Assembly: GCA_965208575.1 (NCBI GenBank)
Contig: CBDBOV010000006.1
Location: forward strand, 736,001-800,000
DNA from: Spirochaetia bacterium
GTDB lineage: Bacteria; Spirochaetota; Spirochaetia; SZUA-6; Bin103
DNA: 64,000 nucleotides
Direction: 5' to 3'
Shown here: piece after piece, positions 1 through 64,000 of the stretch
Position numbering within the stretch: position 1 is the first letter of the stretch
Layout: the number at the start of each line of letters is the position of its first letter
Program-made: the position numbers and the translations under genes
Notes under the pieces: generated by a model
The model's input: the letters and a program-made list of their open reading frames with translations, nothing else
Databases searched by the model: none
What the model was told of the DNA's origin: nothing

Positions 1-153
1 CACTCGGGCCGCATCGTGCCGGAGTTTCCGGACCTGCCCTATCGTGAAATCATCGTACGACCCTACCGGTTCTTCTACCGGGTGAGAGACCCCGTCGTAT
101 GGGTTGTGGCAGTGTGGCATGGCGCGCAGATACCGGACGACCCGGACGCGTAA
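1..153 (+). CDS. RelE/ParE-family type II toxin, C-terminal part (5' end outside window)
   Basis: Frame 1 reads HSGRIVPEFPDLPYREIIVRPYRFFYRVRDPVVWVVAVWHGAQIPDDPDA*, the typical GRxVPE...RE...YRxxYR...V.H tail of RelE/ParE toxins; missing from the ORF track. Confidence 0.8.
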   Translation, partial: HSGRIVPEFPDLPYREIIVRPYRFFYRVRDPVVWVVAVWHGAQIPDDPDA

Positions 154-204
154 AGGGAGGGGGCTCCGCTTCGGTGGACAGCCTCGGCGACACGAGACGC
201 CGGA

Positions 205-2037
205 TCAATCGGCGCGGCGCTGCACCGTCACAAGAGCGTCCGCAGGCGCGAGCGGCACCGTGCTGGCGGCTCCGTCCGGCCACACCACGGCCAAGGTCAG
301 CGGGCGCTCGCCCGCCGGAAAGCCGAAGTGTGCGCGCGGCGGGTCGCTTGACAGGTAACCGCTGCTGACGCGCGTTTCGCGCCAGTAGGTGCGCTGGTCG
401 GTGGTCAGCGCCAGGCGCGCGCCGACCGCGAACGGGTTGGCCGTCCCAGGCCAGGCGAGGTCCACCTGCAGGCTCGCACCGCCGCACACCTGGTTCTCGA
501 AAAGGACGGCGGGCGCCTGGAAGTTGTTGACCACGGCATCCAGGTCACCGTCCAGGTCCAGGTCGGCCAGCGCCATGCCGCGGCCGCTCTCGGTGGCGCC
601 CAGGCCCCACTCCGGCACGGGGACGAACACCCCCGCGCCGTCGTTGCGCAGCGCCTGGTTCTCCTCCACCAGCTCCGCCCCCGGCAGGTGTCCGAACGCC
701 TCCCCCACCATGCCGTTCACCGTGTACAGGTCCAGGTCGCCGTCGTTGTCGAGATCGCCGAACTGGACCGACCAGCTCCAGCCGGTGGCGTCCACGCCGG
801 CGCTTGCCGCGCGGTTCTCATACTCGCCGTCGGCGCCCCGCACCTGCAGCGTGTTGGCGTAGATCTGTTCGCGATCGGTGGCGGCGGCATCGGCCGGCAG
901 CACCGGCGCCCATGCGGCGTCCACCTCGGGGCTCGACGCGTACGGCTTCATGTCCGCGGCGAACAGCTCGAAACGGCCATCGTTGTCGATGTCGCCCTCG
1001 GCGAACGCCATCGTGTTGTAGGTGGTCTGCCGGAACGGCTCGGCCGCAACCCAGCGCCTTGGACGGTTGAGGTAGACGTAGTCCGGCACCTCGTAGTCGT
1101 TGCCGACCACGATGTCGCGGCGGCCGTCGCCATCGAGATCGGGCAGCGCGATCGCCAGCGCCATCGCACCGCCCGACATGCGCAGGTGCCGGAACAGCAG
1201 GTTGCCGGGCTGAAACGCGTCGCGCGGTTCGCGAGCGCCCAGGTTCTCGTAGTAGTACACGCCGCGCAACCGGGTCCGGGTGTCGGGGTCGGCGTCGTCC
1301 ATCCGGCTGAGGAACAGCGCGCGGCGCTCGATCTCGTCGAGCTCCTCGTCGTAGGTGCCGCCCACGAGGTCCAGGTCGCCGTCGCCGTCCAGGTCCGCCC
1401 ACGCCATGGTGTGGATCGGGAAGCGGGCGGTGAAACGGCCCTCCTCGACCGGTGCGAAGGTGCGGGCGGCGCCAGCTCCGCGCAGCCAGATCGGCTGCCC
1501 GTCGCGGACCGTCGCCACCAGGTCGAGGAAGCCGTCGCCATCCACGTCCACGGCGTTGACGGCGCGGGTCTGCCGTGTGTCCAGCACCGCGCGCTCGAAC
1601 CGGATTCCCGGTCCCACGTTCCAGAGCACGGTCAACGGCGCGGCGAGACCGGCCAGCGCGATGTCGATGGCGCCGTTGCCGTCGATGTCGGCGAGCGCCA
1701 CACCGGCGCCGTTGCTGTCGAACGGCTGCCGCGGATGGTTCGCCCGGGTCTGGTGCGGGAGTTCATGGCGGATGAATCGGCCGGAGCACGCGGACGGTTC
1801 GCGCAGCGGCGTGGCACGTACCACGGCGGCCACTGCTTCGACAGCGCCTGCAACGGAGCGGTCCGGCCCGGTGTCCGCTGCCTGGGCGGCGCCCATCGCT
1901 GCGCAGGCCCACAACCATACCGCCGTCGCTCCGAGCCGGACACGCCGCCGGTTCCATGCCGAACTTCGACGATGCGGACGGCTGAAGCCGTCCTCGCCGG
2001 ACGACGGTAGGGGCGGTTCGGAGGGTTGCGCGCTCAC
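205..2037 (-). CDS. CRTAC1-like FG-GAP/VCBS repeat protein with C-terminal ASPIC/UnbV domain, probably secreted
   Basis: Repeated DxDGDGxLDL Ca-binding blades; C-terminal AVGARL...SGYLS...HFG...WPDG; hydrophobic signal-like segment; true start uncertain. Confidence 0.85.
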   Translation of the reverse strand: MSAQPSEPPLPSSGEDGFSRPHRRSSAWNRRRVRLGATAVWLWACAAMGAAQAADTGPDRSVAGAVEAVAAVVRATPLREPSACSGRFIRHELPHQTRANHPRQPFDSNGAGVALADIDGNGAIDIALAGLAAPLTVLWNVGPGIRFERAVLDTRQTRAVNAVDVDGDGFLDLVATVRDGQPIWLRGAGAARTFAPVEEGRFTARFPIHTMAWADLDGDGDLDLVGGTYDEELDEIERRALFLSRMDDADPDTRTRLRGVYYYENLGAREPRDAFQPGNLLFRHLRMSGGAMALAIALPDLDGDGRRDIVVGNDYEVPDYVYLNRPRRWVAAEPFRQTTYNTMAFAEGDIDNDGRFELFAADMKPYASSPEVDAAWAPVLPADAAATDREQIYANTLQVRGADGEYENRAASAGVDATGWSWSVQFGDLDNDGDLDLYTVNGMVGEAFGHLPGAELVEENQALRNDGAGVFVPVPEWGLGATESGRGMALADLDLDGDLDAVVNNFQAPAVLFENQVCGGASLQVDLAWPGTANPFAVGARLALTTDQRTYWRETRVSSGYLSSDPPRAHFGFPAGERPLTLAVVWPDGAASTVPLAPADALVTVQRRAD

Positions 2038-2265
2038 TACCGTAGCCTAAGACACCGGCGCAATCGCTTCCAAGCGACTCGCGGTCATCGGGAGGCGGCG
2101 CCCGCGGCACGCGCGCGGCAGTCGCGAAGCGCGCGGATTCGAGCCGTCACGCACGGTCGGATCGCCGCCGCCGCTCAGCCGCGCGACCCGCTCCCTCGGC
2201 TGCCCACCGAACGGCTCGGTTGCCAACCCGAGAAGCAGCATCTAAGGTGTCGCAGGCCCGATGCC

Positions 2266-3222
2266 GTGCAAGCCTACGTGATCCGCCGCATCCTGCTGCT
2301 CATCCCGACGTTCATCATTCTCACCATGCTGGTGTTCCTGTCGGTGCGGCTGATTCCCGGCGACGTAGTGGACGCCACCATGGCACAACTCGAGTTCGAC
2401 GTGCAGGACATCGACCGCGAGCAGGTGGAGCGCATGCTCGGCCTGGACAAGCCGATCTACGTGCAGTACCTCAACTGGGTCGGGGGCATCGTGCTGGAGG
2501 GCACGCTCGGCGACTCGTTCATGGGAGCGTTCAAGGTGGAGGAGCGAATCGCCGGGCGGTTCCGGGTCACCCTCGAGCTGGGCCTGATCTCGATCTTCAT
2601 CGCGCTGATCATCGCCATCCCGGTCGGCATCTACTCCGCGGTGCGCCAGGACACTGCCGGCGACTACGCGGGACGAACGCTGGCGGTGCTGGGACTGGCC
2701 ACCCCCAACTTCTGGCTGGCCACCATCGTGCTGATCTACCCGGCGATCTGGTGGGCGTGGGCGCCGCCGACCGACCTGGTCTACTTTCTGGACCACCCGC
2801 TCAAGAACATCTGGCTGTACACCATTCCGGGCCTGATCCTGGGCACGGCGATGTCGGCCGGCACCATGCGCATCATGCGCACCATGATGCTGGAGGTGCT
2901 GCGCCAGGACTACATCCGCACCGCCTGGTCGAAGGGCCTGCGCGAGCGCATGATCATCCTGCGCCACGTGATCCGCAACGCGCTCATCCCGGTGGTCACC
3001 GTGATCGGCCTGCAGGTGCCGATCATCATCGGCGGCTCGGTAATCATCGAGAACCTGTTCGCGCTGCCCGGCCTCGGGCGGCTGGCGGTAAACGCCCTCA
3101 TCGACCGCGACTACCCGGTGGTGTCCGGGGTGAACCTGATCTTCGCGTCGCTGGTCCTGGCGCTCAACCTGGTCGTGGACATCCTGTACGCGTTTCTGGA
3201 CCCGCGCGTGCAGCACGGGTAG
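2266..3222 (+). CDS. Peptide/nickel ABC transporter permease (DppB/OppB type)
   Basis: GTG start, YVIRRILL..., PGD, EVLRQDYIRTAWSKGL EAA loop, LDPRV end. Confidence 0.92.
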   Translation: MQAYVIRRILLLIPTFIILTMLVFLSVRLIPGDVVDATMAQLEFDVQDIDREQVERMLGLDKPIYVQYLNWVGGIVLEGTLGDSFMGAFKVEERIAGRFRVTLELGLISIFIALIIAIPVGIYSAVRQDTAGDYAGRTLAVLGLATPNFWLATIVLIYPAIWWAWAPPTDLVYFLDHPLKNIWLYTIPGLILGTAMSAGTMRIMRTMMLEVLRQDYIRTAWSKGLRERMIILRHVIRNALIPVVTVIGLQVPIIIGGSVIIENLFALPGLGRLAVNALIDRDYPVVSGVNLIFASLVLALNLVVDILYAFLDPRVQHG

Positions 3223-3227
3223 CAGGC

Positions 3228-4229
3228 ATGGCGACGGAATCGGCGGCGCCCCGGCCCACGGAGGTCCCCGTCAAGCGAAGCTTTACCCGCGACCTGCTGG
3301 TGCGCCTGTTTCGCGAGCGGCCGCTGGGCGCGTGGTGCGGCGTGGTGGTGCTGGTCCTGTGCGTGATGGCGGTGTTCGCCGACCGGCTGGCGCCGTTCCC
3401 GTTCAGCGAGATCCACCTGATCGACCGGCTGTCCGGCTCCACCACCACCTACCTGCTGGGCACCGACCAGTTGGGCCGCGACTTGCTCAGCCGGCTGATC
3501 CACGGCGCGCGCTTGTCGCTCGGGGTGGGCATCGCCGCCACCTCGGTGAGCCTCCTGGTGTCGCTGCTGGTCGGCGGCGTCGGCGGCTTCGTGGGCGGCA
3601 AGCTGGACATCGTCATCCAGCGCTTCGTGGATGCCTGGCTGTCGTTCCCGGGGCTGCTGCTGCTGCTCACCATCCTGTCGACGTTCGGGCGCGGGGTGCT
3701 GCAGATCATCGTCATCCTGGGGATATCGGCCGGCATCGGCAACGCGCGGGTGGTGCGCAGCGCGGTGATCGCGATCAAGGCCAACCCCTACTTCGAGGCG
3801 GCGCGCAGCATCGGCAGCCCGCTGAAGCGCACCCTGCTGCGCCACGTGTGGCCCAACATCACCGCGCCGATCATCGTGATCTTCTCGATCACCATCGGCG
3901 GCGTGATCATTTCCGAGGCGTCACTGAGCTTCCTCGGCTTCGGCTTGCCGGAGGAGGTGCCGAGCTGGGGCACGATGCTGAGCAAGGAAGGGCGCAAGTA
4001 CATGGAGGTGTCGCCGCGGCTGGCGATGCTGCCGGGGCTGGCGCTTACTATCGTGGTGTACTGCCTGAACATGCTCGGCGACGCGCTGCGCGACCTGCTC
4101 GATCCGCGGCTGCGCGGCGCCGGCGGGGCATCGAGCGGCGGCGGCAGCTACGGCCGGCTCGCCGCCCGCGACGCCACCCGCGCCCTGCAGCGCGCCGAAC
4201 AGCGCCAGCAACGCAGGCGCAACTCCTGA
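3228..4229 (+). CDS. Peptide/nickel ABC transporter permease (DppC/OppC type)
   Basis: LLGTDQLGRD, EASLSFLGFG, PSWG, GDALRDLLDPRLRG. Confidence 0.92.
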   Translation: MATESAAPRPTEVPVKRSFTRDLLVRLFRERPLGAWCGVVVLVLCVMAVFADRLAPFPFSEIHLIDRLSGSTTTYLLGTDQLGRDLLSRLIHGARLSLGVGIAATSVSLLVSLLVGGVGGFVGGKLDIVIQRFVDAWLSFPGLLLLLTILSTFGRGVLQIIVILGISAGIGNARVVRSAVIAIKANPYFEAARSIGSPLKRTLLRHVWPNITAPIIVIFSITIGGVIISEASLSFLGFGLPEEVPSWGTMLSKEGRKYMEVSPRLAMLPGLALTIVVYCLNMLGDALRDLLDPRLRGAGGASSGGGSYGRLAARDATRALQRAEQRQQRRRNS

Positions 4230-4242
4230 CCCCCAATTCGAA

Positions 4243-4308
4243 GCGAAGCAAATAGAAGAAGGGCGGCCAAGCCATCGCTCGACCGCCCTCCGTCGGTGGC
4301 CGCTTCGC
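4243..4308. terminator. Stem-loop between convergent dppC-like and SBP genes
   Basis: GCGAAGC...AGGGCGG / CCGCCCT...GCTTCGC inverted repeats. Confidence 0.45.
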
Positions 4309-4335
4309 ACCACGGCCAATACGTGTCGCCCTCGC

Positions 4336-6153
4336 TCAGAAGCCCATCTCGGCCTTCAGGGCCTGGTCGATCCACAGGCGGGCGAACACCTGATTCTTCT
4401 GCCACACGCCCATGTAGAAGTCGCCGTTGAAGCCGCCGACCCACGGCTGGCTGAAGTTGAAGTTCGGCGCAATCGGGCCCCACGTGTACCAGTGCTGCTG
4501 CACCAGGTAGTGGTCGGCCTCCTTCACCAGTGCCTTCAGCTCGTCGTAGCTGGTTGCCTCGCGCGCCTGCTTGACCAGGTCGTTGTAGACCGGGTCGTCG
4601 TACTGGCCGCGGTTCCACTTCGCCCCCGGCTCCTGCCACTGCAGCGAGTCGAGCGGGAAGTAGGGCGTGCCGGAGATCGCCGGAGACAGCCCGAACAACT
4701 GGCCGTTGTCGAGCCGGCTGACGAACTCGGCGCCGTCCACCGCATCGACCACCACCTCCACGCCGATCGCCTTCCAGTATTCGACCGCAACCGCCGGGTA
4801 GTCCTGCAGCGGCCCGGTGCTCGACTGCTGCAGCGGTACCGTGAACCGCACGCCGTCGTCACCGCGCGGATAGCCGGCCGCGTCCAGGAGCGCCTCCGCC
4901 CCTTCCGGATCGTAGCTGTATGCGTGCTGCAACTCCGGCGACCAATCCTCGTACGGGATCACGTAGTCCTTCAACGCCCGGCCGACCACGCCCTGCGGCG
5001 TCGCCAGCGCCTTGCCCTTGTAGAGGGTTGCGGCGATGGTCTCGTTGTCGAGCGCCATCTGCATCGCCTGCCGCACGCGGATGTCGTCAAACGGCTTGTC
5101 CTGCACGTACATGGCGAACACCTGGTTGGAGCGGAAGTAGTACGAGTTGGCGCGCAACTCCGGGTTGGTGCGCAGCAGGCTGTCCGCCTCGTCGATGGTG
5201 CTCAGGTGGGTCGACATGTTGTGGCCGATGTAGTCGATGCGGCCGGCGCGCAGCGCGGCGATGTAGGTCGCCGACTCCGGCATGATCAGCACCTTGACCT
5301 CGTCGACGTAGGGAAGCTGATTGTCGGGATATTTCTCGTCGTGCCCCCAGTAGTCGGGGTTCTTGTGGAAGGTGAGCGACTCCGCCTCTACCCAGTCCAC
5401 CAGCATGAACGGTCCGGTACCCACCAGCGTGCGCCAGTCGGCCACGTCGCCGTTCGCCTCGATCACTTCCGGCGGCAGAATGAAGCCGAAGTTGTCGTCG
5501 ATCAGCACCTTCAACGCGTCCAGCGGCGGCGTGTCGATCTCGATATACACCGTGTCGTCGCTGATCGCCTCCAGTCTCGTGAAGTTGAGTTGCGGCATGC
5601 GGCTGGTATTCGGCGGCGGCTCCTCGAACGGACCGGTGCCGCTGAGCCGCTGGAAGTTGAATACGATGTCCCTCGCCGTCAGCTTGCGCCCGTTCATCGG
5701 CGCCTTGTCATGCCAGTGCGCGTTCTCGCGCACGGTGAAGATGAACGTGCTTGGGTCCGGCTGCTCCCAACTCTGCGCCAGCGCCCCGCCGTAGTGGGTG
5801 ATGTCCAGGTACTCGGTCGACAGCGGGTTGATGCTGCGGTCGATGCCCCAGTTGGCGATGCCGAGCTTCTCGACCACGCCGGAATTGGCGTAGCCGGCGC
5901 TCAGGCCGCCTACCGACTGGTCGGTGTTGGCAATGTCGCGGTCGTTGGCGGCGGTCAGCGTGCCGCCGTACTGCGGCGCCGGCACCTCCATGCCGGTGGT
6001 CGGGTCGATCACCATCTCCCGCTCCATGGTGGCCGCGGCCGGCTCTTCTTCCGCGGCCGCCGCCCACGCGCCGGCAGCGGCCAGCGCCAGGCCGAGCAGC
6101 ACCATGGCCGCCCGGCCGCACAGGCACGGACCGGATTGTGTACGAATCTTCAT
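4336..6153 (-). CDS. ABC transporter substrate-binding protein, family 5 (DppA-like)
   Basis: PQYGGTL, WHDKAPMNGR, GTGPF, DIRVRQAM, ARLWID; [10 protein letters not shown] before the ATG at 6153. Confidence 0.92.
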   Translation of the reverse strand: MKIRTQSGPCLCGRAAMVLLGLALAAAGAWAAAAEEEPAAATMEREMVIDPTTGMEVPAPQYGGTLTAANDRDIANTDQSVGGLSAGYANSGVVEKLGIANWGIDRSINPLSTEYLDITHYGGALAQSWEQPDPSTFIFTVRENAHWHDKAPMNGRKLTARDIVFNFQRLSGTGPFEEPPPNTSRMPQLNFTRLEAISDDTVYIEIDTPPLDALKVLIDDNFGFILPPEVIEANGDVADWRTLVGTGPFMLVDWVEAESLTFHKNPDYWGHDEKYPDNQLPYVDEVKVLIMPESATYIAALRAGRIDYIGHNMSTHLSTIDEADSLLRTNPELRANSYYFRSNQVFAMYVQDKPFDDIRVRQAMQMALDNETIAATLYKGKALATPQGVVGRALKDYVIPYEDWSPELQHAYSYDPEGAEALLDAAGYPRGDDGVRFTVPLQQSSTGPLQDYPAVAVEYWKAIGVEVVVDAVDGAEFVSRLDNGQLFGLSPAISGTPYFPLDSLQWQEPGAKWNRGQYDDPVYNDLVKQAREATSYDELKALVKEADHYLVQQHWYTWGPIAPNFNFSQPWVGGFNGDFYMGVWQKNQVFARLWIDQALKAEMGF

Positions 6154-6255
6154 TCCATCCTCCTCGTGTGGATGTGTGATTCGCACACCCTAATCCGCGG
6201 CCGTCCGGCCGTCAAACCGGCGCCGCGGGCGGGCCGGGTGACGCCGGACGGAGCA

Positions 6256-8025
6256 TCAGCCGCGGTCGATCCAGAGGCGGGCGAACACCGCGTTGGTCTG
6301 GCCGTTGCCGAGGAAGGTGTCGCCGCTGAACCCCCGCACCCAGGGCTGAGCGACGTTGAAGGAAGGCGCACTCGGCCCCCAGGTGTACCAGTGCTGCCCG
6401 ATCAGCCGGTAGTCGGCCTGGCGGACCGCCTCCTTGCGCTCATCGAGCGTGACGGCGGCGCGGGCCTTCGCCAGCCACTCGTTGTACACCGGGTCATCCA
6501 CCTGGCCGCGGTTCCAGCGGTGCCCCGGCTCCTGCCACTGCAGCGCGCCGAGCGGGTCGGACGACGTGCCCAACACGGCGGGCGACAGGCCGTGCAGCCG
6601 CCCGGCGCCGAGCAGGGCGACCCAGCGCCGGCCGGGTACGACATTGACCTCCACCCGCACTCCGACCGCGCGCCAGTGCTCCAGCGCCATCCGCTGGTAT
6701 TCGCCGATTTCATCCCACGCCGGCCACTGCAAGGGGACCGTGAACCGCACGCCGTCGGCGCCGCGCGGGTAGCCCGCCTCGTCGAGCAGCGCCTCCGCCG
6801 CGGCCGGATCGTAGCCGTAGGCGCGCTGCAGATCGGCCGGCCACTGTTCATAGGGCACGATGTAGCCGGACAGCGAGCGTCCGATCACCCCCTGCGGGGT
6901 GGTCAGCGCGTGTCCCTGGTAGACGGTCGCGGCAATCGTTTCGTTGTCCAGCGCCATCTGCATGGCGCGGCGCACGCGGACGTCGTCGAACGGCTCATCC
7001 TGCACGTACATCGCGAACACCTGGTCGGAGCGGACGTGGTGGCGGTGCGCCTGCAACTCGGGATTGGTGCGCAGCAGGTCCGCCGCCTCGTCGAACCACT
7101 GCAGCGCCGTCGCCACGTTGGCGCCGGCGTAGTCCACGCGGCCGGCGCGCAGCGCAGCGAGCCGGGTGGCCGGCTCCGGCATGACCACGATCCTGATCTC
7201 GTCGACGTAGGGCAGCCGGTGTTCGGGATACTTCTCGTCGGTGCCCCAGTACGCTGGATTGCGCCGGTAGCTGAGCGATTCGCCCGCGACCCACTCGCTG
7301 AGGATGAACGGGCCGGTGCCGACAAGGTTGCGCCAGTCGGCCACGTCCCCCGCCGCCGCGATCACCTCCGGCGGCAGGATGAAGCCGTATGCGTCGTCCA
7401 GAAGGATCGGCAGCGCTTCGGGGTGTGGCTCCGCCAATTCGACGTGGACCTCGTTGCCGCGCGCCTCCAGGGTCGTGAACGCGAGCTGCCGGATGCGGCC
7501 GGTGTTGGGCGGCGGCTCGTCGAACGGACCGGTGCCGGTCAGCCGCTGGAAGTTGAACACCACGTCCTCGGCGGTGAGTGGACGGCCGTGCATCGGCTCC
7601 TTGTCGTGCCAGGTCACGCCGTCACGGATGGAGAACCGGTAGGTGGTGCCGTCGACCACCTCCCAGTACTGCGCCAGTGCGCCGGTGTAGTGGGCAACGT
7701 CGAGATAGGGGGTGGCCAGCGGATTGATACCGCGGTCGATGGCCCAGTTGCCGATACCCAGCTTCTCCACCACGCCCGAGTTGGCCGCGCCGGCCGCCGC
7801 GCCGCCGATCGCCTGGTCGGTGTTGGGCATCTCGGCGGCGCTGGCGGCGGTCAGCGTACCGCCGTAGCGCGGCGCCGGCACCTCGCGGCCGGTAGCCGGG
7901 TCGATCACCATGGCCGGCACCGGCGCGCTGCCCGCGCTTCCCTCGCCGGCCGCCGAAGCGCCGCACACCGCGAGCGCCACGCCAGCCACGACCGCCACAA
8001 ACGCCGGTCGCGCTCTGATTGCCAT
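6256..8025 (-). CDS. Family 5 substrate-binding protein, tandem paralog of 4336-6153
   Basis: Colinear and closely similar to its neighbour (ANSGVVEKLGI, GTGPFDEPPPNT, QVFAMYVQD). Confidence 0.92.
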   Translation of the reverse strand: MAIRARPAFVAVVAGVALAVCGASAAGEGSAGSAPVPAMVIDPATGREVPAPRYGGTLTAASAAEMPNTDQAIGGAAAGAANSGVVEKLGIGNWAIDRGINPLATPYLDVAHYTGALAQYWEVVDGTTYRFSIRDGVTWHDKEPMHGRPLTAEDVVFNFQRLTGTGPFDEPPPNTGRIRQLAFTTLEARGNEVHVELAEPHPEALPILLDDAYGFILPPEVIAAAGDVADWRNLVGTGPFILSEWVAGESLSYRRNPAYWGTDEKYPEHRLPYVDEIRIVVMPEPATRLAALRAGRVDYAGANVATALQWFDEAADLLRTNPELQAHRHHVRSDQVFAMYVQDEPFDDVRVRRAMQMALDNETIAATVYQGHALTTPQGVIGRSLSGYIVPYEQWPADLQRAYGYDPAAAEALLDEAGYPRGADGVRFTVPLQWPAWDEIGEYQRMALEHWRAVGVRVEVNVVPGRRWVALLGAGRLHGLSPAVLGTSSDPLGALQWQEPGHRWNRGQVDDPVYNEWLAKARAAVTLDERKEAVRQADYRLIGQHWYTWGPSAPSFNVAQPWVRGFSGDTFLGNGQTNAVFARLWIDRG

Positions 8026-8278
8026 CGATGGGCACCACCTTGCTCTCGGGAATTCCCATGCCGCCCGGCACGGACTCCGGCACCCTATCGAGGCGCCGTA
8101 CCGCGGTCAAGAATCGGTACCGCCCACCACCGCCGTGGGTTACCGAACATACCGTCGGGTGAGTGTCCCCCGGGGATGGACGGCGACCGGCGCGTCGAGA
8201 GGTCAGGTCAGCAGGCAAGCGGTTGCGCCGGCTCCGGCGGCCCGCCAATCGGAGCTGCCCGTCAGGTCCGGGCTCGGG

Positions 8279-9247
8279 CTACACCGGGTTCGCGGGCGCC
8301 TCCGCCTCCGGGACCCAGTTGCCGGCCACGTAGACGGGGCGGTACAAGGAGCGGCGCTTGGGCGGCATGTCGGCGAGCACCGCGGCCGGCGGGTCCCAGT
8401 TGTGCCACTTGGCGTGGATGGAGTTGTAGCAATTGAATACGGCAACGCGCGGGCGGTCGGGGTTGCGCCACGGCTGGCCGCTGTGGGTCAGCGCCTCGGT
8501 GAACATCAGCACCGAGCCGGCCGGGCACGCACAGGTCTCCCACAGGGACGAGTCGGCGGTGAAGATCTCTTCCGGCGCCGGGTAGGCGGCCTTGTGGCTG
8601 CCGGACAGCAGCAGCGTGCCGCCGTCGTCGCGCCCCACCTCGTTCAGCTCCCACACGACGCGGGTCATGCCGGCGTAGGCATGCCCGGGGAACGCCTGGT
8701 AGTGGTGGCAGTCGCCGGGCAGACGCATCATGCCGTTGCCGTTATGGGGCGAGAACGTACCGTCGCCCTGGGCGCCGCGCCGGCCGCCGCCGGACCGGCG
8801 TACCGTGACGAAACTGTGCTCCTGGCGGAAGCCGTAGCCGGCGTCGTTCTCCAGCGACCCGCCGCCGCCGTCGGTGAACGGACGGTAGATGAACTCCTGC
8901 GCGAACCCAATCACCACCGGGTGGTCGGTCAGCCGCTGCAGCGGGCCGCCCACCGAAGAGCGCCGGTGCTCCGGGATCGACTCCGGCGCCGCCGCCAGCC
9001 GCAGCACGAACTCGCGCATCTCCTCGATCTCGGCGGCGTCCAGCACGCCGGGAATCGCCAGCCAGCCCTTGGTGTCGAAGTGGTACTTCTGCGCCGCCGT
9101 CAGCGGCACCACCGGGCGGCCCTCCGCATCGGTGGCCGCGAAACGCGCCGCGTCGGTCATCATCGGCGCACCCATGTCCTTGTCCAGCACGAACGCCCGC
9201 TGCGCCCCCTCGGCCAGCCGCTCGCGCGCCGATCTGCGTTCCATCAT
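8279..9247 (-). CDS. Phytanoyl-CoA dioxygenase (PhyH)-like Fe(II)/2OG oxygenase
   Basis: LT..QKYHFDTKGWL, GGT..LSGSHK, AGSVLMFTEALTH, R..VF; GGAGG RBS. Confidence 0.8.
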   Translation of the reverse strand: MMERRSARERLAEGAQRAFVLDKDMGAPMMTDAARFAATDAEGRPVVPLTAAQKYHFDTKGWLAIPGVLDAAEIEEMREFVLRLAAAPESIPEHRRSSVGGPLQRLTDHPVVIGFAQEFIYRPFTDGGGGSLENDAGYGFRQEHSFVTVRRSGGGRRGAQGDGTFSPHNGNGMMRLPGDCHHYQAFPGHAYAGMTRVVWELNEVGRDDGGTLLLSGSHKAAYPAPEEIFTADSSLWETCACPAGSVLMFTEALTHSGQPWRNPDRPRVAVFNCYNSIHAKWHNWDPPAAVLADMPPKRRSLYRPVYVAGNWVPEAEAPANPV

Positions 9248-9316
9248 GCCTCCAAGTGTAGTAACCACGCCACCACTTCGCCAGAGCCCGCAGCCTGCCG
9301 CGCATCTCCCGTAAGG

Positions 9317-9345
9317 TTGACAATCTTCTCCACCACCGTTACCAT
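9317..9345 (+). promoter_or_regulatory. sigma70-type promoter
   Basis: TTGACA-N17-TACCAT, ending 10 nt before ATG 9356. Confidence 0.65.
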
Positions 9346-9355
9346 TCGGAGCGCC

Positions 9356-10390
9356 ATGGCAGGCACCCGGCAACGAGGCAGGCTGATCCGGCGCTACCTC
9401 GCCGAGAGGATCGACTCCGGTTCGCAAGACGTTGTTCGGGAGACAACGCGCGAGTTCGGTATTTCCCGTCAAGCGGTCAACAAGCACATACGCCGCTTGG
9501 TAGACGATGGGCACGTAGAGGTGCGGGGAGCCAGTCGGAGCCGCCGCTACTCGCTGTCGATCATTGATCGCCAGACCACGGCATTGAGCCTTGGCAAGCA
9601 GCTCAATGAAAACCTGGTGTGGCGACGTCAGGTCGCACCTCTCCTTCCTGACCTCGCCACAAACGCGATCGACATCTGGGCTTACAGCTTCCAGGAAATG
9701 CTGAACAACGCGATCGATCACTCGTCAGGCACGAACGTCGCCGTCGACATCGAGCGCACAACTACATCTACGGAGATGACGATTCTGGATGACGGATACG
9801 GGATCTTCAGGAAGATCAAGGAAGCCCTGGAACTTGAAGACGAACGCCACGCGGTATTCGAATTGACCAAGGGCAAGTTGACGACCGATCCCGACAACCA
9901 CACCGGCGAAGGCATATTCTTCACGTCTCGAATGTTCGATGAATTCTCCATCGACTCCGGCAGCGTGTACCTGTCTCACCGGAGCCCGACAGAAGAGTAC
10001 TGGGTGTTCGACAACGACGAATTCGTCACCGGCACTCGGGTACGCATGAAATTGTCGAATGATACCGCCAGAACCTCGAAAGAAGTATTCGACGCATTCA
10101 CGGGAGACGACGACTACGCGTTCACCAAGACGGTGGTCCCGGTCGATCTGGCGAGATACGGCAACGATGCGTTGATTTCGCGTTCACAGGCGAGACGTGT
10201 CCTGGCGCGCCTCGACCGGTTCAACACTGTTGTGCTCAACTTCAAGAACGTCGACCGGGTGGGTCAGGGCTTCGCCGACCAGGTGTTCCGGGTATTCGCA
10301 CGCGCCCATCCCGAAATCGCGCTCATTCCCATCAACGCCGATCCGCAGGTCATGTCGATGATCAAACGGGCCAACTCCCGCATCTGGTAG
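9356..10390 (+). CDS. HTH + HATPase + STAS-like (DUF4325-type) protein
   Basis: N-terminal HTH (FGISRQAVNKHI), EMLNNAIDHS N-box, DDGYGIF, GEGIFF, C-terminal SRSQARR...GQGFADQVFRVF; lower GC than the flanks. Confidence 0.8.
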   Translation: MAGTRQRGRLIRRYLAERIDSGSQDVVRETTREFGISRQAVNKHIRRLVDDGHVEVRGASRSRRYSLSIIDRQTTALSLGKQLNENLVWRRQVAPLLPDLATNAIDIWAYSFQEMLNNAIDHSSGTNVAVDIERTTTSTEMTILDDGYGIFRKIKEALELEDERHAVFELTKGKLTTDPDNHTGEGIFFTSRMFDEFSIDSGSVYLSHRSPTEEYWVFDNDEFVTGTRVRMKLSNDTARTSKEVFDAFTGDDDYAFTKTVVPVDLARYGNDALISRSQARRVLARLDRFNTVVLNFKNVDRVGQGFADQVFRVFARAHPEIALIPINADPQVMSMIKRANSRIW

Positions 10391-10444
10391 CCGCCCTCCC
10401 CCGCCCGCTACAGCGTCGACCGCGCGAACGGCACTGGCCGGCTG

Positions 10445-11509
10445 CTAGCGGGGCGGTGCGCCGCCGTAGCGGAGGCCGGTGGGGACGACGTCGGTTTCGC
10501 GGCCGGCGCGGATGGCGAGGGCGGCGTCGAACGTGCTCCAGAAGTCGTGGTCCGGCGTGTAGCCGAGCAGCTCGCGCACCTTGGTGTGGTCGAACTCGAA
10601 GTAGTTGGGCGACGGCATGCGCACGTCGGCGTAGCCGACCCCGAGGCGCTCGGCCAGGGCCGGCACCAGCTCCTCCCACACGGTGAGCAGGCCGCCCACC
10701 GTGAACGCCTCGCCCACGGCGGCGTCGGCGTCCAGTGCCAGCGCCAGCCCCTTGGCGATGTCGCGCACGTCGGCCCACTCCTGCTTGAAGGTGCGCCGGT
10801 CGGGACAGCGGCTGATCAGCAGGCGCTTGCCCGCATCCCAGGCCGTATCGAGCTCGCGAAGGGCATCGCGTGCCGCCGGCGACGGATCGGCCTGCGCCCG
10901 CAGCCGCTCGCGCGTCCCGCGCAGGCTCCAGTGCAGCGGAATGCCCTCCTCGTCGAGCAGCTCGCTCGGCTCGAGCACCGTGGTGAAGCGGCACACCACG
11001 GTTGGCACCCCGTACTGGTAGTGGTAGTTCATGCACAGCTCCTCGCCGATCCACTTGGTCAGAAAGTAGGGCATCAGCTTGCTGTGGCTCACCTCGTCCT
11101 CGCGGATCGGGCGCTCGAACAGGCGCCCGTCATCCTCCGTGCGCCAGTACACCGCCTCCGTGCAGGCGTACACCAGGCGGTGCAGGTGCGGCGCGTGGGC
11201 GCGGATCGCCTCCAGCACGTGGATGGTTCCGAGCCCGTTGATCTGCAGGTACTCGACGTTGTCGTGCGGCGAGGCGAACGCGGCGGCGATGTGGTACACG
11301 GCGTCCACCCCCTTGACCGCCCGCTGCACGGCGGCGTAGTCGCGCAGGTCGCCCTCCACCAGTTCGACGTTCGCGAAGCCGTCCAGCTTGTGCGCCCGGC
11401 TGGCATCGCCCGGGAACACGAAGCCGCGAATCTGGTGCCCCTGCCCGAGCAGCCGGCGCACCAGGTTGCCGCCGATGCGCCCATTGGAACCGGTAACCAG
11501 AATCTTCAT
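10445..11509 (-). CDS. NAD-dependent epimerase/dehydratase
   Basis: ILVTGSNGRIG, YFLTK (YxxxK), DVRDIA. Confidence 0.88.
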   Translation of the reverse strand: MKILVTGSNGRIGGNLVRRLLGQGHQIRGFVFPGDASRAHKLDGFANVELVEGDLRDYAAVQRAVKGVDAVYHIAAAFASPHDNVEYLQINGLGTIHVLEAIRAHAPHLHRLVYACTEAVYWRTEDDGRLFERPIREDEVSHSKLMPYFLTKWIGEELCMNYHYQYGVPTVVCRFTTVLEPSELLDEEGIPLHWSLRGTRERLRAQADPSPAARDALRELDTAWDAGKRLLISRCPDRRTFKQEWADVRDIAKGLALALDADAAVGEAFTVGGLLTVWEELVPALAERLGVGYADVRMPSPNYFEFDHTKVRELLGYTPDHDFWSTFDAALAIRAGRETDVVPTGLRYGGAPPR

Positions 11510-11513
11510 TGTT

Positions 11514-12662
11514 CTATGCCTCCACGCGGTAGCCGCCGCCGGCGCGCACGCCGCGCTCGATCAGTTCCGGCTCCAGGTCGAAGCCGGTGCCGGGGGTGTC
11601 CGGCACCAGCAGCTTGCCGTCGCGCAGTTCCCAGCCGTCCAGCAGCACGCCCTCGGTGTCGGCCGGCGCCGCCTCCTGCACGGCGAAGTTGGGCACCGAC
11701 GCCGCGAAGTGGGCGTGCGCGTAGCGCTCGATGATCGAGCCCCAGCAGTGGGGGGCGCAGCGCGCGCCCCACGTCTCGATGCGCGCCGCGGTGGCCTTCC
11801 ACCAGGTCAGCCCCATGGCGCGAAAGTCGTGCTGCACCACGTCGATGTCTCCCGCCTTCACCATGTCGAAGAACGTGGGCGGCGGCGGCCCCGACTCTCC
11901 GTCCGCCACCAGGGTCGCGTAGCCGCGCTCGCGAATGAACTGCTTCAGGTCGGCGTTGAGCGCCGGGTCCTCCCCGAACGGCTCCTCGAACCAGTAGAGG
12001 CCGGCATCGGCGCACGCGTCCAGGGTATCCTTGGTGCTGTTCAGGGTGCCGCCGTTATTGGCGTCCACCAGGATCTTGGCGTCCGCGCCGGCCGCCTCGC
12101 GCACGGCGTGGATCACCAGCACGTCGCGTTCCAGGCCGGCGGCGGTAGGCATCCAGCGCGCCCCGCGGCCGATCTTGATCTTGAAGTTGCGGTAGCCAAA
12201 GCGGTAGCCGGTCGCCACCTCTTCGCGGAAGATCTCGCGGGCCGCCTCGTCGTCGGCATCCAGGTCGTCGATATACACCGAACCGTCGTACAACTCGACC
12301 GCACGGTTGCCGCGCGCCCCGAGCAGCCGGTACAGCGGCACCCCTTCCAGCTTCGCGGCGAGGTCCCACAGTGGCAGGTCGATCGCCGCGCCCCCCGCCG
12401 GCGATCCGGTCGGCAGCGTGCCGGTCGGCAGCCGAAACAACTCCCCGAGGCGGCGCCCCACCAGCGCCTCGGCGCCATCCCGCTCCAGCCGCGCCCAGCC
12501 GACGCCGACCGCGCCGCTCGCGGTGTGCACGCGCACCACCGGGTCCTGCACCACGGTGCCGTGCGCACCGCTGCGGGCGTTGCAGCCGATGTCGCGCGGC
12601 CGCGGGCTGTGCAACTCGATGCGTTCGATCCGGCAAATCCGCTCGCGCGAGATGTCGCTCAT
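11514..12662 (-). CDS. Mandelate racemase/muconate lactonizing enzyme (enolase superfamily)
   Basis: IDLPLWDL, FKIKIGRG, VDAN, WFEEPF, ADGE, PHCWG. Confidence 0.85.
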   Translation of the reverse strand: MSDISRERICRIERIELHSPRPRDIGCNARSGAHGTVVQDPVVRVHTASGAVGVGWARLERDGAEALVGRRLGELFRLPTGTLPTGSPAGGAAIDLPLWDLAAKLEGVPLYRLLGARGNRAVELYDGSVYIDDLDADDEAAREIFREEVATGYRFGYRNFKIKIGRGARWMPTAAGLERDVLVIHAVREAAGADAKILVDANNGGTLNSTKDTLDACADAGLYWFEEPFGEDPALNADLKQFIRERGYATLVADGESGPPPPTFFDMVKAGDIDVVQHDFRAMGLTWWKATAARIETWGARCAPHCWGSIIERYAHAHFAASVPNFAVQEAAPADTEGVLLDGWELRDGKLLVPDTPGTGFDLEPELIERGVRAGGGYRVEA

Positions 12663-12904
12663 CCGGTAGCCCTCCCCTGCGTTGCGCGGCAGCGTGCGTC
12701 GAAGCACCGCAGAAGCGCAACCCCCGCCTCATAGCGTGGTCGGCGCGACAACGGACTTCGCGCACGATGCGTGGCAGATGATCGGGCGCGGGCAGCGGGC
12801 GGCGGTCACCATCTCCGCGTGCCCGCTGAAGCGGCAGTGAGCTGGTCCCGGAAAAACGGACGGTATGGTAGAGTGTATCCAAGGCCACGAGGAGGGCCAG
12901 CAAG

Positions 12905-13189
12905 ATGGCGACGAAGAGGCGTCGGTTCACAGCGGAGTTCAAGGCGAAGGTAGTGATGGAGGCGCTGCGGGGAGACCGTACGATCCAGGCGATCGCGGCC
13001 AAGCACGAAATACATCCGAACCAGATCAGCAGTTGGAAGCGGCAGGCTCAGACCGGTCTGCGGGACCTGTTCGCCGACGGCCGGAGCCGGCGGCAGAAGG
13101 AGCACGATGAGACCATTCACGACCTGCATGCCAAGATCGGGGAGTTGACCGTGGAGCGCGATTTTTTAGCACGCGGGCTCGGGCGCTGA
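12905..13189 (+). CDS. IS3 transposase OrfA (HTH)
   Basis: KRRRFTAEFKAKV...HPNQISSWK...KIGELTVERDFL. Confidence 0.92.
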   Translation: MATKRRRFTAEFKAKVVMEALRGDRTIQAIAAKHEIHPNQISSWKRQAQTGLRDLFADGRSRRQKEHDETIHDLHAKIGELTVERDFLARGLGR

Positions 13190-13209
13190 GCCGGGCCGAG
13201 CGACGAGAG

Positions 13210-14046
13210 ATGATCGACCGCGAGCACGACCGTCTGAGCATCAGCCGGCAGTGCCGCCTGATCGGGCTGAACCGGTCGACGCTGTACTACCGAGCGGTGG
13301 GCGAGAGCGCTGACACGCTCGCGTTGATGCGCCGCATCGACGAACTTTATCTGGAATGTCCGTTCTACGGCAGCCGGCAGATGATGCGCCATCTGGCACG
13401 CGAGGGAAAGCGGGTCGGTCGGCACCGGGTGCGGCGGCTGATGCGGCTGTTGGGGCTGGAGGCGATCTACCGCAAGCCACGCACCAGCGTCGCGCACCCG
13501 GACCATCGGGTGTATCCGTATCTGCTGCGAGGGCTTACGATTGAGCGCCCGAACCAGGTGTGGTGCGCGGACTTGACCTACATCCCGGTGCAGGGAGGAT
13601 TTCTGTACCTGGTGGCGATCATGGACTGGGCGAGCCGGCGGGTGTTGGCCTGGCGGCTGTCCAACACGATGGACACCTCCTTCTGCCTGGAGGCGTTGGC
13701 GGACGCTCTGGAAGACTTCGGCATTCCCGAGATCTTCAACACCGATCAGGGCAGCCAGTTCACCAGCATCGCGTTCACCGGCCAGTTGGAGGCGACCGGG
13801 ATACGGTGCTCGATGGACGGGCGCGGTCGTTGTCTGGATAACGTATTCATCGAACGGTTGTGGCGCTCGCTGAAGTACGAGTCGGTATACCTGCACGATT
13901 TGGAGGATGGCTTCGAGGCGCAGCGGGTGATCGACGGGTGGATGGCATTCTACAACGAGACCCGACCACACTCGGCGCTCGGCGGGCGTACGCCCGCGGA
14001 AGCGTACCGCGACGGGGTGGCGGAACAACAGCAGGAGGTGGCGTAG
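13210..14046 (+). CDS. IS3 transposase OrfB (DDE integrase core), fused to OrfA by -1 frameshift
   Basis: WCADLTY, FNTDQGSQF, DNVFIERLWRSLKYE, YNETRPHSAL; T-TTT-TTA slippery site at 13162-13168. Confidence 0.92.
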   Translation: MIDREHDRLSISRQCRLIGLNRSTLYYRAVGESADTLALMRRIDELYLECPFYGSRQMMRHLAREGKRVGRHRVRRLMRLLGLEAIYRKPRTSVAHPDHRVYPYLLRGLTIERPNQVWCADLTYIPVQGGFLYLVAIMDWASRRVLAWRLSNTMDTSFCLEALADALEDFGIPEIFNTDQGSQFTSIAFTGQLEATGIRCSMDGRGRCLDNVFIERLWRSLKYESVYLHDLEDGFEAQRVIDGWMAFYNETRPHSALGGRTPAEAYRDGVAEQQQEVA

Positions 14047-14324
14047 CGAACAGGAACGGCAGGCGGTTGGCATGGGGTGCAAGGGCATCCGAGGACCAAC
14101 GGGAGCGCGAGCAGTGGGGACGAAGTATCCACATATCCACAGGCTCGCTCACCCCCTCCCCGGACCCCACCCCCATTACCGCCGCCTGATCATCTCGACC
14201 AGGAGGGTGGGTTGACAACGAACGAGATGCACTCTACAATATCCCATCCACTGTCCAACCTATCGGGTCCACGTCAGCAGCGAGAGAATCCCCGTTACAG
14301 GAGGTAGAACATCAGGCGCCGCCG

Positions 14325-14353
14325 GTGACACCGGACGCGGCAGAGGATAGAAT
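14325..14353 (+). promoter_or_regulatory. Putative sigma70 promoter of the repeat-protein gene
   Basis: GTGACA-N17-TAGAAT. Confidence 0.5.
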
Positions 14354-14389
14354 CGCAGCCGGGAGCGGAGGGCGTCGGAAGAGGTGTAC

Positions 14390-15175
14390 ATGAGCGTAGA
14401 GTTGATCGGCATCATCGCGGCTTCCATCGCCCTCGGCACCGCCTGGCTTGCTTCGATACGCAGCCTTCGGCAGGAACTGCGAGAACAACGCAGCGACCTG
14501 GCGGCCATGGAGAGCGGCATCCGCGGCGACATGAAGGCCATGGAGAGCGCGATCCGCGGCGACATGAAGGCCATGCGAGGTGAACTTCGTGATGACGACA
14601 GCGGACTTCGCGACGACATGAAGGCCATGGAGAGCGGCATCCGCGGCGACATGAAGGTCATGGAGAGCGGCATCCGCGGCGACATGAAGGCCATGGAGAG
14701 CGGCATCCGCGGCGACCTGGCGGCCATGGAGAGCGGCATCCGCGACGACATGAAGGCCATGGAGAGCGGCATCCGCGACGACATGAAGGCCATGGAGAGC
14801 GGCATCCGCGGCGACATGAAGGCCATGGAGAGCGGCATCCGCGGCGACCTGGCGGCCATGGAGAGCGGCATCCGCGACGACATGAAGGCCATGGAGAGCG
14901 GCATCCGCGACGACATGAAGGCCATGGAGAGCGGCATCCGCGGCGACATGAAGGCCATGGAGAGCGGCATCCGCGGCGAGATCAGGGAACTGCGGGAAGA
15001 AAACCGCGCCTCCGACGCCGGCCTGCGTGCCGAGATGCACAGCGGCTTCAAGGAACTCGGCGACCGCGTCACCAACGTCGGCGACCGGCTGTCGAAGGTC
15101 GAAGGCATCATCGAGGGAATGTTCTGGAGCGGGCGCAACCAGCCGCCGGACAAGCCGCGCGAGGGCGCTGCGTAG
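14390..15175 (+). CDS. Membrane-anchored coiled-coil protein with 11-residue (hendecad) tandem repeats
   Basis: N-terminal hydrophobic helix (ELIGIIAASIALGTAWL), about 13 copies of DMKAMESGIRG, C-terminal RLSKVEG; GAGG RBS. Confidence 0.8.
   Translation: MSVELIGIIAASIALGTAWLASIRSLRQELREQRSDLAAMESGIRGDMKAMESAIRGDMKAMRGELRDDDSGLRDDMKAMESGIRGDMKVMESGIRGDMKAMESGIRGDLAAMESGIRDDMKAMESGIRDDMKAMESGIRGDMKAMESGIRGDLAAMESGIRDDMKAMESGIRDDMKAMESGIRGDMKAMESGIRGEIRELREENRASDAGLRAEMHSGFKELGDRVTNVGDRLSKVEGIIEGMFWSGRNQPPDKPREGAA
14495..14977 (+). repeat. 33-bp coding tandem repeat (VNTR)
   Basis: Unit GACATGAAGGCCATGGAGAGCGGCATCCGCGGC with variants; 11 contiguous copies plus 2-3 upstream. Confidence 0.95.
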
Positions 15176-15195
15176 CACCGCCGACAGCGATCACG

Positions 15196-15339
15196 CATTT
15201 CGGCCTGCCGCCGGGAATTGTGCCGCAAGCGCTGGCAGTCACCTGGCCCGACGGCACGGCCACCGCGGTGACCGGCGTCCGCGCCGGCACACTCGTCACC
15301 GTGGAGCGCGTCGCCACCGGGCGCGGCACGGCTGGTTGA
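15196..15339 (+). pseudogene. C-terminal remnant of an ASPIC/UnbV (CRTAC1-like) gene
   Basis: HFGLPPGIVPQALAVTWPDGTATAVTGVRAGTLVTVER...* matches the C-terminus of the 205-2037 protein (HFGFPAG...LAVVWPDG...LVTVQR). Confidence 0.7.
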
Positions 15340-15360
15340 AGCAGCAGCGGACTCGCCCGG

Positions 15361-16110
15361 TCAGCCGCCGAGTTGCGCAGCCAGGTCGCGGAAGTCGGTG
15401 GCGGCCACGTCGAACGACTCGGGTGCGATCGGCTCCGGCACTGCAGCCGGGCCGCGTTCCAGCGGGCGCGGCACCACGGCGGTTTTCAGGCCCAGGGACG
15501 CGGCCGCCTGCAGGTCGCCGGCGTGGGCGGCCACCATCATCACTTCGCCCGGCTGCAACCCGAGCAGTTCCACGCCGGTCAGGTAGGTCTTCGGGTCCGG
15601 CTTGTAGGCGCGGGCCAACTCGGCGCCCAGAATGCAGTCCCAGGGCAACCCCGCGAAGCGCGCCAGGTTGGTCATCAACGCCACGTTGCCATTGGACATG
15701 GCGGCGATGATGAAGCGCGCCTTGAGGCGGGCCAGTCCGGCGGGGGCGTCGGGCCAGGGGTCGAGCCGGTGCCAGGCCAGGTTCAGATCCGCCTTGGCGG
15801 CCTCCGACACGCCCGCGATCCCGAACTCGGCGAGCAGTTCCTCCAGGGCGAGGCGGTGCAGGCCGTCCAGGTTGGTCCACGGCAATTCGCCGCGGCGCAC
15901 CTTGTCCATGAACGGCCCGTACTTGCCGCGCCAGGCGTCGGCGAATGCCTCCCAGTCGGCGTCGATGCCATTTGCCCGCCCGAACGCACTCGCCTCCCGG
16001 ATCACCGAGCCGCGCCAGTCCACCACGGTCCCGAACACGTCGAACAGCAGCGCCTTGATGCCGGCACCCCGTGTCGCCGTGCCGGCCGCCGCGGCGAGTA
16101 CGCGGTTCAC
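15361..16110 (-). CDS. Haloacid dehalogenase type II
   Basis: LLFDVFGTVVDW, SNGN, YKPDP, MMVAAH..DL; GTG start overlaps the upstream stop. Confidence 0.88.
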   Translation of the reverse strand: MNRVLAAAAGTATRGAGIKALLFDVFGTVVDWRGSVIREASAFGRANGIDADWEAFADAWRGKYGPFMDKVRRGELPWTNLDGLHRLALEELLAEFGIAGVSEAAKADLNLAWHRLDPWPDAPAGLARLKARFIIAAMSNGNVALMTNLARFAGLPWDCILGAELARAYKPDPKTYLTGVELLGLQPGEVMMVAAHAGDLQAAASLGLKTAVVPRPLERGPAAVPEPIAPESFDVAATDFRDLAAQLGG

Positions 16111-16943
16111 GCCGGCAGCCTCGTGTACGCGGTGACGTGCGGCGGCAGCACGATCAGGCGCCCCGCGGCGTCGGCTTCTTGTTGCAGCCGCTCGGCAAAC
16201 GTGTCGATGCCGAGCTGTTCCGCGGTGGCGATGCCGTACGCCTCCATGAGCGGCAGCAGGCTGGCGAAACCCTGCTTGAGAAACTCGTAGCCCACCCAGT
16301 CCGGGCCGCCGCCCGCGGGCGCCTCCAGGTGCGACACCGGCGCGGGCAATCCCGCCTCCACGAAGGCGTGGTACAACTCCAGTCCCATGCCGACGTTGGC
16401 CCCGGAGCGCCGGAACACCTCCAGCCCCCACTCGACGAGCTGGTTCACGAACGGCGTCTCCGGCGTCCGAACCGATTGGTACAACACCAGTTCCGCCTCC
16501 TGGAATGCCACGATGCCGCGCGGCCGCAGGTGGGTGACCAACTGCCGCAACGCCGTGCCCGGATCGGGCAGGTACATCAGTACCAGGCGGCCGACCAGGG
16601 CGTCGAAGTCGTTGGCGAGTTCCACCTCGCGGGCGTCGCCGGCGATGAACGTGATGTTGTGATGTCCCGCCTGGCGCACGCGCGCGCGGGCGGTTTCCAG
16701 GATGGCGGCGTTCATGTCCACGCCGACGACCGAACCCTGCGGGCCCACCAGTTGCGCGGCCGCCATGGCCACGTCGCCGGCGCCGCTGCCGATGTCCAGC
16801 ACCTTCATGCCGGTGTCGACGCCGGCGTTGCGCAGCATGCGCAGGGTGACCCGCTCGTAGAGGTGGGACTGCTCGATGAGGCGCTCGGTTTCGGCGGCGC
16901 TGCGGCCCATCGTGTAGGCCGTACCCGTCTTGTTCTCGGTCAA
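16107..16943 (-). CDS. Class I SAM-dependent methyltransferase
   Basis: VLDIGSGAGD, GVD, FDALVGRLVLM, LRPRG; TTG start after GGAGGAG. Confidence 0.88.
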   Translation of the reverse strand: MTENKTGTAYTMGRSAAETERLIEQSHLYERVTLRMLRNAGVDTGMKVLDIGSGAGDVAMAAAQLVGPQGSVVGVDMNAAILETARARVRQAGHHNITFIAGDAREVELANDFDALVGRLVLMYLPDPGTALRQLVTHLRPRGIVAFQEAELVLYQSVRTPETPFVNQLVEWGLEVFRRSGANVGMGLELYHAFVEAGLPAPVSHLEAPAGGGPDWVGYEFLKQGFASLLPLMEAYGIATAEQLGIDTFAERLQQEADAAGRLIVLPPHVTAYTRLPA

Positions 16944-17034
16944 ACGAATCTCCTCCGTACACCCGCTGCTTGCGGGACTGGGTGTCGTTGTACCGAAGTT
17001 CGGAGGTCTCGGGAAGCGGTGCGCGGGTACCCGG

Positions 17035-18074
<1,040 letters not shown>

Positions 18075-18075
<1 letters not shown>

Positions 18076-19109
18076 TATCCCGCCCCGCCGTACAGCAGGC
18101 AGCGCACGGTGGCGCCCGATTCCAGCACCGTCGCGGGCGGCGCGGTGCGGTCGCACTCGCCGGCCACGAAGCTCTCGCAGCGCGGGTGGAAGGTGCAGCC
18201 GCCGGGGCGCGCGAACGGGTGCGGCACCATGCCGCGGATCGCCTCCAGCGCGCCGCGCTGCGTGTCGCCGAACTTCGGAATCGACTGGTGCAGGGCGCGC
18301 GTGTAGGGGTGCTTGGGATCGTGGAAGATCGGATCCACCGCCGCCGACTCAACCACCCTGCCGAGGTACATCACCACCACGTCGTCGGCGATCTCCGCCA
18401 CCACGCCGAGGTCGTGGGTAATGAACATCACCGTCATGTTCAGGTCGCGCTGCAACTCCTTGATCAGGTCGAGGATGGTGGCCTCGGTGGTCACGTCGAG
18501 CGCGGTGGTGGGCTCGTCGGCGATCAGCAGGTTGGGGCGGCAGGACAGCGCCATGGCGATCATGGCGCGCTGCCGCATGCCGCCGGAGAGCTGGAACACG
18601 TAGGAGTCGAGGCGCGTTGCCGCCTGCGGGATGCCGACCCGCTCCAGCAGCTCGGCGGCGCGCTCCCGCGCCTGCTCCCTGGTCACCGGCAGGTGCAGGC
18701 GGATCATCTCCACGATCTGGTTGCCGATGGTGTGCACCGGGCTCAGCGACGACATCGGCTCCTGGAAGATCATCGCGATCTCCTCGCCGCGCACCGCGCG
18801 AATCGCCTTGCCGGTGGGCGGCAGGGCGGCCAGGTCCACCACCTCGCCCCCCTCCCGGTGCAGCAGGATCTCGCCCGCCACGATGCGCCCCGGCCGGTCC
18901 ACGATCTGCAGGATGGAGCGCGCCGTGATCGACTTGCCGCAGCCCGACTCGCCCACCACGCACACCGTCTTGCCGCGCGCGATCGCGAAGTCCGCGCCGT
19001 CCACCGCCTTCACCACCCCCTCGTCGGTGAAGAAGTGGGTCTTCAGGCCGTTGATCTCCAGCAGCGGGTCGCGACCGCCGGCACCCCCCGCGCCGATCGG
19101 TGTGCTCAC
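18075..19109 (-). CDS. Oligopeptide ABC transporter ATP-binding protein (OppD/DppD type)
   Basis: [29 protein letters not shown]. Confidence 0.92.
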
Positions 19110-20251
19110 TTGTAGGGGTCCGCGGCGTCGCGGATGCCGTCGCCCAGGAAGTTGAACGCCAGCACCGCCACGATTACCGCCGCGCCGGGCAGGAACAGCC
19201 ACGGCGAGGTGACCAGCACGCGCACGTTCTGCGCCTCCCTGAGCAGCACCCCCCAGCTCACCACGGGCGGGCGCAAGCCGATGCCCAGGAAGCTGAGCGC
19301 GGTCTCGGCGATGATCATCTGCGGAATCGCCAGGGTGAGGGTGGCGATGATGTGGCTGACGAACGAGGGCACCATGTGGCTGACGATCACCTGCAGCTCG
19401 CTGCAGCCGTCCAGCTTGGCGGCCACCACGAAGTCCTCGGTCTTGAGCGAGAAGAACTTGCCGCGCACCGCCTGCGCCAGCCAGGTCCAGCCGATCACCG
19501 ACAGGATGATGGTGATCATGAAGTAGACCAGCACCGGCGACCAGAAGTCCGGGATCGCCGCCGCCAGCCCCATCCACAGCGGAATGGTGGGCATCGAGCG
19601 CAGGATCTCCATGAGGCGCTGAATCAACAGGTCGGCGGTGCCGCCGAAGTAGCCGGAGATGCCGCCGAGCAGCACGCCGAGCACCAGGCTCAGGGTGACT
19701 CCCACCAGGCCGATGGTCATCGAGATGCGGGTGCCGTAGATGATGCGGCTGAACAGGTCGCGACCGAGCCGGTCGGCGCCGAGCGGGAAGAACGGCGCGC
19801 TCTGGTCGACCGGGCCGACCAGGTGGCGCTCGAGCGGGATCAGCCCCCACAGCTTGTACGGCTGGCCCCTGACGAACAGGCGCACGTCGATGCGCTGGCT
19901 CTCGTCGACGGTGAAGGTGCGCTCCAGCGACAGCATGTCGATTTCGGTGGTGTAGCCGTAGACGTGCAGCCCGAACCGCGTCCCCTGCTCGGTCTGCTCG
20001 GTGAACCGGAGCCGCTGCGGCGGCGCGTAGGCGAGCTTGGAGATCATCCGGTCGGTGGAGAACGGCGCCAGGAACTCGACGAACGCAGCCACCAGGTAGA
20101 CCAGGATCACCACCACGCCGCTGGCCAGCGCCAGCTTGTGCTTGCGGAACCGCCACCAGATCAGCCGCCACTGGCTGGCGAGCTGCACGGTTGCGGCAGC
20201 GTCGGTGGAGGTCTCGGCGGCGGCGGGAACCGCCGTGGCGGGGGCGGCCAT
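19106..20251 (-). CDS. ABC transporter permease (OppC type)
   Basis: WWRFRKHKLA, GADRLGRD, ETALSFLG, GDGIRDAADPY. Confidence 0.92.
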   Translation of the reverse strand: MAAPATAVPAAAETSTDAAATVQLASQWRLIWWRFRKHKLALASGVVVILVYLVAAFVEFLAPFSTDRMISKLAYAPPQRLRFTEQTEQGTRFGLHVYGYTTEIDMLSLERTFTVDESQRIDVRLFVRGQPYKLWGLIPLERHLVGPVDQSAPFFPLGADRLGRDLFSRIIYGTRISMTIGLVGVTLSLVLGVLLGGISGYFGGTADLLIQRLMEILRSMPTIPLWMGLAAAIPDFWSPVLVYFMITIILSVIGWTWLAQAVRGKFFSLKTEDFVVAAKLDGCSELQVIVSHMVPSFVSHIIATLTLAIPQMIIAETALSFLGIGLRPPVVSWGVLLREAQNVRVLVTSPWLFLPGAAVIVAVLAFNFLGDGIRDAADPYK

Positions 20252-21234
20252 CAGGTGAACCGGATGCGCGGATCGACCAGGGCCAGCAGCACGTCGGAGA
20301 TCACCGTGCCGACCACCGTCAGCCCGCTCAGCATCATGATGAAGCTGGCCGCCAGGTACATGTCCTGCCCGAGCAGCGAACGCAGCAGCATCGGCCCGGT
20401 GGTCGGCAGGCTCATCACCACCGACACGATGGTGGCCCCCGACACCAGTTGCGGCAGCATCCAGCCGACCGTGGCCACGAACGGGATCAGCGCCAGCCGA
20501 ACCGGGTACTTGAGCAGCAGGCCCAGCTCGGACAGCCCCTTGGCGCGCGCCGCCGCCACGTACGGCTTGAGCAGCTCGTCGAGCAGGTTGGCGCGCACGA
20601 TGCGGATCAGCGACGCGGTGCCGGCCAGCCCCACCGCCAGCATCGGCATCCACAGGTTGGACAACAGGTCCACAACGCGCGCCCAGCTCCACTCGGCGCG
20701 CGCGAAGTCGGGCGAGAAGAAGCCGCCGATGCTGGTATCGAAGTAGCGGAAGCCGACGTACATCAGGATCAGGGCGAACAGGAAGCTCGGCACCGCCAGC
20801 CCCAGAAACCCGAGCGAGGTGGCGATGTAGTCGCCAACCGAGTACTGCCGCACCGCGGAGAAGATGCCGATCGGCACCGACACCACGCACACGAAGATGA
20901 ACGCGCTGGAGGTCAGGACCAGGGTCAGGCCGAGGCGCTCCCACATCAGCGGCGCCACCGGGCGGTTCCAGATGAACGACTCGCCGAAGTCGCCGCGCAG
21001 CAGGATCCCGGAGATCCACTTCCAGTACTGCACCATGATCGGCTGATTGAGGCCGTAGCGCTCCTCGATGGCGCGGATCGCCGACTCGTTGACGCTGGCC
21101 GACTCCATCATCTCCGCCGCCACCGTGTCGGCGAACGTGCCCGGCGGCAACTGGATCAGCAGGAACGAGATGAACGAGATCACCAGCAGTGCCGGCACCG
21201 CGTACAGGACGCGTCGAATGAAGTAGCGGCCCAT
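20251..21234 (-). CDS. ABC transporter permease (OppB type)
   Basis: YFIRR, PPG, ARAKGL, DPRIR. Confidence 0.92.
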   Translation of the reverse strand: MGRYFIRRVLYAVPALLVISFISFLLIQLPPGTFADTVAAEMMESASVNESAIRAIEERYGLNQPIMVQYWKWISGILLRGDFGESFIWNRPVAPLMWERLGLTLVLTSSAFIFVCVVSVPIGIFSAVRQYSVGDYIATSLGFLGLAVPSFLFALILMYVGFRYFDTSIGGFFSPDFARAEWSWARVVDLLSNLWMPMLAVGLAGTASLIRIVRANLLDELLKPYVAAARAKGLSELGLLLKYPVRLALIPFVATVGWMLPQLVSGATIVSVVMSLPTTGPMLLRSLLGQDMYLAASFIMMLSGLTVVGTVISDVLLALVDPRIRFT

Positions 21235-21249
21235 CGCCCCTCAGACGGT

Positions 21250-21296
21250 TCCAGGGCTCCCGAAAGGGGTCCTTGCGGATCCCGGGGAGCCCTGGA
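21250..21296 (-). terminator. Stem-loop after the SBP gene (mRNA-stabilising or attenuating)
   Basis: TCCAGGGCTCCC...GGGAGCCCTGGA 12-bp arms. Confidence 0.6.
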
Positions 21297-21326
21297 TTTC
21301 AGTCAACTTCAGTTCCTCGTCGGATC

Positions 21327-23279
21327 TTAGTCGAAGAAGAACTGCTCGACGCCGACCGGCGAGTCGCTGGGGTAGGACCAGCTCAGAATCAACCGCTCCG
21401 GCAGGTTGCGGAAGTTGTTCTTGGCGATGGTGATGGTCGGGATCGGGAACATGACCCCGATGACGTGGAAGTCATCCGCGGTGATCGCCAGGATCTCGCG
21501 CATCAGCCGCTCCTGTTCCTCCTGCGTCGAGGCCGCGTTGAAGTCGTCGTAGAGCTGGTACTGGCGCTGCACCGACTCCGGCGGCACCATCGCCTCCGGC
21601 GCGTCGGGGTTGTCGTACCACAGCGCCCAGCGGGTGGCGTGCTCGGACTCGAACGGGCTGGTCGGCAGGTAGATGCGCGGGTTCAGGAACAGGTCGCCGC
21701 GGGTGCCGCCGTCGCCCGACCACAACACCACGTCGTGCTCGTTGGCGAAGATCTGCGTCATGTGCAGCGAGCGCTCCACCTCGCTGAATTGCGCGTCGAT
21801 ACCGACCGCGCGCCAGTTGTTGGCGATCAACTCTCCGGGATCGACGAAGCCCGCGATCACCTCGAAGGCGATGCGGATCGGCTTGCCGTCCGGCCCGAGC
21901 CGGATGCCGCTGCCGTCGCGGTCCGCGTAGCCCGCGTCGTCCAGGTACTTGTTGGCCAGGTCGACGTTGTACTCGGTGTACTGCTTGGCCATCTCGTCGG
22001 TATACAGCCCGGAGCTGCGCAGCGGACTGATGTTGGCCACCTCGCCGACGCCGCTGTACACGGTGTCGATGATCGCCTGACGATCGATGGCGTGCGACAG
22101 GCCGATGCGGAAGTTCTTGTTCTGGAACACCTCGCGCTTCACCGGGTCGGGATGGGTCAGGTTGAGCTTGATGGCGATCTCGTTGGCATAGGTGAAATCG
22201 GTGGGGATGATGCGGTAGTCGCCCTTGTCCTGGTTGTCGACGATCAGCGGCCGGAACTTGGGCGCGTTGAGATGGCGCCACTCCATGTCGATCTGGCCGT
22301 TGGCGGCCGCCAGGGCCACCGCGTCCTGATCCTCATACAGGGTGTACTCCTGGAAGTCGATGTAGGGGAGCTGGTTGCCCGCCGTGTCCACCTTCCAGTA
22401 ATAAGGGTTGCGCTCGTAGACCAGCGCGGTGGTGGTTTGCTGCGGGCCGATGGTGATCACGTACGGGCCGATCACCGGGAACGCCGGATCGTAGCGCGGG
22501 TCGGCGGTGGAGCCGTGCGAGTTGAAGAAGCCGCCCTTGATGCCCATCAGCTCGGGCCAGCTCGTGACGCCGGCCTCGGCGACCAGGTCGTCCAGGTTGG
22601 ACGTGTTGTACTTCGGGTGGAACTGCTGCAGGTAGTGCTTGGGGTAGCGGACCGGCTCGCCGTTGGCCTCGCCCGTGCACAGGTGCAGCAGGAACAGGCC
22701 GTTGGGCTTGATGAACGTAATCTTGGCGGTGGTGTCGTCGATCTTCTCGGCGCTGAACGGCTGGCCGCCGGCCATGAACCGCTTGCTCGGCGCGTACTTG
22801 AGCCCGTACTCCTCGTTGGCCACCAGGTCCTCGGCCCAGAACAGGATGTCGTCGGCCGTGAACGGCGCGCCGTCCGACCACTTCATGCCGGGGCGCAGGT
22901 GAAAAGTGTACTCGGTAGCGTTGTCGTTGACCTCGATCTTGTTGGCGGCGTTGAGCACCCAGCCGGTCATGTCGATCTGCCAGCGCACCAGCCCGTCGTG
23001 GTGGGTGGCCTGGCGGTTGACCAGTCCCAGGTCGGCGATGGTGCGCATGCCCTGGCGCCAGGTGCCGCCATACTTGCCGATGCGCTCCACCGGCGTGATC
23101 ACCAGCGGATCGTCGGGCAGCCGCTCCTCGACCGGCGGCAGTTCGCCCGCGGCCACCCGCGCAGCCAGCATCGGCGCCTCCTGGTAGTCCGCCCACAGCG
23201 GAACACCGGCGAGCCCGATAACGAGTGCGAGAACCCCGGCGCCGAGGTTCCTGAGATGCGCGTTACGTTGCAGATTCAC
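21327..23279 (-). CDS. Family 5 substrate-binding protein (EAPML...ELPPVEERLP subfamily, often oligosaccharide-binding)
   Basis: YQEAPMLAARVAAGELPPVEERLP, WSDG, NPYYWKVD..GNQLPYID; AAGGAG RBS then GTG. Confidence 0.9.
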   Translation of the reverse strand: MNLQRNAHLRNLGAGVLALVIGLAGVPLWADYQEAPMLAARVAAGELPPVEERLPDDPLVITPVERIGKYGGTWRQGMRTIADLGLVNRQATHHDGLVRWQIDMTGWVLNAANKIEVNDNATEYTFHLRPGMKWSDGAPFTADDILFWAEDLVANEEYGLKYAPSKRFMAGGQPFSAEKIDDTTAKITFIKPNGLFLLHLCTGEANGEPVRYPKHYLQQFHPKYNTSNLDDLVAEAGVTSWPELMGIKGGFFNSHGSTADPRYDPAFPVIGPYVITIGPQQTTTALVYERNPYYWKVDTAGNQLPYIDFQEYTLYEDQDAVALAAANGQIDMEWRHLNAPKFRPLIVDNQDKGDYRIIPTDFTYANEIAIKLNLTHPDPVKREVFQNKNFRIGLSHAIDRQAIIDTVYSGVGEVANISPLRSSGLYTDEMAKQYTEYNVDLANKYLDDAGYADRDGSGIRLGPDGKPIRIAFEVIAGFVDPGELIANNWRAVGIDAQFSEVERSLHMTQIFANEHDVVLWSGDGGTRGDLFLNPRIYLPTSPFESEHATRWALWYDNPDAPEAMVPPESVQRQYQLYDDFNAASTQEEQERLMREILAITADDFHVIGVMFPIPTITIAKNNFRNLPERLILSWSYPSDSPVGVEQFFFD

Positions 23280-23435
23280 ATTCACTCCTTGGAAAATAGC
23301 ACTTGCGCTCATTTGATTTGGCGCCTCACCAGACCGGGTACGGCGCGAGCATCATCGTACTCACACCATCGCCTGCCGTCAAACCACGGAGGATTTCAGG
23401 ACGCGGGAACGCGGGGATGTGGTACCGTGGGGGTT

Positions 23436-24401
23436 GTGATCCGCATCGTGAAACCGGAAGGGTTCGGGAACATCCAGTTGCAGGAAGTCCCGATCCCGGA
23501 GATCGGCACGCGCGAAGTGCTGGTGCGTACCGAGGCGACCCTGATCAGCCGCGGCTCGGAGTTGTTCCGGCGCTACATCAAGGAAGAGGCGGTGCCGCAG
23601 CGCATCATGGGCTACTCGCTCGCCGGCACCGTGGAGCGGGTCGGCGCGGCCGTGAGCGAGTACCGCGAAGGGCAGCGGGTGTTCGTTACCGCGCCGCATG
23701 CCCAGTACGCGGTGGGCGACGCCGACTCGACCGATGCCGGCCTGGTGCCGCTGCCGGAAGGTGTGACCAGCGAGCAGGCCACCCTGCTGCGGCTCGCCAC
23801 CGAGGCCACGGCGTGGGCCGCGTCATCGGGCGCGAAGCAAGGAGACACCATCGTGATCCTCGGCCAGGGGGTGGTGGGCAGCCTGATGCTGCAGATCCTG
23901 CGCGGCTGCCGGCCGGAGCGCATCGTGACCGTCGACCCGCTGCCGCTGCGCCGGCGGTTGTCCCGCGAGCTGGGCGCCGACCTGGTGCTCGACCCTTCGC
24001 AGGACGACCCGGTTGCGGCGGTGGCTGACCTGACCGGCGGCGCCGGGGCCGACCTGGTGGTCGACTGCGTGGGCGGCTACGACGGCGTGCGCTCGTTCGA
24101 GCAGGCGCAGGAGATGGTGCGCCGCCGCGGCACCCTGCAACTGATCGCCGCCTACCAGCAGCGCCCGCTGCCGCTGGACAGCGCCAGGATCATGCACCGC
24201 CGCCTGGTGGCCGGCATCCTGGTGGACGAACCGCTGTCGCAGGTCGCCCTGCGCGCCGCCGCCATGATCGCAAGCGGCAACATCCAGGCCGACCGCATGA
24301 TCACCCACCGCTTCCCCTGCACCCGCGCCAAGGAAGCCTACGACTTCCTGTGGAACTCCCCGCAAGAAGCCCTCGGCGTCCTCCTCACTTGGCGCGAGTA
24401 G
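23436..24401 (+). CDS. Medium-chain (MDR) alcohol dehydrogenase-like protein
   Basis: LISRGSE, MGYSLAG, ILGQGVVG, GADLVVD, ITHRF; lacks the catalytic Zn-binding Cys; start approximate. Confidence 0.82.
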   Translation: MIRIVKPEGFGNIQLQEVPIPEIGTREVLVRTEATLISRGSELFRRYIKEEAVPQRIMGYSLAGTVERVGAAVSEYREGQRVFVTAPHAQYAVGDADSTDAGLVPLPEGVTSEQATLLRLATEATAWAASSGAKQGDTIVILGQGVVGSLMLQILRGCRPERIVTVDPLPLRRRLSRELGADLVLDPSQDDPVAAVADLTGGAGADLVVDCVGGYDGVRSFEQAQEMVRRRGTLQLIAAYQQRPLPLDSARIMHRRLVAGILVDEPLSQVALRAAAMIASGNIQADRMITHRFPCTRAKEAYDFLWNSPQEALGVLLTWRE

Positions 24402-24472
24402 AAGGAATCGCGGATTTGCGAACAATGCTCCGCGGCGCCGCTGCCGTGAAGGCTGTCAAAGTTGCCGGTTGC

Positions 24473-24501
24473 TTGACGCCATTGCCGTTCCGACATAGGT
24501 T
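24473..24501 (+). promoter_or_regulatory. Putative sigma70 promoter
   Basis: TTGACG-N17-TAGGTT, ending 9 nt before ATG 24511. Confidence 0.55.
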
Positions 24502-24510
24502 CAGAGAGCC

Positions 24511-25986
24511 ATGCGGGCGCCAGGAAGCTCCGACCGCGCCGTTGCGCTGATCGATGACTTGCTGGCGGCTTCCGTAGAGACCGCCAGCGTCGAGTTCAAG
24601 GAGAACAACTCCGCACCCCCTCTGATCGGAAAGTACATCTCCGCGCTCGCCAACGCCGCGGCTCTCGACGATGAGCACTTCGGGTACCTGGTGTGGGGTG
24701 TGCGAGACTCCGACCATTCGATTGTGGGTACCACGTTCGATCCCGACTCGGTCGTACGGAACGGCCAGCCATTACCGTTTTGGCTTGCGCAGCGACTCAC
24801 CCCGGACGTGGCATTTCGATTTCAGACCGTAGTGCACCCGGGCGGGCGGGTGGTGCTGCTGACGGTTCCTGCCGCCACTGCAAGCCCCGTGGACTTCGAT
24901 CGCACAGCGTATCTCCGGATAGGCTCAGCGACGCCGCGTCTGGCCGACTATCCGGAACGCCAAAGGGCACTTTGGAGAAAGCTTCAGCCATTCCTGTGGG
25001 AGACCGGTATCGCGGCGAGCTTCTTGACGGAAGACGAGGTGCTTGCGCGCATCGACTATCCCAGCTACTTCGACCTTACTGATCAGCCGCTGCCGAATAA
25101 TCGACGCGGTATCGTCGAGCGCCTTGGCCACGACCGGGTTATCGGCCCGGATGTCGGCGGCCGCTGGAACATCACGCATCTCGGGGCAATACTGTTCGCC
25201 AAGCGGCTCGACCAGTTCGAGCCAAGCATCGCCCGCAAGGCGGTGCGCTTCGCCTGCTACGATGGGCCGAGCCGGGCGGACGCGGTGATCCACCGGTACG
25301 ATGAACCGCGTGGTTACGGCGCCGGCTTCGTGAATGTGGTCGACTACGTTGACCGGCTGATACCGAAGCGCGAACAGATCGGCAAGGCGTTTCGGACGGA
25401 GCATCCGAGGTTCCCTTCCGTGGCTGTTCGAGAACTGATCGCAAACGCACTCATTCACCAGGACATGACCATTACCGGTGCCGGACCGTCAGTCGAGTTG
25501 TTCAGCAACCGCCTGGAGATCACCAATCCGGGGACACCCTTGATCAGCCCGAACAGATTCATCGACGCTCCGTCGCGTTCACGCAACGAATCACTCGCCG
25601 CTTTCATGCGCCGTATGAAGCTCTGCGAAGAGCAGGGCACCGGAATCGACAAGGTGATAGCGGCGGTGGAGCGCCAACACATGCCGCCGCCTGACTTTCG
25701 CGTCGGGAATGGTCGGATAGAGGCGACGCGGGCGATACTCTTTGCGCCCGTAGCGTATGCCGAAATGACGATTCAGGAACGGATGCGGGCTTGTTATCAA
25801 CATGCCGCCCTGAAGTATCTGGAGCGCGGCGTGCTGACCAATTCCAGTCTGCGGCAGCGCTTTGGTCTTGTGGGTCGGGACGGCGCCAATGTGTCGCAGG
25901 TGATCCGCCTTGCTCGGGATCGCGGCCTGATCAAGCCGTCCGATCCGGCCCACCTGCGATCAGGCTACCTGCCTTTCTGGGCTTAG
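24511..25986 (+). CDS. AlbA_2 (Schlafen-like) domain + HATPase-like ATP-binding protein
   Basis: ETASVEFKEN, ISALAN, YLVWGV, RELIANALIHQD, EITNPG, SRNE, CEEQGTG. Confidence 0.85.
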   Translation: MRAPGSSDRAVALIDDLLAASVETASVEFKENNSAPPLIGKYISALANAAALDDEHFGYLVWGVRDSDHSIVGTTFDPDSVVRNGQPLPFWLAQRLTPDVAFRFQTVVHPGGRVVLLTVPAATASPVDFDRTAYLRIGSATPRLADYPERQRALWRKLQPFLWETGIAASFLTEDEVLARIDYPSYFDLTDQPLPNNRRGIVERLGHDRVIGPDVGGRWNITHLGAILFAKRLDQFEPSIARKAVRFACYDGPSRADAVIHRYDEPRGYGAGFVNVVDYVDRLIPKREQIGKAFRTEHPRFPSVAVRELIANALIHQDMTITGAGPSVELFSNRLEITNPGTPLISPNRFIDAPSRSRNESLAAFMRRMKLCEEQGTGIDKVIAAVERQHMPPPDFRVGNGRIEATRAILFAPVAYAEMTIQERMRACYQHAALKYLERGVLTNSSLRQRFGLVGRDGANVSQVIRLARDRGLIKPSDPAHLRSGYLPFWA

Positions 25987-26035
25987 CGACTCGGAGTACC
26001 GCGCGGACCGGCGTGCATCCGCGCCGCTGCCCGGC

Positions 26036-27646
26036 TCAAGGGTCATCGCCCGGGAGCGGCGGGGTGGTGGCCGGGAGCGTGACGGCGGCGGCGGCCTGGT
26101 CGAGCAGGTGCGCCAGTTGCAGGAGGGTGGTTTCGGAGTAAGGGCGGGCGATGAGCTGGGCGGCGATCGGCAGGCCGGCCGCGGTGTGGCCGGCCGGGAC
26201 CACCACCGACGGCAAGCCGGCGTGGGAGGCCAGGCTGTTGGTGCCGTCGACTCTGCTCTCCCCCACCCGGCTGGCGCCGGCCAGGCTGTAGGGCAGCAGC
26301 AGCGCGTCGAGGCGGTGGCGCGCGAGCACGTCGACCAGGGCGTCGCGGAGCATCGCCTGCGCCTGCAGCCGCGCCAAGTAGTAGTCGCTCTGCTCCGGGG
26401 GCGGCAGCGCAAGCGCCTCCCGGAATCTCCCCTTGAGCCGATCCACCCCAGCGCTTTCGATGAGTTGCTCGACCGTCCGATACGGGACACCCGGTCCGAG
26501 CCGGGCGAAGTAGGCGTTCATGGCCGGAATCAACTCGTAGGAGGTGGCCGAGCTCTGCCGCGTCTCCAGGGTGCCGACGTCCTGCAGGTCGATGCCGGTC
26601 AGCACGGGATCGACCACGATGGCGCCCTCCTGCCGCAGAGTCGCCAGCAGCCGGTCCATGATCTCGATGCCCTCGCCGTGGCGCGGCTCGTCGCGCCACA
26701 TTTCGCGCAGCACGCCGATGCGAAACGCGCCCAGGCCGGCGCCGGCAAGTTGCGCCTCGTACGGCTGCCGGGGAAACCACGGCAGCGCTTCGCCGGTGGT
26801 CATGTCCTCGGGGTCCCAGCCGGTGAGGCAGGTCAGCAGCGCGGCAAGGTCGAACGCCGAGCGCGCCATGATGCCGAGGCGGCCGATGGTGGGCGCCATG
26901 CACATGCTGCCGGCGCGGCTCACCAGCCCGCGCGACGGGATCAGTCCCAGCACGCCACTGTCGGCGGCCGGCATCAGCACCGAACCGCTGGCATCGGTGC
27001 CCAGGCCCAGGGGCGCGTAGTTCGCCGCCAGCGCGGCGCCGGTGCCGCAACTCGATCCGCCCGGCACGTAGTCCAGGTGGTGCGGGTTCAGGGTCTGGCC
27101 GCCGAGCGTGCTCGCGCTCATCGGCGCCTTGCCGAACCAGTCGTTGGCATTGACCTTGGCCAGCACCACCGCGCCGGCATCATGCAGCCGCCGGATCGCC
27201 GCCGCGTCGCGTACCGGAAAGGACTCGGCGAGCGCCGTGAACCCGCCGGTCGTCGGCATGCCGGCGACGTCGATGGTGTCCTTGACCACCACCGGAACGC
27301 CGTGCAGCGGCCCGCGCGCCGCGCGTCGTTCGCGCTCCCGGTCCAACTCGCGCGCCCGCCCCAGGGCCTCGGGATTCAGGTTGATCACCGCGTTGACGCA
27401 CGGCCCGCGCTGGTCGTACGCCGCGATCCGATCCAGGTAGTGCTGCACCAGCCGTTCCGCCGTCAGCCTGCCGTCATCGAGCGCGCGCCCGATTGCCGGC
27501 AACGCCGGCCCCGACACCGCAACCCCTTCCCCGGACCTCCGATCCACCGCCGCAGTGTGGGCCACAATCACGCCCCGGTCCATACACGCGCGCTCCACGC
27601 GTGGTCGGTGGGCACCGACTCCATCTCGTTCGTGACAGCGACCCAT
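26036..27646 (-). CDS. Amidase (amidase-signature family)
   Basis: GPLHGVPVVVKD, GGSSCGTG, GTDASGS; true start probably near 27516. Confidence 0.88.
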   Translation of the reverse strand: MGRCHERDGVGAHRPRVERACMDRGVIVAHTAAVDRRSGEGVAVSGPALPAIGRALDDGRLTAERLVQHYLDRIAAYDQRGPCVNAVINLNPEALGRARELDRERERRAARGPLHGVPVVVKDTIDVAGMPTTGGFTALAESFPVRDAAAIRRLHDAGAVVLAKVNANDWFGKAPMSASTLGGQTLNPHHLDYVPGGSSCGTGAALAANYAPLGLGTDASGSVLMPAADSGVLGLIPSRGLVSRAGSMCMAPTIGRLGIMARSAFDLAALLTCLTGWDPEDMTTGEALPWFPRQPYEAQLAGAGLGAFRIGVLREMWRDEPRHGEGIEIMDRLLATLRQEGAIVVDPVLTGIDLQDVGTLETRQSSATSYELIPAMNAYFARLGPGVPYRTVEQLIESAGVDRLKGRFREALALPPPEQSDYYLARLQAQAMLRDALVDVLARHRLDALLLPYSLAGASRVGESRVDGTNSLASHAGLPSVVVPAGHTAAGLPIAAQLIARPYSETTLLQLAHLLDQAAAAVTLPATTPPLPGDDP

Positions 27647-27739
27647 GTCAGTCGAGTGCCGTCAAGTCCCCCGCGACCAAGCGTGACCAAACGCCGTTTC
27701 TGTAGTACGGTGTGTCCGACGGAGCGGTTCTCCTCAGCC

Positions 27740-29476
27740 ATGCGTAATGCCCTGCTGGTATACCCCGACTACCCCCCCTCCTACTGGGGCATCAACTACG
27801 CCCTGGAGTTGCTCGGCGCGAAGGCGGCTTTCCCGCCGCTCGGACTGCTCACGGTCGCGGCGATGTTTCCTCCGCAGTACGATCTGCGGGTCGTCGACAT
27901 GAACGTCGCCCCGCTCGAAGACTCCGACCTCGAATGGGCCGACATGGTGTTCACGTCGACCATGATCGTGCAGCGGGAGTCGCTGCGCACGGTGATCGAG
28001 CGCTGCAACCGCGCCGGCGTGCCGGTGGTGGCGGGCGGCCCCTATCCGACCGCGTGCCACGAGGAGATCACGGGCGTCGACCACTTCATTCTGGACGAGG
28101 CGGAGGAGACCTTCGCCGGGTTCCTGCAGGACCTGCAAGCAGGCCGAGCCAAGCCGATCTATCGCGAGCCGCGCAAACCCGATGTCACGCGCACGCCGAT
28201 CCCGCGCTTCGACCTGGTCAGGCTGCAGGACTATCACGCCATGTGCGTGCAGTTCTCGCGCGGCTGCCCGTTCGACTGCGAGTTCTGCGACATCACCAAG
28301 CTCTACGGACGCGTACCGCGCACCAAGTGTCCGGAGCAGATGGTGACGGAGTTCGAAGCGCTGTACCGGCAAGGCTGGCGCGGCTACCTGTTCCTGGTCG
28401 ACGACAACTTCATAGGCAACAAGCGCGAGGCCCTGAAGCTGCTGCCGGTGGTCGCCGAGTGGCAGCGCGCGCACAAGTTTCCGTTCCGGCTGTTCACCGA
28501 GGCGAGCGTGAACCTGGCGCGCATGGACACGGTGATGGACGCGATGATCGAGGCCGGCTTCAACGGAGTGTTCCTGGGCATCGAGACGCCCAACCCGAAA
28601 GCCCTGGCGATTACCAAGAAACCGCAGAACATCAGCACGCGCGAGCCGGACTACCTGCTGAACGCGGTGCGCAAGATCCAGCACAAGGGCATGCAGGTGA
28701 TGGGCGGATTCATCCTGGGGCTGGACGGAGACGACGAGCGGGTGTTCGGTTCCCAGGTCCAGTTCATTCAGGACGCCGGCATTCCGATGGCGTTGGTGGG
28801 GCTGCTGACCGCCCTGAAGGGCACGGATCTCTACCAGCGGATGCAATCGGAGGGCCGGCTCCTGGAGGTGCCCGTCGGCACCAGCACGACGGCCCTCAAC
28901 TTCGTACCGCAGATGGACCCGCAGAAACTGATCGAGGGATACCTGCGGGTGAACTCCACCGTCTACGACCCCTCCCTCGAGAACTACTTCGAGCGCTGCC
29001 TGACCTTGTTCCGGCACCTGAAGCCGCTGCCGCACGTGACCCCGTCCCTGCGCGCCCACGAGGTATACCCGGCACTGATGATGGTGCGCGGGCGCCTCTC
29101 GCCCGGCCAGATCCCGGCCTACAGCAAGTTCATCGCGAAGGTGTCGAAGGACCATCCGTCCATGCTCGCGGAGGCGATCCGCCTGGCGGCGCTGGGCTAT
29201 CACTTCGAGAAGTTCACCCGCCATCAGCAGGTATTTCAGGGGTTCAAGGACTTCCTGGAAGCCGAGTTGACGCTGTTCCGGGACGCCGCTTCGCATCCCG
29301 GCACGAATGGGCATGGCTTCGACAGCCGGAGGCAGGCGCTGCTGGCCCGCGTCGACTCACGCTACCGGTCGATCCCGGCCGACTTTCGCTTCGACGCCGA
29401 CGGCCTCGACGACGTGGTGGCCTCGTTCCGGTCCGCGATCAACGACGCCGAGCCGCTGCCGGTTGCCACTCCGTAA
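27740..29476 (+). CDS. B12-binding radical SAM protein (DUF4070/HpnP-like family)
   Basis: PPLGLLTVAA, GGPY, SRGCPFDCEFC (CxxxCxxC), DDNFIG, FLGIET, GFILG. Confidence 0.88.
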   Translation: MRNALLVYPDYPPSYWGINYALELLGAKAAFPPLGLLTVAAMFPPQYDLRVVDMNVAPLEDSDLEWADMVFTSTMIVQRESLRTVIERCNRAGVPVVAGGPYPTACHEEITGVDHFILDEAEETFAGFLQDLQAGRAKPIYREPRKPDVTRTPIPRFDLVRLQDYHAMCVQFSRGCPFDCEFCDITKLYGRVPRTKCPEQMVTEFEALYRQGWRGYLFLVDDNFIGNKREALKLLPVVAEWQRAHKFPFRLFTEASVNLARMDTVMDAMIEAGFNGVFLGIETPNPKALAITKKPQNISTREPDYLLNAVRKIQHKGMQVMGGFILGLDGDDERVFGSQVQFIQDAGIPMALVGLLTALKGTDLYQRMQSEGRLLEVPVGTSTTALNFVPQMDPQKLIEGYLRVNSTVYDPSLENYFERCLTLFRHLKPLPHVTPSLRAHEVYPALMMVRGRLSPGQIPAYSKFIAKVSKDHPSMLAEAIRLAALGYHFEKFTRHQQVFQGFKDFLEAELTLFRDAASHPGTNGHGFDSRRQALLARVDSRYRSIPADFRFDADGLDDVVASFRSAINDAEPLPVATP

Positions 29477-29596
29477 AGCGCTTCTGATCCGCTCGCAGGC
29501 AGGCCGGCCGGCGCTCGAGCCGCGGGTCATGGGCTCGTTCAGGTCCGGTCCCGAAGAAGATCGACACCTTGTCCGGAAATGTGTTATCAAGCGTCC

Positions 29597-30610
29597 ATGG
29601 CACGGAAGAATCGGTTGGTGACGAAGACGACGGTGGTGCTTGCCGTCCTGGTTCTGGGGGTGCTCGCGAGCACTGCCGCACATGCGCGCACGACGGCCGG
29701 GCAGGTGGCGGACCGCGACAGCCTGCAGGCATTCGTCGAGGGAGCGAAGGAATATATCGAGGGGATCACGGACGTCAACGAAGGTGCGAAGCTGCGGGAA
29801 CGGCTTCGACAGGAGGGCGACTGGAAGTCCGGAGAGACGTTTCTGGTGGTCTTCCTGAAGAATGGATACCCCTTCATTCATGGCAACGACCGCAGCGCGG
29901 AGAGCAGGAACCTGCTGGCTGTCGAGGATGAGCGCGGGCTGAAGGTCGTCGCGGAGCTGTTCGCCGCCGCGGCAGCAGGTGGTGGCTTCGTCGAGTACCA
30001 CGTTGACGGGGCGAAGACTGCCTATGCCGTCGAGTACACTTCGGGCATAACCGGAAGACCGTTCGTGCTGGTCGGTGGCTACGTGCAGGACGTCTCCCAC
30101 GTTCCGATCAAGTACGCCGACCTTCCGCGGCCCGCCGTTACCGCGGCGGAGGTCGTGGACCGGGAGACCCTGATCGCCTTTGTCGAGGAGGCCGCGAAAG
30201 CCTACCAGATTGGCGTAATGTCCGAGAACTTCAGCGGCCTGACGGAGATCAGGAACGCTTTCCGTCAAGAAGGCGGATACTGGAAGCAAGGTTCGATCTA
30301 TCTGTGGCTCGTCAGCGGCGCAGGCATCATTCTGTTTCACGCCACCGACAGCGAGCTCGAGGGCAGGCTCGCCAATGTGGATCGGGTGGACGTGAATGGA
30401 GTCAGGTTCGTCCACGAAATGATCACGGGAGCGCGCGAGCAGGAGGAAGGCAAATTTCTCGAGTACAACTTTGACGATCCCACGGTCGAGGGAGATGAAG
30501 AAACGGGATCTCCGAAGATCGGCTACGCCAAGGGCTTCCCGGTACCGAACTCCGACCAGAAGCTCATCGTCGGCTCCGGGATCTTCCTGTCCGACGATCC
30601 CGGCGAGTAA
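29597..30610 (+). CDS. Secreted protein with two tandem single-Cache domains and no output domain
   Basis: Signal peptide; two repeats DR(D/E)xLxAFVExA...GxWKxG...D.NG...G.F.EY...K..YA. Confidence 0.7.
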   Translation: MARKNRLVTKTTVVLAVLVLGVLASTAAHARTTAGQVADRDSLQAFVEGAKEYIEGITDVNEGAKLRERLRQEGDWKSGETFLVVFLKNGYPFIHGNDRSAESRNLLAVEDERGLKVVAELFAAAAAGGGFVEYHVDGAKTAYAVEYTSGITGRPFVLVGGYVQDVSHVPIKYADLPRPAVTAAEVVDRETLIAFVEEAAKAYQIGVMSENFSGLTEIRNAFRQEGGYWKQGSIYLWLVSGAGIILFHATDSELEGRLANVDRVDVNGVRFVHEMITGAREQEEGKFLEYNFDDPTVEGDEETGSPKIGYAKGFPVPNSDQKLIVGSGIFLSDDPGE

Positions 30611-30678
30611 ACGCGGGGAACCTTGGTGTCAGGTCGTACGGCCACGCGCTCGGGCGCGTGGCTCCCATGCGGGCTCTG

Positions 30679-31611
30679 CTACACCGACCTGGCGGCATCG
30701 GCACCGAGGCGACCACCACCACCCCTCAGCCGCGGGTCGAGCAGGTCGCGCATGGCGTCGCCGAACATGTTGAGGCTGTACACGGTGAGCGTCAGGCAGA
30801 GACCGGGCCAGAGGGCGAGCCATGGCGCCATTTCCATGTACTGGCGCCCCTCCCTGCTGAGCATGCCTCCCCAGCTCGGAGTCTTGAGTGGCAGGCCGAA
30901 CCCGAGGAAGCTCAGAGAAGCCTCAGAGATGATCACCCCGCCGATGTTGATGCTGAATATGATGATTACGACGGGCGTGATGTTGGGCAGGACATGGCGC
31001 ATGAGTGTTCTCCATTTTGACGAGCCAAGCGCCTCCGCCGCCTGAAAATAGATGTTTTCCTTGATGTCGATAACGGCGGCTCTCAACACTCTTGAGCCGC
31101 CGATGCCTCCTGCGATCCCGAGGACCATTATTATCTGTAGTACACCGCGCCCCACCAGGGACATTACGGTTAACAATATGAGCAGTCCGGGGAACGCCAT
31201 CCAGGCATCGACAAATCTCTGCACAGCGAGGTCCAACTTACCGCCCAGGAATCCTGAAATGCCGCCTATCAGGACCGCCACCACGACATTGAGAGCGGTC
31301 GCGGACAGACCGACAGCCAACGAGATACGAGCACCGTAGATAAGGCGGCTCAAGAAGTCTCGCCCCAACTGGTCGGTGCCCAGCAGATACTTGGCTGATG
31401 AGCCCTGCAGCCTGTCTATCAAGTGTTGTTCCCAATATGGATATGGTGTCAGGACATTGGCAAAGATAGCTACAAGAGCCAACAGCAATATGACAATCCC
31501 GGCGACAATACCCAGTGGCTTCTCGGTCCACATCCTGCGCAGGAAATTGGCCGTCAAGGAGCTCTTGTCTGGCTCATTTGGTGCTGATGGCAGCCCTGTG
31601 GCATTACTCAT
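30679..31611 (-). CDS. Peptide ABC permease, DppC type (cassette A)
   Basis: LLGTDQLGRD, EASLSFLGFG, DLLDPRLRGGG. Confidence 0.92.
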   Translation of the reverse strand: MSNATGLPSAPNEPDKSSLTANFLRRMWTEKPLGIVAGIVILLLALVAIFANVLTPYPYWEQHLIDRLQGSSAKYLLGTDQLGRDFLSRLIYGARISLAVGLSATALNVVVAVLIGGISGFLGGKLDLAVQRFVDAWMAFPGLLILLTVMSLVGRGVLQIIMVLGIAGGIGGSRVLRAAVIDIKENIYFQAAEALGSSKWRTLMRHVLPNITPVVIIIFSINIGGVIISEASLSFLGFGLPLKTPSWGGMLSREGRQYMEMAPWLALWPGLCLTLTVYSLNMFGDAMRDLLDPRLRGGGGRLGADAARSV

Positions 31612-31621
31612 ACTCGCTCCT

Positions 31622-32581
31622 TCACTTGTAGCGGACCCTGGGATCCAGAAAGGGATACATCAAGTCTATCATCAGATTTATCCCGATGACCGCCACGGCG
31701 AAAAACAAGTTTATTCCGGACACCACCGGGTAGTCTCTGTTATTGAGTGCCACCACCATGAGACGCCCCAACCCCGGCAGGTTGAAAATGTTCTCTATGA
31801 TAACGGAGCCACCCACCAGGATAGGCAACGACAAGCCGATCAGGGTAACCACCGGGATGAGGGCATTCTTGGTGGCGTGCCGCACCACCACTACCCGCTC
31901 ACTGAGGCCCTTTGACCAGGCAGTCCTGATGTAGTCCTGCCTGAGCACCTCAAGCATCATGGTGCGCGTCATCCGCATGGTGCTGGCCGACATGGCCGTG
32001 CCCAGAATCAGGCTGGGAATGATCAGCACCCCGAGATTTCCCAGCGGGTCGTCCGTGAAGGGCACCCACTCCATCGGGGGCGACCAGCCCCACCAGATTG
32101 CCGGATAGATCATCACCATGAGTGCCAGCCAGAAGTTGGGAGTTGCCAAGCCGATGATGGCGGCGGTGCGGCCCAGGTAGTCGGCGGCCGTGTCCTGTCG
32201 AATCGCCGAATAGATGCCGACGGGAACGGCTATCAGGAGCCCGATTATGATTGCCATGACACCAAGCTCCACGGTTACTGGCAATCTACCTATTATCCTC
32301 TCCTCGACCGTCCAACCGCCCCACAGCGATTCGCCGAGCGTACCGTGCAGGAAGAAATCTCCTACCCAGCGTCCATACTGAACGTAGACAGGAAGGTCCA
32401 GTCCGAGCTTGCGCTCAATAGCTTCGCGGTCTACGGTCCCACCAGCGTCCAACTCCATCTTGTCCACCATTATGTCTATTACATCCCCGGGGATGAAGCG
32501 GACCATGAAAAAGACTATGAGGGTCAACAACCATAAGGTGGGGATTATCAGCAATAGACGCCTGATGCTATAGGCTTTCAT
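31622..32581 (-). CDS. Peptide ABC permease, DppB type (cassette A)
   Basis: EVLRQDYIRTAWSKGL, DPRVRY. Confidence 0.92.
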   Translation of the reverse strand: MKAYSIRRLLLIIPTLWLLTLIVFFMVRFIPGDVIDIMVDKMELDAGGTVDREAIERKLGLDLPVYVQYGRWVGDFFLHGTLGESLWGGWTVEERIIGRLPVTVELGVMAIIIGLLIAVPVGIYSAIRQDTAADYLGRTAAIIGLATPNFWLALMVMIYPAIWWGWSPPMEWVPFTDDPLGNLGVLIIPSLILGTAMSASTMRMTRTMMLEVLRQDYIRTAWSKGLSERVVVVRHATKNALIPVVTLIGLSLPILVGGSVIIENIFNLPGLGRLMVVALNNRDYPVVSGINLFFAVAVIGINLMIDLMYPFLDPRVRYK

Positions 32582-32688
32582 GGCACACTCATCACTTCTT
32601 TTTCCCCGTCATGTCTTCGTCATTGAGGGTTACGCGCCGGTGTTCGCAGACCCGTGCCAATTTTCGTCGCGCTGAGCGGCAGACGGAG

Positions 32689-32724
32689 AGGAGAACCGGG
32701 CGGCTCAAGGCGCCCGGTTCTCCT
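32689..32724 (-). terminator. Stem-loop after the SBP gene
   Basis: AGGAGAACCGGGCG / CGCCCGGTTCTCCT perfect 14-bp arms. Confidence 0.65.
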
Positions 32725-32758
32725 GATCCTTGAGGTCGCGACAAGCGGTGAAACTCGC

Positions 32759-34546
32759 CTAATAGCCCATTGATTTCTTCAGCTCACTATCGATCCAGAG
32801 GCGGGCCGAGACGAAATTTGGATTAACAAACGCACTCAACTCACCGTTGTAACCCTTGACCCACGGCTGGAACGCTTCAAATGACGGATTTGCCGGACCC
32901 CATATGGCCCAGTGCCTCTCTACCGGATACATATCTGCCAACTTCGCCCACCGCTGCTGCTCCTCGATGGTGGTAGCGGCTGCGGCGGCTGCAAACAGGG
33001 CGTCATAGTCCGGGTCGTTCGCGGCGACACTATTGGCTGCCGCGGTGGTCAGGAAGCGGTCCGGAGCACTAAGCGGGTTAGCCAAGCTCCCATAGGCCAT
33101 TTCGTGTGACAGCATTTCGAAATCATAGTCTCTTCTCTTGGAGGCAAAAGGGCCTATCGGCGTCATCTGGACGTCGACCTCAACACCAATGTCACGCCAG
33201 TATCCGGCGAGTAGTTCATAGTAGCTCGGATCATACCGGTCCAGGACGGTATACACGCTCTTGAATCGAATCCCATCGGCGTCGCGAGGCACTCCGGCCT
33301 CATCAAGGAGCGCTTCTGCCCCTTCCGGGTCATAGTCATACGCTTTTTTCAGCTCGGCGGGCCACTCTTCAAACGGGACGAAATAGCCGATGGCAGCATC
33401 CCCTTGCTGTCCGTGAGGTGTCGTATCTCCATAACCCTTGAAGAAGACATTGTTGATCGTCTCCAGGTCCAGTGCCATCTGCATTGCCCGGCGCACCCTG
33501 ATGTCGGTAAAGGGCTCCTTGTTGATGTTGAGACCAGTAGCACCGGTCGAAGCACCGAGGTTCGTCCGCAGCTCGATTTCGGGGTTGGTCCGCTTGAGGC
33601 TCTCTGCCTGGTCGACGGACCTCAGTACACTTGCCCAACCGAGAAAGTCCACCTTGCCCGAGCGCAGTGCCGCTACCCGGGTTGCCTCTTCCGGCATGAT
33701 CGGGGCCCTTATTTCGTCAACGTAGGGTAGCCGGTTTTCCGGGTACTTTTCGTCGTAGCCCCAGTAGTCAGGATTCCTGGTATAGGTTACAACGGTGCCC
33801 TCGAGGTAGTCAGCCAGCTCGAAGGGTCCGGTGCCGACCAGGTTCCTCCAATCACTAACGTCTCCGTGTTCTCTGATTACGTCGGAGGGGTATATTTGGC
33901 CGGCGACGTCGAACAGGATAGCCCCCAGCCCATCCAGCCTGGTCTCCTGCAGCTTGAACACGACCGTCCATTTGTCGGTGGCCGTTATCGATTCCCATTT
34001 GAAGTTCTTCAAGACCCAGGCAAAGGCGCTCGGTTCGGTGAAGCCGCTGCCCGTACCCGTTACCCGGTGAAAGCTGTACTCGACGTCGTAGGCATCGAGC
34101 TCCCGACCGTTCATCGGGGCCTTGTCGTGCCAGTGAACGCCCTGGCGGATTTTCACGATAACGGTATTGATGTCGGGCTGCGACCAGCTCTCCACCAACT
34201 CCCCTTTCAGGGCAGATACCGGAGGACGCACTCTGAAGTCAAATTCGCTCCTGTCCATTCCCCAGTCCCCGGTGCCGAGCTTCTCCAATACGCCAGTGGT
34301 GAACATATGGTACCATCCCGAAAGCATGACATCAGGATTCGGACCCTCTTCATTCCAGGGCATGGTTATTGTCCCGCCATACTCTGGTGCCACCACCGGT
34401 TCGCCGGTGGTGGGGTCGGTCACATACCGCTTGTCGGCGCCGGCTGCCGGTGCCTCCTCCTCTGCGCCGGTGGCCCAGAGGCCGGTTGCGGTCAGAACCA
34501 GGACCAACGCAAGCGCGACGGTCCTGGTGCTTGCTACCAAATTCAT
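32759..34546 (-). CDS. Family 5 substrate-binding protein (cassette A)
   Basis: PEYGG, WHDKAPMNGR, GTGPF, DEKYPENRLPY, ARLWID. Confidence 0.92.
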   Translation of the reverse strand: MNLVASTRTVALALVLVLTATGLWATGAEEEAPAAGADKRYVTDPTTGEPVVAPEYGGTITMPWNEEGPNPDVMLSGWYHMFTTGVLEKLGTGDWGMDRSEFDFRVRPPVSALKGELVESWSQPDINTVIVKIRQGVHWHDKAPMNGRELDAYDVEYSFHRVTGTGSGFTEPSAFAWVLKNFKWESITATDKWTVVFKLQETRLDGLGAILFDVAGQIYPSDVIREHGDVSDWRNLVGTGPFELADYLEGTVVTYTRNPDYWGYDEKYPENRLPYVDEIRAPIMPEEATRVAALRSGKVDFLGWASVLRSVDQAESLKRTNPEIELRTNLGASTGATGLNINKEPFTDIRVRRAMQMALDLETINNVFFKGYGDTTPHGQQGDAAIGYFVPFEEWPAELKKAYDYDPEGAEALLDEAGVPRDADGIRFKSVYTVLDRYDPSYYELLAGYWRDIGVEVDVQMTPIGPFASKRRDYDFEMLSHEMAYGSLANPLSAPDRFLTTAAANSVAANDPDYDALFAAAAAATTIEEQQRWAKLADMYPVERHWAIWGPANPSFEAFQPWVKGYNGELSAFVNPNFVSARLWIDSELKKSMGY

Positions 34547-34735
34547 AGGTAACTCCGTTTGTTTGATTTCTGAGAGTATTGCGTAGCGGCTTACCGGATT
34601 ACCGCTCCCTGGCTACCCTCACGCCCGCAACGCGGGCGGCCACTGAGAGTCAACTGCGTAACGCGCGCGGCGTGTGACTCGGCCGGGTTCACGCCGCGCG
34701 CGTCCAGGGTTCCTTTAGTATCATTTTGCACCCCC
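34547..34735 (-). promoter_or_regulatory. Conserved structured 5' leader of SBP gene, copy A
   Basis: Homologous to 45937-46127 and 55713-55800; several stems. Confidence 0.6.
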
Positions 34736-35063
34736 GTTTCTGTGGACTTCGGCAATTCTCGGCGGGCGGTTGTCAGGGAAGGAGAGTGTCATAGTCGTTG
34801 ACGCACGTGAGCTGCACGATCACTTCTTGAAATGGAACACGATGAAAACCGATGCACAGGCATCGTCTGCCCGCCCGCCCTTTCGGACCAGGCACAGCCA
34901 TACCCAGATGTAACCGCGATTGACTGCATCCACCCCACTATGACATCCGCCCCGGTGGAGGTCAACCACGCGCATTGACTCATCAACATTGCCTACCTTG
35001 CCTACCCGACAGAGGCTGCCGGCACGAGGCCAGAATCATGACGAGCGCTATGTGGCCCCGACG

Positions 35064-36704
35064 TCAGCCGTCGGCCAGCTCGAACGCCGTCACGTTGCGC
35101 GTCCGGCGGCTGAGTTCCACTCCGATCAGGTGGATGGGCTCACCCCGCCCCCGGTACTTGTCCGCGTAGCCCCGCTCCCGCAACTGCGCCAGCGCCGACC
35201 CCGCCGCCGCCAGCTCGGCTACCTTGAACTCGAACAGGTACACGTGCCCGCCGGTCCTCACCGCCATGTCCAGGCGCCCGTGGCTGCTCGACTCCTCCAC
35301 CGCGATCTCGTACCCCAGCGCCGCGAAGTACGAATAGAAAACGCTCGCGTAGTACCCCTCGTACTGCGCGATATCGTTGTTTGTGTGCCATTCGTAGGGA
35401 ATGCTCGCGAAGAACGCGTGGAACAGCTCCTGCAGCCCCGCGCAGTCGTGCGTGGAAAGCAGCCGTTGCAGCCGCATGCTGTTCGCCGTCTGCTGCTCCA
35501 CGTCCTGCACCAAGTGGCGCAGCAGGTGCTCGTTCAGGCTCTGGCGCACCTCCCGGTTCGGGTAGCCCAACCGATACAGCACCTTGCCGCCCAGCTCCTC
35601 TTCCCCCGTTACCGTCAGGTAACCGGTCTGGAACAGCAACGCCTGCGTGCCGATCTGGCCCACGTCGAACCTCGACAGCAGTTCCATCGTTCCCACCATT
35701 CGGTCCAGCGACACCGACGCCACCCGCCGCTCGAACAGCAGGTCCACCAGAAACGCCGGCGTCCCGGTCTCGAACCAGTGCGCGGCAAACTCGCGGCTGT
35801 CGAACAGCAGCAGCACGTCGTACGGGTTGTACACCTTCTCCTCGCCGCGCCAGCGGTAGCCGTTGTACCACTCGCGGATCCGTTCCCGGTCCAGCCCGGC
35901 CAGTTCCGGCGCGAACACCGTGTCCAGATCCGCGTCCGTGTAGCCGCAGATTGACGAGTAGCGCCGATCCAACGTGAGATCTGTGAGATTGTTCAACTGC
36001 GAGAAGAGCGCCCCACCGGCGGCGCCTTCGGCCTCGCCGGTGGCCCATCCCGTCCTTCCGCCCAAGAAACTTCCACGGAAGTGTCTTGGGCGGTTTACCT
36101 TGGAGAACTTGCTGATGCCGGTGAGGAACGTGAACCGCACGTGGGCGTCCGAGTCCTTGATCACCCCGTACAGCCCGCGCAGGTAGTCGCGGTTGGCACG
36201 CGCCGCCTCGGGTTCCTCCAACGCGTCCAGGATCGGCTTGTCGTACTCGTCCACCAGCACCACCACCCGCTGCCCCGTCTGCCGATGCAGCGTGCGCAAC
36301 AGACGGCGCAAGCGCGGCGCCGCGCCGCCGTCGTGGGATGCAATGCCCGCCGCCTCCTCCAGGTCCTGCAACTGGAATGCCACGTCCTCGTGCAGCGTCG
36401 CGGGCTCGGTGAAGCTGCCGCTGCCGAAGCTCAGCCGCACCACCGGATGCCGCTCCGACCAATCGTGGCGGTCGTGGATGTAGAGCCCCGCGAACAACGC
36501 CTCGTTGCCCTCGAACAGCTCCTTCAGCGTGTCCAGAAACAAGCTCTTGCCGAACCGCCGGGGCCGCGACAGGAAGTAATGTGTGCCCCCGCGGAGCAAC
36601 CGCTCGATGAAGGCGGTCTTGTCCACGTAGTAGCAGTCCTGCTCCCGCAGCTTGCGGAACGTCTGTATCCCGATCGGCAGTCTGCGCCGCGCCACCGGTT
36701 TCAT
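35064..36704 (-). CDS. AAA-ATPase-like + PD-(D/E)XK nuclease protein
   Basis: LPIGIQTF, YVDKT, SRPRRFGKS, VLVDEYDKP, C-terminal GRLD...FEFK; carries a 28-aa in-frame insert. Confidence 0.88.
   Translation of the reverse strand: MKPVARRRLPIGIQTFRKLREQDCYYVDKTAFIERLLRGGTHYFLSRPRRFGKSLFLDTLKELFEGNEALFAGLYIHDRHDWSERHPVVRLSFGSGSFTEPATLHEDVAFQLQDLEEAAGIASHDGGAAPRLRRLLRTLHRQTGQRVVVLVDEYDKPILDALEEPEAARANRDYLRGLYGVIKDSDAHVRFTFLTGISKFSKVNRPRHFRGSFLGGRTGWATGEAEGAAGGALFSQLNNLTDLTLDRRYSSICGYTDADLDTVFAPELAGLDRERIREWYNGYRWRGEEKVYNPYDVLLLFDSREFAAHWFETGTPAFLVDLLFERRVASVSLDRMVGTMELLSRFDVGQIGTQALLFQTGYLTVTGEEELGGKVLYRLGYPNREVRQSLNEHLLRHLVQDVEQQTANSMRLQRLLSTHDCAGLQELFHAFFASIPYEWHTNNDIAQYEGYYASVFYSYFAALGYEIAVEESSSHGRLDMAVRTGGHVYLFEFKVAELAAAGSALAQLRERGYADKYRGRGEPIHLIGVELSRRTRNVTAFELADG
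36009..36092. repeat. 84-bp double-hairpin element inserted in frame
   Basis: CCACCGGCG...CGCCGGTGG and CCGCCCAAGA-AACTTCC...GGAAGT-G-TCTTGGGCGG; interrupts SKFSKVx|LFSxLNN. Confidence 0.75.
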
Positions 36705-36935
36705 CTTACCCCGTGGAGGTCGCGCCCTCTCCCGCCCGGTAGTGCGGGCGGCCCGTCGATCTCTTCCATAACCGTGCGTGGCTCCCGTCGCCCTGAATGA
36801 TAGCATCGCCGCCACCACCGGTACACCCGCGAGGCGCTGTCCGCGATGATGGGTGCCGTGGGTGTTCGGACCAGTCGTCCAAGCGGGTAACGGAGGCTTC
36901 TCTCCGGCGGTAGGTGCCGGTACGTTGGAAACAGG

Positions 36936-38399
36936 ATGAGTAGCCTCGACACCCTTCCCGCAACAGCTCACACGACAGCGGATACCACTGCGGCGGAGCC
37001 CAGCTTCAACGAGGGGCTGGCGCTGGCGGTGGACCGGGCGCTGCGCCACCTGGACCTGCCGCCAGGCCTGCCGGAGCAGATCAAGGCGTGCGACTCGGTG
37101 CTGCAGTTGCAGTTCCCGGTGCGGCTCGACGACGGCGTGCTGCACATCTTCCGCGGCTGGCGCGCCACGCACAGCTCGCACTCCCTGCCGGCCAAGGGCG
37201 GCATCCGCTACGCCACCTGCGTCGACCAGGACGAGGTGGAGGCGCTGGCCGCGCTGATGACCTACAAGTGCGCGCTGGTGGACGTGCCGTTCGGCGGCTC
37301 CAAGGGCGGCGTGCGGCTGGATCCCGGCCGGTACTCGGAGCGCGAGCTGGAGGCGATCACGCGCCGCTTCGCCCGCGAGCTGATCTCGCGCGGCTACCTG
37401 AGCCCCGGCGGCAACGTGCCGGCCCCCGACATGGGCACCGGCGCACGCGAGATGGGCTGGATCGCCGACGTGTACCGCACCATCCACCCGGAGGAGATCA
37501 ACGCGCTCGCGTGCGTGACCGGCAAGCCGGTCACCTCCGGGGGCATACCGGGCCGCACCGAGGCGACCGGGCGCGGCGTGCAGTTCGCGGTGCGCGAGTT
37601 GTTCCGCCGTCCGGAGGACCTGGCGCTGGCCGGCCTGGACGGCGGGCTGGAGGGCAAGCGGGTCTTGGTGCAGGGGCTCGGCAACGTCGGTTACCACCTG
37701 GCCCGCTACCTGTCCGAGGAGGACGGCGCGCTGGTGGTCGGCGTGATGACGCGCGAAGGCGCGGTGCTCGACGACGGCGGCATCGACGTTGCCTCGCTGC
37801 GCGCCCACCTGGACGAGTACGGCGGCGTCGCGGGGTTCCCGCGGGGGCGCACCGACGTGGATGCCGACGCGTTCCTGGCCACCTCCTGCGACCTGCTGAT
37901 CCCGGCGGCGGTCGAGGGCCAGATTCACGCCGGCAACGCGGCCCGCGTGCAGGCCCGGCTGGTGGTGGAGGCGGCCAACGGCCCGGTGACCTACCGCGGC
38001 GACGAGATTCTGCGCCGGCGCGGCATCCCGGTGCTGCCCGACCTGTTCGTGAACGCGGGCGGGGTGACCGTGTCCTACTTCGAGTGGATCAAGAACCTGT
38101 CGCACATCCGCTTCGGGCGCATGGACCGCCGCCTGGACGAGGGCCGTGGCGCGCGCATCGTCGGTGCGCTGGAGCAGATGACCGGGCGCCCGGCGGACGC
38201 GGCGCTGCGCGCCGAACTGGTCAGCGGCGCCGACGAGCTGACGCTGGTGCGCTCAGGCCTGGACGACACCATGCGGCAGGCCTACGACGAGATCAGCGAC
38301 ACCTTCCGCCACGGCGACGGCATCGACGACTTCCGCACCGCCGCCTACGTGGTCGCACTCCGCAAGATCGCCAACACCTACTTCGACCTCGGCATCTAG
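36936..38399 (+). CDS. gdhA: Glutamate dehydrogenase (Glu/Leu/Phe/Val family)
   Basis: KGGIRY, MTYKCA, PFGGSKGG, VPAPDMGT, ATGRG, QGLGNVG, EAANGP, NAGGVTVSYFEW. Confidence 0.93.
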   Translation: MSSLDTLPATAHTTADTTAAEPSFNEGLALAVDRALRHLDLPPGLPEQIKACDSVLQLQFPVRLDDGVLHIFRGWRATHSSHSLPAKGGIRYATCVDQDEVEALAALMTYKCALVDVPFGGSKGGVRLDPGRYSERELEAITRRFARELISRGYLSPGGNVPAPDMGTGAREMGWIADVYRTIHPEEINALACVTGKPVTSGGIPGRTEATGRGVQFAVRELFRRPEDLALAGLDGGLEGKRVLVQGLGNVGYHLARYLSEEDGALVVGVMTREGAVLDDGGIDVASLRAHLDEYGGVAGFPRGRTDVDADAFLATSCDLLIPAAVEGQIHAGNAARVQARLVVEAANGPVTYRGDEILRRRGIPVLPDLFVNAGGVTVSYFEWIKNLSHIRFGRMDRRLDEGRGARIVGALEQMTGRPADAALRAELVSGADELTLVRSGLDDTMRQAYDEISDTFRHGDGIDDFRTAAYVVALRKIANTYFDLGI

Positions 38400-38403
38400 G
38401 CAT

Positions 38404-38793
38404 CTAGCAGCCCGTGGCGAATACGCCGGGAATGTCGTCGAAATGAGCGTCCATGGTGACGAGTTGCGCGCCCAGTTCCAGGGCGATGGCCGCGATCCAG
38501 ATGTCGTTGGTGGGCAATGGCGTGCCCTGCTGCTTGAGCTTGCCGACCAACATGCCGTAGCGCTCGGCCGCGTCCCTGGTCACGGCGGCGACGGACACGC
38601 CCGGCCGACGAAGGAATTCGTCCAGTGCAGCGACATTCATGCGCGCACGCGACCCCATGCGAAAACCGGCGAACAGCTCGCCCAGGACGATGCTGGGAAT
38701 GGCTACCTCGTCCGCCGTTTCGACGAGGTCGATGACATCGGCGTCGCCGCGCTTGAACGCGGAATATGCGTTGGTGTCCAGGCAGATCCTCAT
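38404..38793 (-). CDS. vapC: VapC-family PIN toxin
   Basis: ICLDTNAY, VLGEL, PTNDIWIAA, TMDAHF. Confidence 0.9.
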   Translation of the reverse strand: MRICLDTNAYSAFKRGDADVIDLVETADEVAIPSIVLGELFAGFRMGSRARMNVAALDEFLRRPGVSVAAVTRDAAERYGMLVGKLKQQGTPLPTNDIWIAAIALELGAQLVTMDAHFDDIPGVFATGC

Positions 38794-39044
38794 CGCTCCC
38801 ACATCTCGTCGTCGATTTGATCGAACACTCGCGTATTGGCTTCGAACTCCGCTGCTTCCGCATCGCTCCAAGTCCCGGCGAGGTCCGACACGTCACGCTT
38901 CCGGCCGCTCCCGCCGCCGAGATGGAGCGACTCCATCAAGACGCCGATGATCGTTCTGTTGAGGCTCTTGTTCTGCTCGCTTGCAAGCTCGCGCAATCGG
39001 TCATCGAGCTCCTGCGGGACATCGCGCAACGTAATCTGACTCAT
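38790..39044 (-). CDS. FitA/VapB-like ribbon-helix-helix antitoxin
   Basis: MSQITLRDVP..L...A....SLN; ATGA overlap with vapC. Confidence 0.85.
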   Translation of the reverse strand: MSQITLRDVPQELDDRLRELASEQNKSLNRTIIGVLMESLHLGGGSGRKRDVSDLAGTWSDAEAAEFEANTRVFDQIDDEMWER

Positions 39045-39236
39045 GCCTATGCCTTCATCGCTTCACTCTACCGAGTCACCCTGGCACACCACCGGGCGCC
39101 CCGTCAACTCGCTCATCGTCACGCGGCGGTGGCGGATGGGTCGCGCTGGTGCGGCAATCCTGCCGTCCCTGCCGTCCCCGCCTGCCGTGTGGGGGTTGAC
39201 GGATCGGGCGGTTGACGCTTATGTGGGGCCGTGCCG

Positions 39237-40286
39237 ATGACCACGCGCGCCGCCATCCAGACCGCCAGCGGCCAGCCGCTCATCATCGATGAGCTCGATA
39301 TTCCCGATCCGCGCCCCGACCAGGCGGTCCTGAAGCTACTCGCCAGCGGGATATGCCATTCGCAGGTCCACGAGTTGCACGATGCGCTGACGCGGCCGAC
39401 CGCGTTCGGCCACGAGGCCACCGGCGTGGTGGTGCGGGCCGGCAGCGAGGTGACGCGGGTGCGGGAGGGCGACCGCGCCATCGTCACCTGGGTGCGGCAC
39501 CAGCCGCTGCCGATGGGCCGGAACGACCGCCCGTGCGGCGCCACCTACCGGGGCAGCCCCATTCCGTGGCCGCACTTTACCTGGAGCGAGCACACCATTG
39601 TCTCGGAACAGTACCTGGTGCCGATCGCCGCTTCGGAGCCGGCCGACCTGTGCTCAATCATCGGCTGCGCGGTGCTGACCGGCGCCGGTGCGGTGATCCA
39701 CACCACGCGGGTGCAGCCGGGCGACTCGGTGGCGGTGTTCGGGGCCGGCGGCGTGGGGCTGGCGGCGATCCGGGCGGCGGCGATCCGGGGCGCCGATCCG
39801 CTCATCGTGGTGGACCTGCGCGCCGACAAGCTGGAGCTGGCCCGCGAGTTCGGCGCCACGCATGTCGTAAACGCGAGCGACGTCGACCCGGTGGAGGCGG
39901 TGGTGGACCTGAGCGGCGGCGGCGTCGACTACGCGTTCGACGCGATCGGCGTGCGGCAGACCACCGAAACGATCAACGAGGTCACGCGGCCGGGGTCGAT
40001 GGGCGCCGGCAACGAGGGCGGCACCGCGGTCCTTATCGGGGTGCCCGGTAACGAGATGACCCTGAACCCGCGCGCCATGCTGTCGGCGCACCGCCGTTAC
40101 GTCACCAGCTTCGGCGCCTCCAACCCCGACCGCGACTTCCCGATCTTCCTGCGCTGGTACCGGGACGGCCTGTTCCCGCTCGACCGGCTGGTCACCGACC
40201 GCTACCGGCTGGAGCAGATCAACGAGGCGTGCGCGGCACTCAAGGCCGGCCAGGTAATGGGCCGCGCCATCCTGGAGTACCAATAG
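39237..40286 (+). CDS. Zn-dependent alcohol dehydrogenase
   Basis: GICHS, GHEATG, GCAVLTG, FGAGGVG, GVDYAFD. Confidence 0.9.
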   Translation: MTTRAAIQTASGQPLIIDELDIPDPRPDQAVLKLLASGICHSQVHELHDALTRPTAFGHEATGVVVRAGSEVTRVREGDRAIVTWVRHQPLPMGRNDRPCGATYRGSPIPWPHFTWSEHTIVSEQYLVPIAASEPADLCSIIGCAVLTGAGAVIHTTRVQPGDSVAVFGAGGVGLAAIRAAAIRGADPLIVVDLRADKLELAREFGATHVVNASDVDPVEAVVDLSGGGVDYAFDAIGVRQTTETINEVTRPGSMGAGNEGGTAVLIGVPGNEMTLNPRAMLSAHRRYVTSFGASNPDRDFPIFLRWYRDGLFPLDRLVTDRYRLEQINEACAALKAGQVMGRAILEYQ

Positions 40287-40310
40287 AGTAGGGTAATGAA
40301 GGAGCGTGCG

Positions 40311-41162
40311 ATGAACGCAACGAGCAAGCGGCAGCAACTGCTGGACGACGGATTCTGCGTGTTTCCGGGGCTGCTCGACGACGACCTGCTGGCGCGCTTG
40401 CGGCAGGCCAGCGACCGGCTGCTGGACGCCTACCCGGACGAGGAGCGGCAGCGCCGCGGCAACCAGGGCAGCGTCGTGTCCATTCTCTTCCAGGATCGGG
40501 CGTTCGTCGAGTTGATCGCCTGGCCGCCCGTCTGGGCCGCTTTGCGCGAGCTGGGTTTCAACGGCGCGCGCTATTGGTCCGGGTCGGTCATTTCCAAGGA
40601 GGCGCACTCCACTTCCCTGTACTGGCACCAGGACTGGGTGTGGTGGCGGGAGCCGGAGAGCGCCGACCCGGTGCCGCACCAGTTGTTCCTGATGTGGTAC
40701 CTCACCGACACGCGGCCCGAGAACGGCTGCCTGCGGGTGCTGCCGCAGTCGCACCGGCGCCGGCTGGAAGCGCATGACCTGATCGGCAGCCACGACGACG
40801 GCATCCGTCACCGAGACCCGGCCACCACGGCCGGCTACCAGGCGCTGCCCGGCGAGGTCGACGTGCCGGTGACGGCGGGCGACCTGGTGGTCGGAGACTC
40901 GCGCGTGCTGCACGCCGCGCATGCCAACACCACCGACCGGCGGCGCACCGTGCTCACCACCTGGTACCTGCCGCGTTACGACGAGCTGAGCGAGCGGTTG
41001 CGCGCCGCCTACCAGAAGGCTATCCGTCCGCCGTCGGCGTCGCTGCCGGCGGACGAGCTGGCGCTGGTTCAGCCGCTGCTGCCCGACTACCGCGGCGACG
41101 CCGAGCCGGCGCACAGGAGCTATGAGTTGAGCGACTACCTGCAACCCGCCGCGCGCGGGTAA
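40311..41162 (+). CDS. Phytanoyl-CoA dioxygenase (PhyH) family protein
   Basis: WHQD, YLTDT..ENGCL..LPQSH, AGD....D..VLH, N...RR. Confidence 0.88.
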   Translation: MNATSKRQQLLDDGFCVFPGLLDDDLLARLRQASDRLLDAYPDEERQRRGNQGSVVSILFQDRAFVELIAWPPVWAALRELGFNGARYWSGSVISKEAHSTSLYWHQDWVWWREPESADPVPHQLFLMWYLTDTRPENGCLRVLPQSHRRRLEAHDLIGSHDDGIRHRDPATTAGYQALPGEVDVPVTAGDLVVGDSRVLHAAHANTTDRRRTVLTTWYLPRYDELSERLRAAYQKAIRPPSASLPADELALVQPLLPDYRGDAEPAHRSYELSDYLQPAARG

Positions 41163-41204
41163 CCGGCACGCGGACAGCAACGGAAACGACAAGGAGGAGA
41201 GACC

Positions 41205-42041
41205 ATGGGACGACTGCAAGACAAGGTGGCGCTGATAACCGGCGCGGCGCGCGGCCACGCGCAGGCAATGGCCAGGCGGTTCGCCGCCGAGGGCGCGCTG
41301 CTGGCGATCTGCGACCTGTGCCCGCCCGAGGCACTGGACGCGACCACCGGCGCGCAGGTGCGGGAGGCGGGCAGCCGCGCGCTGTGCTTCCAGACCGACG
41401 TGTCGGACGAACAGCAGGTGAACGAGATGGTGGCGCGCACGCTCGCCGAGTACGGCCACATCGACATCGTTGCGCCGGTGGTCGGCATCGCCGGGCCGAC
41501 CAAGGATCTGTGGGACCTGTCGCTGGCCGAGTGGAAGCAGGTGCTGGCGGTCAATCTCGACTCGATCTTCCTGTGCTGCAAGGCGGCGCTGCCATCGATG
41601 ATCGAACGGCGGCGCGGCCGGATCATCATGTTCAGTTCGCCGACCGGCAAGCAGCCGCTGGCGCATCGCTCGTCCTATGCCACCAGCAAAATGGCGGTGA
41701 TCGGGCTTACCCGCACGCTGGCGGCCGAGGTGGGCCGCTACAACATCACCGTCAACGCGATCTGCCCCGGCGGCCACTCCGCGCGCGACCACGAACTTGC
41801 CAAGGCATTCGCGGAGTACGTCGGCGAGCCGTTCGACGAGAATACCTACGTCAACTACCGGCCCGGCCCCAAGCCGGCCAACAAGGTGCTGGCCGGCCAC
41901 TGGCTGCAGGCCGAGGGCTTCGTACAGGACCACGGCACCTCCGACGATGCCGCCGCCATGGCGGTGTTCATCGCCTCCGACGAGGCCGGCAGCTTCACCG
42001 GCCAGGACGTCAACACCCCCGGCGGCTATGTCATGTGGTAG
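41205..42041 (+). CDS. SDR-family oxidoreductase
   Basis: ITGAARG, YATSK, VNAICPG, FTGQ. Confidence 0.9.
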   Translation: MGRLQDKVALITGAARGHAQAMARRFAAEGALLAICDLCPPEALDATTGAQVREAGSRALCFQTDVSDEQQVNEMVARTLAEYGHIDIVAPVVGIAGPTKDLWDLSLAEWKQVLAVNLDSIFLCCKAALPSMIERRRGRIIMFSSPTGKQPLAHRSSYATSKMAVIGLTRTLAAEVGRYNITVNAICPGGHSARDHELAKAFAEYVGEPFDENTYVNYRPGPKPANKVLAGHWLQAEGFVQDHGTSDDAAAMAVFIASDEAGSFTGQDVNTPGGYVMW

Positions 42042-42068
42042 TGCCTCTTGCCGGGGCGTCCCTTTGGT

Positions 42069-43001
42069 TTATTTCCGTTTCCTGGTCGCAGCGCCGTAAC
42101 TGCCCTCACCCCCTCGCAGCCGCGGGTCGAGCAGGTCCCGCACCGCGTCGCCGAACATGTTGAGGCAGTACACCGTCACCGTCAGGAACAGCCCCGGCCA
42201 CATCGCCAGCCGCGGCGCCACCTCCATGAACTCACGCCCTTCCCGGCTGAGCAGACCTCCCCAACTGGGAACCTCTACTGGCAGACCGAATCCCAGGAAG
42301 CTCAAGCTGGCCTCACTCATAATCACCCCTCCGACGCTGATGCTGAAGATGATGATCAAGACAGGCATGATATTGGGCAGGACGTGGCGCATCAGTGTCG
42401 CGGTGCCGCCGCTGCCAATTGCCGGGGCCGCCAGGAAATAGTCGTTCTCCTTGATGCCGATAACCGCGGACCTGACTATTCTCGAGCTGCCGATGCCTCC
42501 TGTTATCCCCAGGACCAGTATTATCTGCAACACACCGCGCCCCGTTATGGACATCACGGTCAACAAGATGAGCAGCCCGGGGAAGGCCATCCAGGCATCG
42601 ACAAATCTCTGCACAGCCAGGTCCAATTTGCCACCAAGGAATCCTGAGATGCCGCCTATCAGGGTAGCGACCACCACATTGATAGCGGTCGCCGCCAGAC
42701 CGACAAATATGGAAAGACGAGCCCCTGCGATGATGCGGCTCAAGAGGTCTCTCCCCAACTGGTCGGTGCCCAGCAGATACCGGGCTGATGAGCCCTGCAG
42801 CCTGTCTGCGAGGTGCATTTCCGCGTGTGGATAGGGTGCCAGAGCATCGGCAAAGATGCTGACGAGAATCAGTATCAATATGATGATCCCGCTGACCGTA
42901 CCGAGCGGCTTCTCCTTGACCATTCTGATAGAGAAATCGGCCAGTTGGGAACGTCTCTTTGCTGCGATTGCTGCTGATGGTAGCCCGACTGCGTCGCTCA
43001 C
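42069..43001 (-). CDS. Peptide ABC permease, DppC type (cassette B)
   Basis: LLGTDQLGRD, DLLDPRLRG. Confidence 0.92.
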   Translation of the reverse strand: MSDAVGLPSAAIAAKRRSQLADFSIRMVKEKPLGTVSGIIILILILVSIFADALAPYPHAEMHLADRLQGSSARYLLGTDQLGRDLLSRIIAGARLSIFVGLAATAINVVVATLIGGISGFLGGKLDLAVQRFVDAWMAFPGLLILLTVMSITGRGVLQIILVLGITGGIGSSRIVRSAVIGIKENDYFLAAPAIGSGGTATLMRHVLPNIMPVLIIIFSISVGGVIMSEASLSFLGFGLPVEVPSWGGLLSREGREFMEVAPRLAMWPGLFLTVTVYCLNMFGDAVRDLLDPRLRGGEGSYGAATRKRK

Positions 43002-43010
43002 ATGCCCTCT

Positions 43011-44024
43011 CTAACTGTAGCGGACCCTGGGGTCCAAATAGAAATAGACCACATCGATGGCCAGGTTGACTGCCAAGACCCCGGTGGCGAAAAACAGATT
43101 CACTCCGGAGACCACCGGGTAGTCTCGCTCGGTGAGGGCGAACACCATGAGGCGACCTATCCCGGGCAGGTTGAATATGGTCTCCATGATGACGGAGCCA
43201 CCTATCAGGATAGGCAACTGCAGACCTATCAAGGTAACCACCGGGATGAGGGCATTCTTGATGGCGTGCCGCACAATAACGACCCTCTCCTTGAGCCCCT
43301 TGGACCAGGCGGTCCTGATATAGTCTTGCCTGAGCACCTCCAGCATCATGGTGCGGGTCAAGCGCATGGTCGCTGCGGCCGAGGCAGTCCCCAGAATCAG
43401 GCTGGGAACGAATAACCCGGCGAGACTTCCCAGTGGGTCTTCGATAAAAGGAATGTATTCCAGAGGGGGCGCCCAGCCCCACCATATTACGGGGAAGATC
43501 ATGACCATCAGGGCCAGCCAGAAGTTCGGCGTAGCCAGGCCGATGACGGCCGCGGTGCGCCCCAGGTAGTCGGCGGCGGTATCCTGGCGAATCGCCGAGT
43601 AGATGCCGACGGGCAGTGCTATCACGAGCCCGATGACCACCGCCATGATGCCAAGCTGAATGGTCACCGGCAATCTACCGAATATCTCCTGTTCTACCGT
43701 CACATGCGAGGTGACCAGTGATTCGCCAAGGGTGCCCTGGAGGAGACCTCTGAAGTGGGACTCACCGGTAATCCAGTCAGGGGTCGGCAACACTCCCATC
43801 CAGCGTCCGTACTGCACGTGGGCAGGCACGTCCAGTCCCAGCAAACGCTCCATGGCTTCACGGTCAATCGTGTCCATTCCTCCGAACCCTGAGATTTCCG
43901 CATTCAGCGCCATCATGTCTACCACGTTGCCCGGCAGGAAGCGGACCAAGAGAAAGACCAGAGTGGTCAATATCCACAAGGTAGGGATTATGAGCAGTAA
44001 CCGCCTGATGATATAGGCTCGCAT
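43011..44024 (-). CDS. Peptide ABC permease, DppB type (cassette B)
   Basis: EVLRQDYIRTAWSKGL; GVLPTPDWITGESHF insert. Confidence 0.92.
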   Translation of the reverse strand: MRAYIIRRLLLIIPTLWILTTLVFLLVRFLPGNVVDMMALNAEISGFGGMDTIDREAMERLLGLDVPAHVQYGRWMGVLPTPDWITGESHFRGLLQGTLGESLVTSHVTVEQEIFGRLPVTIQLGIMAVVIGLVIALPVGIYSAIRQDTAADYLGRTAAVIGLATPNFWLALMVMIFPVIWWGWAPPLEYIPFIEDPLGSLAGLFVPSLILGTASAAATMRLTRTMMLEVLRQDYIRTAWSKGLKERVVIVRHAIKNALIPVVTLIGLQLPILIGGSVIMETIFNLPGIGRLMVFALTERDYPVVSGVNLFFATGVLAVNLAIDVVYFYLDPRVRYS

Positions 44025-44109
44025 GTGGCAGGTCGCGCCCTTCTACACAGCGTTTGTGGAAGCGGGAGGCGCGCCTGCAGCGACCGCCTCCCGGCCCCCT
44101 TTTTCTGCC

Positions 44110-45936
44110 CTAAAAACCCATTGCTTCCTTCATCTCCTGGTCAATCCAGATGCGGGCTAAGTGTTTGTGTCCCTCGGAATAAGATCCCAGTTCGCCGTTA
44201 TAACCTTTGACCCACGGCTGCGTTGCCTGGTACTGGGGGGTTTCAGGCCCCACTATCTTGAAATGCTGTTCTGTGATGTACATGTTTATTTCTTTTGCCA
44301 GCCTATGCATCTCCTCGATGGTGGTAGCGGCCATGACGGCGTCAGCCATGGCGTCATATTTGGGGTCGTTCAAGTGGCCGGTGCTGAGATTGCCTTTATA
44401 GAATTGATTTGTCAGACGGTCGGGGATACCATACCTGAAGGCCGCTTCCCCCCAACGAATTATGTACCTGTCCTGATCTGGATCATTATACATCGCGGTG
44501 ACTTCGGCTGACCCACCAGCCAAGACATCAGTCTGCGTGTCCACGCCAATCTCGCGCCAGTATCCGGCGACCAATTGCGCATAGCTCACATCGTACCGTT
44601 CGAAGTAGCCCATGCTCATCGTGAACCTGATACCGTCGGCGCCGCGCGGATAACCGGCCGCATCAAGCAACGCTTCGGCTCCCTCCGGGTCATACCTGTA
44701 GGTTTTCTTGACCGCTTCGGGCCACTCCTCGAATGGCGTGCCAATGCCCGGCACATCATTGGCGAAATGTCCCTGCGGAGTCGCATCGCCATAACCCTTG
44801 AAGTAGGTAGCTACAATGGTCTCGAGGTCCAGTGCCATCTGCAGTGCCTGGCGCACGCGGAGGTCATTCAAGGGCGGTATGTCCATACGGACGATATAGA
44901 ATGCGTTATCGGACCGAAACTTGAACGACCACAGCTTGATTTCCGGGTCGGTCCGCTGCAGGCTCTCTATCTGGTCGATCGACCTTAATGTACTGGCGCC
45001 GGGACCTAGCATATCAACCTTACCCGTGCGCAGAGCCGCGAGACGGGTTGCTGACTCCGCCATCCGCAAGGCCCTTATCTCGTCAGCATAGGGCAGACGG
45101 TTCTCCGGGTATTTTTCGTCGAACCCCCAGTAGTTGGGAGTCTTGGTCCAGGTCCTGGAGCTACCTTCGACCACCTCCGTCAGCTCATAGGGTCCGGTGC
45201 CGACCGTGTTCCGCCAATCCTGATAGTCGCCGTGTTGCTCGATGACCTCCGGAGGCATTACCGTAGCCGATCCACCCCAGCCGTAGCCGATAAAGAGTTT
45301 CACGGCGCTGAGGTTTGGCCTCTCCAGCTTGACGACCATCGTATACTTGTCGGTGGCCGTTACCGATTCGATCGGCAAAGCTACGAGGTTACGTGCCGCT
45401 GGGGTAGGTTCGGCTTCACTGAACGCGGTCCCTGCCAACTTGTTCCCCAAATAGCGGTGAAAGTTGTATTCTACGTCCTCGGCGGTGAGCTCCCGGCCGT
45501 TCATCGGCGCCTTGTCATGCCAGTGAACGCCCCTGCGGATGTTGAAGATAATGGTGGTATCGTCGGGCGTTTCCCAGCTTTCCGCCAGTGCCCCTCCTAT
45601 GGCCCATGCAGGTGTCTCTGCGAAGATCCGCCAGTTCCAGACGTCCCTGTCGTTTCCCCAGTCCCACATGGCGAGCTGCTCGTTAACCAAGCCGGTGCTG
45701 TCTTTCGCGTGGCCGTACCAGTCATCAACGTTGGTGCCCCAACTGACCAGGCCGTAGGTTAGTGTCCCGCCATACCGCGGCGCCTCCACCATCTCGCCGG
45801 TGGTCGGGTCGAGCACCATTTCCTTCTCGGCGGCGGCTGCCGGCTCCTCGTCTGCGCCCGCGGCCCAGAGGCCGGTTGCGGTCAGAACCAGGACCACCGC
45901 AACCGCGAAGGTCCTCGCAACTTGTACAATAAGCAT
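44110..45936 (-). CDS. Family 5 substrate-binding protein (cassette B)
   Basis: Same motifs as the paralogs; GGAG RBS before ATG 45936. Confidence 0.92.
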   Translation of the reverse strand: MLIVQVARTFAVAVVLVLTATGLWAAGADEEPAAAAEKEMVLDPTTGEMVEAPRYGGTLTYGLVSWGTNVDDWYGHAKDSTGLVNEQLAMWDWGNDRDVWNWRIFAETPAWAIGGALAESWETPDDTTIIFNIRRGVHWHDKAPMNGRELTAEDVEYNFHRYLGNKLAGTAFSEAEPTPAARNLVALPIESVTATDKYTMVVKLERPNLSAVKLFIGYGWGGSATVMPPEVIEQHGDYQDWRNTVGTGPYELTEVVEGSSRTWTKTPNYWGFDEKYPENRLPYADEIRALRMAESATRLAALRTGKVDMLGPGASTLRSIDQIESLQRTDPEIKLWSFKFRSDNAFYIVRMDIPPLNDLRVRQALQMALDLETIVATYFKGYGDATPQGHFANDVPGIGTPFEEWPEAVKKTYRYDPEGAEALLDAAGYPRGADGIRFTMSMGYFERYDVSYAQLVAGYWREIGVDTQTDVLAGGSAEVTAMYNDPDQDRYIIRWGEAAFRYGIPDRLTNQFYKGNLSTGHLNDPKYDAMADAVMAATTIEEMHRLAKEINMYITEQHFKIVGPETPQYQATQPWVKGYNGELGSYSEGHKHLARIWIDQEMKEAMGF

Positions 45937-46127
45937 GCGTAACTCCATATATGGATTTCTTGAGAGTATTACGAAGCGACTTGTCGCTCCCTGGCTACTC
46001 TCACGCCGGCAACGCAGGCGGCCAGTCAGAGTCCAACTCACTAACAGCGCGCGGCGGGTGACTCACCGGGTTCACCCGGGCTCACGCCGCGCGCGCGTGC
46101 GGTTCTTTCAGTATCATCCTGCACCCT
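45937..46127 (-). promoter_or_regulatory. Conserved structured 5' leader of SBP gene, copy B
   Basis: Homologous to 34547-34735. Confidence 0.6.
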
Positions 46128-46426
46128 TGGGGTGAGGCCGCCGTAGGAGGCGGCGCAAGGTCACGCCGGGGGCGCCAGTATCGCGAGGCGTCTCGGGACC
46201 GGCTCGGCGACTCGAAAGGGCCGGCGCCACCAATAGCTGCGGCGACTGCGGCGGTGGTAAACGCGACGGCGTGCGCGGGGCTGCGCACGCCGCGGTCATC
46301 CGGAGCGGGTAGCTGTTTCTCGTATAAAGAGTTACGGGGGGGCTGATGCTTCACTGCGAGCCGGCAACGGCGCTGACTATCTTTCCGGCACGATGCGCCC
46401 ATCTATCAATTGCCCCAGTCAACCGT

Positions 46427-46455
46427 ATGCTCACACGCGCAGGCAAACTTGTCAA
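46427..46455 (-). promoter_or_regulatory. Putative sigma70 promoter facing the SBP operon
   Basis: TTGACA-N17-GAGCAT, conserved at 55905-55933. Confidence 0.45.
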
Positions 46456-46562
46456 CCGCCCACCCGTCCCGGCCGTCGCGGTCCGCCTGCCGTGGAGAAG
46501 ACTCTTGTATGCCAATATCTTCTGCGATAATCTGAGGGAGATTTCCGTATAGGAGAGTTATC

Positions 46563-47786
46563 CTGAATCTGATCCCGCGACCCCTGTACACCGAGCGCAT
46601 CCTGCCGTTCATGAACAAGCCGCTCATCAAGGTGATTACGGGAGTCAGGCGAGCCGGCAAGAGCGCGCTCATTCAACTGCTGATCGACCACCTCACCGCG
46701 GGCGGCGTCCCGGCCGAGAACATTCTGAGCATCAACATGGAATCGCTGGAGTTCGAGGCGCTCGGCGACTACCGGAAACTCTACGACCATGTCCGCCGCC
46801 ACCTGCCGGACACCACGGAGTCCTACCTGTTCGTGGATGAGGTGCAAAACGTCGTCGGGTGGGAGCGGGCGATCGCGTCGGTTCTCGCCGATGGGTTGGC
46901 GGACGTCACGATCAGTGGGTCGAACGCGCGGCTACTGTCGTCGGATCTTGCCACCCGGCTCACGGGGCGGTACGTCGAGATTCCGGTGTATCCGTTGCTG
47001 TTCTCGGAGTTCATCCGATTCCAGGGAATAGAACCGAGCTCACCCGATGTTCGGGGGGCCTGGGACCGCTTCCTGCGCTATGGCGGGTTCCCGGGCATTC
47101 GCTACTTGAGCCTGGAGGATGAGCCGGTATTCGCCTACCTCAACTCGCTCTACCATACGATCGTGCTGAAGGACGTGGTCAATCGGCACCAAGTCAGAGA
47201 GCCGGCCCAGCTCGATGGCATTACGCGCTTTCTGTTCGACAACTGCGGCAACATCACCACGGCCAAGCGCATGACCGACTACATGAAGGCGCAGGGGCTG
47301 AGCGTATCCCTGTCGCGCGTGCAGAACTACCTCTCCTACCTGGAGGAGGCGTTCCTGGTATTCCGCTGCCGGCGGTACGACCTGAAGGGCATGCGCCACC
47401 TGGAACTGTACGACAAGTTCTACATGACCGACATCGGCATCCGGCACGGCCTGGTTGGCTACCGGGACAACGACCTTGCCGGGTTGCTCGAGAACGTGGT
47501 CTACCTGGAACTGCGCGCCCGTGGATACACGGTCAGCGTCGGCAAGTTCCGGGACTACGAGATCGACTTCGTCGCCGAGCGGCGGACCGAACGACTCTAC
47601 GTCCAGGTGTGCTACTCGCTGTCGAGTGAGGAGACGGTCGAGCGGGAGTACCGGTCACTCAGGCGGGTGCCCGATAACCATCCCAAGCTGGTCCTGTCAC
47701 TCGATACCGTGCAGCCGGCCAACCGTGGCGGCATTCGATGGCAGAATCTTGTCGATTTCCTGCTCAAGAACCCTCCGGTCGGGTGA
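46563..47786 (+). CDS. AAA_14 ATPase with DUF4143-type C-terminus
   Basis: ITGVRRAGKS, FVDEVQ, SGSN, YGGFPG, KFY..DIG, LENVVYLEL, EIDF; first ATG at 46611, probable CTG start at 46563. Confidence 0.85.
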   Translation: MNLIPRPLYTERILPFMNKPLIKVITGVRRAGKSALIQLLIDHLTAGGVPAENILSINMESLEFEALGDYRKLYDHVRRHLPDTTESYLFVDEVQNVVGWERAIASVLADGLADVTISGSNARLLSSDLATRLTGRYVEIPVYPLLFSEFIRFQGIEPSSPDVRGAWDRFLRYGGFPGIRYLSLEDEPVFAYLNSLYHTIVLKDVVNRHQVREPAQLDGITRFLFDNCGNITTAKRMTDYMKAQGLSVSLSRVQNYLSYLEEAFLVFRCRRYDLKGMRHLELYDKFYMTDIGIRHGLVGYRDNDLAGLLENVVYLELRARGYTVSVGKFRDYEIDFVAERRTERLYVQVCYSLSSEETVEREYRSLRRVPDNHPKLVLSLDTVQPANRGGIRWQNLVDFLLKNPPVG

Positions 47787-47814
47787 GACGACGCCGCTGG
47801 AGGTCCTCGGGGTT

Positions 47815-47844
47815 TTGACCAGTGAGCCGCGTCCCTGCTACTGT
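47815..47844 (+). promoter_or_regulatory. Putative extended -10 promoter (leaderless mRNA)
   Basis: TTGACC-N18-TACTGT with TG at the extended position; ATG follows after 7 nt; retained in the duplicate at about 55980-56009. Confidence 0.5.
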
Positions 47845-47851
47845 GGTTGGC

Positions 47852-48418
47852 ATGAACTCATCCAACGAGCAGATTGTCTTTGCAGACAGCTTCGCCGGCG
47901 AACTGGGAGAAGGCTGGTCGTGGCTGCGGGAGAACCCGGACTGTTGGCGCATCAAGGATGGCGGCGTGGAGATTCGCGTCGAGCCCGGTGTGGCGGAGAC
48001 CGTCAGGAATGCGCTGGTGCGGCAGGCGCCGGACCGTAGCCAGGGCACATTCGCCATCGAAGTGACGATTACCAACCACGCTCTCCCCACCCAACAGTAC
48101 GAGCAGGCGGGCATCACCTGGTACAACGACGGCACACCGGTGTTCAAGGAGGTCAAGGAACTTATCGATGGCGAACTCTACGTCATCCCCGGCAAGCAGC
48201 CGATGCCGACCAGGAGCGTCCGACTGCGCCTGCTGGTTACCGCGGATACCTGGGAGGCCCAGTATCGCCCGCACGGCGACACCGAGTTCCAGACCGCCGC
48301 GACCGGCGAACTTCCGCCGCCAGCCAACGACCAGGTGAGCATCCAGTGCTACAACGGCCCGGCGGATGAAGAGCATTGGATTCGCTTCGAGAACTTCTGC
48401 GTCAAGCGACTATCGTAA
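47852..48418 (+). CDS. Concanavalin A-like beta-sandwich protein (DUF1349/beta-xylosidase C-terminal-like)
   Basis: F...L..GWSWLRE, QYEQAGI, F.NF ending. Confidence 0.6.
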   Translation: MNSSNEQIVFADSFAGELGEGWSWLRENPDCWRIKDGGVEIRVEPGVAETVRNALVRQAPDRSQGTFAIEVTITNHALPTQQYEQAGITWYNDGTPVFKEVKELIDGELYVIPGKQPMPTRSVRLRLLVTADTWEAQYRPHGDTEFQTAATGELPPPANDQVSIQCYNGPADEEHWIRFENFCVKRLS

Positions 48419-48467
48419 CAGTGTTCACCGTCGGCTCCCGCAAGCTGCCGGAGTGCCCTGAACTGTC

Positions 48468-49883
<1,416 letters not shown>

Positions 49884-49969
49884 AAGTGATCGACGTACTG
49901 ACCGTGGCTGCCTGACTGCCCTTCAACCGGGGCTTCGGCGTTGTCCCGAGCAGGGGGGAGGGTGCGCGG

Positions 49970-51763
49970 TCAGCGCCGCACCTCGTCGCAGAACACCAGC
50001 TCCCAGCCGTGGAACACCACGACCAGGCCGATGAAGGTCACCCCCGGAAACTGCCGCGCCAGCCGCTCATCCGCCAGGTAGCGCTCGAGCTGCGCCGTCG
50101 CCTCTCCGGCCGCCGCCGCCACGCCGGCGTCGTCCGCCGGCCCGCTGCGCTGCAAGCGCCCACGCCGCTTGAGGTACTTGAGCTCGATCAGGTAGCCGCG
50201 CTGCAGGTGCGGATAGCGCGCCACCAGCGGCTCGAGCGCGATGTCCGCGTGTCCCTTTCCCAGTTCCGCCTCCGACCGGAACACGTAGTGGTCGGTCACG
50301 CTCAGATAGGCGGCGAGGAATCCTAAAGCCCCGGTACGGGGCTCAAGCACCTTCTCGCCACTGATGTAGTCGCGTATTCCGGTCTGCCGGGAGATCGCCT
50401 CGCTCAGGAACTCCAGTACCGGTCGCCACCCGCCCTCGTTGGCCATCCGCATCATCAACTGCTCAAACCGGAACAGGTTTACTGAAAACACCCCCACGTC
50501 GCGGTAGGCGTCGCGCAGAAACCCGTACATCAGCCGCTTCACGGTCTGGTTCGGGATCGCCAGCCGGGGCACCCGCTCCACCACGTCGCGGATGCTCAGC
50601 AGTCCGAAGTAGTGCAGCAGGGAGAAGAAGTTCTCCTGCTTGGTGAGGTCCTTCAGCGGAAAGCCGGGCTGGATGCGGGTGTCCACCTGCTCCTCGCCGA
50701 TCAAGTCCCTCAGCAGGTCGAAGTTGCCGTTGAGCTGCCGCCCGGTCACCAGCAGGTGACGCAGCTTGCCGTAGTCGATGCGCACGTTGGTGTCGATCAG
50801 TTCATCCGGCACCTCTCGGTTGGGAATCGAGTTGTCCAGGTAATACAGCACCATGTCGGTGTTGTAGAGATCGGTCTCGGCTGCCTTGGCGAAGCGGTAG
50901 CCGTTGTACCATTCGCCCATGATGCCCATGGCGGTCTCGACCTTCTGGTTGAACACGCCCAGGCCGCGGTACGTGTCGACCAGGTGCCGGACCTCCGCCT
51001 CGGTGAAGCCGACCATCTCGTTGAAGTCCGGGTGCAGGCTGATGTTCTTGCCGATGTTGAAGCCGCTGGTGACGTCGTCCATCGTGATCGGCGATACGCC
51101 GGTGATGAACAGCCGTTCCAGCCCGCCGCCGCTGCGCCCCGCCCCGGACTTGAGGGTGGCGAAGAAGTTGCGATAGAAGCCGCCGCCGTGGGTGAACGAG
51201 TGGTACGCCTCGGCGCCGTGGTACGCCAGCACGGTGTTGGCGAAGTTGTCGTACTCGTCGATGATCACGTACAGCGGGATGTCGTGGTCGCCGGCGTACC
51301 GGAACAACACCCCGAGCTTGGCGCTAATGGAGGGCCGCGTGAGGATGCGCTGCACCGCCGCGTCGGGAAACAGGTCGGGATGCCGCTCCAGCGTCCCCTG
51401 CAGCTCCGTGTGGCAGTAGATCTCGAACTCCCGCTCCAGGGTTTCCAGCTTGTCGTTGACGGTTGAAAAGTCGAAGCGCAGGGTGACGTAGCGGCTCTGT
51501 TCCCCGGTCGGGTCTCCGCCGATGTCGGTGCCGGCGAAGGTGGCGTCGAAGCCTTCCGCCCAGAAGCGGTCGTAGTAGTTCTCCAAGATCGACGCCCAGA
51601 GGGACTTGCCGAAGCGGCGCGGGCGGATCAGGAAGGCGTAGCGCTCCTCCTCGAGGCGGCGCAGGAAGCGGGTCTTGTCGACGTACAGCCACCGGTTCAG
51701 GCGGATGCGCCTGAAGTCGGCCTCGCCGTAGGGAATGCGCGGGTGCGTGGGTGGCGTTCTCAC
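49970..51763 (-). CDS. AAA-ATPase-like + PD-(D/E)XK nuclease protein
   Basis: IPYG..DF, YVDKT, RPRRFGKSL, IIDEYDNFAN, FITGVSP, GHADI, IELKY. Confidence 0.88.
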   Translation of the reverse strand: MRTPPTHPRIPYGEADFRRIRLNRWLYVDKTRFLRRLEEERYAFLIRPRRFGKSLWASILENYYDRFWAEGFDATFAGTDIGGDPTGEQSRYVTLRFDFSTVNDKLETLEREFEIYCHTELQGTLERHPDLFPDAAVQRILTRPSISAKLGVLFRYAGDHDIPLYVIIDEYDNFANTVLAYHGAEAYHSFTHGGGFYRNFFATLKSGAGRSGGGLERLFITGVSPITMDDVTSGFNIGKNISLHPDFNEMVGFTEAEVRHLVDTYRGLGVFNQKVETAMGIMGEWYNGYRFAKAAETDLYNTDMVLYYLDNSIPNREVPDELIDTNVRIDYGKLRHLLVTGRQLNGNFDLLRDLIGEEQVDTRIQPGFPLKDLTKQENFFSLLHYFGLLSIRDVVERVPRLAIPNQTVKRLMYGFLRDAYRDVGVFSVNLFRFEQLMMRMANEGGWRPVLEFLSEAISRQTGIRDYISGEKVLEPRTGALGFLAAYLSVTDHYVFRSEAELGKGHADIALEPLVARYPHLQRGYLIELKYLKRRGRLQRSGPADDAGVAAAAGEATAQLERYLADERLARQFPGVTFIGLVVVFHGWELVFCDEVRR

Positions 51764-51916
51764 TGCCGAAGCCTGGGCACTGACTCTATCGTCTCCAAGG
51801 AGCGAGGTGCAATGGCGGCAATCGAGTCGGCACAGGAGAGAATCGTGTTCAGACCGTAGACTCCGATAGAGCTGATCGATCAGCGCCGCGTCGTGCCGCT
51901 GCCACGGTCAGCACAG

Positions 51917-52822
51917 TCACACGGCATCGGCGCCGAGACGACCGCCGCCACCGCGCAGCCGCGGGTCGAGCAGGTCTCTGAGGGCGTCACCCAACATGTT
52001 GAAACTGTACACCACGGTCGTCAGGCACAGCCCCGGCCAGAGCGCCAGCCAGGGGGCCTGCTCCATGTACTTGCGCCCTTCCCGGCTGAGCATGCCGCCC
52101 CAGTCAGGAATGCCCGGTGGCAGACCGTAGCCGAGGAAGCCCAGAGCAGCCAACGACATGATCACCCCGCCGATGTTGATCGAGAACACAATGATGACCG
52201 GTGCCATGATGTTGGGCAGGACATGGCGGCTCAGGATCTTGCTGGTGGGGGTGCCCACGGCCTGGGCCGCCAGAAAATAGTCGTTCTCCTTGATGCCGAT
52301 CACCGCGCTTCTCATGACCCTCGAGCCGCTGATGCCTCCGGCGATCCCCAGGACCACGATGATCTGGGGGAGACCCCTTCCCACAATGGACATGATGGTG
52401 AGCAAGAGCAACAATCCCGGAAACGCCATCCAGGCATCGACAAAGCGCTGCACCGCCAGATCCAATCTGCCCCCGAGAAATCCGGAAGTGCCGCCGACCA
52501 GGACAGCGACCACGATATTCAGCGCAGTCGCGGCCACACCGACGAGGACGGAGATACGAGCCCCGAAGATCAGCCGGCTGAGCAGGTCTCGTCCGGCCTG
52601 GTCGGTACCCAGAAGATACTGCGACGACGGGCCTGCAAGCCTGTCGACCAGGTGAATCTCCTTGTGGGAATAAGGCGCCAGCACGTCGGCAAAGATCGCC
52701 ACCAAGAGAAATATCACTATGATGATCCCGGACAACGTACCGAGCGGCTTCTCCTTGACAAGCCTGATCCCGAAATCAGCCAGCCGGGAACGTCTCCTTG
52801 GATCACCCATGCTCGCCGTCAT
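51917..52822 (-). CDS. Peptide ABC permease, DppC type (cassette C)
   Basis: LLGTDQAGRD, DLLDPRLRGGG; last codons clipped relative to paralogs (ADAV* versus ADAARSV*). Confidence 0.92.
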   Translation of the reverse strand: MTASMGDPRRRSRLADFGIRLVKEKPLGTLSGIIIVIFLLVAIFADVLAPYSHKEIHLVDRLAGPSSQYLLGTDQAGRDLLSRLIFGARISVLVGVAATALNIVVAVLVGGTSGFLGGRLDLAVQRFVDAWMAFPGLLLLLTIMSIVGRGLPQIIVVLGIAGGISGSRVMRSAVIGIKENDYFLAAQAVGTPTSKILSRHVLPNIMAPVIIVFSINIGGVIMSLAALGFLGYGLPPGIPDWGGMLSREGRKYMEQAPWLALWPGLCLTTVVYSFNMLGDALRDLLDPRLRGGGGRLGADAV

Positions 52823-52825
52823 CCG

Positions 52826-53836
52826 TTATTGATACCGAACCCTGGGGTCCAAGAACGCATAAATCACGTCGATCATGAGATTGATCGCCAAAACCGCGGT
52901 AGCAAAAATCAGGTTTATCGCGGAGACGACCGGGTAGTCTCTGCCATCGAGCGCATCCACAAACATACGGCCTATCCCCGGCAGAGCGAATATTTGCTCC
53001 AGGATAACGGAGCCACCTACCAGCAGGGGGAGCTGCAGACCGACCAGCGTAACGACCGGGATGAGGGTATTCTTGATGGCGTGCCGCATGACCACTACCC
53101 GCTCCCTGAGGCCCTTCGACCAGGCCGTCCTGATATAGTCCTGCCGGAGCACCTCCAGCATCATGGTGCGCGTCATCCGCATCGTGCTGGCAGCCAGGGC
53201 GGTGCCCAGAATCAGGGCCGGAATCAGGAACATCCCGAGATTCCCCAGCGGGTCTTCGGCGAACGGAATCAGCTCTATCGGCGGCGACCAGCCCCACCAG
53301 ATTGCCGGGTAGAGCATGACCATGACTCCGAGCCAGAAGTTCGGCGTTGCCAAGCCGATGATGGCGGCGGTGCGGCCTACGTAATCGGCGACGGTGTCCT
53401 GGCGGATCGCCGAGTAGACGCCGACGGGCAGGGCTATGACCAGCCCAATTACAATTGACAGAGCACCAAGCTCGATGGTTACCGGCAATCTCCCGATGAT
53501 GATCTCCTCTATCGGAAAAGGAGCGCCAAACAGTGATTCGCCAAAGGTGCCCTGGAGGAGACCTCTGAAGTGGGACTCACCGGTAATCCAGTCAGGGGTC
53601 GGCAGCACTCCTAGCCAGCGTCCATACTGCACGTAGACCGGCACGTCCAGTCCCAGCATACGCTCGAGCGTGTCGCGGTCCAGGTCGGCACCCGCGGCAT
53701 GCCATGCTTCCATCTCAGCCACCATTACGTCTATTACATCGCCGGGGATGAAGCGGACCGCGAGAAAGACGATGATGGTCAATATGAACAGGGTGGGGAT
53801 GATGAGCAACAACCGCCTGATGAGATAGCTTCTCAT
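52826..53836 (-). CDS. Peptide ABC permease, DppB type (cassette C)
   Basis: EVLRQDYIRTAWSKGL. Confidence 0.92.
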   Translation of the reverse strand: MRSYLIRRLLLIIPTLFILTIIVFLAVRFIPGDVIDVMVAEMEAWHAAGADLDRDTLERMLGLDVPVYVQYGRWLGVLPTPDWITGESHFRGLLQGTFGESLFGAPFPIEEIIIGRLPVTIELGALSIVIGLVIALPVGVYSAIRQDTVADYVGRTAAIIGLATPNFWLGVMVMLYPAIWWGWSPPIELIPFAEDPLGNLGMFLIPALILGTALAASTMRMTRTMMLEVLRQDYIRTAWSKGLRERVVVMRHAIKNTLIPVVTLVGLQLPLLVGGSVILEQIFALPGIGRMFVDALDGRDYPVVSAINLIFATAVLAINLMIDVIYAFLDPRVRYQ

Positions 53837-53912
53837 GGTGTTGGTACCCCAAGTATGGGAGCTGGAAAGCGCGCTCGCAAGCGACCGCCACCCAGCTCCG
53901 CAAGAGTTACTG

Positions 53913-55712
53913 CTAATTCCCCATCGTTGCTTGCTTCAGCTCACTATCAATCCAGAGGCGGGCCAAGAAGGTATTACGTTCACCACGTCCCATACCTGCT
54001 TCACCGAAATAACCCTCGACCCACGGCTGGCTCACGTGGAACTTGGGGGCGTTGGATTTGACCAGACCCCAGTGCTCCCTTATCGTGATCTCATCGACCT
54101 GTCGATGCAAGCTCTTCCACTCCTCCAGGGTGGTGGCAGCTTGCATGGCGGCAAACAGGGCGTCAGTTACCGGGTCGTTCCCCTTCGCCTTGTTCTTTTG
54201 GTGTTGTTGAGTCAGGTAACCGGCGCCGCCGAGTATCCCATATGCCCAATCCCCTAACGCCCACTCGTGCGTGTCCGCGCCATGTATAGCGGAAATCTCA
54301 GCGGCAGTATGGGCAAAAAGCTCGCTGTCAACTCCAATGGCTTCGAAGTACCCCATGACGATTTCACCATACGTCGGATCGTACCGGTCGAAATGGGAGA
54401 TCTTGAGCTTGAATCGATAGCCATCGGCGCCGCGCGGATATCCAGCCGCATCAAGCAACGCTTCCGCGTCATCCGGGTGATACTCATACTCATGCTTGAC
54501 CTCGTCGGGCCACTCTTCATATGGCCAGGAAAACTCCCCTGGGCCATCTTGCTGTACTAACCCATACGGTGCTGGATCTCCCCAACCCTTAAGGAAGGTG
54601 GCGGAAATCGTCTCGCGGTCCACTGCCATCTGCAGTGCCTTGCGCACATCGACGTCGCTAGTGGGTGACAAAGCCCAGTTAAAAAAGTATGCGCCCGCTA
54701 TCCAGCTATAAACGGGCCACACCTCGATTTCAGGGTTGGTCCGCTGGAGGCTCTCCAAATCGTCGATATTGTATATGACAGCGTCGCCGGTGTTACTCAG
54801 CATATCAATCTTTCCCGTGCGCATTGCCGCCAGACGTGCTGACATGTCCGGTATCAGCAAGGACCTCAATTCGTCAATATAGGGTAGGCGGTTTTCCGGG
54901 AATTTTTCGTCGTAACCCCAGTAGTCAGGATTCTTCTCCCAGGTTGCCGAGCTGCCCTCCACGAAATCAGTCAGTCGAAAGGGCCCGGTGCCGACCACGT
55001 TCCGCCAATCCTTGGCGTCGCCGTATTTCTCGATTTGCTCAGGGGCGTGCGCAACCCAGTAGTTGTTGAGCATTTTCCCCAGCCCATCGGGGTGAGACTG
55101 CTTCAGCTTGATCTCAACCGTCCATTGGTCGGTGGCCGTTACCGATTCGAACTGTAGACCGAAGAAGATAACACCCGCACTGGGGCTAGGTCCGTCTTCC
55201 GTGAAATCGCCCAGACCCAAATAGCGGTGATAGTTCCATTCGACGTCATGGGCATCGAACTCCCGACCGTTCACCGGCGCCTTGTCATGCCAGTGAACGC
55301 CCTGGCGGATGTTCCAGATGAACGTTGTGTCGTCGGGCATTGACCAGCTTTCAGCCAGAGCCCCTGTAGTCATCTCCGGGGTCACAATGCGGGAGTCTCT
55401 ACCGCCCCATATATCCCTGGTGAGTCCCCAGTCGGCGAAGGACAGCCCCTCATTGACGCCACTGATCACGTGAGCCGCCCAGCCAGGTTTCCACCAGTTG
55501 TCAATACCGGGAGGAAAGACAACAACGCCCTGCGTGATTGTCCCGCCATACTGTGGCGCGGTCCACGTCATGCCGGTGGCGGGGTCGAACACCGTTTCCT
55601 TCTCGGTAGCCGCCGCCGGCTCCTCTACTGCGGCAGCGGCCCAGAGGCCGGTGGCGGTCAGGACCATGACCAACGCAACCGCGAAGGTCCTGGTGATTGT
55701 TACCATATTCAT
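53913..55712 (-). CDS. Family 5 substrate-binding protein (cassette C)
   Basis: PQYGG, WHDKAPVNGR, GTGPF, ARLWID. Confidence 0.92.
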   Translation of the reverse strand: MNMVTITRTFAVALVMVLTATGLWAAAAVEEPAAATEKETVFDPATGMTWTAPQYGGTITQGVVVFPPGIDNWWKPGWAAHVISGVNEGLSFADWGLTRDIWGGRDSRIVTPEMTTGALAESWSMPDDTTFIWNIRQGVHWHDKAPVNGREFDAHDVEWNYHRYLGLGDFTEDGPSPSAGVIFFGLQFESVTATDQWTVEIKLKQSHPDGLGKMLNNYWVAHAPEQIEKYGDAKDWRNVVGTGPFRLTDFVEGSSATWEKNPDYWGYDEKFPENRLPYIDELRSLLIPDMSARLAAMRTGKIDMLSNTGDAVIYNIDDLESLQRTNPEIEVWPVYSWIAGAYFFNWALSPTSDVDVRKALQMAVDRETISATFLKGWGDPAPYGLVQQDGPGEFSWPYEEWPDEVKHEYEYHPDDAEALLDAAGYPRGADGYRFKLKISHFDRYDPTYGEIVMGYFEAIGVDSELFAHTAAEISAIHGADTHEWALGDWAYGILGGAGYLTQQHQKNKAKGNDPVTDALFAAMQAATTLEEWKSLHRQVDEITIREHWGLVKSNAPKFHVSQPWVEGYFGEAGMGRGERNTFLARLWIDSELKQATMGN

Positions 55713-55800
55713 ACGTAACTCCGTATGTTGATTTCTGAGAGTATTGCGTAGCGGCTTGCCGCTCCCCGGCTACTCTCGCGCCCGCAACGCGGGCGGCCGG
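55713..55800 (-). promoter_or_regulatory. Conserved structured 5' leader of SBP gene, copy C (proximal half)
   Basis: Homologous to 34547-34640 and 45937-46025. Confidence 0.6.
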
Positions 55801-56016
55801 CCAGTCCGGGGGGACGCGCCGGCTGCCTCGGTGCCAACCGGCCACGGCGCTGACTGTCATTTCGGCACGATGTGCCCATTTATCGATTGGCCCCAGTGCA
55901 ACGAATGCTCACACGCGCGGGCAAACGTGTCAACCACCCACCCGTCGCGGCGGCCTGCCGCTGGAGGTTGTCGAGGTTTTTGACCAGTGAGCCGCGCCTC
56001 TGCTACTGTGGTTGGC

Positions 56017-56116
56017 ATGGCGGCGTGGAGATTCGCGCATCCAGTGCTACAACGGCCCGGCGGATGAAGACCATTGGATTCGCTTCGAGAACTTCTGCAT
56101 CAAGCGACTAGCGTAA
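56017..56116 (+). pseudogene. Skeleton of the ConA-like gene (47852-48418)
   Basis: ATG jumps to 47958, then to about 48339; 100 of 567 bp remain. Confidence 0.88.
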
Positions 56117-56165
56117 CAATGTTGACCGTCGGCTCCCGCAACCTGCCGGAGTGCCCTGAACTGTC

Positions 56166-56628
56166 GTGAGCGAAGACCTTCACTACGCACCATTGCCGGG
56201 GTCGCGGCGCTCATCAGGGCGCAGCGGCTGTCGCCGGTGGAGCTGACCAGGAGCGTACTGGCCCGCATCGACCGGCTCGACAGCGATCTGCACAGCTACG
56301 CCACGGTGATGGAGGAGCAGGCGCTGTCGAGCACATCGATGTCCTTGCCTGCCCAGCCATGCCCGATCTCCCCTTCCCGGTCACACCGGAAGCGCTGCGC
56401 TCCTCGCCGCCGGTCGTCGACGAGGGCGTCTTTCGGCTGCAGCGGTTCACGGTGCCGTTCGACTACAACGGCGCGCCGACGCTCACGCTGCCGTGCGGAC
56501 TGAGCAGCGAGGGGTTGCCCCTGGCGCTGCAACTGGCCGGCAAACCGCTCGCCGAGCCGCTGCTGTGCCGGCTCGGCGCCGCCTACGAAGCCGCCACCGA
56601 GTGGCACGACCTGCATCCCGGCCGGTAG
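56166..56628 (+). pseudogene. Skeleton of the amidase (48468-49883)
   Basis: 5' end joined at 56326/56327 to the 3' end; about 950 bp including the catalytic motifs are missing; 1-bp deletion near the start. Confidence 0.9.
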
Positions 56629-56655
56629 AAGTGATCGACGTACTTGCCATCGCCA

Positions 56656-56850
56656 TTAATCACCTCGTTGGGTCATGTTCCCCGGCATGCGCCCTCGCTC
56701 AACCGACGCGGCGCCGCTGCCGGCGAGACGACCGCCGCCACCCCGCAGCCGGTCGATCATGGTCATGTCCATGAAGTGGAACGGCGCCGGCGACCAGGCA
56801 CAGCTCCCTGATCAGCCGCCGCAGCAGGTCGCGCAGGAACGACTGTGGAG
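56656..56850 (-). pseudogene. Skeleton of a DppC-type permease
   Basis: Fragments QSFLRDLLRRLIRE | LCLVA | APFHFMDMTMIDRL | RGGGGRL...* in native order. Confidence 0.75.
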
Positions 56851-56913
56851 AGGTGGGTCCTGTCTTGACGTACGAGCCGCACGCCATGATGCTGGACGGT
56901 GCCGAGGGGACCC

Positions 56914-58119
56914 GTGGCAGATACTATCCTGAGCCGGCTGGTATTCCAGCGCTTCCGCAGCCTTGCCAAGGAAGAGGTGAAGTTTGATAACCCGACCTTT
57001 CTGATCGGTCAGAACGGCTGTGGCAAGAGCAACTTCAGCGATGCAATTGCCTTCCTTGCGGAGGCGATGGCGTCTCCACTGCAAGCTGTCCTTGAGCATC
57101 GCGGGGGATTTGCTGCGGTCAGTCATCGAGGTTCGGCGAGAGGCCGCTCGAACATGGGGCTCGCCGTCGAGCTTCATGATCCGGGTGCCGACATGAGCGA
57201 GGCTCGGTATGGCATAGAGTTGCGCGCGTCAACCGGTAGTGGGTTCCAGGTCGTACGCGAGCAGTGCGTGGTGACGCGACTGAATGGGTCCATTGCCTCG
57301 TTTGACCGCAGACCGGTCAACGGCTCCGTGGGCTGGAAGAGCAGTGTAAAATCCCTGGACCCCATTGTGGAACCGAATGCGTTGGCGCTTCCTCTGGTCG
57401 GTGGCGACGCGCGCTTTCGGCCGGTTTTCCGTCTTCTATCGGATATGCGGGTGTGTCGGATCGAACCGGCGGCCGTTCGCGCTTTGCAGGACCCGGACGG
57501 CGGCGTACGGCTGCAAGCCGACGGTAGCAACGCCGCCAGCGTGCTCCGGGAGATCCAACGACAATCCGCGACGGATTGGAAACGAATATGCGAACTTCTC
57601 CAATGTGTCGTCCCCGGAACCGTCGGCGTCCAGCTCAAGAGGCACGGCAACAAGCTGACCTTGGCGTTTAGTCAAGAGTGGGGAAAGTCGGCTCCGGTGA
57701 AGTTCGAAGCATTCAACATGTCAGACGGCACGCTTCGTGTGCTGGGCATCCTCGCAGCAATCTTCCAACGGCCGGCTCCCTCCCTTATCGTAATTGAAGA
57801 ACCGGAAGCTACCGTGCATCCGGGCGCCATAGGGACGATTCTCGACGTATTGCGGCACGCGGGACGCTTCATGCAGGTCGTGGTGACGACGCACAGTCCC
57901 GATGTTCTCGATGCCCAGTGGATTGAGGATCGACACCTCCGCATCGCGAGTTGGGAGAGAGGCATTACCCGGGTCAGTACTGTCTCGCCTTCCGTTAGAG
58001 CGGCCCTTCGCGAGCACCTGATGGGTGCAGGTGAGTTGCTTCGTTCGAACGCCATGGCGGCGGCAAAAGAGTCGGATTCCGACAAGAGACGGTTTGAGTT
58101 GTTCGTCAAGGCCATGTGA
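56914..58119 (+). CDS. ABC-type ATPase (AAA_21/AAA_15; RloA/AbiEii-like)
   Basis: LIGQNGCGKSN, MSDGTLR, IEEPEATVHP, TTHSP. Confidence 0.88.
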   Translation: MADTILSRLVFQRFRSLAKEEVKFDNPTFLIGQNGCGKSNFSDAIAFLAEAMASPLQAVLEHRGGFAAVSHRGSARGRSNMGLAVELHDPGADMSEARYGIELRASTGSGFQVVREQCVVTRLNGSIASFDRRPVNGSVGWKSSVKSLDPIVEPNALALPLVGGDARFRPVFRLLSDMRVCRIEPAAVRALQDPDGGVRLQADGSNAASVLREIQRQSATDWKRICELLQCVVPGTVGVQLKRHGNKLTLAFSQEWGKSAPVKFEAFNMSDGTLRVLGILAAIFQRPAPSLIVIEEPEATVHPGAIGTILDVLRHAGRFMQVVVTTHSPDVLDAQWIEDRHLRIASWERGITRVSTVSPSVRAALREHLMGAGELLRSNAMAAAKESDSDKRRFELFVKAM

Positions 58120-58120
58120 G

Positions 58121-58620
58121 ATGCGAATCCAGCCGATCGTGGAGGGGCATGGAGATGTGGCGGCTCTGCCGGTATTGTTGCGCCGTCTGATCAAGGAAGC
58201 CCAAACCTGGAGCGTCGATGTCGGGCGACCGATACGAGTGCCGCGGGGGAAGATCGTGCAGCAGGCTGAAGTGGAGCGTGCGGTCCGACTGGCGCTTCTT
58301 CAACCGGAGTGCGGCGCTGTTCTCATCCTCTTCGACGGAGACAGAGACTGCCCGGCGCGATTGGGGCCGTCCGTACAGACGTGGGCGGCAGCACGAGCGG
58401 GCAACGTGCCGTGCAGTGTCGTTATCGCCCATCGGGAGTACGAGGCGTGGTTTCTGGCTGCAATAGAGTCGCTACGCGGCTATCGCGGTGTCCGGGACGA
58501 TGCGGAAACACATCCGAATCCGGAAGGCCCTCTTTGTGCGAAGGGACAGATGGAAGCACGAATGCACGCGGACGCAAGCTATCTCGAACGTATTGACCAG
58601 CCGGCGCTCAGCGCCCGGGC
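58121..58620 (+). pseudogene. DUF4276 (TOPRIM-like) protein, 3'-truncated
   Basis: IVEGHGD, FDGDRDCP, REYEAWFLA, DQPALSA, then runs into an antisense dppC remnant (frame stays open to 59023). Confidence 0.75.
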
Positions 58621-58795
58621 TCAGTGCGACCGTTCCAGCTTCTGCAGCGCCTTCCGGGCGCGCTCGGCGGCGCGGGCACCTACGCCGCCGGCCACCGAGC
58701 CACCGCCGCCACGCAGCCGCGGGTCGAGCCGGCGCAGCAGGTCGCGCCGAAACGACTGCCTCTTCGCCCCCTTCGCCGGTGGCGCCTGTGGCGCG
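58621..58795 (-). pseudogene. Skeleton of a DppC-type permease (in-frame N-C fusion)
   Basis: KRQSFRRDLLRRL|DPRLRGGGGSVAGG...ARKALQKLERSH*, matching both termini of the 3228-4229 protein. Confidence 0.78.
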
Positions 58796-59034
58796 AGTTC
58801 CAGGTCACCAGGAAGTCGCATCTGTGAAAGGATGCCAGTGCCAAGTGCAGCGCATCACCACCCGGATCGGCGGGCATCACCTTGTGCCGGATGTACGTCT
58901 GCACGATCTCGCCGATGGCCGGCTCAACGGGCACCAGCGGCAGGTCATGAACGAGGACCTGCCGCTGCGCACTGCGCTCCGGTATATCGCCAACCAGTTC
59001 ATCCAGTACGGCCGCGCTGGTGACCAGTTCTCGT
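58796..59034 (-). pseudogene. Internal fragment of a PIN-domain toxin
   Basis: ELVTSAAVLDEL...DALHLALASFHRCDFLVTWN. Confidence 0.75.
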
Positions 59035-59445
59035 ATCCCGCACCGCATCGCCAAACATGTTCAGGCAGTAAACGGTGAGAGTCAGAGCGAGACCAGGCCA
59101 CAGAGCCAGCCATGGGGCAATTTCCATGAACTGACGCCCTTCCCGCTGAGCATGCCACCCCAGCTCGGAACACTCGGCGGCAGACCGAATCCGAGAAAGC
59201 TCAAGGACGCCTCGCTGATGATCACTCCACCGATGTTGATGGTGAATATGACGATTACGACCGGCATGATATTGGGCAGGACGTGTCGGATGAATGTTCT
59301 CCATTTTGAGGAGCCGACCGACTCCGCCGCATCAAAATACGCATTCTCCTTTATGTCGATAACGGCTCCCGCACGCGGTACCCAGTGGCTTCGTCCGCCA
59401 CATCCTGGTAAGGAAATCAGCGAAGTTGTTGCGGTCTCTATTCAT
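59035..59445 (-). pseudogene. DppC-type permease pseudogene (cassette D)
   Basis: MNRD...KPLGTACG jumps to GAVIDIKEN near 59370; frameshift near 59145; ends at GDAVRD. Confidence 0.88.
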
Positions 59446-60442
59446 AGCGGACCCTGGGGTCCAAGTATGGATAAACCAGGTCAATCGCCAGATTGATCCC
59501 GATGACCGCGGTGGCGAACAATAGGTTGATTCCGGAAACCACTGGGTAGTCCCTCGCATTGAGGGCAAGCACGAAGACACGACCTATCCCCGGCAGGTTG
59601 AAGATGTTCTCCATGATAACGGAGCCGCCTACCAGGATAGGCATCTGCAGGCCGATCAGCGTAACCACCGGGATGAGGGCATTCTTGACGGCGTGCCTGA
59701 TAACAACTGCCCTCTCCTTGAGTCCTTTTGACCAGGCGGTCCTGATATAGTCTTGCCTGAGCACCTCCAGCATCATGGTGCGCGTCATCCGCATTGTGGC
59801 TGCAGCCATGCCCGTCCCCAGAATCAGGCTGGGAATGATGAACACCCCCAGATTCTCCAGCGGCCCTTCGGTGAAACGAAACCACTCCATCGGTGGTGAC
59901 CAGCCCCACCAGACTACCGGGTAGACCATGACCATGGTTCCGAGCCAGAAGTTAGGCGCTGCCAGGCCGATGATGGCAACGGAGCGCCCCGCGTAGTCGG
60001 CCGCCGTATCCTGGCGAATCGCAGCGTAGATGCCGACTGGCAGCGCGATCACCAGCCCAATCACGATTGCCAGGAAGCCAAGCTCGATGGTTACCGGCAA
60101 TCTACCGACTATCTTCCTCGCTACCGGCAAACGGCCGCTTACCAGCGAGCGCCCGAGGCTGCCCTGAAGGAGACCCGTGAAATGAGACTCACCGGTACGC
60201 CAGTCAGGGGTCGGCAACACTCCTATCCAGCGTCCATACTGCACGTGGACGGGCACGTCCAGTCCCAGCATACGCTCGAGAGGTTCACGGTCCCTGCCGC
60301 CCGCTCTGTACACCGCCGCTTCAGACTCCATTACGTCGATGACATCGCCGGGGATGAAGCGCACCGAGAGGAAGACCAGGATGCTCAATATAAACAAGGT
60401 GGGGATTATCAGCAATAACCGCCTGATGATGTAGGCTCTCAT
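59438..60442 (-). CDS. Peptide ABC permease, DppB type (cassette D), intact
   Basis: Full length, EVLRQDYIRTAWSKGL. Confidence 0.9.
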   Translation of the reverse strand: MRAYIIRRLLLIIPTLFILSILVFLSVRFIPGDVIDVMESEAAVYRAGGRDREPLERMLGLDVPVHVQYGRWIGVLPTPDWRTGESHFTGLLQGSLGRSLVSGRLPVARKIVGRLPVTIELGFLAIVIGLVIALPVGIYAAIRQDTAADYAGRSVAIIGLAAPNFWLGTMVMVYPVVWWGWSPPMEWFRFTEGPLENLGVFIIPSLILGTGMAAATMRMTRTMMLEVLRQDYIRTAWSKGLKERAVVIRHAVKNALIPVVTLIGLQMPILVGGSVIMENIFNLPGIGRVFVLALNARDYPVVSGINLLFATAVIGINLAIDLVYPYLDPRVRYE

Positions 60443-60456
60443 ATCCTTCGTGGTAA

Positions 60457-60492
60457 AAGGGCGCCGGGAAGCCCGAGGCTCCCGGCGCCCTT
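60457..60492 (-). terminator. Stem-loop between the SBP remnant and dppB
   Basis: AAGGGCGCCGGGA / TCCCGGCGCCCTT. Confidence 0.6.
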
Positions 60493-60574
60493 CGATGCAG
60501 CCAGAACGAGCGCGAAAACGCTCGTGGACCCCGCCCCTAGGCGCGGTCCCGGCTGCAACGCCGCAGGCGTCGCG

Positions 60575-60730
60575 TCAGAAACCCATTCCTCTCTTCAGAT
60601 CCTGGTCGATCCAGAGGCGAGGAACGACGACTCCAGCGTCTATCGTTTCACCGTTAAAGCCAGTGACCCACGGCTGCGTCACAGTAAATACCAGCGCTCT
60701 ACCAAGCCATAGATGCCAGTGGTTCTCTAC
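60575..60730 (-). pseudogene. C-terminal remnant of a family 5 SBP (cassette D)
   Basis: VENHWHLW...QPWVTGFNGE...PRLWIDQDLKRGMGF*. Confidence 0.85.
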
Positions 60731-60956
60731 GGGGCGGTCAGCCGGAGCGGTGAGTTTGGTTCAAAAAGGTTGCCCCGCCGGGGGGGGGGGCAGGATGCAC
60801 TGGCTGCGTCACAACTAACCGGTCACTGCGCTTACGCCATCCTTGCGCGTCATCGGGGTCACCGGGGTGAGCGAAGGTCACCGGCAACCCGTCACTGCGC
60901 TGACTGTCATCATGACGCTTCATCAGCATCCGTCGCCCCAGGCGAGGCACGCTAGC

Positions 60957-60986
60957 ACGTTAGCATAGGCGCGGCGCGCCTGTCAA
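60957..60986 (-). promoter_or_regulatory. Putative promoter, diverged homolog of 46427/55905
   Basis: TTGACA-N18-TAACGT with extended TG; nearby GCGCTGACTGTCAT shared with about 55847. Confidence 0.45.
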
Positions 60987-61030
60987 CGACTCGGCGGTCA
61001 CCGGGGGGTCACCGGGTGCGATCAGCACGA

Positions 61031-61114
61031 TCAGCCCGCGCCGCCGGCGCAGCGGCGCCCGCCACCCCTGAGCCTCGGGTCCAGCAGGTCCCGCACCGCG
61101 TCGCCGGTCAGGTT
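61031..61114 (-). pseudogene. 3' remnant of a DppC-type permease
   Basis: NLTGDAVRDLLDPRLRGGGRRCAGGAG*. Confidence 0.8.
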
Positions 61115-61116
61115 GC

Positions 61117-61203
61117 TCAGTGGGGTTCGGCTCGAAACACCGGAATCCGGCGCTCGGTCTTGTTACCGACGTGCGTCGCCACGATTACCGGCAGCCCGAT
61201 CAT
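61117..61203 (-). pseudogene. Probable skeleton of a deazaflavin (F420)-dependent nitroreductase (DDN-like)
   Basis: GLPVIVATHVGNKT|ERRIPVFRAEPH*: N-proximal and C-terminal family motifs joined at KT. Confidence 0.5.
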
Positions 61204-61263
61204 TTGTGCTCACGAGCTATGAGGTACGGTCGCACTATGCTTGAATAGACCATTGAGGTCGAA

Positions 61264-61292
61264 TGGACGAATACATGGTACTCGTGTATCGT
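61264..61292 (+). promoter_or_regulatory. higBA promoter with overlapping palindromic operator
   Basis: TGGACG-N17-TATCGT; ATACA-N9-TGTAT at 61271-61289. Confidence 0.5.
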
Positions 61293-61310
61293 GTAACCGG
61301 TCAGGCAGAA

Positions 61311-61601
61311 ATGATACAGTCCTTTGCCGATGAGACGACCGCGGATCTGTTTCGTGAGCGCAACACGCGTCAATCGAGACGGATTCCACGAGATGTCTGG
61401 CGCGCCGCGCAACGGAAGCTGAAGGCCTTGGACGTGGCGGCCGGGCTCGACGACCTGCGGACTCCCGCGGGCAATCGACTGGAACGGTTGCGCGGTGCAC
61501 AGCCCGAACGGTACAGCATGAGAGTCAACGATCAGTACCGCCTGACGTTTCGATGGGAGGATGGCCATGCCTACGAGGTCTGCGTCGAAGACTATCACTA
61601 G
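61311..61601 (+). CDS. higB: HigB toxin (RelE superfamily)
   Basis: MIQSFAD..T..LF, RKL..LD, GNRLERL.G, YSMRVNDQYRLTF.W, DYH. Confidence 0.9.
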   Translation: MIQSFADETTADLFRERNTRQSRRIPRDVWRAAQRKLKALDVAAGLDDLRTPAGNRLERLRGAQPERYSMRVNDQYRLTFRWEDGHAYEVCVEDYH

Positions 61602-61869
61602 AGACCCGAGTTGGCTCGGGCCGGCGATTTCTCCGGGCGAGATGTTGCTCGAGGAGTTCATCAAGCCACTCGGTCTGCGTCAGAAGGATGCGGCGCGGCA
61701 GCTTGGGATTTCGTTGAATCGGCTGAACGAAGTGGTGCGCGGCCGGCGGCGCATCACCGCGGACACGGCGATAAGATTGTCGAGCCTGTTGCAAACCTCT
61801 CCGCAGTTCTGGATGCGGCTGCAGGCGGACTGGGACCTGCACCAAGCCCTGGAGCGCACCGCGTCGTAG
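61561..61869 (+). CDS. higA: HigA antitoxin (XRE HTH)
   Basis: PGEMLLEEF, G.RRIT.DTA.RL, TSPQFWMRLQ..WDL; start uncertain. Confidence 0.88.
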   Translation: MAMPTRSASKTITRDPSWLGPAISPGEMLLEEFIKPLGLRQKDAARQLGISLNRLNEVVRGRRRITADTAIRLSSLLQTSPQFWMRLQADWDLHQALERTAS

Positions 61870-61885
61870 CCTGCGGGGACACGAA

Positions 61886-61980
61886 GTGAGGCTGGCCGAC
61901 ATCCGCCTGGTGGTCGATCATCCGCGCATCGTGGCCGCGGTCAGCGAGCTGCTGGCGGACGAGGTGTGCCTGTCGGCGTT
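61886..61980 (+). pseudogene. Possible internal fragment of a PhyH-like gene
   Basis: IRLVVDHPRIVAAVSELLADEVCLSAF resembles the PhyH 'DHP.I...V..LLG' helix. Confidence 0.35.
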
Positions 61981-61996
61981 CGACCGTCATACTTGA

Positions 61997-62093
61997 GTGA
62001 AGCGGACCGCGCTGCTGCGTCACCTCCGTCGCCACGGTTGCTGCCTGAAGCGTGAGGGCAGGTCCCACTCGCTGTGGGGAGAATCCGCTGACC
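61997..62093 (+). pseudogene. HicA toxin N-terminal remnant, preceded by possible last codons of hicB
   Basis: MKRTALLRHLRRHGCCLKREGRSHSLW, then a frameshifted ENPLT; upstream TVILE* overlaps via GTGA. Confidence 0.72.
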
Positions 62094-62100
62094 GAGGAGC

Positions 62101-62838
62101 TTAAACCGATCTGGCGGCATCGGCGCCGAGACGACCGCCGCCACCGCGCAGCCGCGGGTCGAGCAGGTCTCTGAGGGCGTCACCCAACATGTTGAAACTG
62201 TACACCACGGTCGTCAGGCACAGCCCCGGCCAGAGCGCCAGCCAGGGGGCCTGCTCCATGTACTTGCGCCCTTCCCGGCTGAGCATGCCGCCCCAGTCAG
62301 GAATGCCCGGTGGCAGACCGTAGCCGAGGAAGCCCAGAGCAGCCAACGACATGATCACCCCACCGATGTTGATCGAGAACACAATGATGACCGGTGCCAT
62401 GATGTTGGGCAGGACATGGCGGCTCAGGATCTTGCTGGTGGGGGTGCCCACGGCCTGGGCCGCCAGAAAATAGTCGTTCTCCTTGATACCGATCACCGCG
62501 CTTCTCATGACCCTCGAGCCGCTGATGCCTCCGGCGATCCCCAGGACCACGATGATCTGGGGGAGACCCCTTCCCACAATGGACATGATGGTGAGCAAGA
62601 GCAGCAATCCCGGAAACGCCATCCAGGCATCGACAAAGCGCTGCACCGCCAGATCCAATCTACCCCCAAGGAATCCGGAAGTGCCGCCGACCAGGACAGC
62701 GACGACGATATTCAGCGCAGTCGCGGCCACACCGACGAGGACGGAGATACGAGCCCCGAAGATCAGCCGGCTGAGCAAGTCTCGTCCCGCCTGGTCGGTA
62801 CCCAGAAGATACTGCGACGACGGACCTGCAAGCCTGTC
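62101..62838 (-). pseudogene. DppC-type permease lacking its 5' end (cassette E, copy of C)
   Basis: About ten substitutions versus 51920-52645; 488-bp deletion at 62838/62839. Confidence 0.9.
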
Positions 62839-63369
62839 TATAGTCCTGCCGGAGCACCTCCAGCATCATGGTGCGCGTCATCCGCATCGTGCTGGCAGCA
62901 AGGGCGGTGCCCAGAATCAGGGCCGGAATCAGAAACATCCCGAGATTCCCCAGCGGGTCTTCGGCGAACGGAATCAGCTCTATCGGCGGCGACCAGCCCC
63001 ACCAGATTGCGGGGTAGAGCATGACCATGACTCCGAGCCAGAAGTTCGGCGTTGCCAAGCCGATGATGGCGGCGGTGCGCCCTACGTAATCGGCGACGGT
63101 GTCCTGGCGGATCGCCGAGTAGACGCCGACGGGCAGGGCTATGACCAGCCCGATTACGATTGCCAGGGCACCAAGCTCGATGGTTACCGGCAATCTCCCG
63201 ATGATGATCTCCTCTATCGGAAAAGGAGCGCCAAACAGTGATTCGCCAAAGGTGCCCTGGAGGAAACCTCTGAAGTGGGACTCACCGGTAATCCAGTCAG
63301 GGGTCGGCAACACTCCTAGCCAGCGTCCATACTGCACGTAGACCGGCACGTCCAGTCCCAGCATACGCT
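62839..63369 (-). pseudogene. Internal fragment of DppB-type permease (cassette E)
   Basis: Near-identical to 53134-53664; both ends deleted (180-bp deletion removes the start). Confidence 0.9.
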
Positions 63370-63437
63370 TACCCCAAGTATGGGAGCTGGGAAGCGCGCT
63401 CGCAAGCGCCCGCCACCCAGCTCCGCAAGAGTTACTG

Positions 63438-64000
63438 CTAATTCCCCATCGTTGCTTGCTTCAGCTCACTATCAATCCAGAGGCGGGCCAGGTGGGTATT
63501 ACGTTCGCCGTTTCCCATCCCTGCTTCACCGAAATATCCCTGCACCCATGGCTGGCTCACGGAGAACCAGGGGGAGCTGGATTTAACGAGGGCCCAGTGC
63601 TCCCTTACCGTGATCTCATCGGCCTGCCTGATAAGACTCTTGAACTCCTCAAGGTCGGTGGTCTCGATGGCGGCAAGATGCAGGGCGTCGATACGCGGGT
63701 CCGTCGCCTTGTTGTGGCTTCTCCCATCAAAGCTCTGGCTTATCCATGTCAGGTTGGTTCCGCTGCTGCCAAACCAGCCATAATAACTGGCCACAAACTC
63801 ATACTCGTGCGTGTCCGCATTCAACAAAGCCCCTGACTCAGCGCTAGTCTGTATAAACAGCTCGCTGTCAACGCCAATGGCATCCAGGTACCCCATGACG
63901 AGTTCCGGATAGGTCGGCTCGTACCTGCTGAACTGGGCAATCTCGACCTTGAATCTATAGCCGTCGTCGCCGCGCGGATATCCGGCCGCATCAAGGAGTT
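63438..64000 (-). CDS. Family 5 substrate-binding protein (cassette E), C-terminal part; continues beyond the window
   Basis: AAGYPRGDDGYRF...REHW...SQPWVQGYFGE...ARLWIDSELKQATMGN*. Confidence 0.88.
   Translation of the reverse strand, partial: LLDAAGYPRGDDGYRFKVEIAQFSRYEPTYPELVMGYLDAIGVDSELFIQTSAESGALLNADTHEYEFVASYYGWFGSSGTNLTWISQSFDGRSHNKATDPRIDALHLAAIETTDLEEFKSLIRQADEITVREHWALVKSSSPWFSVSQPWVQGYFGEAGMGNGERNTHLARLWIDSELKQATMGN

Follow-up and report, generated by a model that had tools for sequence, protein, structure and literature searches.

A genome-wide family of ATPase-less Dpp/Opp-type transport cassettes with mosaic binding proteins in a probably sponge-associated spirochaete

Importers of the Dpp/Opp type require a pair of DppD/DppF-type ATPases, which E. 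coli-type DppABCDF and OppABCDF systems (PepT; family-5 or cluster C substrate-binding proteins, hereafter SBPs) encode in the operon itself. Receptor families can grow very large, as in the Bug/TctC proteins of Bordetella, an orphan SBP family that far outnumbers its membrane parts. Sharing of components occurs in the Opp system of Borrelia burgdorferi, where five SBPs and two permease heterodimers are reported to be served by one heterodimeric ATPase (PMC5736914). The cassettes described here resemble the E. coli-type systems in their SBP, their DppB-like and DppC-like permeases and their domain make-up, but they carry no dppD or dppF in the operon and occur in about 100 copies per genome. 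We consider it probable (roughly 0.7) that the window, namely the whole 64,000-nucleotide stretch of DNA analyzed, is one sample of a family of Dpp/Opp-type modules, about 100 across the genome and each self-contained (leader, SBP, DppB, and DppC, without an ATPase of its own), that are powered in trans, swap their SBPs, and are exchanged horizontally.

Intact and decayed cassettes in the window

All cassettes at 30679–64000 lie on the minus strand. Among the five co-oriented SBP-dppB-dppC sets listed in a preliminary description of this DNA, A, B, and C are intact, whereas D and E survive only as decayed sets (Pfam, tblastn, and HMM searches). Cassette A (30679–34546) consists of dppC (30679–31611), dppB (31622–32581), and a family-5 SBP gene (32759–34546), cassette B (42069–45936) of dppC (42069–43001), dppB (43011–44024), and SBP (44110–45936, its start set by homology in an open frame that extends to a GTG at 46041), and cassette C (51917–55712) of dppC (51917–52822), dppB (52826–53836), and SBP (53913–55712). 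In each of the three, Pfam identifies SBP_bac_5 (PF00496, E 1e-57 to 1e-63), a permease with BPD_transp_1 and BPD_transp_1_N, and another with BPD_transp_1 and OppC_N; the repeats match one another far above chance (tblastn E 1e-99 to 1e-168). The GC content of cassette A is 0.57–0.59, against about 0.68 in its surroundings, and its dppB has a GC3 of 0.75. Each SBP gene is preceded by a leader on the same strand. That of A (34547–34735) contains a short upstream ORF (starting MILKEP), GC-rich hairpins, and a pre-SD motif, and each of the 34 genome-wide matches to the upstream-ORF motif is followed by an SBP5 gene within 800 nt. The B leader (45937–46480) has a promoter-like TTGACA box at 46455 and an upstream ORF at 46117, and the C leader (55713–55951) has a promoter box at 55933 and lacks an upstream ORF. 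In front of C, within 55713–56644 on the minus strand, the region upstream of B (46347–49899) recurs in a copy decayed by deletions, which includes an amidase remnant (56037–56644) and is recognizable by self-blastn as four blocks with 83.6–95.6% identity. Rfam and tRNA scans of the window gave no match, so neither a riboswitch nor a tRNA-linked island was detected in it.

The erosion of D and E had been recognized correctly, the dppC and SBP genes of D being mostly gone and the dppC and dppB genes of E truncated (HMM scan and self-blastn). Cassette D (58993–61018) retains dppC pieces (58993–59369) that cover model positions 178–299 split over two frames (HMM scan of all frames), an intact dppB (59438–60442), the final ~55 residues of the SBP (60578–60736), and a leader remnant (60737–61018). 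Cassette E (62104–64000) comprises a dppC (62104–62841) without its first ~58 residues, an internal dppB fragment (62822–63418), and an intact SBP gene whose 3' part lies in the window from 63438 onward and which runs past the window end in an open frame of 645 aa; its leader is also kept. Compared with C, cassette E has lost 488 and 180 nt in two deletions, which explain the permease damage. Cassettes C and E form a mosaic, their permeases being 98.1–98.6% identical at the nucleotide level, the SBP 3' ends 77%, and the whole SBPs 71.5% at the amino acid level. Instead of three extra dppC remnants, we found a single one outside the D and E pieces (61034–61115, minus strand), which matches model positions 281–302 in the HMM scan and many dppC 3' ends by blastn and is the last trace of a lost cassette. 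As previously described, dppD and dppF are lacking: none of the 42 ORFs scanned at 29.5–64 kb carries an ABC_tran or oligo_HPY domain (Pfam).

Two other Dpp-type sets occur in the window. The already described set at 2266–8025 is real, with dppB (2266–3222) and dppC (3228–4229) on the plus strand and two SBP genes (4336–6186 and 6256–8025) on the minus strand (Pfam). Its permeases are 56–64% and its SBPs 38–43% identical to those of A–D, it has no ATPase, and its dppB has a GC3 of 0.95, so we regard it as an older, host-like relative of the cassette family. The second set, a complete dppABCDF-type operon on the minus strand (17035–23312), had been overlooked, as had the horizontal origin of the cassette family. 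It comprises SBP (21327–23312), dppB (20251–21234), dppC (~19106–20240), dppD (~18075–19121), and dppF (17035–18156), both ATPases carrying ABC_tran and oligo_HPY (Pfam), and belongs to a distant subfamily with just 25–33% identity to the cassettes (tblastn).

A genome-wide family with few ATPases

The genome contains 217 SBP5 ORF matches. Full-length, stop-free copies of the cassette family number 111 for SBP, 117 for DppB, and 103 for DppC; they include 81 intact triples and are spread over all six contigs. The preliminary description had viewed the locus as a special library, that is, a dedicated local array that diversifies SBPs around a few shared translocators and ATPases and drops redundant permeases after duplication. 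Cassette E fits this idea, since its SBP and leader are intact and its permeases broken, with a 98% identical permease pair available in C, 9 kb away; the decay of both D and E and the roughly twofold excess of partial dppC genes genome-wide (34, against 17 and 16 for SBP and dppB) also agree with it. Nevertheless, E is alone in this respect. The SBP:DppB:DppC ratio of about 1:1:1 indicates that shared translocators are not the rule, and these counts, together with the 81 triples, that permeases are normally kept. They are moreover under purifying selection, and cassette D lost its SBP yet kept dppB. The nearest paralogues of A, B, C, and D lie elsewhere in the genome and not among one another, which argues that the array was not generated locally. 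We therefore consider a local array improbable, and the window a sample of the genome-wide family. Purifying selection acts on the cassettes, with dN/dS values of 0.04–0.26 when the permeases of B and C are compared with those of congeners, and partial copies make up ~13–24% of the family pieces.

Counting genes across the genome revealed an ATPase deficit and no excess of SBPs over membrane parts of the Bug/TctC kind. The 28 oligo_HPY matches correspond to 14 DppD/F pairs, 12 of which belong to complete operons of other subfamilies. No DppD/F-type ORF lies within 3 kb of any of the 81 cassettes, and only two cassettes have one within 5 kb; none of the cassettes thus shows the Dpp/Opp arrangement of two ABC_tran plus oligo_HPY ATPases beside the permeases. 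Likewise, high-scoring DppD/F proteins are absent from all 68 related loci (L001–L068) within flanks reaching at most 6 kb on either side, or less where a contig ended. Among ten more distant loci (L069–L078), six have DppD/F, three in the order B-C-S-D-D and three in the order B-C-S-S-D, the second ATPase of the latter being cut off by the locus end. The lack of a cis ATPase combined with purifying selection makes supply in trans, already suggested in the preliminary description, the best reading, and the cassette permeases are probably powered by ATPases encoded elsewhere. A few resident DppD/DppF pairs would then energize the cassette permease pairs. The leading candidate is the C1:420715–422759 pair, ahead of the orphan pair at C2:725540–727608. 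ATPases encoded in the nearest complete operons have their best match (55–61%) in the C1 pair, which has one clear orthologue in each of the five cassette-bearing genomes tested. It is not specific to the cassette family, since it is present also where cassettes are few or absent (G009, G010, and three of eight sister-genus genomes). Among 117 DppB copies the coupling (EAA) loop hardly varies, but among 103 DppC copies it is variable, a combination that does not speak for a single common ATPase dimer. Going by solved structures, docking would be expected for whichever DppD and DppB are paired.

Mosaic SBPs, turnover, and horizontal exchange

Duplication, recombination, and decay, all proposed earlier, are visible in the copy of the B flank before C, in the C/E mosaic, and in mosaic pairs throughout the genome. 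Recent paralogue pairs have leaders and permeases 96–100% identical and an SBP block only ~80% identical, with dS of 0.29–0.45 for the SBP versus 0–0.07 for the permeases; among the 81 cassettes, the top identity is 0.79 for SBP, 0.99 for DppB, and 1.00 for DppC. Positive selection alone was ruled out as the cause of SBP divergence because synonymous divergence is high too. We also rejected, from the divergence pattern alone, a diversity-generating retroelement: such elements alter a short variable region, whereas the diverged block is ~2.2 kb long and evenly 70–90% identical, with the dS values given above.

An alternative that we find credible, albeit unlikely, is concerted evolution without any import, with gene conversion homogenizing the leaders and permeases of old duplicates and the SBPs escaping because they are too diverged or under diversifying selection. 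It would account for the diverged block coinciding with the SBP in all six pairs profiled, for an SBP dN/dS (0.33–0.61) above that of the permeases, and for the search over ten congeners having yielded no donor allele for one SBP out of the two tested. However, in the pair C5:184877/C5:200043, ~2 kb of upstream and ~1 kb of downstream flank are 98–100% identical, as are the permeases. The pattern suggests that a segment longer than 7 kb was recently duplicated and had its SBP block replaced, two separate conversion tracts seeming less likely. Furthermore, SBP_C has a dS of 0.015 against its counterpart in congener G001, where backbone genes show 0.19–0.25, and for a second SBP the identity reaches 97% in G005 (82% for a backbone SDR gene) and at most 80% in nearer relatives. 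SBPs that are so much closer between species than their flanks need to have been imported. In the SBP-swapping family that we favor, homology arms for recombination would be provided by the conserved leader and by the 5' end of dppB, SBP alleles would be replaced by those of a different cassette or a different genome, and every new SBP would broaden the substrate range.

A comparison with relatives confirmed that cassette content varies, since none of the five congeners examined carries the same cassettes at the syntenic site. Cassette B is found at the same place in G006 (96.8% nucleotide identity), and in G003 the same flanking genes lie there without it and with no target duplication at the insertion site; cassette C is 97% identical to the syntenic cassette of G001. 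Modules are gained and lost between congeners, and they decay by deletion. These independent assemblies, which hold B and C beside the same backbone genes, also speak against the repeats being an assembly chimera of several strains, a concern raised by the metagenome-assembled source genome (5.75% estimated contamination) and the 98% identity of the C and E permeases. Sponge-metagenome contigs from a separate study (X5) match parts of the stretch with 2–5 differences per 540–1403 nt, one of them spanning the D–E gap with its dppC remnant, and low-GC cassettes alternate with high-GC backbone inside a single 1.66-Mb contig. A chimera is accordingly extremely improbable.

Cassette-type DppB was found in eight of ten congeners and in none of eight sister-genus genomes. 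Large numbers of cassettes are carried by part of the genus and also by two other deep lineages, whose DppB are 72–80% identical where RpoB is 47–55% identical. In the DppB tree, host labels are interleaved (68 changes versus a minimum of 8). The GC3 of DppB stays at about 0.75 (0.68–0.79) whatever the host, while that of host rpoB spans 0.53–0.92, and the cassette family is therefore horizontally exchanged. The modules are compositionally foreign and common to deeply unrelated bacteria. FlaA, sought as a check on the Spirochaetia label of related records, gave no match in them or in any control genome, so this result carries no weight. An ordinary, vertically inherited paralogue family, in which the absence of ATPases would be meaningless or many copies would be dead relics, is thus very unlikely. 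Large ABC transporter repertoires are indeed reported for sponge-associated bacteria (PMC6306507), and the share of partial pieces could suggest relics, but the family's absence from the eight sister-genus genomes, its abundance in lineages at ~50% RpoB identity, its host-independent composition, its intact frames and low dN/dS, and the presence of two ATPase genes (D-D) in the nearest complete operons are all at odds with it.

Cross-lineage nucleotide homology stops at the dppC stop and at the SBP start, and cross-lineage blastn found no conserved cassette ends beyond the coding parts. The scan of 71 window ORFs for mobility genes yielded just an IS3-type transposase (12872–14046); the window ORFs and cassette ends therefore lack the recombinase and conserved end sites of an integron-like or other site-specific cassette array. 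Spread over unrelated bacteria with host-independent composition, together with SBP-only replacement, points to a traded trait, one that would determine the range of dissolved compounds imported by these bacteria, which are probably sponge symbionts. Our bacterium itself is probably sponge-associated; the runs X6–X16 were left out of this reading of the habitat. More tentatively, at least three deeply separated lineages in sponge microbiomes might share a circulating pool of ATPase-less modules, in which a conserved chassis, SBPs swappable by flank recombination, and a few DppD/F pairs powering ~100 translocators would constitute a community receptor library for dissolved organics.

Substrates and comparison with known systems

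The NCBIfam best matches of the cassette permeases are Opp/Nik/Gsi, all below equivalog cut-offs, and the NCBIfam and PDB sequence searches of the cassette proteins assigned no substrate. The nearest solved SBPs bind peptides, dipeptides, heme, and opines (E 1e-23 to 1e-17). Amidase, dioxygenase, and dehydrogenase genes adjoin cassettes. RNA-library contigs from three studies match cassettes at 93% likeness, including two on SBP_C (274 and 203 nt, three differences each), and are nearly absent from the inter-cassette stretch at 56.0–58.7 kb; as they may come from paralogues or other organisms, we did not count them as transcription. The ~100 natural SBP variants on one chassis are a resource for ligand discovery, and the family offers a test bed for loosely kept permease-ATPase specificity.

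In the literature searched, we found only general statements on many ABC transporters in sponge-associated bacteria. The cassettes resemble Bug/TctC receptors as a very large paralogue family of binding proteins, but nearly every cassette SBP keeps its permease pair. The cases of multitask ATPases known to us concern sugar importers, which share a single homodimeric ATPase and comprise some dozen systems at most. An SBP-permease operon without an ATPase gene, the ATPase being encoded elsewhere, is described for the multitask ATPases MsmX, MsiK, and MsmK of type I ABC importers (PMC7658222), and the cassettes have this same operon organization. They differ in being of the Dpp/Opp type, in numbering about 100 systems, and in that their ATPase sharing is presumed. 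If a few ATPase pairs do serve ~100 Dpp/Opp translocators, ATPase sharing on this scale would far exceed every other case: we know of nothing larger within the Dpp/Opp family than the two permease pairs of Borrelia, and of no larger case anywhere. The Borrelia Opp system provides a precedent for ATPase sharing within the family, from which the present case departs in having ~100 complete SBP-permease modules that are horizontally exchanged and whose SBP blocks are mosaic (PMC5736914).

Intact and eroded cassettes in the window

The window belongs to a metagenome-assembled genome of 6.50 Mb in six contigs (67% GC, 95% complete, 5.75% contamination), and was mapped by Pfam searches on 42 ORFs (29.5-64 kb) and 29 ORFs (0-29.5 kb), tblastn with the cassette proteins, and a six-frame HMM scan. 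The minus strand carries three intact cassettes, each with the gene order SBP, dppB, dppC behind a leader: A (30679-34546), B (42069-45936), and C (51917-55712). Two others had been described as eroding, and both indeed survive partly as pieces. Cassette D retains an intact dppB (59438-60442) together with model positions 178-299 of dppC, split over two frames (58993-59369), the last ~55 residues of the SBP (60578-60736), and a leader remnant (60737-61018). Every covering contig in three RNA runs has an extra G after position 59144, inside this frameshifted dppC. The frameshift may reflect strain variation or an error of assembly; the 5' truncation of the gene stands either way. In cassette E, dppC lacks its first ~58 residues and dppB is an internal fragment, damage explained by the loss, compared with C, of 488 and 180 nt in two deletions, while the SBP is intact, extending past the window end (645-aa open frame), and the leader is full. 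The preliminary description counted three extra dppC remnants; the six-frame HMM scan yielded a single one beyond the pieces of D and E, a 3' remnant at 61034-61115.

The absence of dppD and dppF from the cassettes, claimed from the outset, holds, as neither ABC_tran nor oligo_HPY was detected by Pfam among the 42 ORFs of 29.5-64 kb. A complete SBP-dppB-dppC-dppD-dppF operon that had gone unmentioned lies at 17035-23312 (Pfam) and represents a distant subfamily that shares 25-33% identity with the cassettes by tblastn. The set at 2266-8025, noted earlier as related, is a relative of the cassettes (permeases 56-64% and SBPs 38-43% identical) with host-like codon usage (dppB GC3 0.95).

Assembly chimerism of several strains, which could also produce such repeats, is argued against by contigs from an independently studied sponge metagenome that match parts of the window with 2-5 differences per 540-1403 nt, one of them spanning 60973-61833, and by cassettes held in common with two congeners, G001 and G006.

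Several other features accompany the cassettes. Genes for an AAA_21 ATPase and then a DUF4276 protein (Pfam; 56899-59023, plus strand), which we take to be a defence-like pair, lie between C and D. AAA-ATPase_like plus PDDEXK_9 genes at 35064-36700 and 49970-51763 (minus strand) adjoin A and C, and 15 of 32 homologues are located within 3 kb of a cassette gene, a zone that makes up 16% of the genome. Of the ten amidase homologues in the genome, five are likewise no more than 3 kb away from one, which may hint at the substrate class. An IS3-type transposase in two frames (HTH_Tnp_1, then rve; 12872-14046, plus strand) was the sole mobility gene detected in the window, and it does not adjoin any cassette. 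Internal tandem repeats 81-92% identical (14489-14982) occur within a coiled-coil-like ORF (14384-15175), and a dispersed ~90-nt repeat at 34804-34900 has at least 28 copies of at least 60 nt, 75-84% identical, over all six contigs.

A genome-wide family with few ATPases

Within the window, SBPs are 46-50% and permeases 69-74% identical among cassettes (tblastn), and the one close pair is C/E. A, B, C, and D each have their closest paralogues elsewhere in the genome; for example, DppB of cassette C is 85% identical to a copy at C6:978189 (contig C6) and the SBP of B 65% identical to one at C6:926683. Judged by these paralogues, the array was not made locally. The proposal that it is renewed by duplication survives for a flank: the 0.8 kb in front of C (55824-56644) are a copy, eroded by deletions, of the 3.5 kb in front of B (46347-49899), preserved as four blocks 83.6-95.6% identical and carrying an amidase remnant, although the two cassettes share only ~73% identity.

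Across the genome, PF00496 gave 133 scored matches among 219 candidates, and HMMs built from the window genes retrieved 217 SBP ORFs from all six-frame ORFs. Counting full-length, stop-free copies, the cassette family has 111 SBPs, 117 DppBs, and 103 DppCs, with 81 intact SBP-dppB-dppC triples spread over all six contigs. By comparison, there are 28 oligo_HPY matches, corresponding to 14 DppD/F pairs. Of these, twelve are located within or next to complete operons from other subfamilies; the remaining ones are an orphan pair at C2:725540-727608 and a pair at C1:420715-422759 that is convergent to a dppB-dppC-SBP set. A DppD/F-type ORF occurs within 3 kb of none of the 81 cassettes, within 5 kb of two, and within 10 kb of four. 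Taken together, these counts indicate that the window samples something that extends throughout the genome.

The C1 pair is the best match (55-61%) of the ATPases in the nearest complete operons (related loci L069, L072, L073, and L076). All five cassette-bearing genomes examined contain one clear orthologue of its DppD (93, 71, 70, 62, and 60% identity; next best at most 53%), which is also found in all ten congeners and in three of eight sister-genus genomes. Since these include genomes with few or no cassettes, the pair appears to be resident and could have been recruited, and we propose it as a candidate ATPase of the cassettes. The cross-lineage orthologues of the orphan C2 pair are weaker (90, 64, 63, 56, and 57%).

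Selection argues that the cassettes are functional genes: compared with congeners, the permease genes of cassettes B and C have a dN/dS of 0.04-0.26 and the 3' part of the B SBP has one of 0.09, values like those of backbone genes (0.03-0.36). The DppB coupling loop is nearly invariant over the 117 copies, that of DppC being variable (103 copies).

Mosaic cassettes and their turnover

Over the 81 cassettes, median pairwise identity is 0.45 for SBP, 0.70 for DppB, and 0.67 for DppC (maxima 0.79, 0.99, and 1.00), and the three genes share the same nearest neighbour in 16 cassettes only. Nucleotide profiles of six of the closest pairs reveal permeases 84-100% identical in all six (dppC part 96-100%), and likewise the leader in most, against an SBP block mostly 65-90% identical. 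In the pair C5:184877/C5:200043, ~2 kb upstream and ~1 kb downstream are also 98-100% identical. The C/E pair breaks in the same way, with permeases at 98% and the SBP 3' end at 77%. In the two closest pairs, SBP dS is 0.29-0.45 versus 0-0.07 for the permeases (SBP dN/dS 0.33-0.59), a contrast that, to judge from these substitution estimates, point mutation after duplication cannot yield. A partial alternative for such pairs is that gene conversion acts on the permeases but misses SBPs that have diverged. Import of SBP blocks is argued for by two cases: the SBP of C differs from its G001 counterpart by a dS of 0.015, compared with 0.12-0.14 for its own permeases and 0.19-0.25 for the backbone, and the C5:184877 SBP is 97% identical in the congener G005, where the backbone SDR gene reaches 82%, and at most 80% identical in G006 and G001. 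For the partner SBP of C5:184877, no allele above 82% was found among the ten congeners.

In the SBP replacement that we propose, the conserved leader would provide the upstream homology arm. Common to A, B, C, and E, it consists of a promoter-like box, a short upstream ORF starting with MILKEP (absent from C), GC-rich hairpins, and a pre-SD motif; conserved stretches of this leader lie at 34580-34735 (A), 46022-46133 (B), and 55745-55797 (C). All 34 genomic matches to the upstream-ORF motif (up to 2 mismatches) are situated within 800 nt upstream of a same-strand SBP5 gene. The leader, conserved within the genus only, looks like leader-peptide or attenuator type control.

Turnover was followed around the ADH-PhyH-SDR backbone between cassettes A and B (39231-42041; 85-96% identical in congeners), with 29-40 kb compared in five of them. 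G006, the nearest congener, has cassette B at the syntenic place (96.8%) and lacks A; its B is missing 1.4 kb (window 45066-46472), namely the SBP 5' half and leader, and keeps intact permeases (G006:C92:20858-21811, loci L089/L090), a decay opposite in kind to that of cassette E. In G003, an AAA_14 gene directly follows the SDR gene, and an unrelated 165-nt spacer replaces the 4.5-kb cassette B and leader. Cassette C is present in G001 (97%), with a mere dppC remnant nearer the SDR gene, and G007 and G009 carry other, lower-scoring cassettes in the syntenic region. Cassette content, fixity of which would have spoken against the birth and death first envisaged, thus differs in G001, G003, G006, G007, and G009.

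Exchange between lineages and known systems

A scan for relatives with one genome per species gave at least 515 matching stretches and at least 509 confirmed relatives, from records deposited as 'Spirochaetia bacterium', 'Dehalococcoidia bacterium', or 'bacterium'. The 68 closer loci (L001-L068), 62-78% identical to DppB of cassette A, all have the order SBP-dppB-dppC, and no high-scoring DppD/F was detected in their flanks, which spanned at most 6 kb on either side and less near contig ends; two loci have low-scoring ATPase-like pieces. L003 comes from a genome that behaves like a congener. Ten further loci are more distant (L069-L078, 56-66%). In six of them, at 56-59%, the SBP is followed by ATPase genes: three are dppB-dppC-SBP with two ATPases, and three have a second SBP before the ATPase, with the second ATPase truncated where the locus stops.

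The family is distributed patchily, its composition does not follow that of the host, and its identity between genomes greatly exceeds that of RpoB; together, these leave horizontal exchange as the only reasonable reading. In a survey of 30 relatives, cassette-type DppB (E ≤1e-115) was found in eight of ten congeners, with 1 to at least 72 copies, in none of eight sister-genus genomes, and in two of 12 genomes of other families (one copy each). Flank GC of close loci is ~0.46, 0.48, 0.60-0.64, and 0.66, and dppB GC3 is nonetheless 0.68-0.79, in host genomes whose rpoB GC3 runs from 0.53 to 0.92. RpoB of our genome is 47-55% identical to that of the deeply separate cassette-bearing genome G031 and ~52% (main segment) to those of G033 and G034 (G031 versus G033, 53%), whereas DppB identity across those lineages reaches 72-80%. 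Four other genomes contain at least 84, 112, 45, and 29 genes like DppB of A, and 21, 18, 12, and 16 oligo_HPY matches, respectively. On a FastTree of 251 DppB rows, 68 changes of host label are required (minimum 8; mean of shuffled labels 82.9), and when supported branches alone are counted, 9-15 changes are still needed for each of the three other genomes with the best sampling.

In the literature searched, we found no account of ~100 ATPase-less Dpp-type modules per genome, nor of their cross-lineage exchange or SBP-block replacement. Sponge-associated Chloroflexi are said to encode many ABC transporters, oligopeptide ones included (PMC6306507). Multitask ATPases that serve type I importers are well known (PMC7658222), and the Opp system of Borrelia combines five SBPs and two permease pairs with one ATPase pair (PMC5736914).

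Follow-up and report, generated by a model that had tools for sequence, protein, structure and literature searches.

A repeated leader of solute-binding-protein operons in a sponge-associated spirochaete: a candidate cis-acting RNA with a leader peptide

Leader-peptide and translation attenuators, such as those of trp/his, pyrBI, and ermC/cat, let the position of a ribosome on a short ORF decide whether a hairpin forms. The leader described here, about 190 bases that carry a tiny upstream ORF (uORF) and several RNA hairpins in the genome of a sponge-associated spirochaete, resembles these attenuators in that a short ORF with its own SD overlaps one arm of a strong hairpin. Contrary to them, it serves dozens of genes. 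As in transcription attenuators, there is a short ORF and an SD; a run of regulatory-amino-acid codons is absent from the consensus peptide MILKEPHARAA, no U-rich terminator or terminator-like site lies between the uORF and the gene on the mRNA strand of copies A and B, and neither a competing antiterminator nor a pairing that frees or hides the SD is predicted.

Two other kinds of leader show a partial likeness. The 5' UTR stabilisers (ompA-type hairpins, STAB-SD), which protect against RNase J and RNase E/G, share with it a long structured leader, an RBS that lies far upstream of the gene (in STAB-SD, with a ribosome bound near the 5' end), and their association with highly expressed mRNAs for envelope proteins, but not the conservation of a uORF peptide in its amino acids. 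Neither RNase J nor RNase E/G was found in the 95% complete genome, where RNase Y was found. Pseudoknot riboswitches such as SAM-II, preQ1, and glutamine-II have a similarly compact fold and, just 5' of the SD, a possible H-type pseudoknot, whereas the leader has no Rfam match at gathering score and a far higher copy number per genome.

The upstream homology boxes of paralogous lipoprotein genes in Borrelia, likened here by description only, also belong to spirochaete genes for exported proteins and share an upstream region and signal-peptide end spread by recombination. Those boxes have been described as promoter/operator DNA, whereas the present leader has sense-strand RNA pairing and a translated-looking uORF. 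In the literature, going by titles and the openings of abstracts, nothing was found on the leader element itself.

Anatomy and distribution of the leader

Three stretches of the window (the whole 64 kb of DNA analysed), 34547-34735, 45937-46127, and 55713-55800, are copies of one leader, here called A, B, and C. From 5' to 3', the general layout consists of a strong SD with an 11-codon uORF; a 13-bp GC stem whose 5' arm is formed by the last five uORF codons and the stop codon; a linker of about 25 nt with a TGACTC box; a core, made of a hairpin (P1) and a stem (P2) that encloses a second hairpin (P3); about 15 nt of poorly conserved spacer; and the SD and ATG of the gene. The features are as follows.

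34689..34737, minus strand: copy A, SD-like G-run and 11-codon uORF MILKEPWTRAA (start 34724, stop 34691-34689)
34663..34701, minus strand: copy A, long GC stem, with the 5' arm at 34701-34689 (the final uORF codons and their stop) and the 3' arm at 34677-34663
34647..34653, minus strand: copy A, conserved TTGACTC box in the linker
34572..34643, minus strand: copy A, core; GUGGC 34643-34639 (possible 5' strand of a pseudoknot), P1 34638-34622, P2 5' side 34620-34614, GCCAG 34613-34609, P3 34608-34583 (long loop), P2 3' side 34578-34572
34544..34557, minus strand: copy A, SD (GGAG) and ATG of the gene 32759-34546
32759..34546, minus strand: SBP_bac_5 gene A; two permease genes come next (31622-32581, 30679-31611)
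46082..46130, minus strand: copy B, SD-like stretch and 11-codon uORF MILKEPHARAA (uORF 46117-46082)
46047..46094, minus strand: copy B, long GC stem; 5' arm 46094-46082, 3' arm 46061-46047, loop of two 10-nt units
46029..46035, minus strand: copy B, TGGACTC box
45962..46025, minus strand: copy B, core; CUGGC 46025-46021, P1 46020-46004 (one mismatch), P2 5' side 46002-45996, GCCAG 45995-45991, P3 45990-45973, P2 3' side 45968-45962
45934..45947, minus strand: copy B, SD and ATG of the gene 44110-45936
44110..45936, minus strand: SBP_bac_5 gene B; two permease genes come next (43011-44024, 42069-43001)
55737..55804, minus strand: copy C, core only, lacking uORF and long stem; CUGGC/CCGGC 55804-55796, P1 55795-55779, P2 5' side 55777-55771, GCCGG 55770-55766, P3 55765-55748, P2 3' side 55743-55737
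55710..55723, minus strand: copy C, SD and ATG of the gene 53913-55712
53913..55712, minus strand: SBP_bac_5 gene C; two permease genes come next (52826-53836, 51917-52822)

An earlier note on this DNA had named most of these parts, and they lie where it placed them on the mRNA strand: P1 as CGCCYGC-GTT-GCSGGCG, P2 as GAGRGTA...TACTCTC, the inner hairpin P3, which has GGC/GCC in C and GAC/GTC in B and whose loop is longer in A, and the long GC stem in A and B, which is missing from C. Its distance of about 15 nt from the stems to the RBS also held, the end of P2 lying 15 nt 5' of GGAG. The element is nevertheless larger than the note described, which missed the conserved uORF and the copy number. 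Copy C, although reduced to the core, has an orthologue with the full leader in a congener.

The 6.5 Mb genome holds 57-59 copies of the leader. The 88-nt core was found 57 times by BLASTN, in every case in a single orientation and at a fixed distance directly 5' of an RBS and ATG, and an ORF of at least 80 aa follows it in 56 of these copies. The genes behind the leader are family-5 solute-binding-protein (SBP) genes, of which the genome has 207 ORFs; an SBP-family ORF follows 58 of the 62 nhmmer matches of the leader. Recurrence of this kind is no chance likeness. A dispersed repeat of the REP/MITE type would have both orientations, varied contexts, and terminal repeats, unlike the one orientation and the fixed distance to the SBP start in 57/57 copies.

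Among ten congeners, seven carry the leader, in 41, 31, 81, 34, 5, 1-2, and 1 copies; the genome of the richest, with 81, measures about 4.9 Mb. No copy was found in 13 sister-genus genomes or in the order's remaining families (BLAST of 92 genomes, covariance model on 61), two weak BLAST matches outside the genus (G027, G011) being short, GC-rich, and without a model match. A 19-mer scan of the genome collection returned 14 stretches: 11 lie in one Spirochaetia MAG chromosome, one is in a 4-kb contig filed under Acidobacteriota that carries the full leader, and the matches in Streptomyces and Clostridiales had no model match. In metagenomes, a loose 20-mer pattern gave one real leader among the 80 loci listed. 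The organisms that carry the leader are uncultured.

The earlier note had recognised no known riboswitch class, and the Rfam 15 covariance models agree with it, giving 0 matches at gathering score in the 64 kb window; with E values up to 10, the sole match of leader B was S15-Halobacteria, at 12.8 bits against a cut-off of 49. Judged from sequence comparison, this is probably a genus-restricted, multi-copy 5' leader of SBP/ABC-transporter operons whose probable shared control is so far undescribed.

Pairing, transcription, and the upstream ORF

Across the stems, pairing is put at 88-94% of cells, with 84.8% in 55 own copies and 87.0% in 99 congener copies, where cells count sequences rather than events and the alignment was fitted to the structure model; with slid partners as a control, 31-56% of cells are paired. 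Pairs changed on both sides number 12 in the own copies and 15 in the congeners, reached by 6/500 and 0/500 shuffles; with copies that are young, homogenised, and confined to a single genus, this covariation rests on few independent events. In paired cells, G-U exceeds A-C by about 3:1 (85:33 in the own copies, 141:47 in the congeners). RNAalifold on a MAFFT alignment found P1 only, and the rest of the structure was named by hand.

The core may fold as an H-type pseudoknot, as modelled from the pairing of CUGGC, before P1, with GCCAG, between P2 and P3. In the congeners this pairing is kept in 95.2% of cells with no double change, and in the own genome in 87%, with 2 pairs changed on both sides; since these segments and the GC stem are almost invariant, they are uninformative for or against the pairings. 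An analogous crossing topology is seen in a second, sequence-diverged SBP leader family of the genome. Other candidate pairings were rejected. The variants of GAGUCA, on the 3' side of the stem, and the TGACTC box are, judged by eye, not compensatory; a hairpin P4 with the SD in its loop and the AUG in its stem is paired in only 62-66% and is thus a feature of a subset of copies; and a hairpin within the codons of the signal peptide is no general feature, since the copies commonly share just its GACC/GGUC part.

Leader B and the SBP genes are represented in contigs from four sponge metatranscriptome studies, at a depth of 259-1787 in three of four runs and 2.8 in the fourth, although such contigs have neither strand nor 5' end and may stem from paralogues. 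They run through the whole leader, across P1, the stem, and the uORF, while the depth is about 0 in the flank 46376-47500; loose contig ends at 46118, in two studies, continue into the uORF SD of a paralogue. Uncovered stretches and the ranking of genes by depth were not counted as evidence.

The uORF was found in 149 of 157 distinct leaders, 137 of them starting with ATG, GTG, TTG, or CTG, 138 with an SD-like stretch, and 108 with exactly 11 codons; its stop is at the canonical place in 117/140. Changes in codons 3-6 are mostly synonymous: 7 fall on the first position, 17 on the second, and 93 on the third. The uORF is conserved at the amino-acid level and, going by this coding-type pattern, apparently translated. 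Exceptions exist: in 12 of the 149 none of the usual start codons is present, and there is none at this place in the oldest orthologue pair.

In erm/cat-type control the main SD is sequestered and a stalled ribosome opens it. Here, the folding of 60 copies gave an unpaired probability from SD to AUG of 0.45 with the uORF and 5' arm free and 0.45 with them blocked, and no alternative fold was predicted on blocking. The accessibility of the SD being unchanged, no simple relay from the uORF to the RBS is visible, and the relay to the main SD was rejected.

Competing explanations and their weight

The best explanation, held with moderate confidence, is that the SBP operons share a post-transcriptional control exerted by a new leader RNA that acts in cis and carries a leader peptide. 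The leader would be transcribed together with its gene and act in cis as a sense-strand RNA, placing 30-80 SBP operons per genome under one such control. To translate the uORF or to terminate on it, a ribosome would have to melt the GC stem, and this melting could tie the state of translation, or a signal from the nascent peptide, to what becomes of the leader, be it read-through, processing, or stability; the folded core beside the RBS would be a platform on which some shared factor or ligand binds. In a separate process, leader and signal peptide are homogenised as one 5' module and swapped among paralogues by gene conversion. Of the three options offered by the earlier note, namely a regulatory RNA, a palindromic operator, and a recombination anchor, the first is the best supported, by conserved sense-strand pairing, the G-U excess, and RNA contigs across the stems.

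Concerted evolution on its own is unlikely to account for the leader, even though the exchange it postulates is real. Here a 5' module of about 440 nt, comprising promoter-proximal DNA, leader, and signal peptide, would be recopied by gene conversion with the hairpins as passengers. An identical tract, reaching from about -170 to +270 around the core, occurs in two paralogues that lie 15.6 kb from each other and whose mature proteins have 48% identity; orthologues with a four-fold identity of 0.87-0.99 carry differing leaders (0.71-0.74), with a break near the end of the signal peptide; the identities of leader and mature protein correlate weakly (Spearman 0.21, 1275 pairs); and silent sites in codons 1-20 are 0.85-0.92 identical. 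From these comparisons, leader and signal peptide are homogenised and exchanged among paralogues by gene conversion, which bears out the recombination-anchor option in part, as a process, and leaves unexplained why the core is conserved above its own flanks. Gene conversion should also have made the spacer that separates the core from the ATG uniform, whereas mean pairwise identity is 0.79 in the core and 0.46 in the adjacent spacer and SD.

Mature SBP proteins have a mean identity of 0.46 and four-fold silent sites one of about 0.5, so that the core stands above the synonymous background, a comparison the earlier note had called for; its remark that the leader is more conserved than the SBP bodies is likewise confirmed, the three SBPs being 47-52% identical and the 95 nt or so before the ATG far more alike. 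An old orthologue pair, with a four-fold identity of 0.45 and an unalignable far-upstream region, keeps a leader identity of 0.76, and a genome with 1-2 copies retains the leader at an orthologous locus with saturated silent sites. In recent orthologue pairs the leader is conserved no better than silent sites and has often been replaced. That substitutions preserve pairing with a G-U bias, and that the uORF varies at third, synonymous positions, also argue against mere recopying.

A ligand-sensing riboswitch, in which the core (pseudoknot, P1, and P3) would be the aptamer for a global metabolite tuning all SBP operons, is quite unlikely. It would suit the compact conserved fold ending 15 nt before the SD, the want of a matching known class, and the crossing topology of the second leader family. 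Against it, one common leader precedes 30-80 SBPs that are about 46-52% identical and probably differ in substrate, so that the transported substrate cannot be the signal; no alternative expression-platform fold is predicted; and candidate pocket residues cannot be distinguished because nearly all positions are conserved.

Control at the level of DNA is improbable. P1, a 7-3-7 inverted repeat, could be a palindromic operator, or the nearly invariant TGGC and TTGC could form a sigma-54 promoter (RpoN is encoded), with the long inverted repeat as enhancer site and a start near P2. On the 5' side of P1, C has changed to U in 40 and 29 of 99 sequences, and hardly any sequence has the mirror change on the 3' side, an asymmetry expected of RNA G-U pairs that disfavours the operator; the G-U excess and the kept pairing likewise fit a sense-strand RNA better. 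The sigma-54 consensus is TGGCAC-N5-TTGC, with GG and GC doublets 10 nt apart, as in the genome's own 11 canonical-looking sites, whereas the gap in the leader is 11 nt, and this promoter was rejected as one nt off. RNA contigs that cross P1, stem, and uORF also speak against it, and the coding-type pattern of the uORF would be left unexplained. A leader bound by CsrA, through GGA in the loop of the SD hairpin, was discarded as well, since a search of the 95% complete genome for PF02599 found no match while the controls were positive.

Another SBP leader of this genome, with seven units of a 10-bp repeat inside its own upstream ORF, differs in sequence and in repeat and matches neither leader model. 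A heritable phase switch, in which slippage, whether of the (GC)n run or of the 10-nt units in the loop, shifts the uORF frame or stem and toggles single SBP genes, is very improbable: stem loops do measure about 10, 20-21, or 42 nt, and in 2/57 own copies one GC unit fewer lets the frame run on for 40 codons into the core, but the stop precedes the 10-nt units in 117/140, so that their number cannot alter the frame, 108/149 uORFs have the same length, and, a weak point, GC-run length did not vary within populations in the contigs examined.

The preferred reading of a cis-acting leader RNA can be carried further, if only tentatively, to a new leader class, in which a conserved arrest-type or sensor peptide (MILKEP...) ending in the GC stem and a new pseudoknotted RNA beside the RBS would together form a single post-transcriptional switch for 30-80 uptake operons of sponge-symbiotic spirochaetes. 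If such a switch exists, the regulon would be wired through a repeated RNA module rather than a DNA-binding regulator, and that module would spread to new paralogues by gene conversion. Regulatory sequence and export signal travel jointly here as a recombining cassette. The leader, if functional, brings together a conserved peptide and a structured RNA outside known classes in a compact form open to testing. It would then be among the most highly repeated cis-regulatory RNA modules in one bacterial genome, and would show how a symbiont living on host- or seawater-derived organics holds a huge uptake repertoire under one control.

Anatomy of the leader and its upstream reading frame

The three leader copies in the window, A, B and C, each stand before a gene for a family-5 solute-binding protein (SBP), and two of them include a short upstream open reading frame (uORF):

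32759-34546, minus strand: SBP gene A (PF00496, family 5), with two permease genes after it
34724-34689, minus strand: uORF in leader A
44110-45936, minus strand: SBP gene B (PF00496, family 5), with two permease genes after it
46117-46082, minus strand: uORF in leader B
53913-55712, minus strand: SBP gene C (PF00496, family 5), with two permease genes after it

The earlier note had described these leaders as more alike than the SBP bodies and, indeed, about 95 nt 5' of each ATG align with few differences on the mRNA strand, even though the three proteins are mutually only 47-52% identical. All the elements it had named are in place on that strand. Hairpin P1 has the form 7-3-7, and the P2 stem GAGRGTA/TACTCTC surrounds hairpin P3, where copy B has GAC/GTC, copy C has GGC/GCC and copy A has a longer loop; 15 nt separate P2 from GGAG, and only A and B carry the long GC stem. 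The leader is, however, larger than the note had described. An SD-like stretch and then a short ORF lie 60-95 nt upstream of the core, the 88-nt part with P1, P2 and P3, in 50 of the 57 copies of this genome and in 149 of the 157 distinct leaders from all genomes; the SD-like stretch was recorded before 138 of these 149 uORFs.

The uORF has the consensus peptide MILKEPHARAA and is 11 codons long in 108 of the 149 cases, starting with ATG (109), GTG (15), TTG (7), CTG (6) or another codon (12) and ending with TGA (124), TAG (17) or TAA (8). Across codons 3-6, changes at the first, second and third positions number 7, 17 and 93, and nearly all those at the third position are synonymous (CTC/CTG, AAA/AAG, GAA/GAG, CCN). 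Judged from the sequences, this substitution pattern is that of a translated frame. The long GC stem takes its 5' arm from the last five uORF codons plus the stop; its 13 pairs are kept at 92-99% but are almost invariant, and its loop measures about 10, 20-21 or 42 nt.

Copy C has neither uORF nor GC stem. Its orthologue L068, in one of the ten other genomes of the genus, has a silent-site identity of 0.99 in the gene and carries the full leader with both, so copy C lost them recently by replacement of the upstream DNA. Compared with L068, the break falls just 5' of the core (window 55796-55900).

Several further features surround these copies. In the SBP signal sequences (window 34500-34546, 45890-45936 and 55666-55712) there is no lipobox cysteine, and an acidic linker rich in Ala and Pro comes next. 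Upstream of leader A (window 34850-34965, minus strand) there is a sigma-70-like site, TTGACC, 17 nt, CATAGT, with a terminator-like hairpin some 70 nt further downstream on the mRNA strand, both 5' of the uORF. Between the SBP operons lie two large minus-strand ORFs, 35064-38105 and 49970-51763, with AAA-ATPase_like (PF09820) and PD-(D/E)XK (PF08011) domains; in the former, about 470 residues ahead of these domains have no Pfam match.

Copy number and distribution

The genome holding the window (6.5 Mb, 6 contigs, 67% G+C) contains 57 core copies by BLASTN with the 88-nt core as query, and 59 by covariance model. The cores have a single orientation and lie directly before an RBS and ATG in all cases. 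Of the 57 copies, 56 have an ORF of 80 aa or more behind them, 51 of these ORFs being full-length (about 600 aa), and an SBP-family ORF follows 58 of 62 nhmmer matches. The N-termini encoded after the cores are closely alike, with a hydrophobic segment without lipobox cysteine and then an acidic Ala/Pro-rich linker. A profile made from these SBPs matches 207 ORFs of the genome, 113 of them in a close subfamily, an unusually large expansion of a single binding-protein family; the core precedes 55 of the 113. Another uORF leader of this genome, 222 kb away, contains a different repeat and is not matched by the models of the leader described here.

Leader copies are present in seven of the ten congeners (41, 31, 81, 34, 5, 1-2 and 1) and absent from the other three, which are 81-95% complete. 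Searches with the covariance model (61 genomes) and by BLAST with the full leader (92 genomes) yielded none in the sister genus (13 genomes) or in the order's other families. The sequencing runs containing the sequence are sponge metagenomes and metatranscriptomes. A 4-kb contig filed as an Acidobacteriota MAG (L186) holds a full-length leader, scoring 121 bits with the leader model R1, and is probably a wrongly binned spirochaete contig.

RNA, DNA operator or recombination anchor

Pairing was assessed on a structure named by the author; alignment A4 was fitted to the model. Paired cells amount to 84.8% in 55 distinct copies of this genome and 87.0% in 99 congener copies, against 31-56% with slid partners, and changes on both sides affect 12 and 15 pairs, numbers reached by 6 and 0 of 500 shuffles, respectively; the sequences are close kin, and cells are not independent events. 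By helix, the congeners keep 93.9% of pairs in P1, 94.4% in P2 and 88.0% in P3, but only 65.6% in the SD hairpin P4, which holds the SD in its loop.

The earlier note had also considered a palindromic DNA operator or a 5' recombination anchor for the cassettes. Gene conversion between paralogues is evident from sequence comparison: two paralogues with mature parts only 48% alike are identical over about 440 nt (-170 to +270), and silent-site identity reaches 0.85-0.92 in codons 1-20 versus about 0.5 elsewhere. In several orthologue pairs the silent sites are 0.87-0.99 identical but the leaders and signal peptides differ, with similarity breaking off close to where the signal peptide ends, so the swapping expected of an anchor does occur. 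Conversion alone, however, does not explain three things. Core identity is 0.79 versus 0.46 for the spacer between core and ATG, leader substitutions keep pairing, and one orthologous locus, in a genome that has just 1-2 copies, keeps the leader at an identity of 0.76 although its silent sites are saturated (0.45) and its far-upstream DNA is unalignable. Both selection and gene conversion act on the leader.

The operator reading is disfavoured because substitutions in P1 differ between its halves: C-to-U is common on the 5' half (40 and 29 of 99), with hardly any mirror changes on the 3' half, an asymmetry not expected of a symmetric DNA operator. Together with the excess of G-U over A-C (85:33 and 141:47), this asymmetry points to the sense strand. 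As for transcription, contigs from four sponge metatranscriptome studies cover the SBP genes and the leader-B bin. Three runs give depths of 259, 1787 and 375 there and the fourth a depth of 2.8, whereas the next 1.1 kb upstream is at about 0. Loose contig ends at 46118 (two studies) and 46033 (a third) run on as paralogous leader sequence with stem, uORF and uORF SD. Evidence that the stems are transcribed is moderate, since contigs give neither strand nor ends and may derive from paralogues. A candidate sigma-54 promoter, TGGC...TTGC, was rejected on its spacing, which is 11 nt versus 10 in the canonical-looking sites of this genome; one such motif, on the minus strand of C4 near 360588, is directly followed by a long (CA)n run.

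Possible pseudoknots and proposed function

A second, sequence-diverged leader precedes other SBP genes of the same genome (loci L192-L207, e.g. L200, L201 and L203). In it, the 5' strand of a GAGAG/CUCUC helix falls within a helix of 7-12 bp (GCCGCCCUCGC with GCGAGGGGCCGGCA) and the 3' strand beyond it, which makes the topology clearly that of an H-type pseudoknot; variants such as CGGGAGUG/CGCUCCCG occur. Several members have an SD and then a start-stop or 3-codon uORF, often ahead of this fold, and no Rfam family matches them at E values up to 1. The same topology also fits the core. There CUGGC, immediately 5' of P1, can pair with GCCAG, which is located between P2 and P3; the nested model leaves both of these nearly invariant stretches unaccounted for. 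Paired cells reach 95.2% in congeners and 87% in this genome, and changes to both partners affect just two pairs, one case being copy C (CCGGC with GCCGG); a core pseudoknot is plausible.

Thermodynamic folding predicts independent modules, and blocking the uORF and the 5' arm leaves the predicted SD accessibility unchanged; past the GC stem of A and of B there is no U-rich terminator. Neither classical attenuation nor an erm-type relay is therefore supported. Searches of the genome did not find CsrA, RNase J or RNase E/G; RNase Y and RpoN are present.

Structured leaders with a leader peptide are a known kind, but the sequence and fold of this one match no described family: the earlier note had recognised no riboswitch class, Rfam likewise gives no family match, and no description was found among literature titles and abstract openings. 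It is unusual in its copy number, in having a peptide conserved at the amino-acid level and in being linked to a signal-peptide cassette that recombines. The best reading is a common cis-acting leader for SBP genes, in which translation of the uORF would have to open the GC stem, and in which the folded core next to the RBS may bind a shared factor or ligand.

Follow-up and report, generated by a model that had tools for sequence, protein, structure and literature searches.

Two transporter cassettes, C and E, lie 10 kb apart in one genome and share nearly identical permease DNA beside strongly diverged genes for the binding protein (SBP). The locus raises the question of how adjoining genes came to have such different histories: whether the SBP body was exchanged by recombination, whether permeases were homogenised beside SBPs that diverged in place, whether selection drove the SBPs apart after a recent duplication, or whether the junction between the two parts is an error of assembly. 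The cassettes were studied in a window of 64,000 nucleotides (contig C6, positions 736001-800000) of G000, a metagenome-assembled genome with an estimated contamination of 5.75%. The runs that hold this stretch are mostly sponge metagenomes.

Structure of cassettes C and E

Every gene of both cassettes lies on the minus strand. Cassette C (51917-55712) is intact and was resolved by Pfam into an SBP gene (53913-55712; 599 aa, SBP_bac_5), dppB (52826-53836) and dppC (51917-52822). The next gene encodes an AAA-ATPase_like/PDDEXK_9 protein and not an ABC ATPase; of the DppD/DppF ATPase genes expected in a Dpp/Opp-type importer cassette, none adjoins either C or E. Both SBPs belong to family 5 (Pfam SBP_bac_5, E-value 4e-62 for E and 6e-57 for C). 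The E SBP gene (63438-65249, 603 aa) is intact and extends beyond the end of the window, which holds the part of its body at 63491-64000 (minus strand). Two complete permease genes are present in cassette C, and E has a dppB with half a domain and a dppC without OppC_N; the permease DNA behind the SBP amounts to 1.26 kb in E versus 1.92 kb in C.

Comparison of C and E by self-BLAST and MAFFT revealed three collinear blocks, all on the minus strand. The first (E 62115-62838 versus C 51922-52645; 98.6% identity) is a dppC remnant that corresponds to codons 60-301 of C dppC and differs from it by 10 substitutions in 724 bp, all of them synonymous; it retains BPD_transp_1 as its only Pfam domain, the first helix, OppC_N, being gone. 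The second (E 62839-63369 versus C 53134-53664; 98.1%) is a dppB remnant, equivalent to codons about 58-235 of C dppB, with 10 substitutions of which 8 are synonymous; its Pfam match covers just positions 1-88 of the 184 of BPD_transp_1. The third (E 63370-63490 versus C 53845-53965) contains 2 substitutions, both in the region between SBP and dppB (63370-63437), which includes a GC-rich hairpin (GGAGCUGGG...CCCAGCUCC). The remainder of this block, the last 17 codons and stop of the E SBP (ARLWIDSELKQATMGN; 63438-63490), is identical to C 53913-53965 in all 17 residues and all 53 nucleotides. Over the whole tract (E 62115-63490), 22 substitutions were counted, 20 coding (18 synonymous) and 2 intergenic. 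An ORF within the dppC remnant (62101-62778) opens with a TTG start that arose by substitution.

Identity fell sharply inside the SBP, where 118 of 181 aligned residues in the window were identical (65.2%, with 5 gap columns); over the full proteins, the figure was 433 of 596 (72.7%; 80.5% at the nucleotide level). The preliminary description of this DNA had reported about ten substitutions in some 720 bp of dppC with the protein unchanged, a nearly identical intergenic region and SBP end of about 17 codons, and a drop to about 60% protein identity over a 152-aa ORF. The counts above bear out the first two statements, 93 of 147 residues (63.3%) were identical over that ORF, and the indel-rich SBP stretch that it quoted is real by alignment. 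Its account of a near-identical dppC tract held as to identity and fell short as to extent: dppC is only part of the tract, which also contains the dppB remnant, and losses of 488 bp and 180 bp had been overlooked.

These two losses interrupt the permease genes of E. At 62838/62839, 488 bp of C (52646-53133) were missing from E by both BLAST and MAFFT, a deletion that takes the 3' end of dppB and the first 59 codons of dppC and fuses codon 235 of dppB, in a shifted frame, to codon 60 of dppC. All other paralogs have about 490-510 bp at this position. At 63369/63370, a further 180 bp of C (53665-53844) were missing, comprising the start codon of dppB together with 57 codons and the 8 bp that precede the gene; this stretch is kept in C and in every other paralog. 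Neither junction shows microhomology. Among the listed Logan unitigs from public runs, which are too short for the purpose, no piece bridged either junction, and 30-mers spanning the junctions had 0 matches in metagenome_contigs. The dppB start is intact in the ortholog of the E cassette in G006, a related genome described below, and since the E-type contig of G006 runs into this intact start, the 180-bp deletion appears specific to G000. As assembled, cassette E is an intact orphan SBP gene followed by permease remnants, both deletions being known from this one assembly.

Synonymous divergence and the breakpoint at the SBP 3' end

The discontinuity between the two parts was equally marked in synonymous divergence. 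By the Nei-Gojobori method, the permease remnants of C and E differed by a dS of 0.06 and a dN of 0.003, versus a dS of 0.36 and a dN of 0.19 for the SBPs (whole-gene dN/dS 0.53). Along the SBP, dS was uneven, at about 0-0.1 in codons 16-60 and 106-165 and 0.3-0.9 elsewhere, and it was highest, at up to 1.6, in codons 468-547, an indel-rich stretch whose alignment is unsafe; many windows had values of 0.5-1.6. High dS in the SBP only had been named beforehand as the mark of swapping, and this is what was found. The breakpoint was mapped by a maximum chi-square test on three sequences, the C cassettes of G000 and of a distant relative, G001, and the E cassette of G000. Site patterns switched at E 63451-63491, with a maximum chi-square of 295 that none of 1000 permutations reached (Fisher p 2.7e-49); synonymous divergence is 0.06 on the permease side and 0.36 on the SBP side. 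In the SBP body, 334 sites grouped the two C sequences and 4 grouped C and E of G000; over the remainder, which comprises the 3' end of the SBP and the permeases, 51 sites grouped C and E of G000, versus 10 that grouped the two C sequences and 12 of the remaining pattern. The breakpoint thus lies inside the conserved block at the ARLWID-coding end, where a swap of the SBP body had been proposed to be anchored.

Trees of the two modules conflicted. In the permease tree, C and E of G000 formed a pair (support 100/99) to which C of G001 was joined (100/100), so that the permease paralogs within G000 are nearer to each other than to the G001 ortholog. In the SBP tree, E of G000 grouped with E of G006, C of G000 with C of G001, and the SBP at the C locus of G006 with those of G003 and G005, each at 100/100, and the types themselves formed a polytomy. 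The dS of 0.06 places the coalescence of the C and E permeases at or after the split of G000 from G006, and well after the split from the G001 cassette (0.13). Since the C/E split, the tract has gained 10 changes in the E lineage and 12 in the C lineage; with changes so symmetric, the direction of the C/E exchange cannot be read from them. Of the 9 coding changes in the E lineage, no more than 2 were nonsynonymous (P about 0.003; 2/10 gives 0.001), which indicates that the E permeases were under selection until shortly before the deletions.

The breakpoint coincides with sequence that recurs in the genome. A 41-nt block encoding LARLWIDSELKQA was present at 18 places with at most 6 mismatches, C and E included, and some of the SBPs that bear it are only about 45% identical to E. 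Directly after it comes the GC-rich hairpin, with an RNA folding energy of -37 kcal/mol (z -2.4) that was matched by 3 of 200 shuffled sequences; in the copy at the C locus of G006, the stem is longer and its two arms are both altered. The conserved 3' block of the SBP offers a foothold for homologous recombination right at the boundary of the two modules. Upstream of E and C, a search for a 10-bp leader repeat found none beyond a 15-nt CGC run.

Recent conversion tracts within the SBP of G000 were considered and rejected, the same low-divergence tracts being found between E of G006 and C; these tracts are accordingly old features of the two types. When 150-bp segments of the E and C SBP bodies were searched against the genome, no near-identical donor segment was found, the best matches being 91.6% over 107 nt (contig C3) and 91.2% over 136 nt, so that a recent intragenomic swap of the SBP is not supported. 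The nearest paralog shifted along the gene and, in the hypervariable part, was H (contig C3) for E and J (contig C5) for C.

This hypervariable part is a loop (63600-63850, minus strand; E residues about 468-547) with 47-66% nucleotide identity to C. An AlphaFold2 model of the E SBP, built from 24 sequences, had a mean pLDDT of 79.9, with 54-71 in the loop, and matched structures of DppA, GbpA and AppA (Foldseek E-values 1e-31 to 1e-29). In Escherichia coli DppA, Asp408 is described as a conserved contact to the N terminus of the dipeptide in the available text of PMC3295651. Phmmer alignment to 1dpp placed this position in the hypervariable loop, at Ser495 in E and Gly496 in C, so that both SBPs lack the Asp408 equivalent of a peptide-binding DppA. 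These replacements suggest that E and C probably bind something other than ordinary peptides, and that the two types probably have different ligands.

SBP types in related species and the competing explanations

Matches to the SBP were found in 10 of 10 same-genus genomes searched, with at least 62 matches in four of them. Background dS, as given by only two gene fragments (rpoB and recA), was 0.08 and 0.13, respectively, between G000 and its closest relative, G006, and 0.43 and 0.53 between G000 and the much more distant G001. An ortholog of the E-type SBP is present in G006 (92.9% nucleotide identity, dS 0.17), with a dN/dS of 0.13-0.16, indicating purifying selection. Its contig of 2.65 kb has repeats at both ends, and it is termed an ortholog by sequence. 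The C-type cassette occurs in G001 with 97.0% nucleotide identity overall; per 100-nt window, identity was 97-100% in the SBP and 89-98% in the permeases, and the downstream flank was 92% identical. Between G000 and G001, dS was 0.015 for the C SBP and 0.13-0.14 for the C permeases. No C-type SBP was found in the G006 assembly, where the best match to C was that genome's own E ortholog (71%), and no E-type SBP was found in G001, where the best among the matches listed was 74%.

At the C locus, the exchange of one SBP for another was seen directly. In G006 (contigs C22 and C92), both flanks of this locus were 93-99% identical to those of G000, and the SBP between them, at only 79%, was of another type; two close relatives thus hold different SBP alleles at one syntenic locus. 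The G006 allele represents a third type, with a dS of only 0.05 to copies in G003 and G005, versus a background rpoB dS of 0.60-0.69 between G006 and these genomes. Like the C-type SBP of G000 and G001 (0.015 versus 0.43-0.53), it is far closer across species than the housekeeping genes are. Together, the sharing of types and the allele difference at the C locus indicate that SBP types circulate among species and can replace each other at a fixed locus.

The assembly of G006 also bears on its permeases. Its E-type and C-locus contigs share 55 identical bases at the dppB start and then break off at one and the same position; a third contig terminates within dppC, 100 nt in from its end. The permeases themselves are absent from this assembly (best match 85%), and of the G006 E cassette just 50 nt of permease sequence are known, all within the stretch that E lost in the 180-bp deletion. 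Such contig breaks are the signature of a near-identical permease repeat in a short-read assembly, which G006 seems to carry.

Within G000, the pattern recurs. Genome-wide tblastn detected 124 SBP loci, 172 dppB-like loci and 173 dppC-like loci; the oligo_HPY ATPase matches in the genome number only 28. Among 92 intact SBP-dppB-dppC triads, three more neighbour pairs, each on the same strand and 6-15 kb apart, combined permeases of 98.3-98.6% identity (dS 0-0.06) with SBPs of 81.5-87.3% (dS 0.29-0.46). The highly identical DNA of these pairs begins either in the hairpin between the genes or at the start of dppB, and one pair has a further such stretch of about 400 nt in the SBP leader. The SBPs of each of the three pairs are mutually nearest paralogs in the genome, and for these pairs divergence in place with permease homogenisation therefore fits as well as swapping.

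An error of assembly, by which an E-type SBP was misjoined to a copy of the C permease region or a permease copy was polished with C reads, gains some credit from the nature of the tract, a 2-kb repeat in a metagenome-assembled genome, and from the two deletions, for which neither microhomology nor independent confirmation was obtained. The C and E copies nevertheless differ at 22 positions, and the E-specific letters at 62662 and 62778 were present in unitigs of X17 and X18 whose depth equals that of the unique part of the SBP. The first C/E difference (63491) comes 31 letters after the point (63459-63461) at which unitigs of X17, X18 and the independent X1 begin, as expected for a true shared flank, and the independent G006 assembly spans the E-type SBP, the intergenic region and the dppB start. 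The unitigs and the G006 assembly together indicate that the junction near 63490 is real, and an artefact is very improbable. Equally improbable is that the whole cassette was recently duplicated and that its SBP then diversified under very strong selection, selection of this kind having been offered earlier as the alternative to a swap. The most divergent stretch is indeed a loop with a position aligned to a ligand-contacting residue of DppA, and dN/dS reaches about 0.9-1 in this hypervariable stretch. However, the dS of the SBP is six times that of the permeases, and selection on the protein cannot raise dS; on this ground, diversifying selection alone was rejected. The ratios for the whole gene and for the E-type orthologs, given above, also speak against it, no 30-codon window of the SBP showed a clear excess of dN at low dS, and both SBP types occur in other species.

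Pure concerted evolution is the more serious competitor. Under this explanation, C and E would be old duplicates that diverged in place, gene conversion would homogenise the permeases only, and selection for different ligands would halt the tracts at the SBP without any swap. The four same-strand neighbour pairs, 6-15 kb apart with the same pattern and similar values, accord with it, as do the three of these four pairs in which the SBPs are each other's closest paralogs and the permease repeat that seems to be present in G006 too. Against it stand the different SBP types at the syntenic C locus of G000 and G006 (79% nucleotide identity), found despite a genome dS of 0.08-0.13, and the dS of 0.015 between the C-type SBPs of G000 and G001 on a background of 0.43-0.53. 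In addition, the SBP tree gave no support for C and E as sisters, and their hypervariable parts were nearest to different paralogs (H for E, J for C). The allele difference at the C locus in particular weakens concerted evolution as the sole cause, and we regard it as unlikely in this pure form.

The C/E pair is very probably a recombination mosaic, in which homogenisation or recent duplication of the permeases was combined with replacement of the SBP allele. According to this mosaic reading, the tract at E 62115-63490, which reaches from the stop codon of dppC into the SBP gene and takes in its final 17 codons, would share a very recent common ancestor with C within the lineage of G000 itself, either by gene conversion between C and E or by recent duplication of the unit. 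The SBP bodies would belong to two older allele classes that were exchanged as units: the E type would have been inherited together with G006, the C type is almost identical to its counterpart in the distant G001, and the C locus of G006 has a third type. The crossover lies in the nucleotide-conserved block encoding ARLWIDSELKQA. As a last step, the two deletions would have destroyed dppB and dppC of E, leaving an orphan SBP gene and remnants. The identity pattern, the jump in dS, the breakpoint, the conflict between the trees and the different alleles at the syntenic locus are observations; we infer both RecA-type homologous recombination as the mechanism and any direction of transfer. The E SBP may now work with another permease pair, for example that of C.

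Wider reading and comparison with known systems

The C/E pattern is of a known kind, ordinary homologous recombination acting on modules, and is unusually clear and repeated here. It provides a clean, dated example of the module-by-module evolution of a very large transporter repertoire (124 SBP loci, about 170 permease pairs). Neighbouring cassettes retain mutually interchangeable channel genes, the SBP that sets uptake is replaced by alleles circulating among sponge symbiont species, and redundant channel copies decay to leave orphan binding proteins. For annotators and assemblers, short-read assemblies break at the module boundaries, and gene trees of SBPs and permeases cannot be combined.

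A broader generalisation is conceivable, although we consider it doubtful: throughout the genus, SBP bodies might be exchangeable specificity cartridges, drawn from a cross-species pool and held between nucleotide-conserved anchors, with neighbouring permease pairs kept interchangeable by conversion. One anchor might be formed by the leader and signal peptide, the other by the 41-nt ARLWIDSELK block with the intergenic hairpin. The pool perhaps spans phyla of the sponge microbiome, and the multi-copy AAA-ATPase/PD-(D/E)XK genes beside the cassettes possibly help. If true, this would amount to an organised means to re-aim about 170 permease pairs.

Among characterised proteins, E. coli DppA and Haemophilus GbpA/HbpA (cluster C; 1dpp, 3m8u, 6ofq) have the same fold as the E SBP (TM 0.69-0.74 on the target, phmmer E-values 8e-25 to 1e-21). 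They differ from it in sequence (about 20% identity) and in length, the SBP here being roughly 90 residues longer, and in the replacement of Asp408 by Ser in E and by Gly in C. As far as the available text of PMC2246101 goes, the transfer of a whole mal operon is no close comparator for C/E, and the papers found on gene conversion of SBPs and permeases were general ones only.

In Pseudomonas aeruginosa, one DppBCDF permease is served by the binding proteins DppA1-A5, according to the available portions of PMC4206461 and PMC12728205. Orphan SBPs with differing specificities share a permease in that system, a state that E seems to have reached. For E such sharing is putative, and its own permease was lost by deletion only recently.

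Bacterial paralogs can also evolve in concert, tufA and tufB being an example. Concerted evolution of such paralogs by gene conversion is treated in the available text of PMC6053082 and PMC5485169. As in those cases, paralogs within the genome are more alike here than orthologs of another species are, and the tract is sharply bounded. Unlike in those cases, homogenisation at this locus is confined to the permease module, next to an SBP that has either kept or acquired another allele, and four neighbour pairs within a single, hugely expanded family show this pattern.

Upstream side of the C locus and cassette D

In the closely related genomes G000 (the source genome) and G006, the DNA between the leader of the substrate-binding protein (SBP) gene at the C locus and the HEC-01 genes was unrelated, spanning ~1.0 kb in the former (window 55798-56794) and ~2.1 kb in the latter (contig C22 2042-4160). 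The replaced segment of the C locus therefore reaches upstream of the SBP gene.

The HEC-01 genes themselves (window 56899-59023, + strand), which were also found in G006 at 99% identity, were matched as a candidate defence system (HEC-01A, E = 7e-105; HEC-01B, E = 2e-58) and carry the Pfam domains AAA_21 and DUF4276. The pair occupies the expected place of the remainder of the broken cassette D, of which dppB (59438-60442) is intact, ~277 nt of dppC are left (59090-59366) and the SBP gene is absent.

At the C-type cassette of the more distant genome G001, a 1.5-kb element adjoins the transporter genes (G001:C1:4687636-4689159; positions 9637-11160 of the related locus L017). This element probably represents an insertion sequence family, since it matched many places in G000, all at the same 84.4% identity.

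SBP genes, permeases and ATPases beyond the C locus

Across the whole G000 genome, 124 SBP_bac_5 loci and ~172 permease pairs were counted, with only 28 oligo_HPY ATPase matches. Because this number is so small and no ATPase gene adjoins cassettes A, B, C or E in the window, the gene content implies that ATPases would have to be common to several cassettes.

Past the window end, the extended locus L001 carries two tandem SBP genes on the + strand (L001 6173-8050 and 8426-10282; window 66173-70282) with 86% nucleotide identity to each other, followed by a single permease pair (10380-12325) and a third SBP gene (12440-14254). This arrangement is a multi-SBP cassette.

Three related loci (L067, L068 and L107) carry SBPs that share 67-73% identity with the E type. 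The MAGs in which they occur bear the titles Candidatus Tectimicrobiota, 'bacterium' and Dehalococcoidia, and one is a complete 3.4-Mb chromosome. These matches hint that sponge symbionts share such genes across phyla or, for the loci on short contigs, that the binning was wrong.

Other ATPase-type genes in the window

Copies of a gene encoding AAA-ATPase_like and PDDEXK_9 domains lie on the - strand (window 35064-38105 and 49970-51763). The gene is multi-copy, with 17 loci at 61-100% amino acid identity, and a PADLOC search with it returned no match. Nine of these loci (53%) had a cassette gene less than 1 kb away, compared with a mean of 19% for random placements (n = 500), the highest of which equalled the observed value. 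Separately, an AAA_14/DUF4143 protein (window 46611-47786, + strand) matched the PADLOC candidate system PDC-S01 (E = 6e-142).
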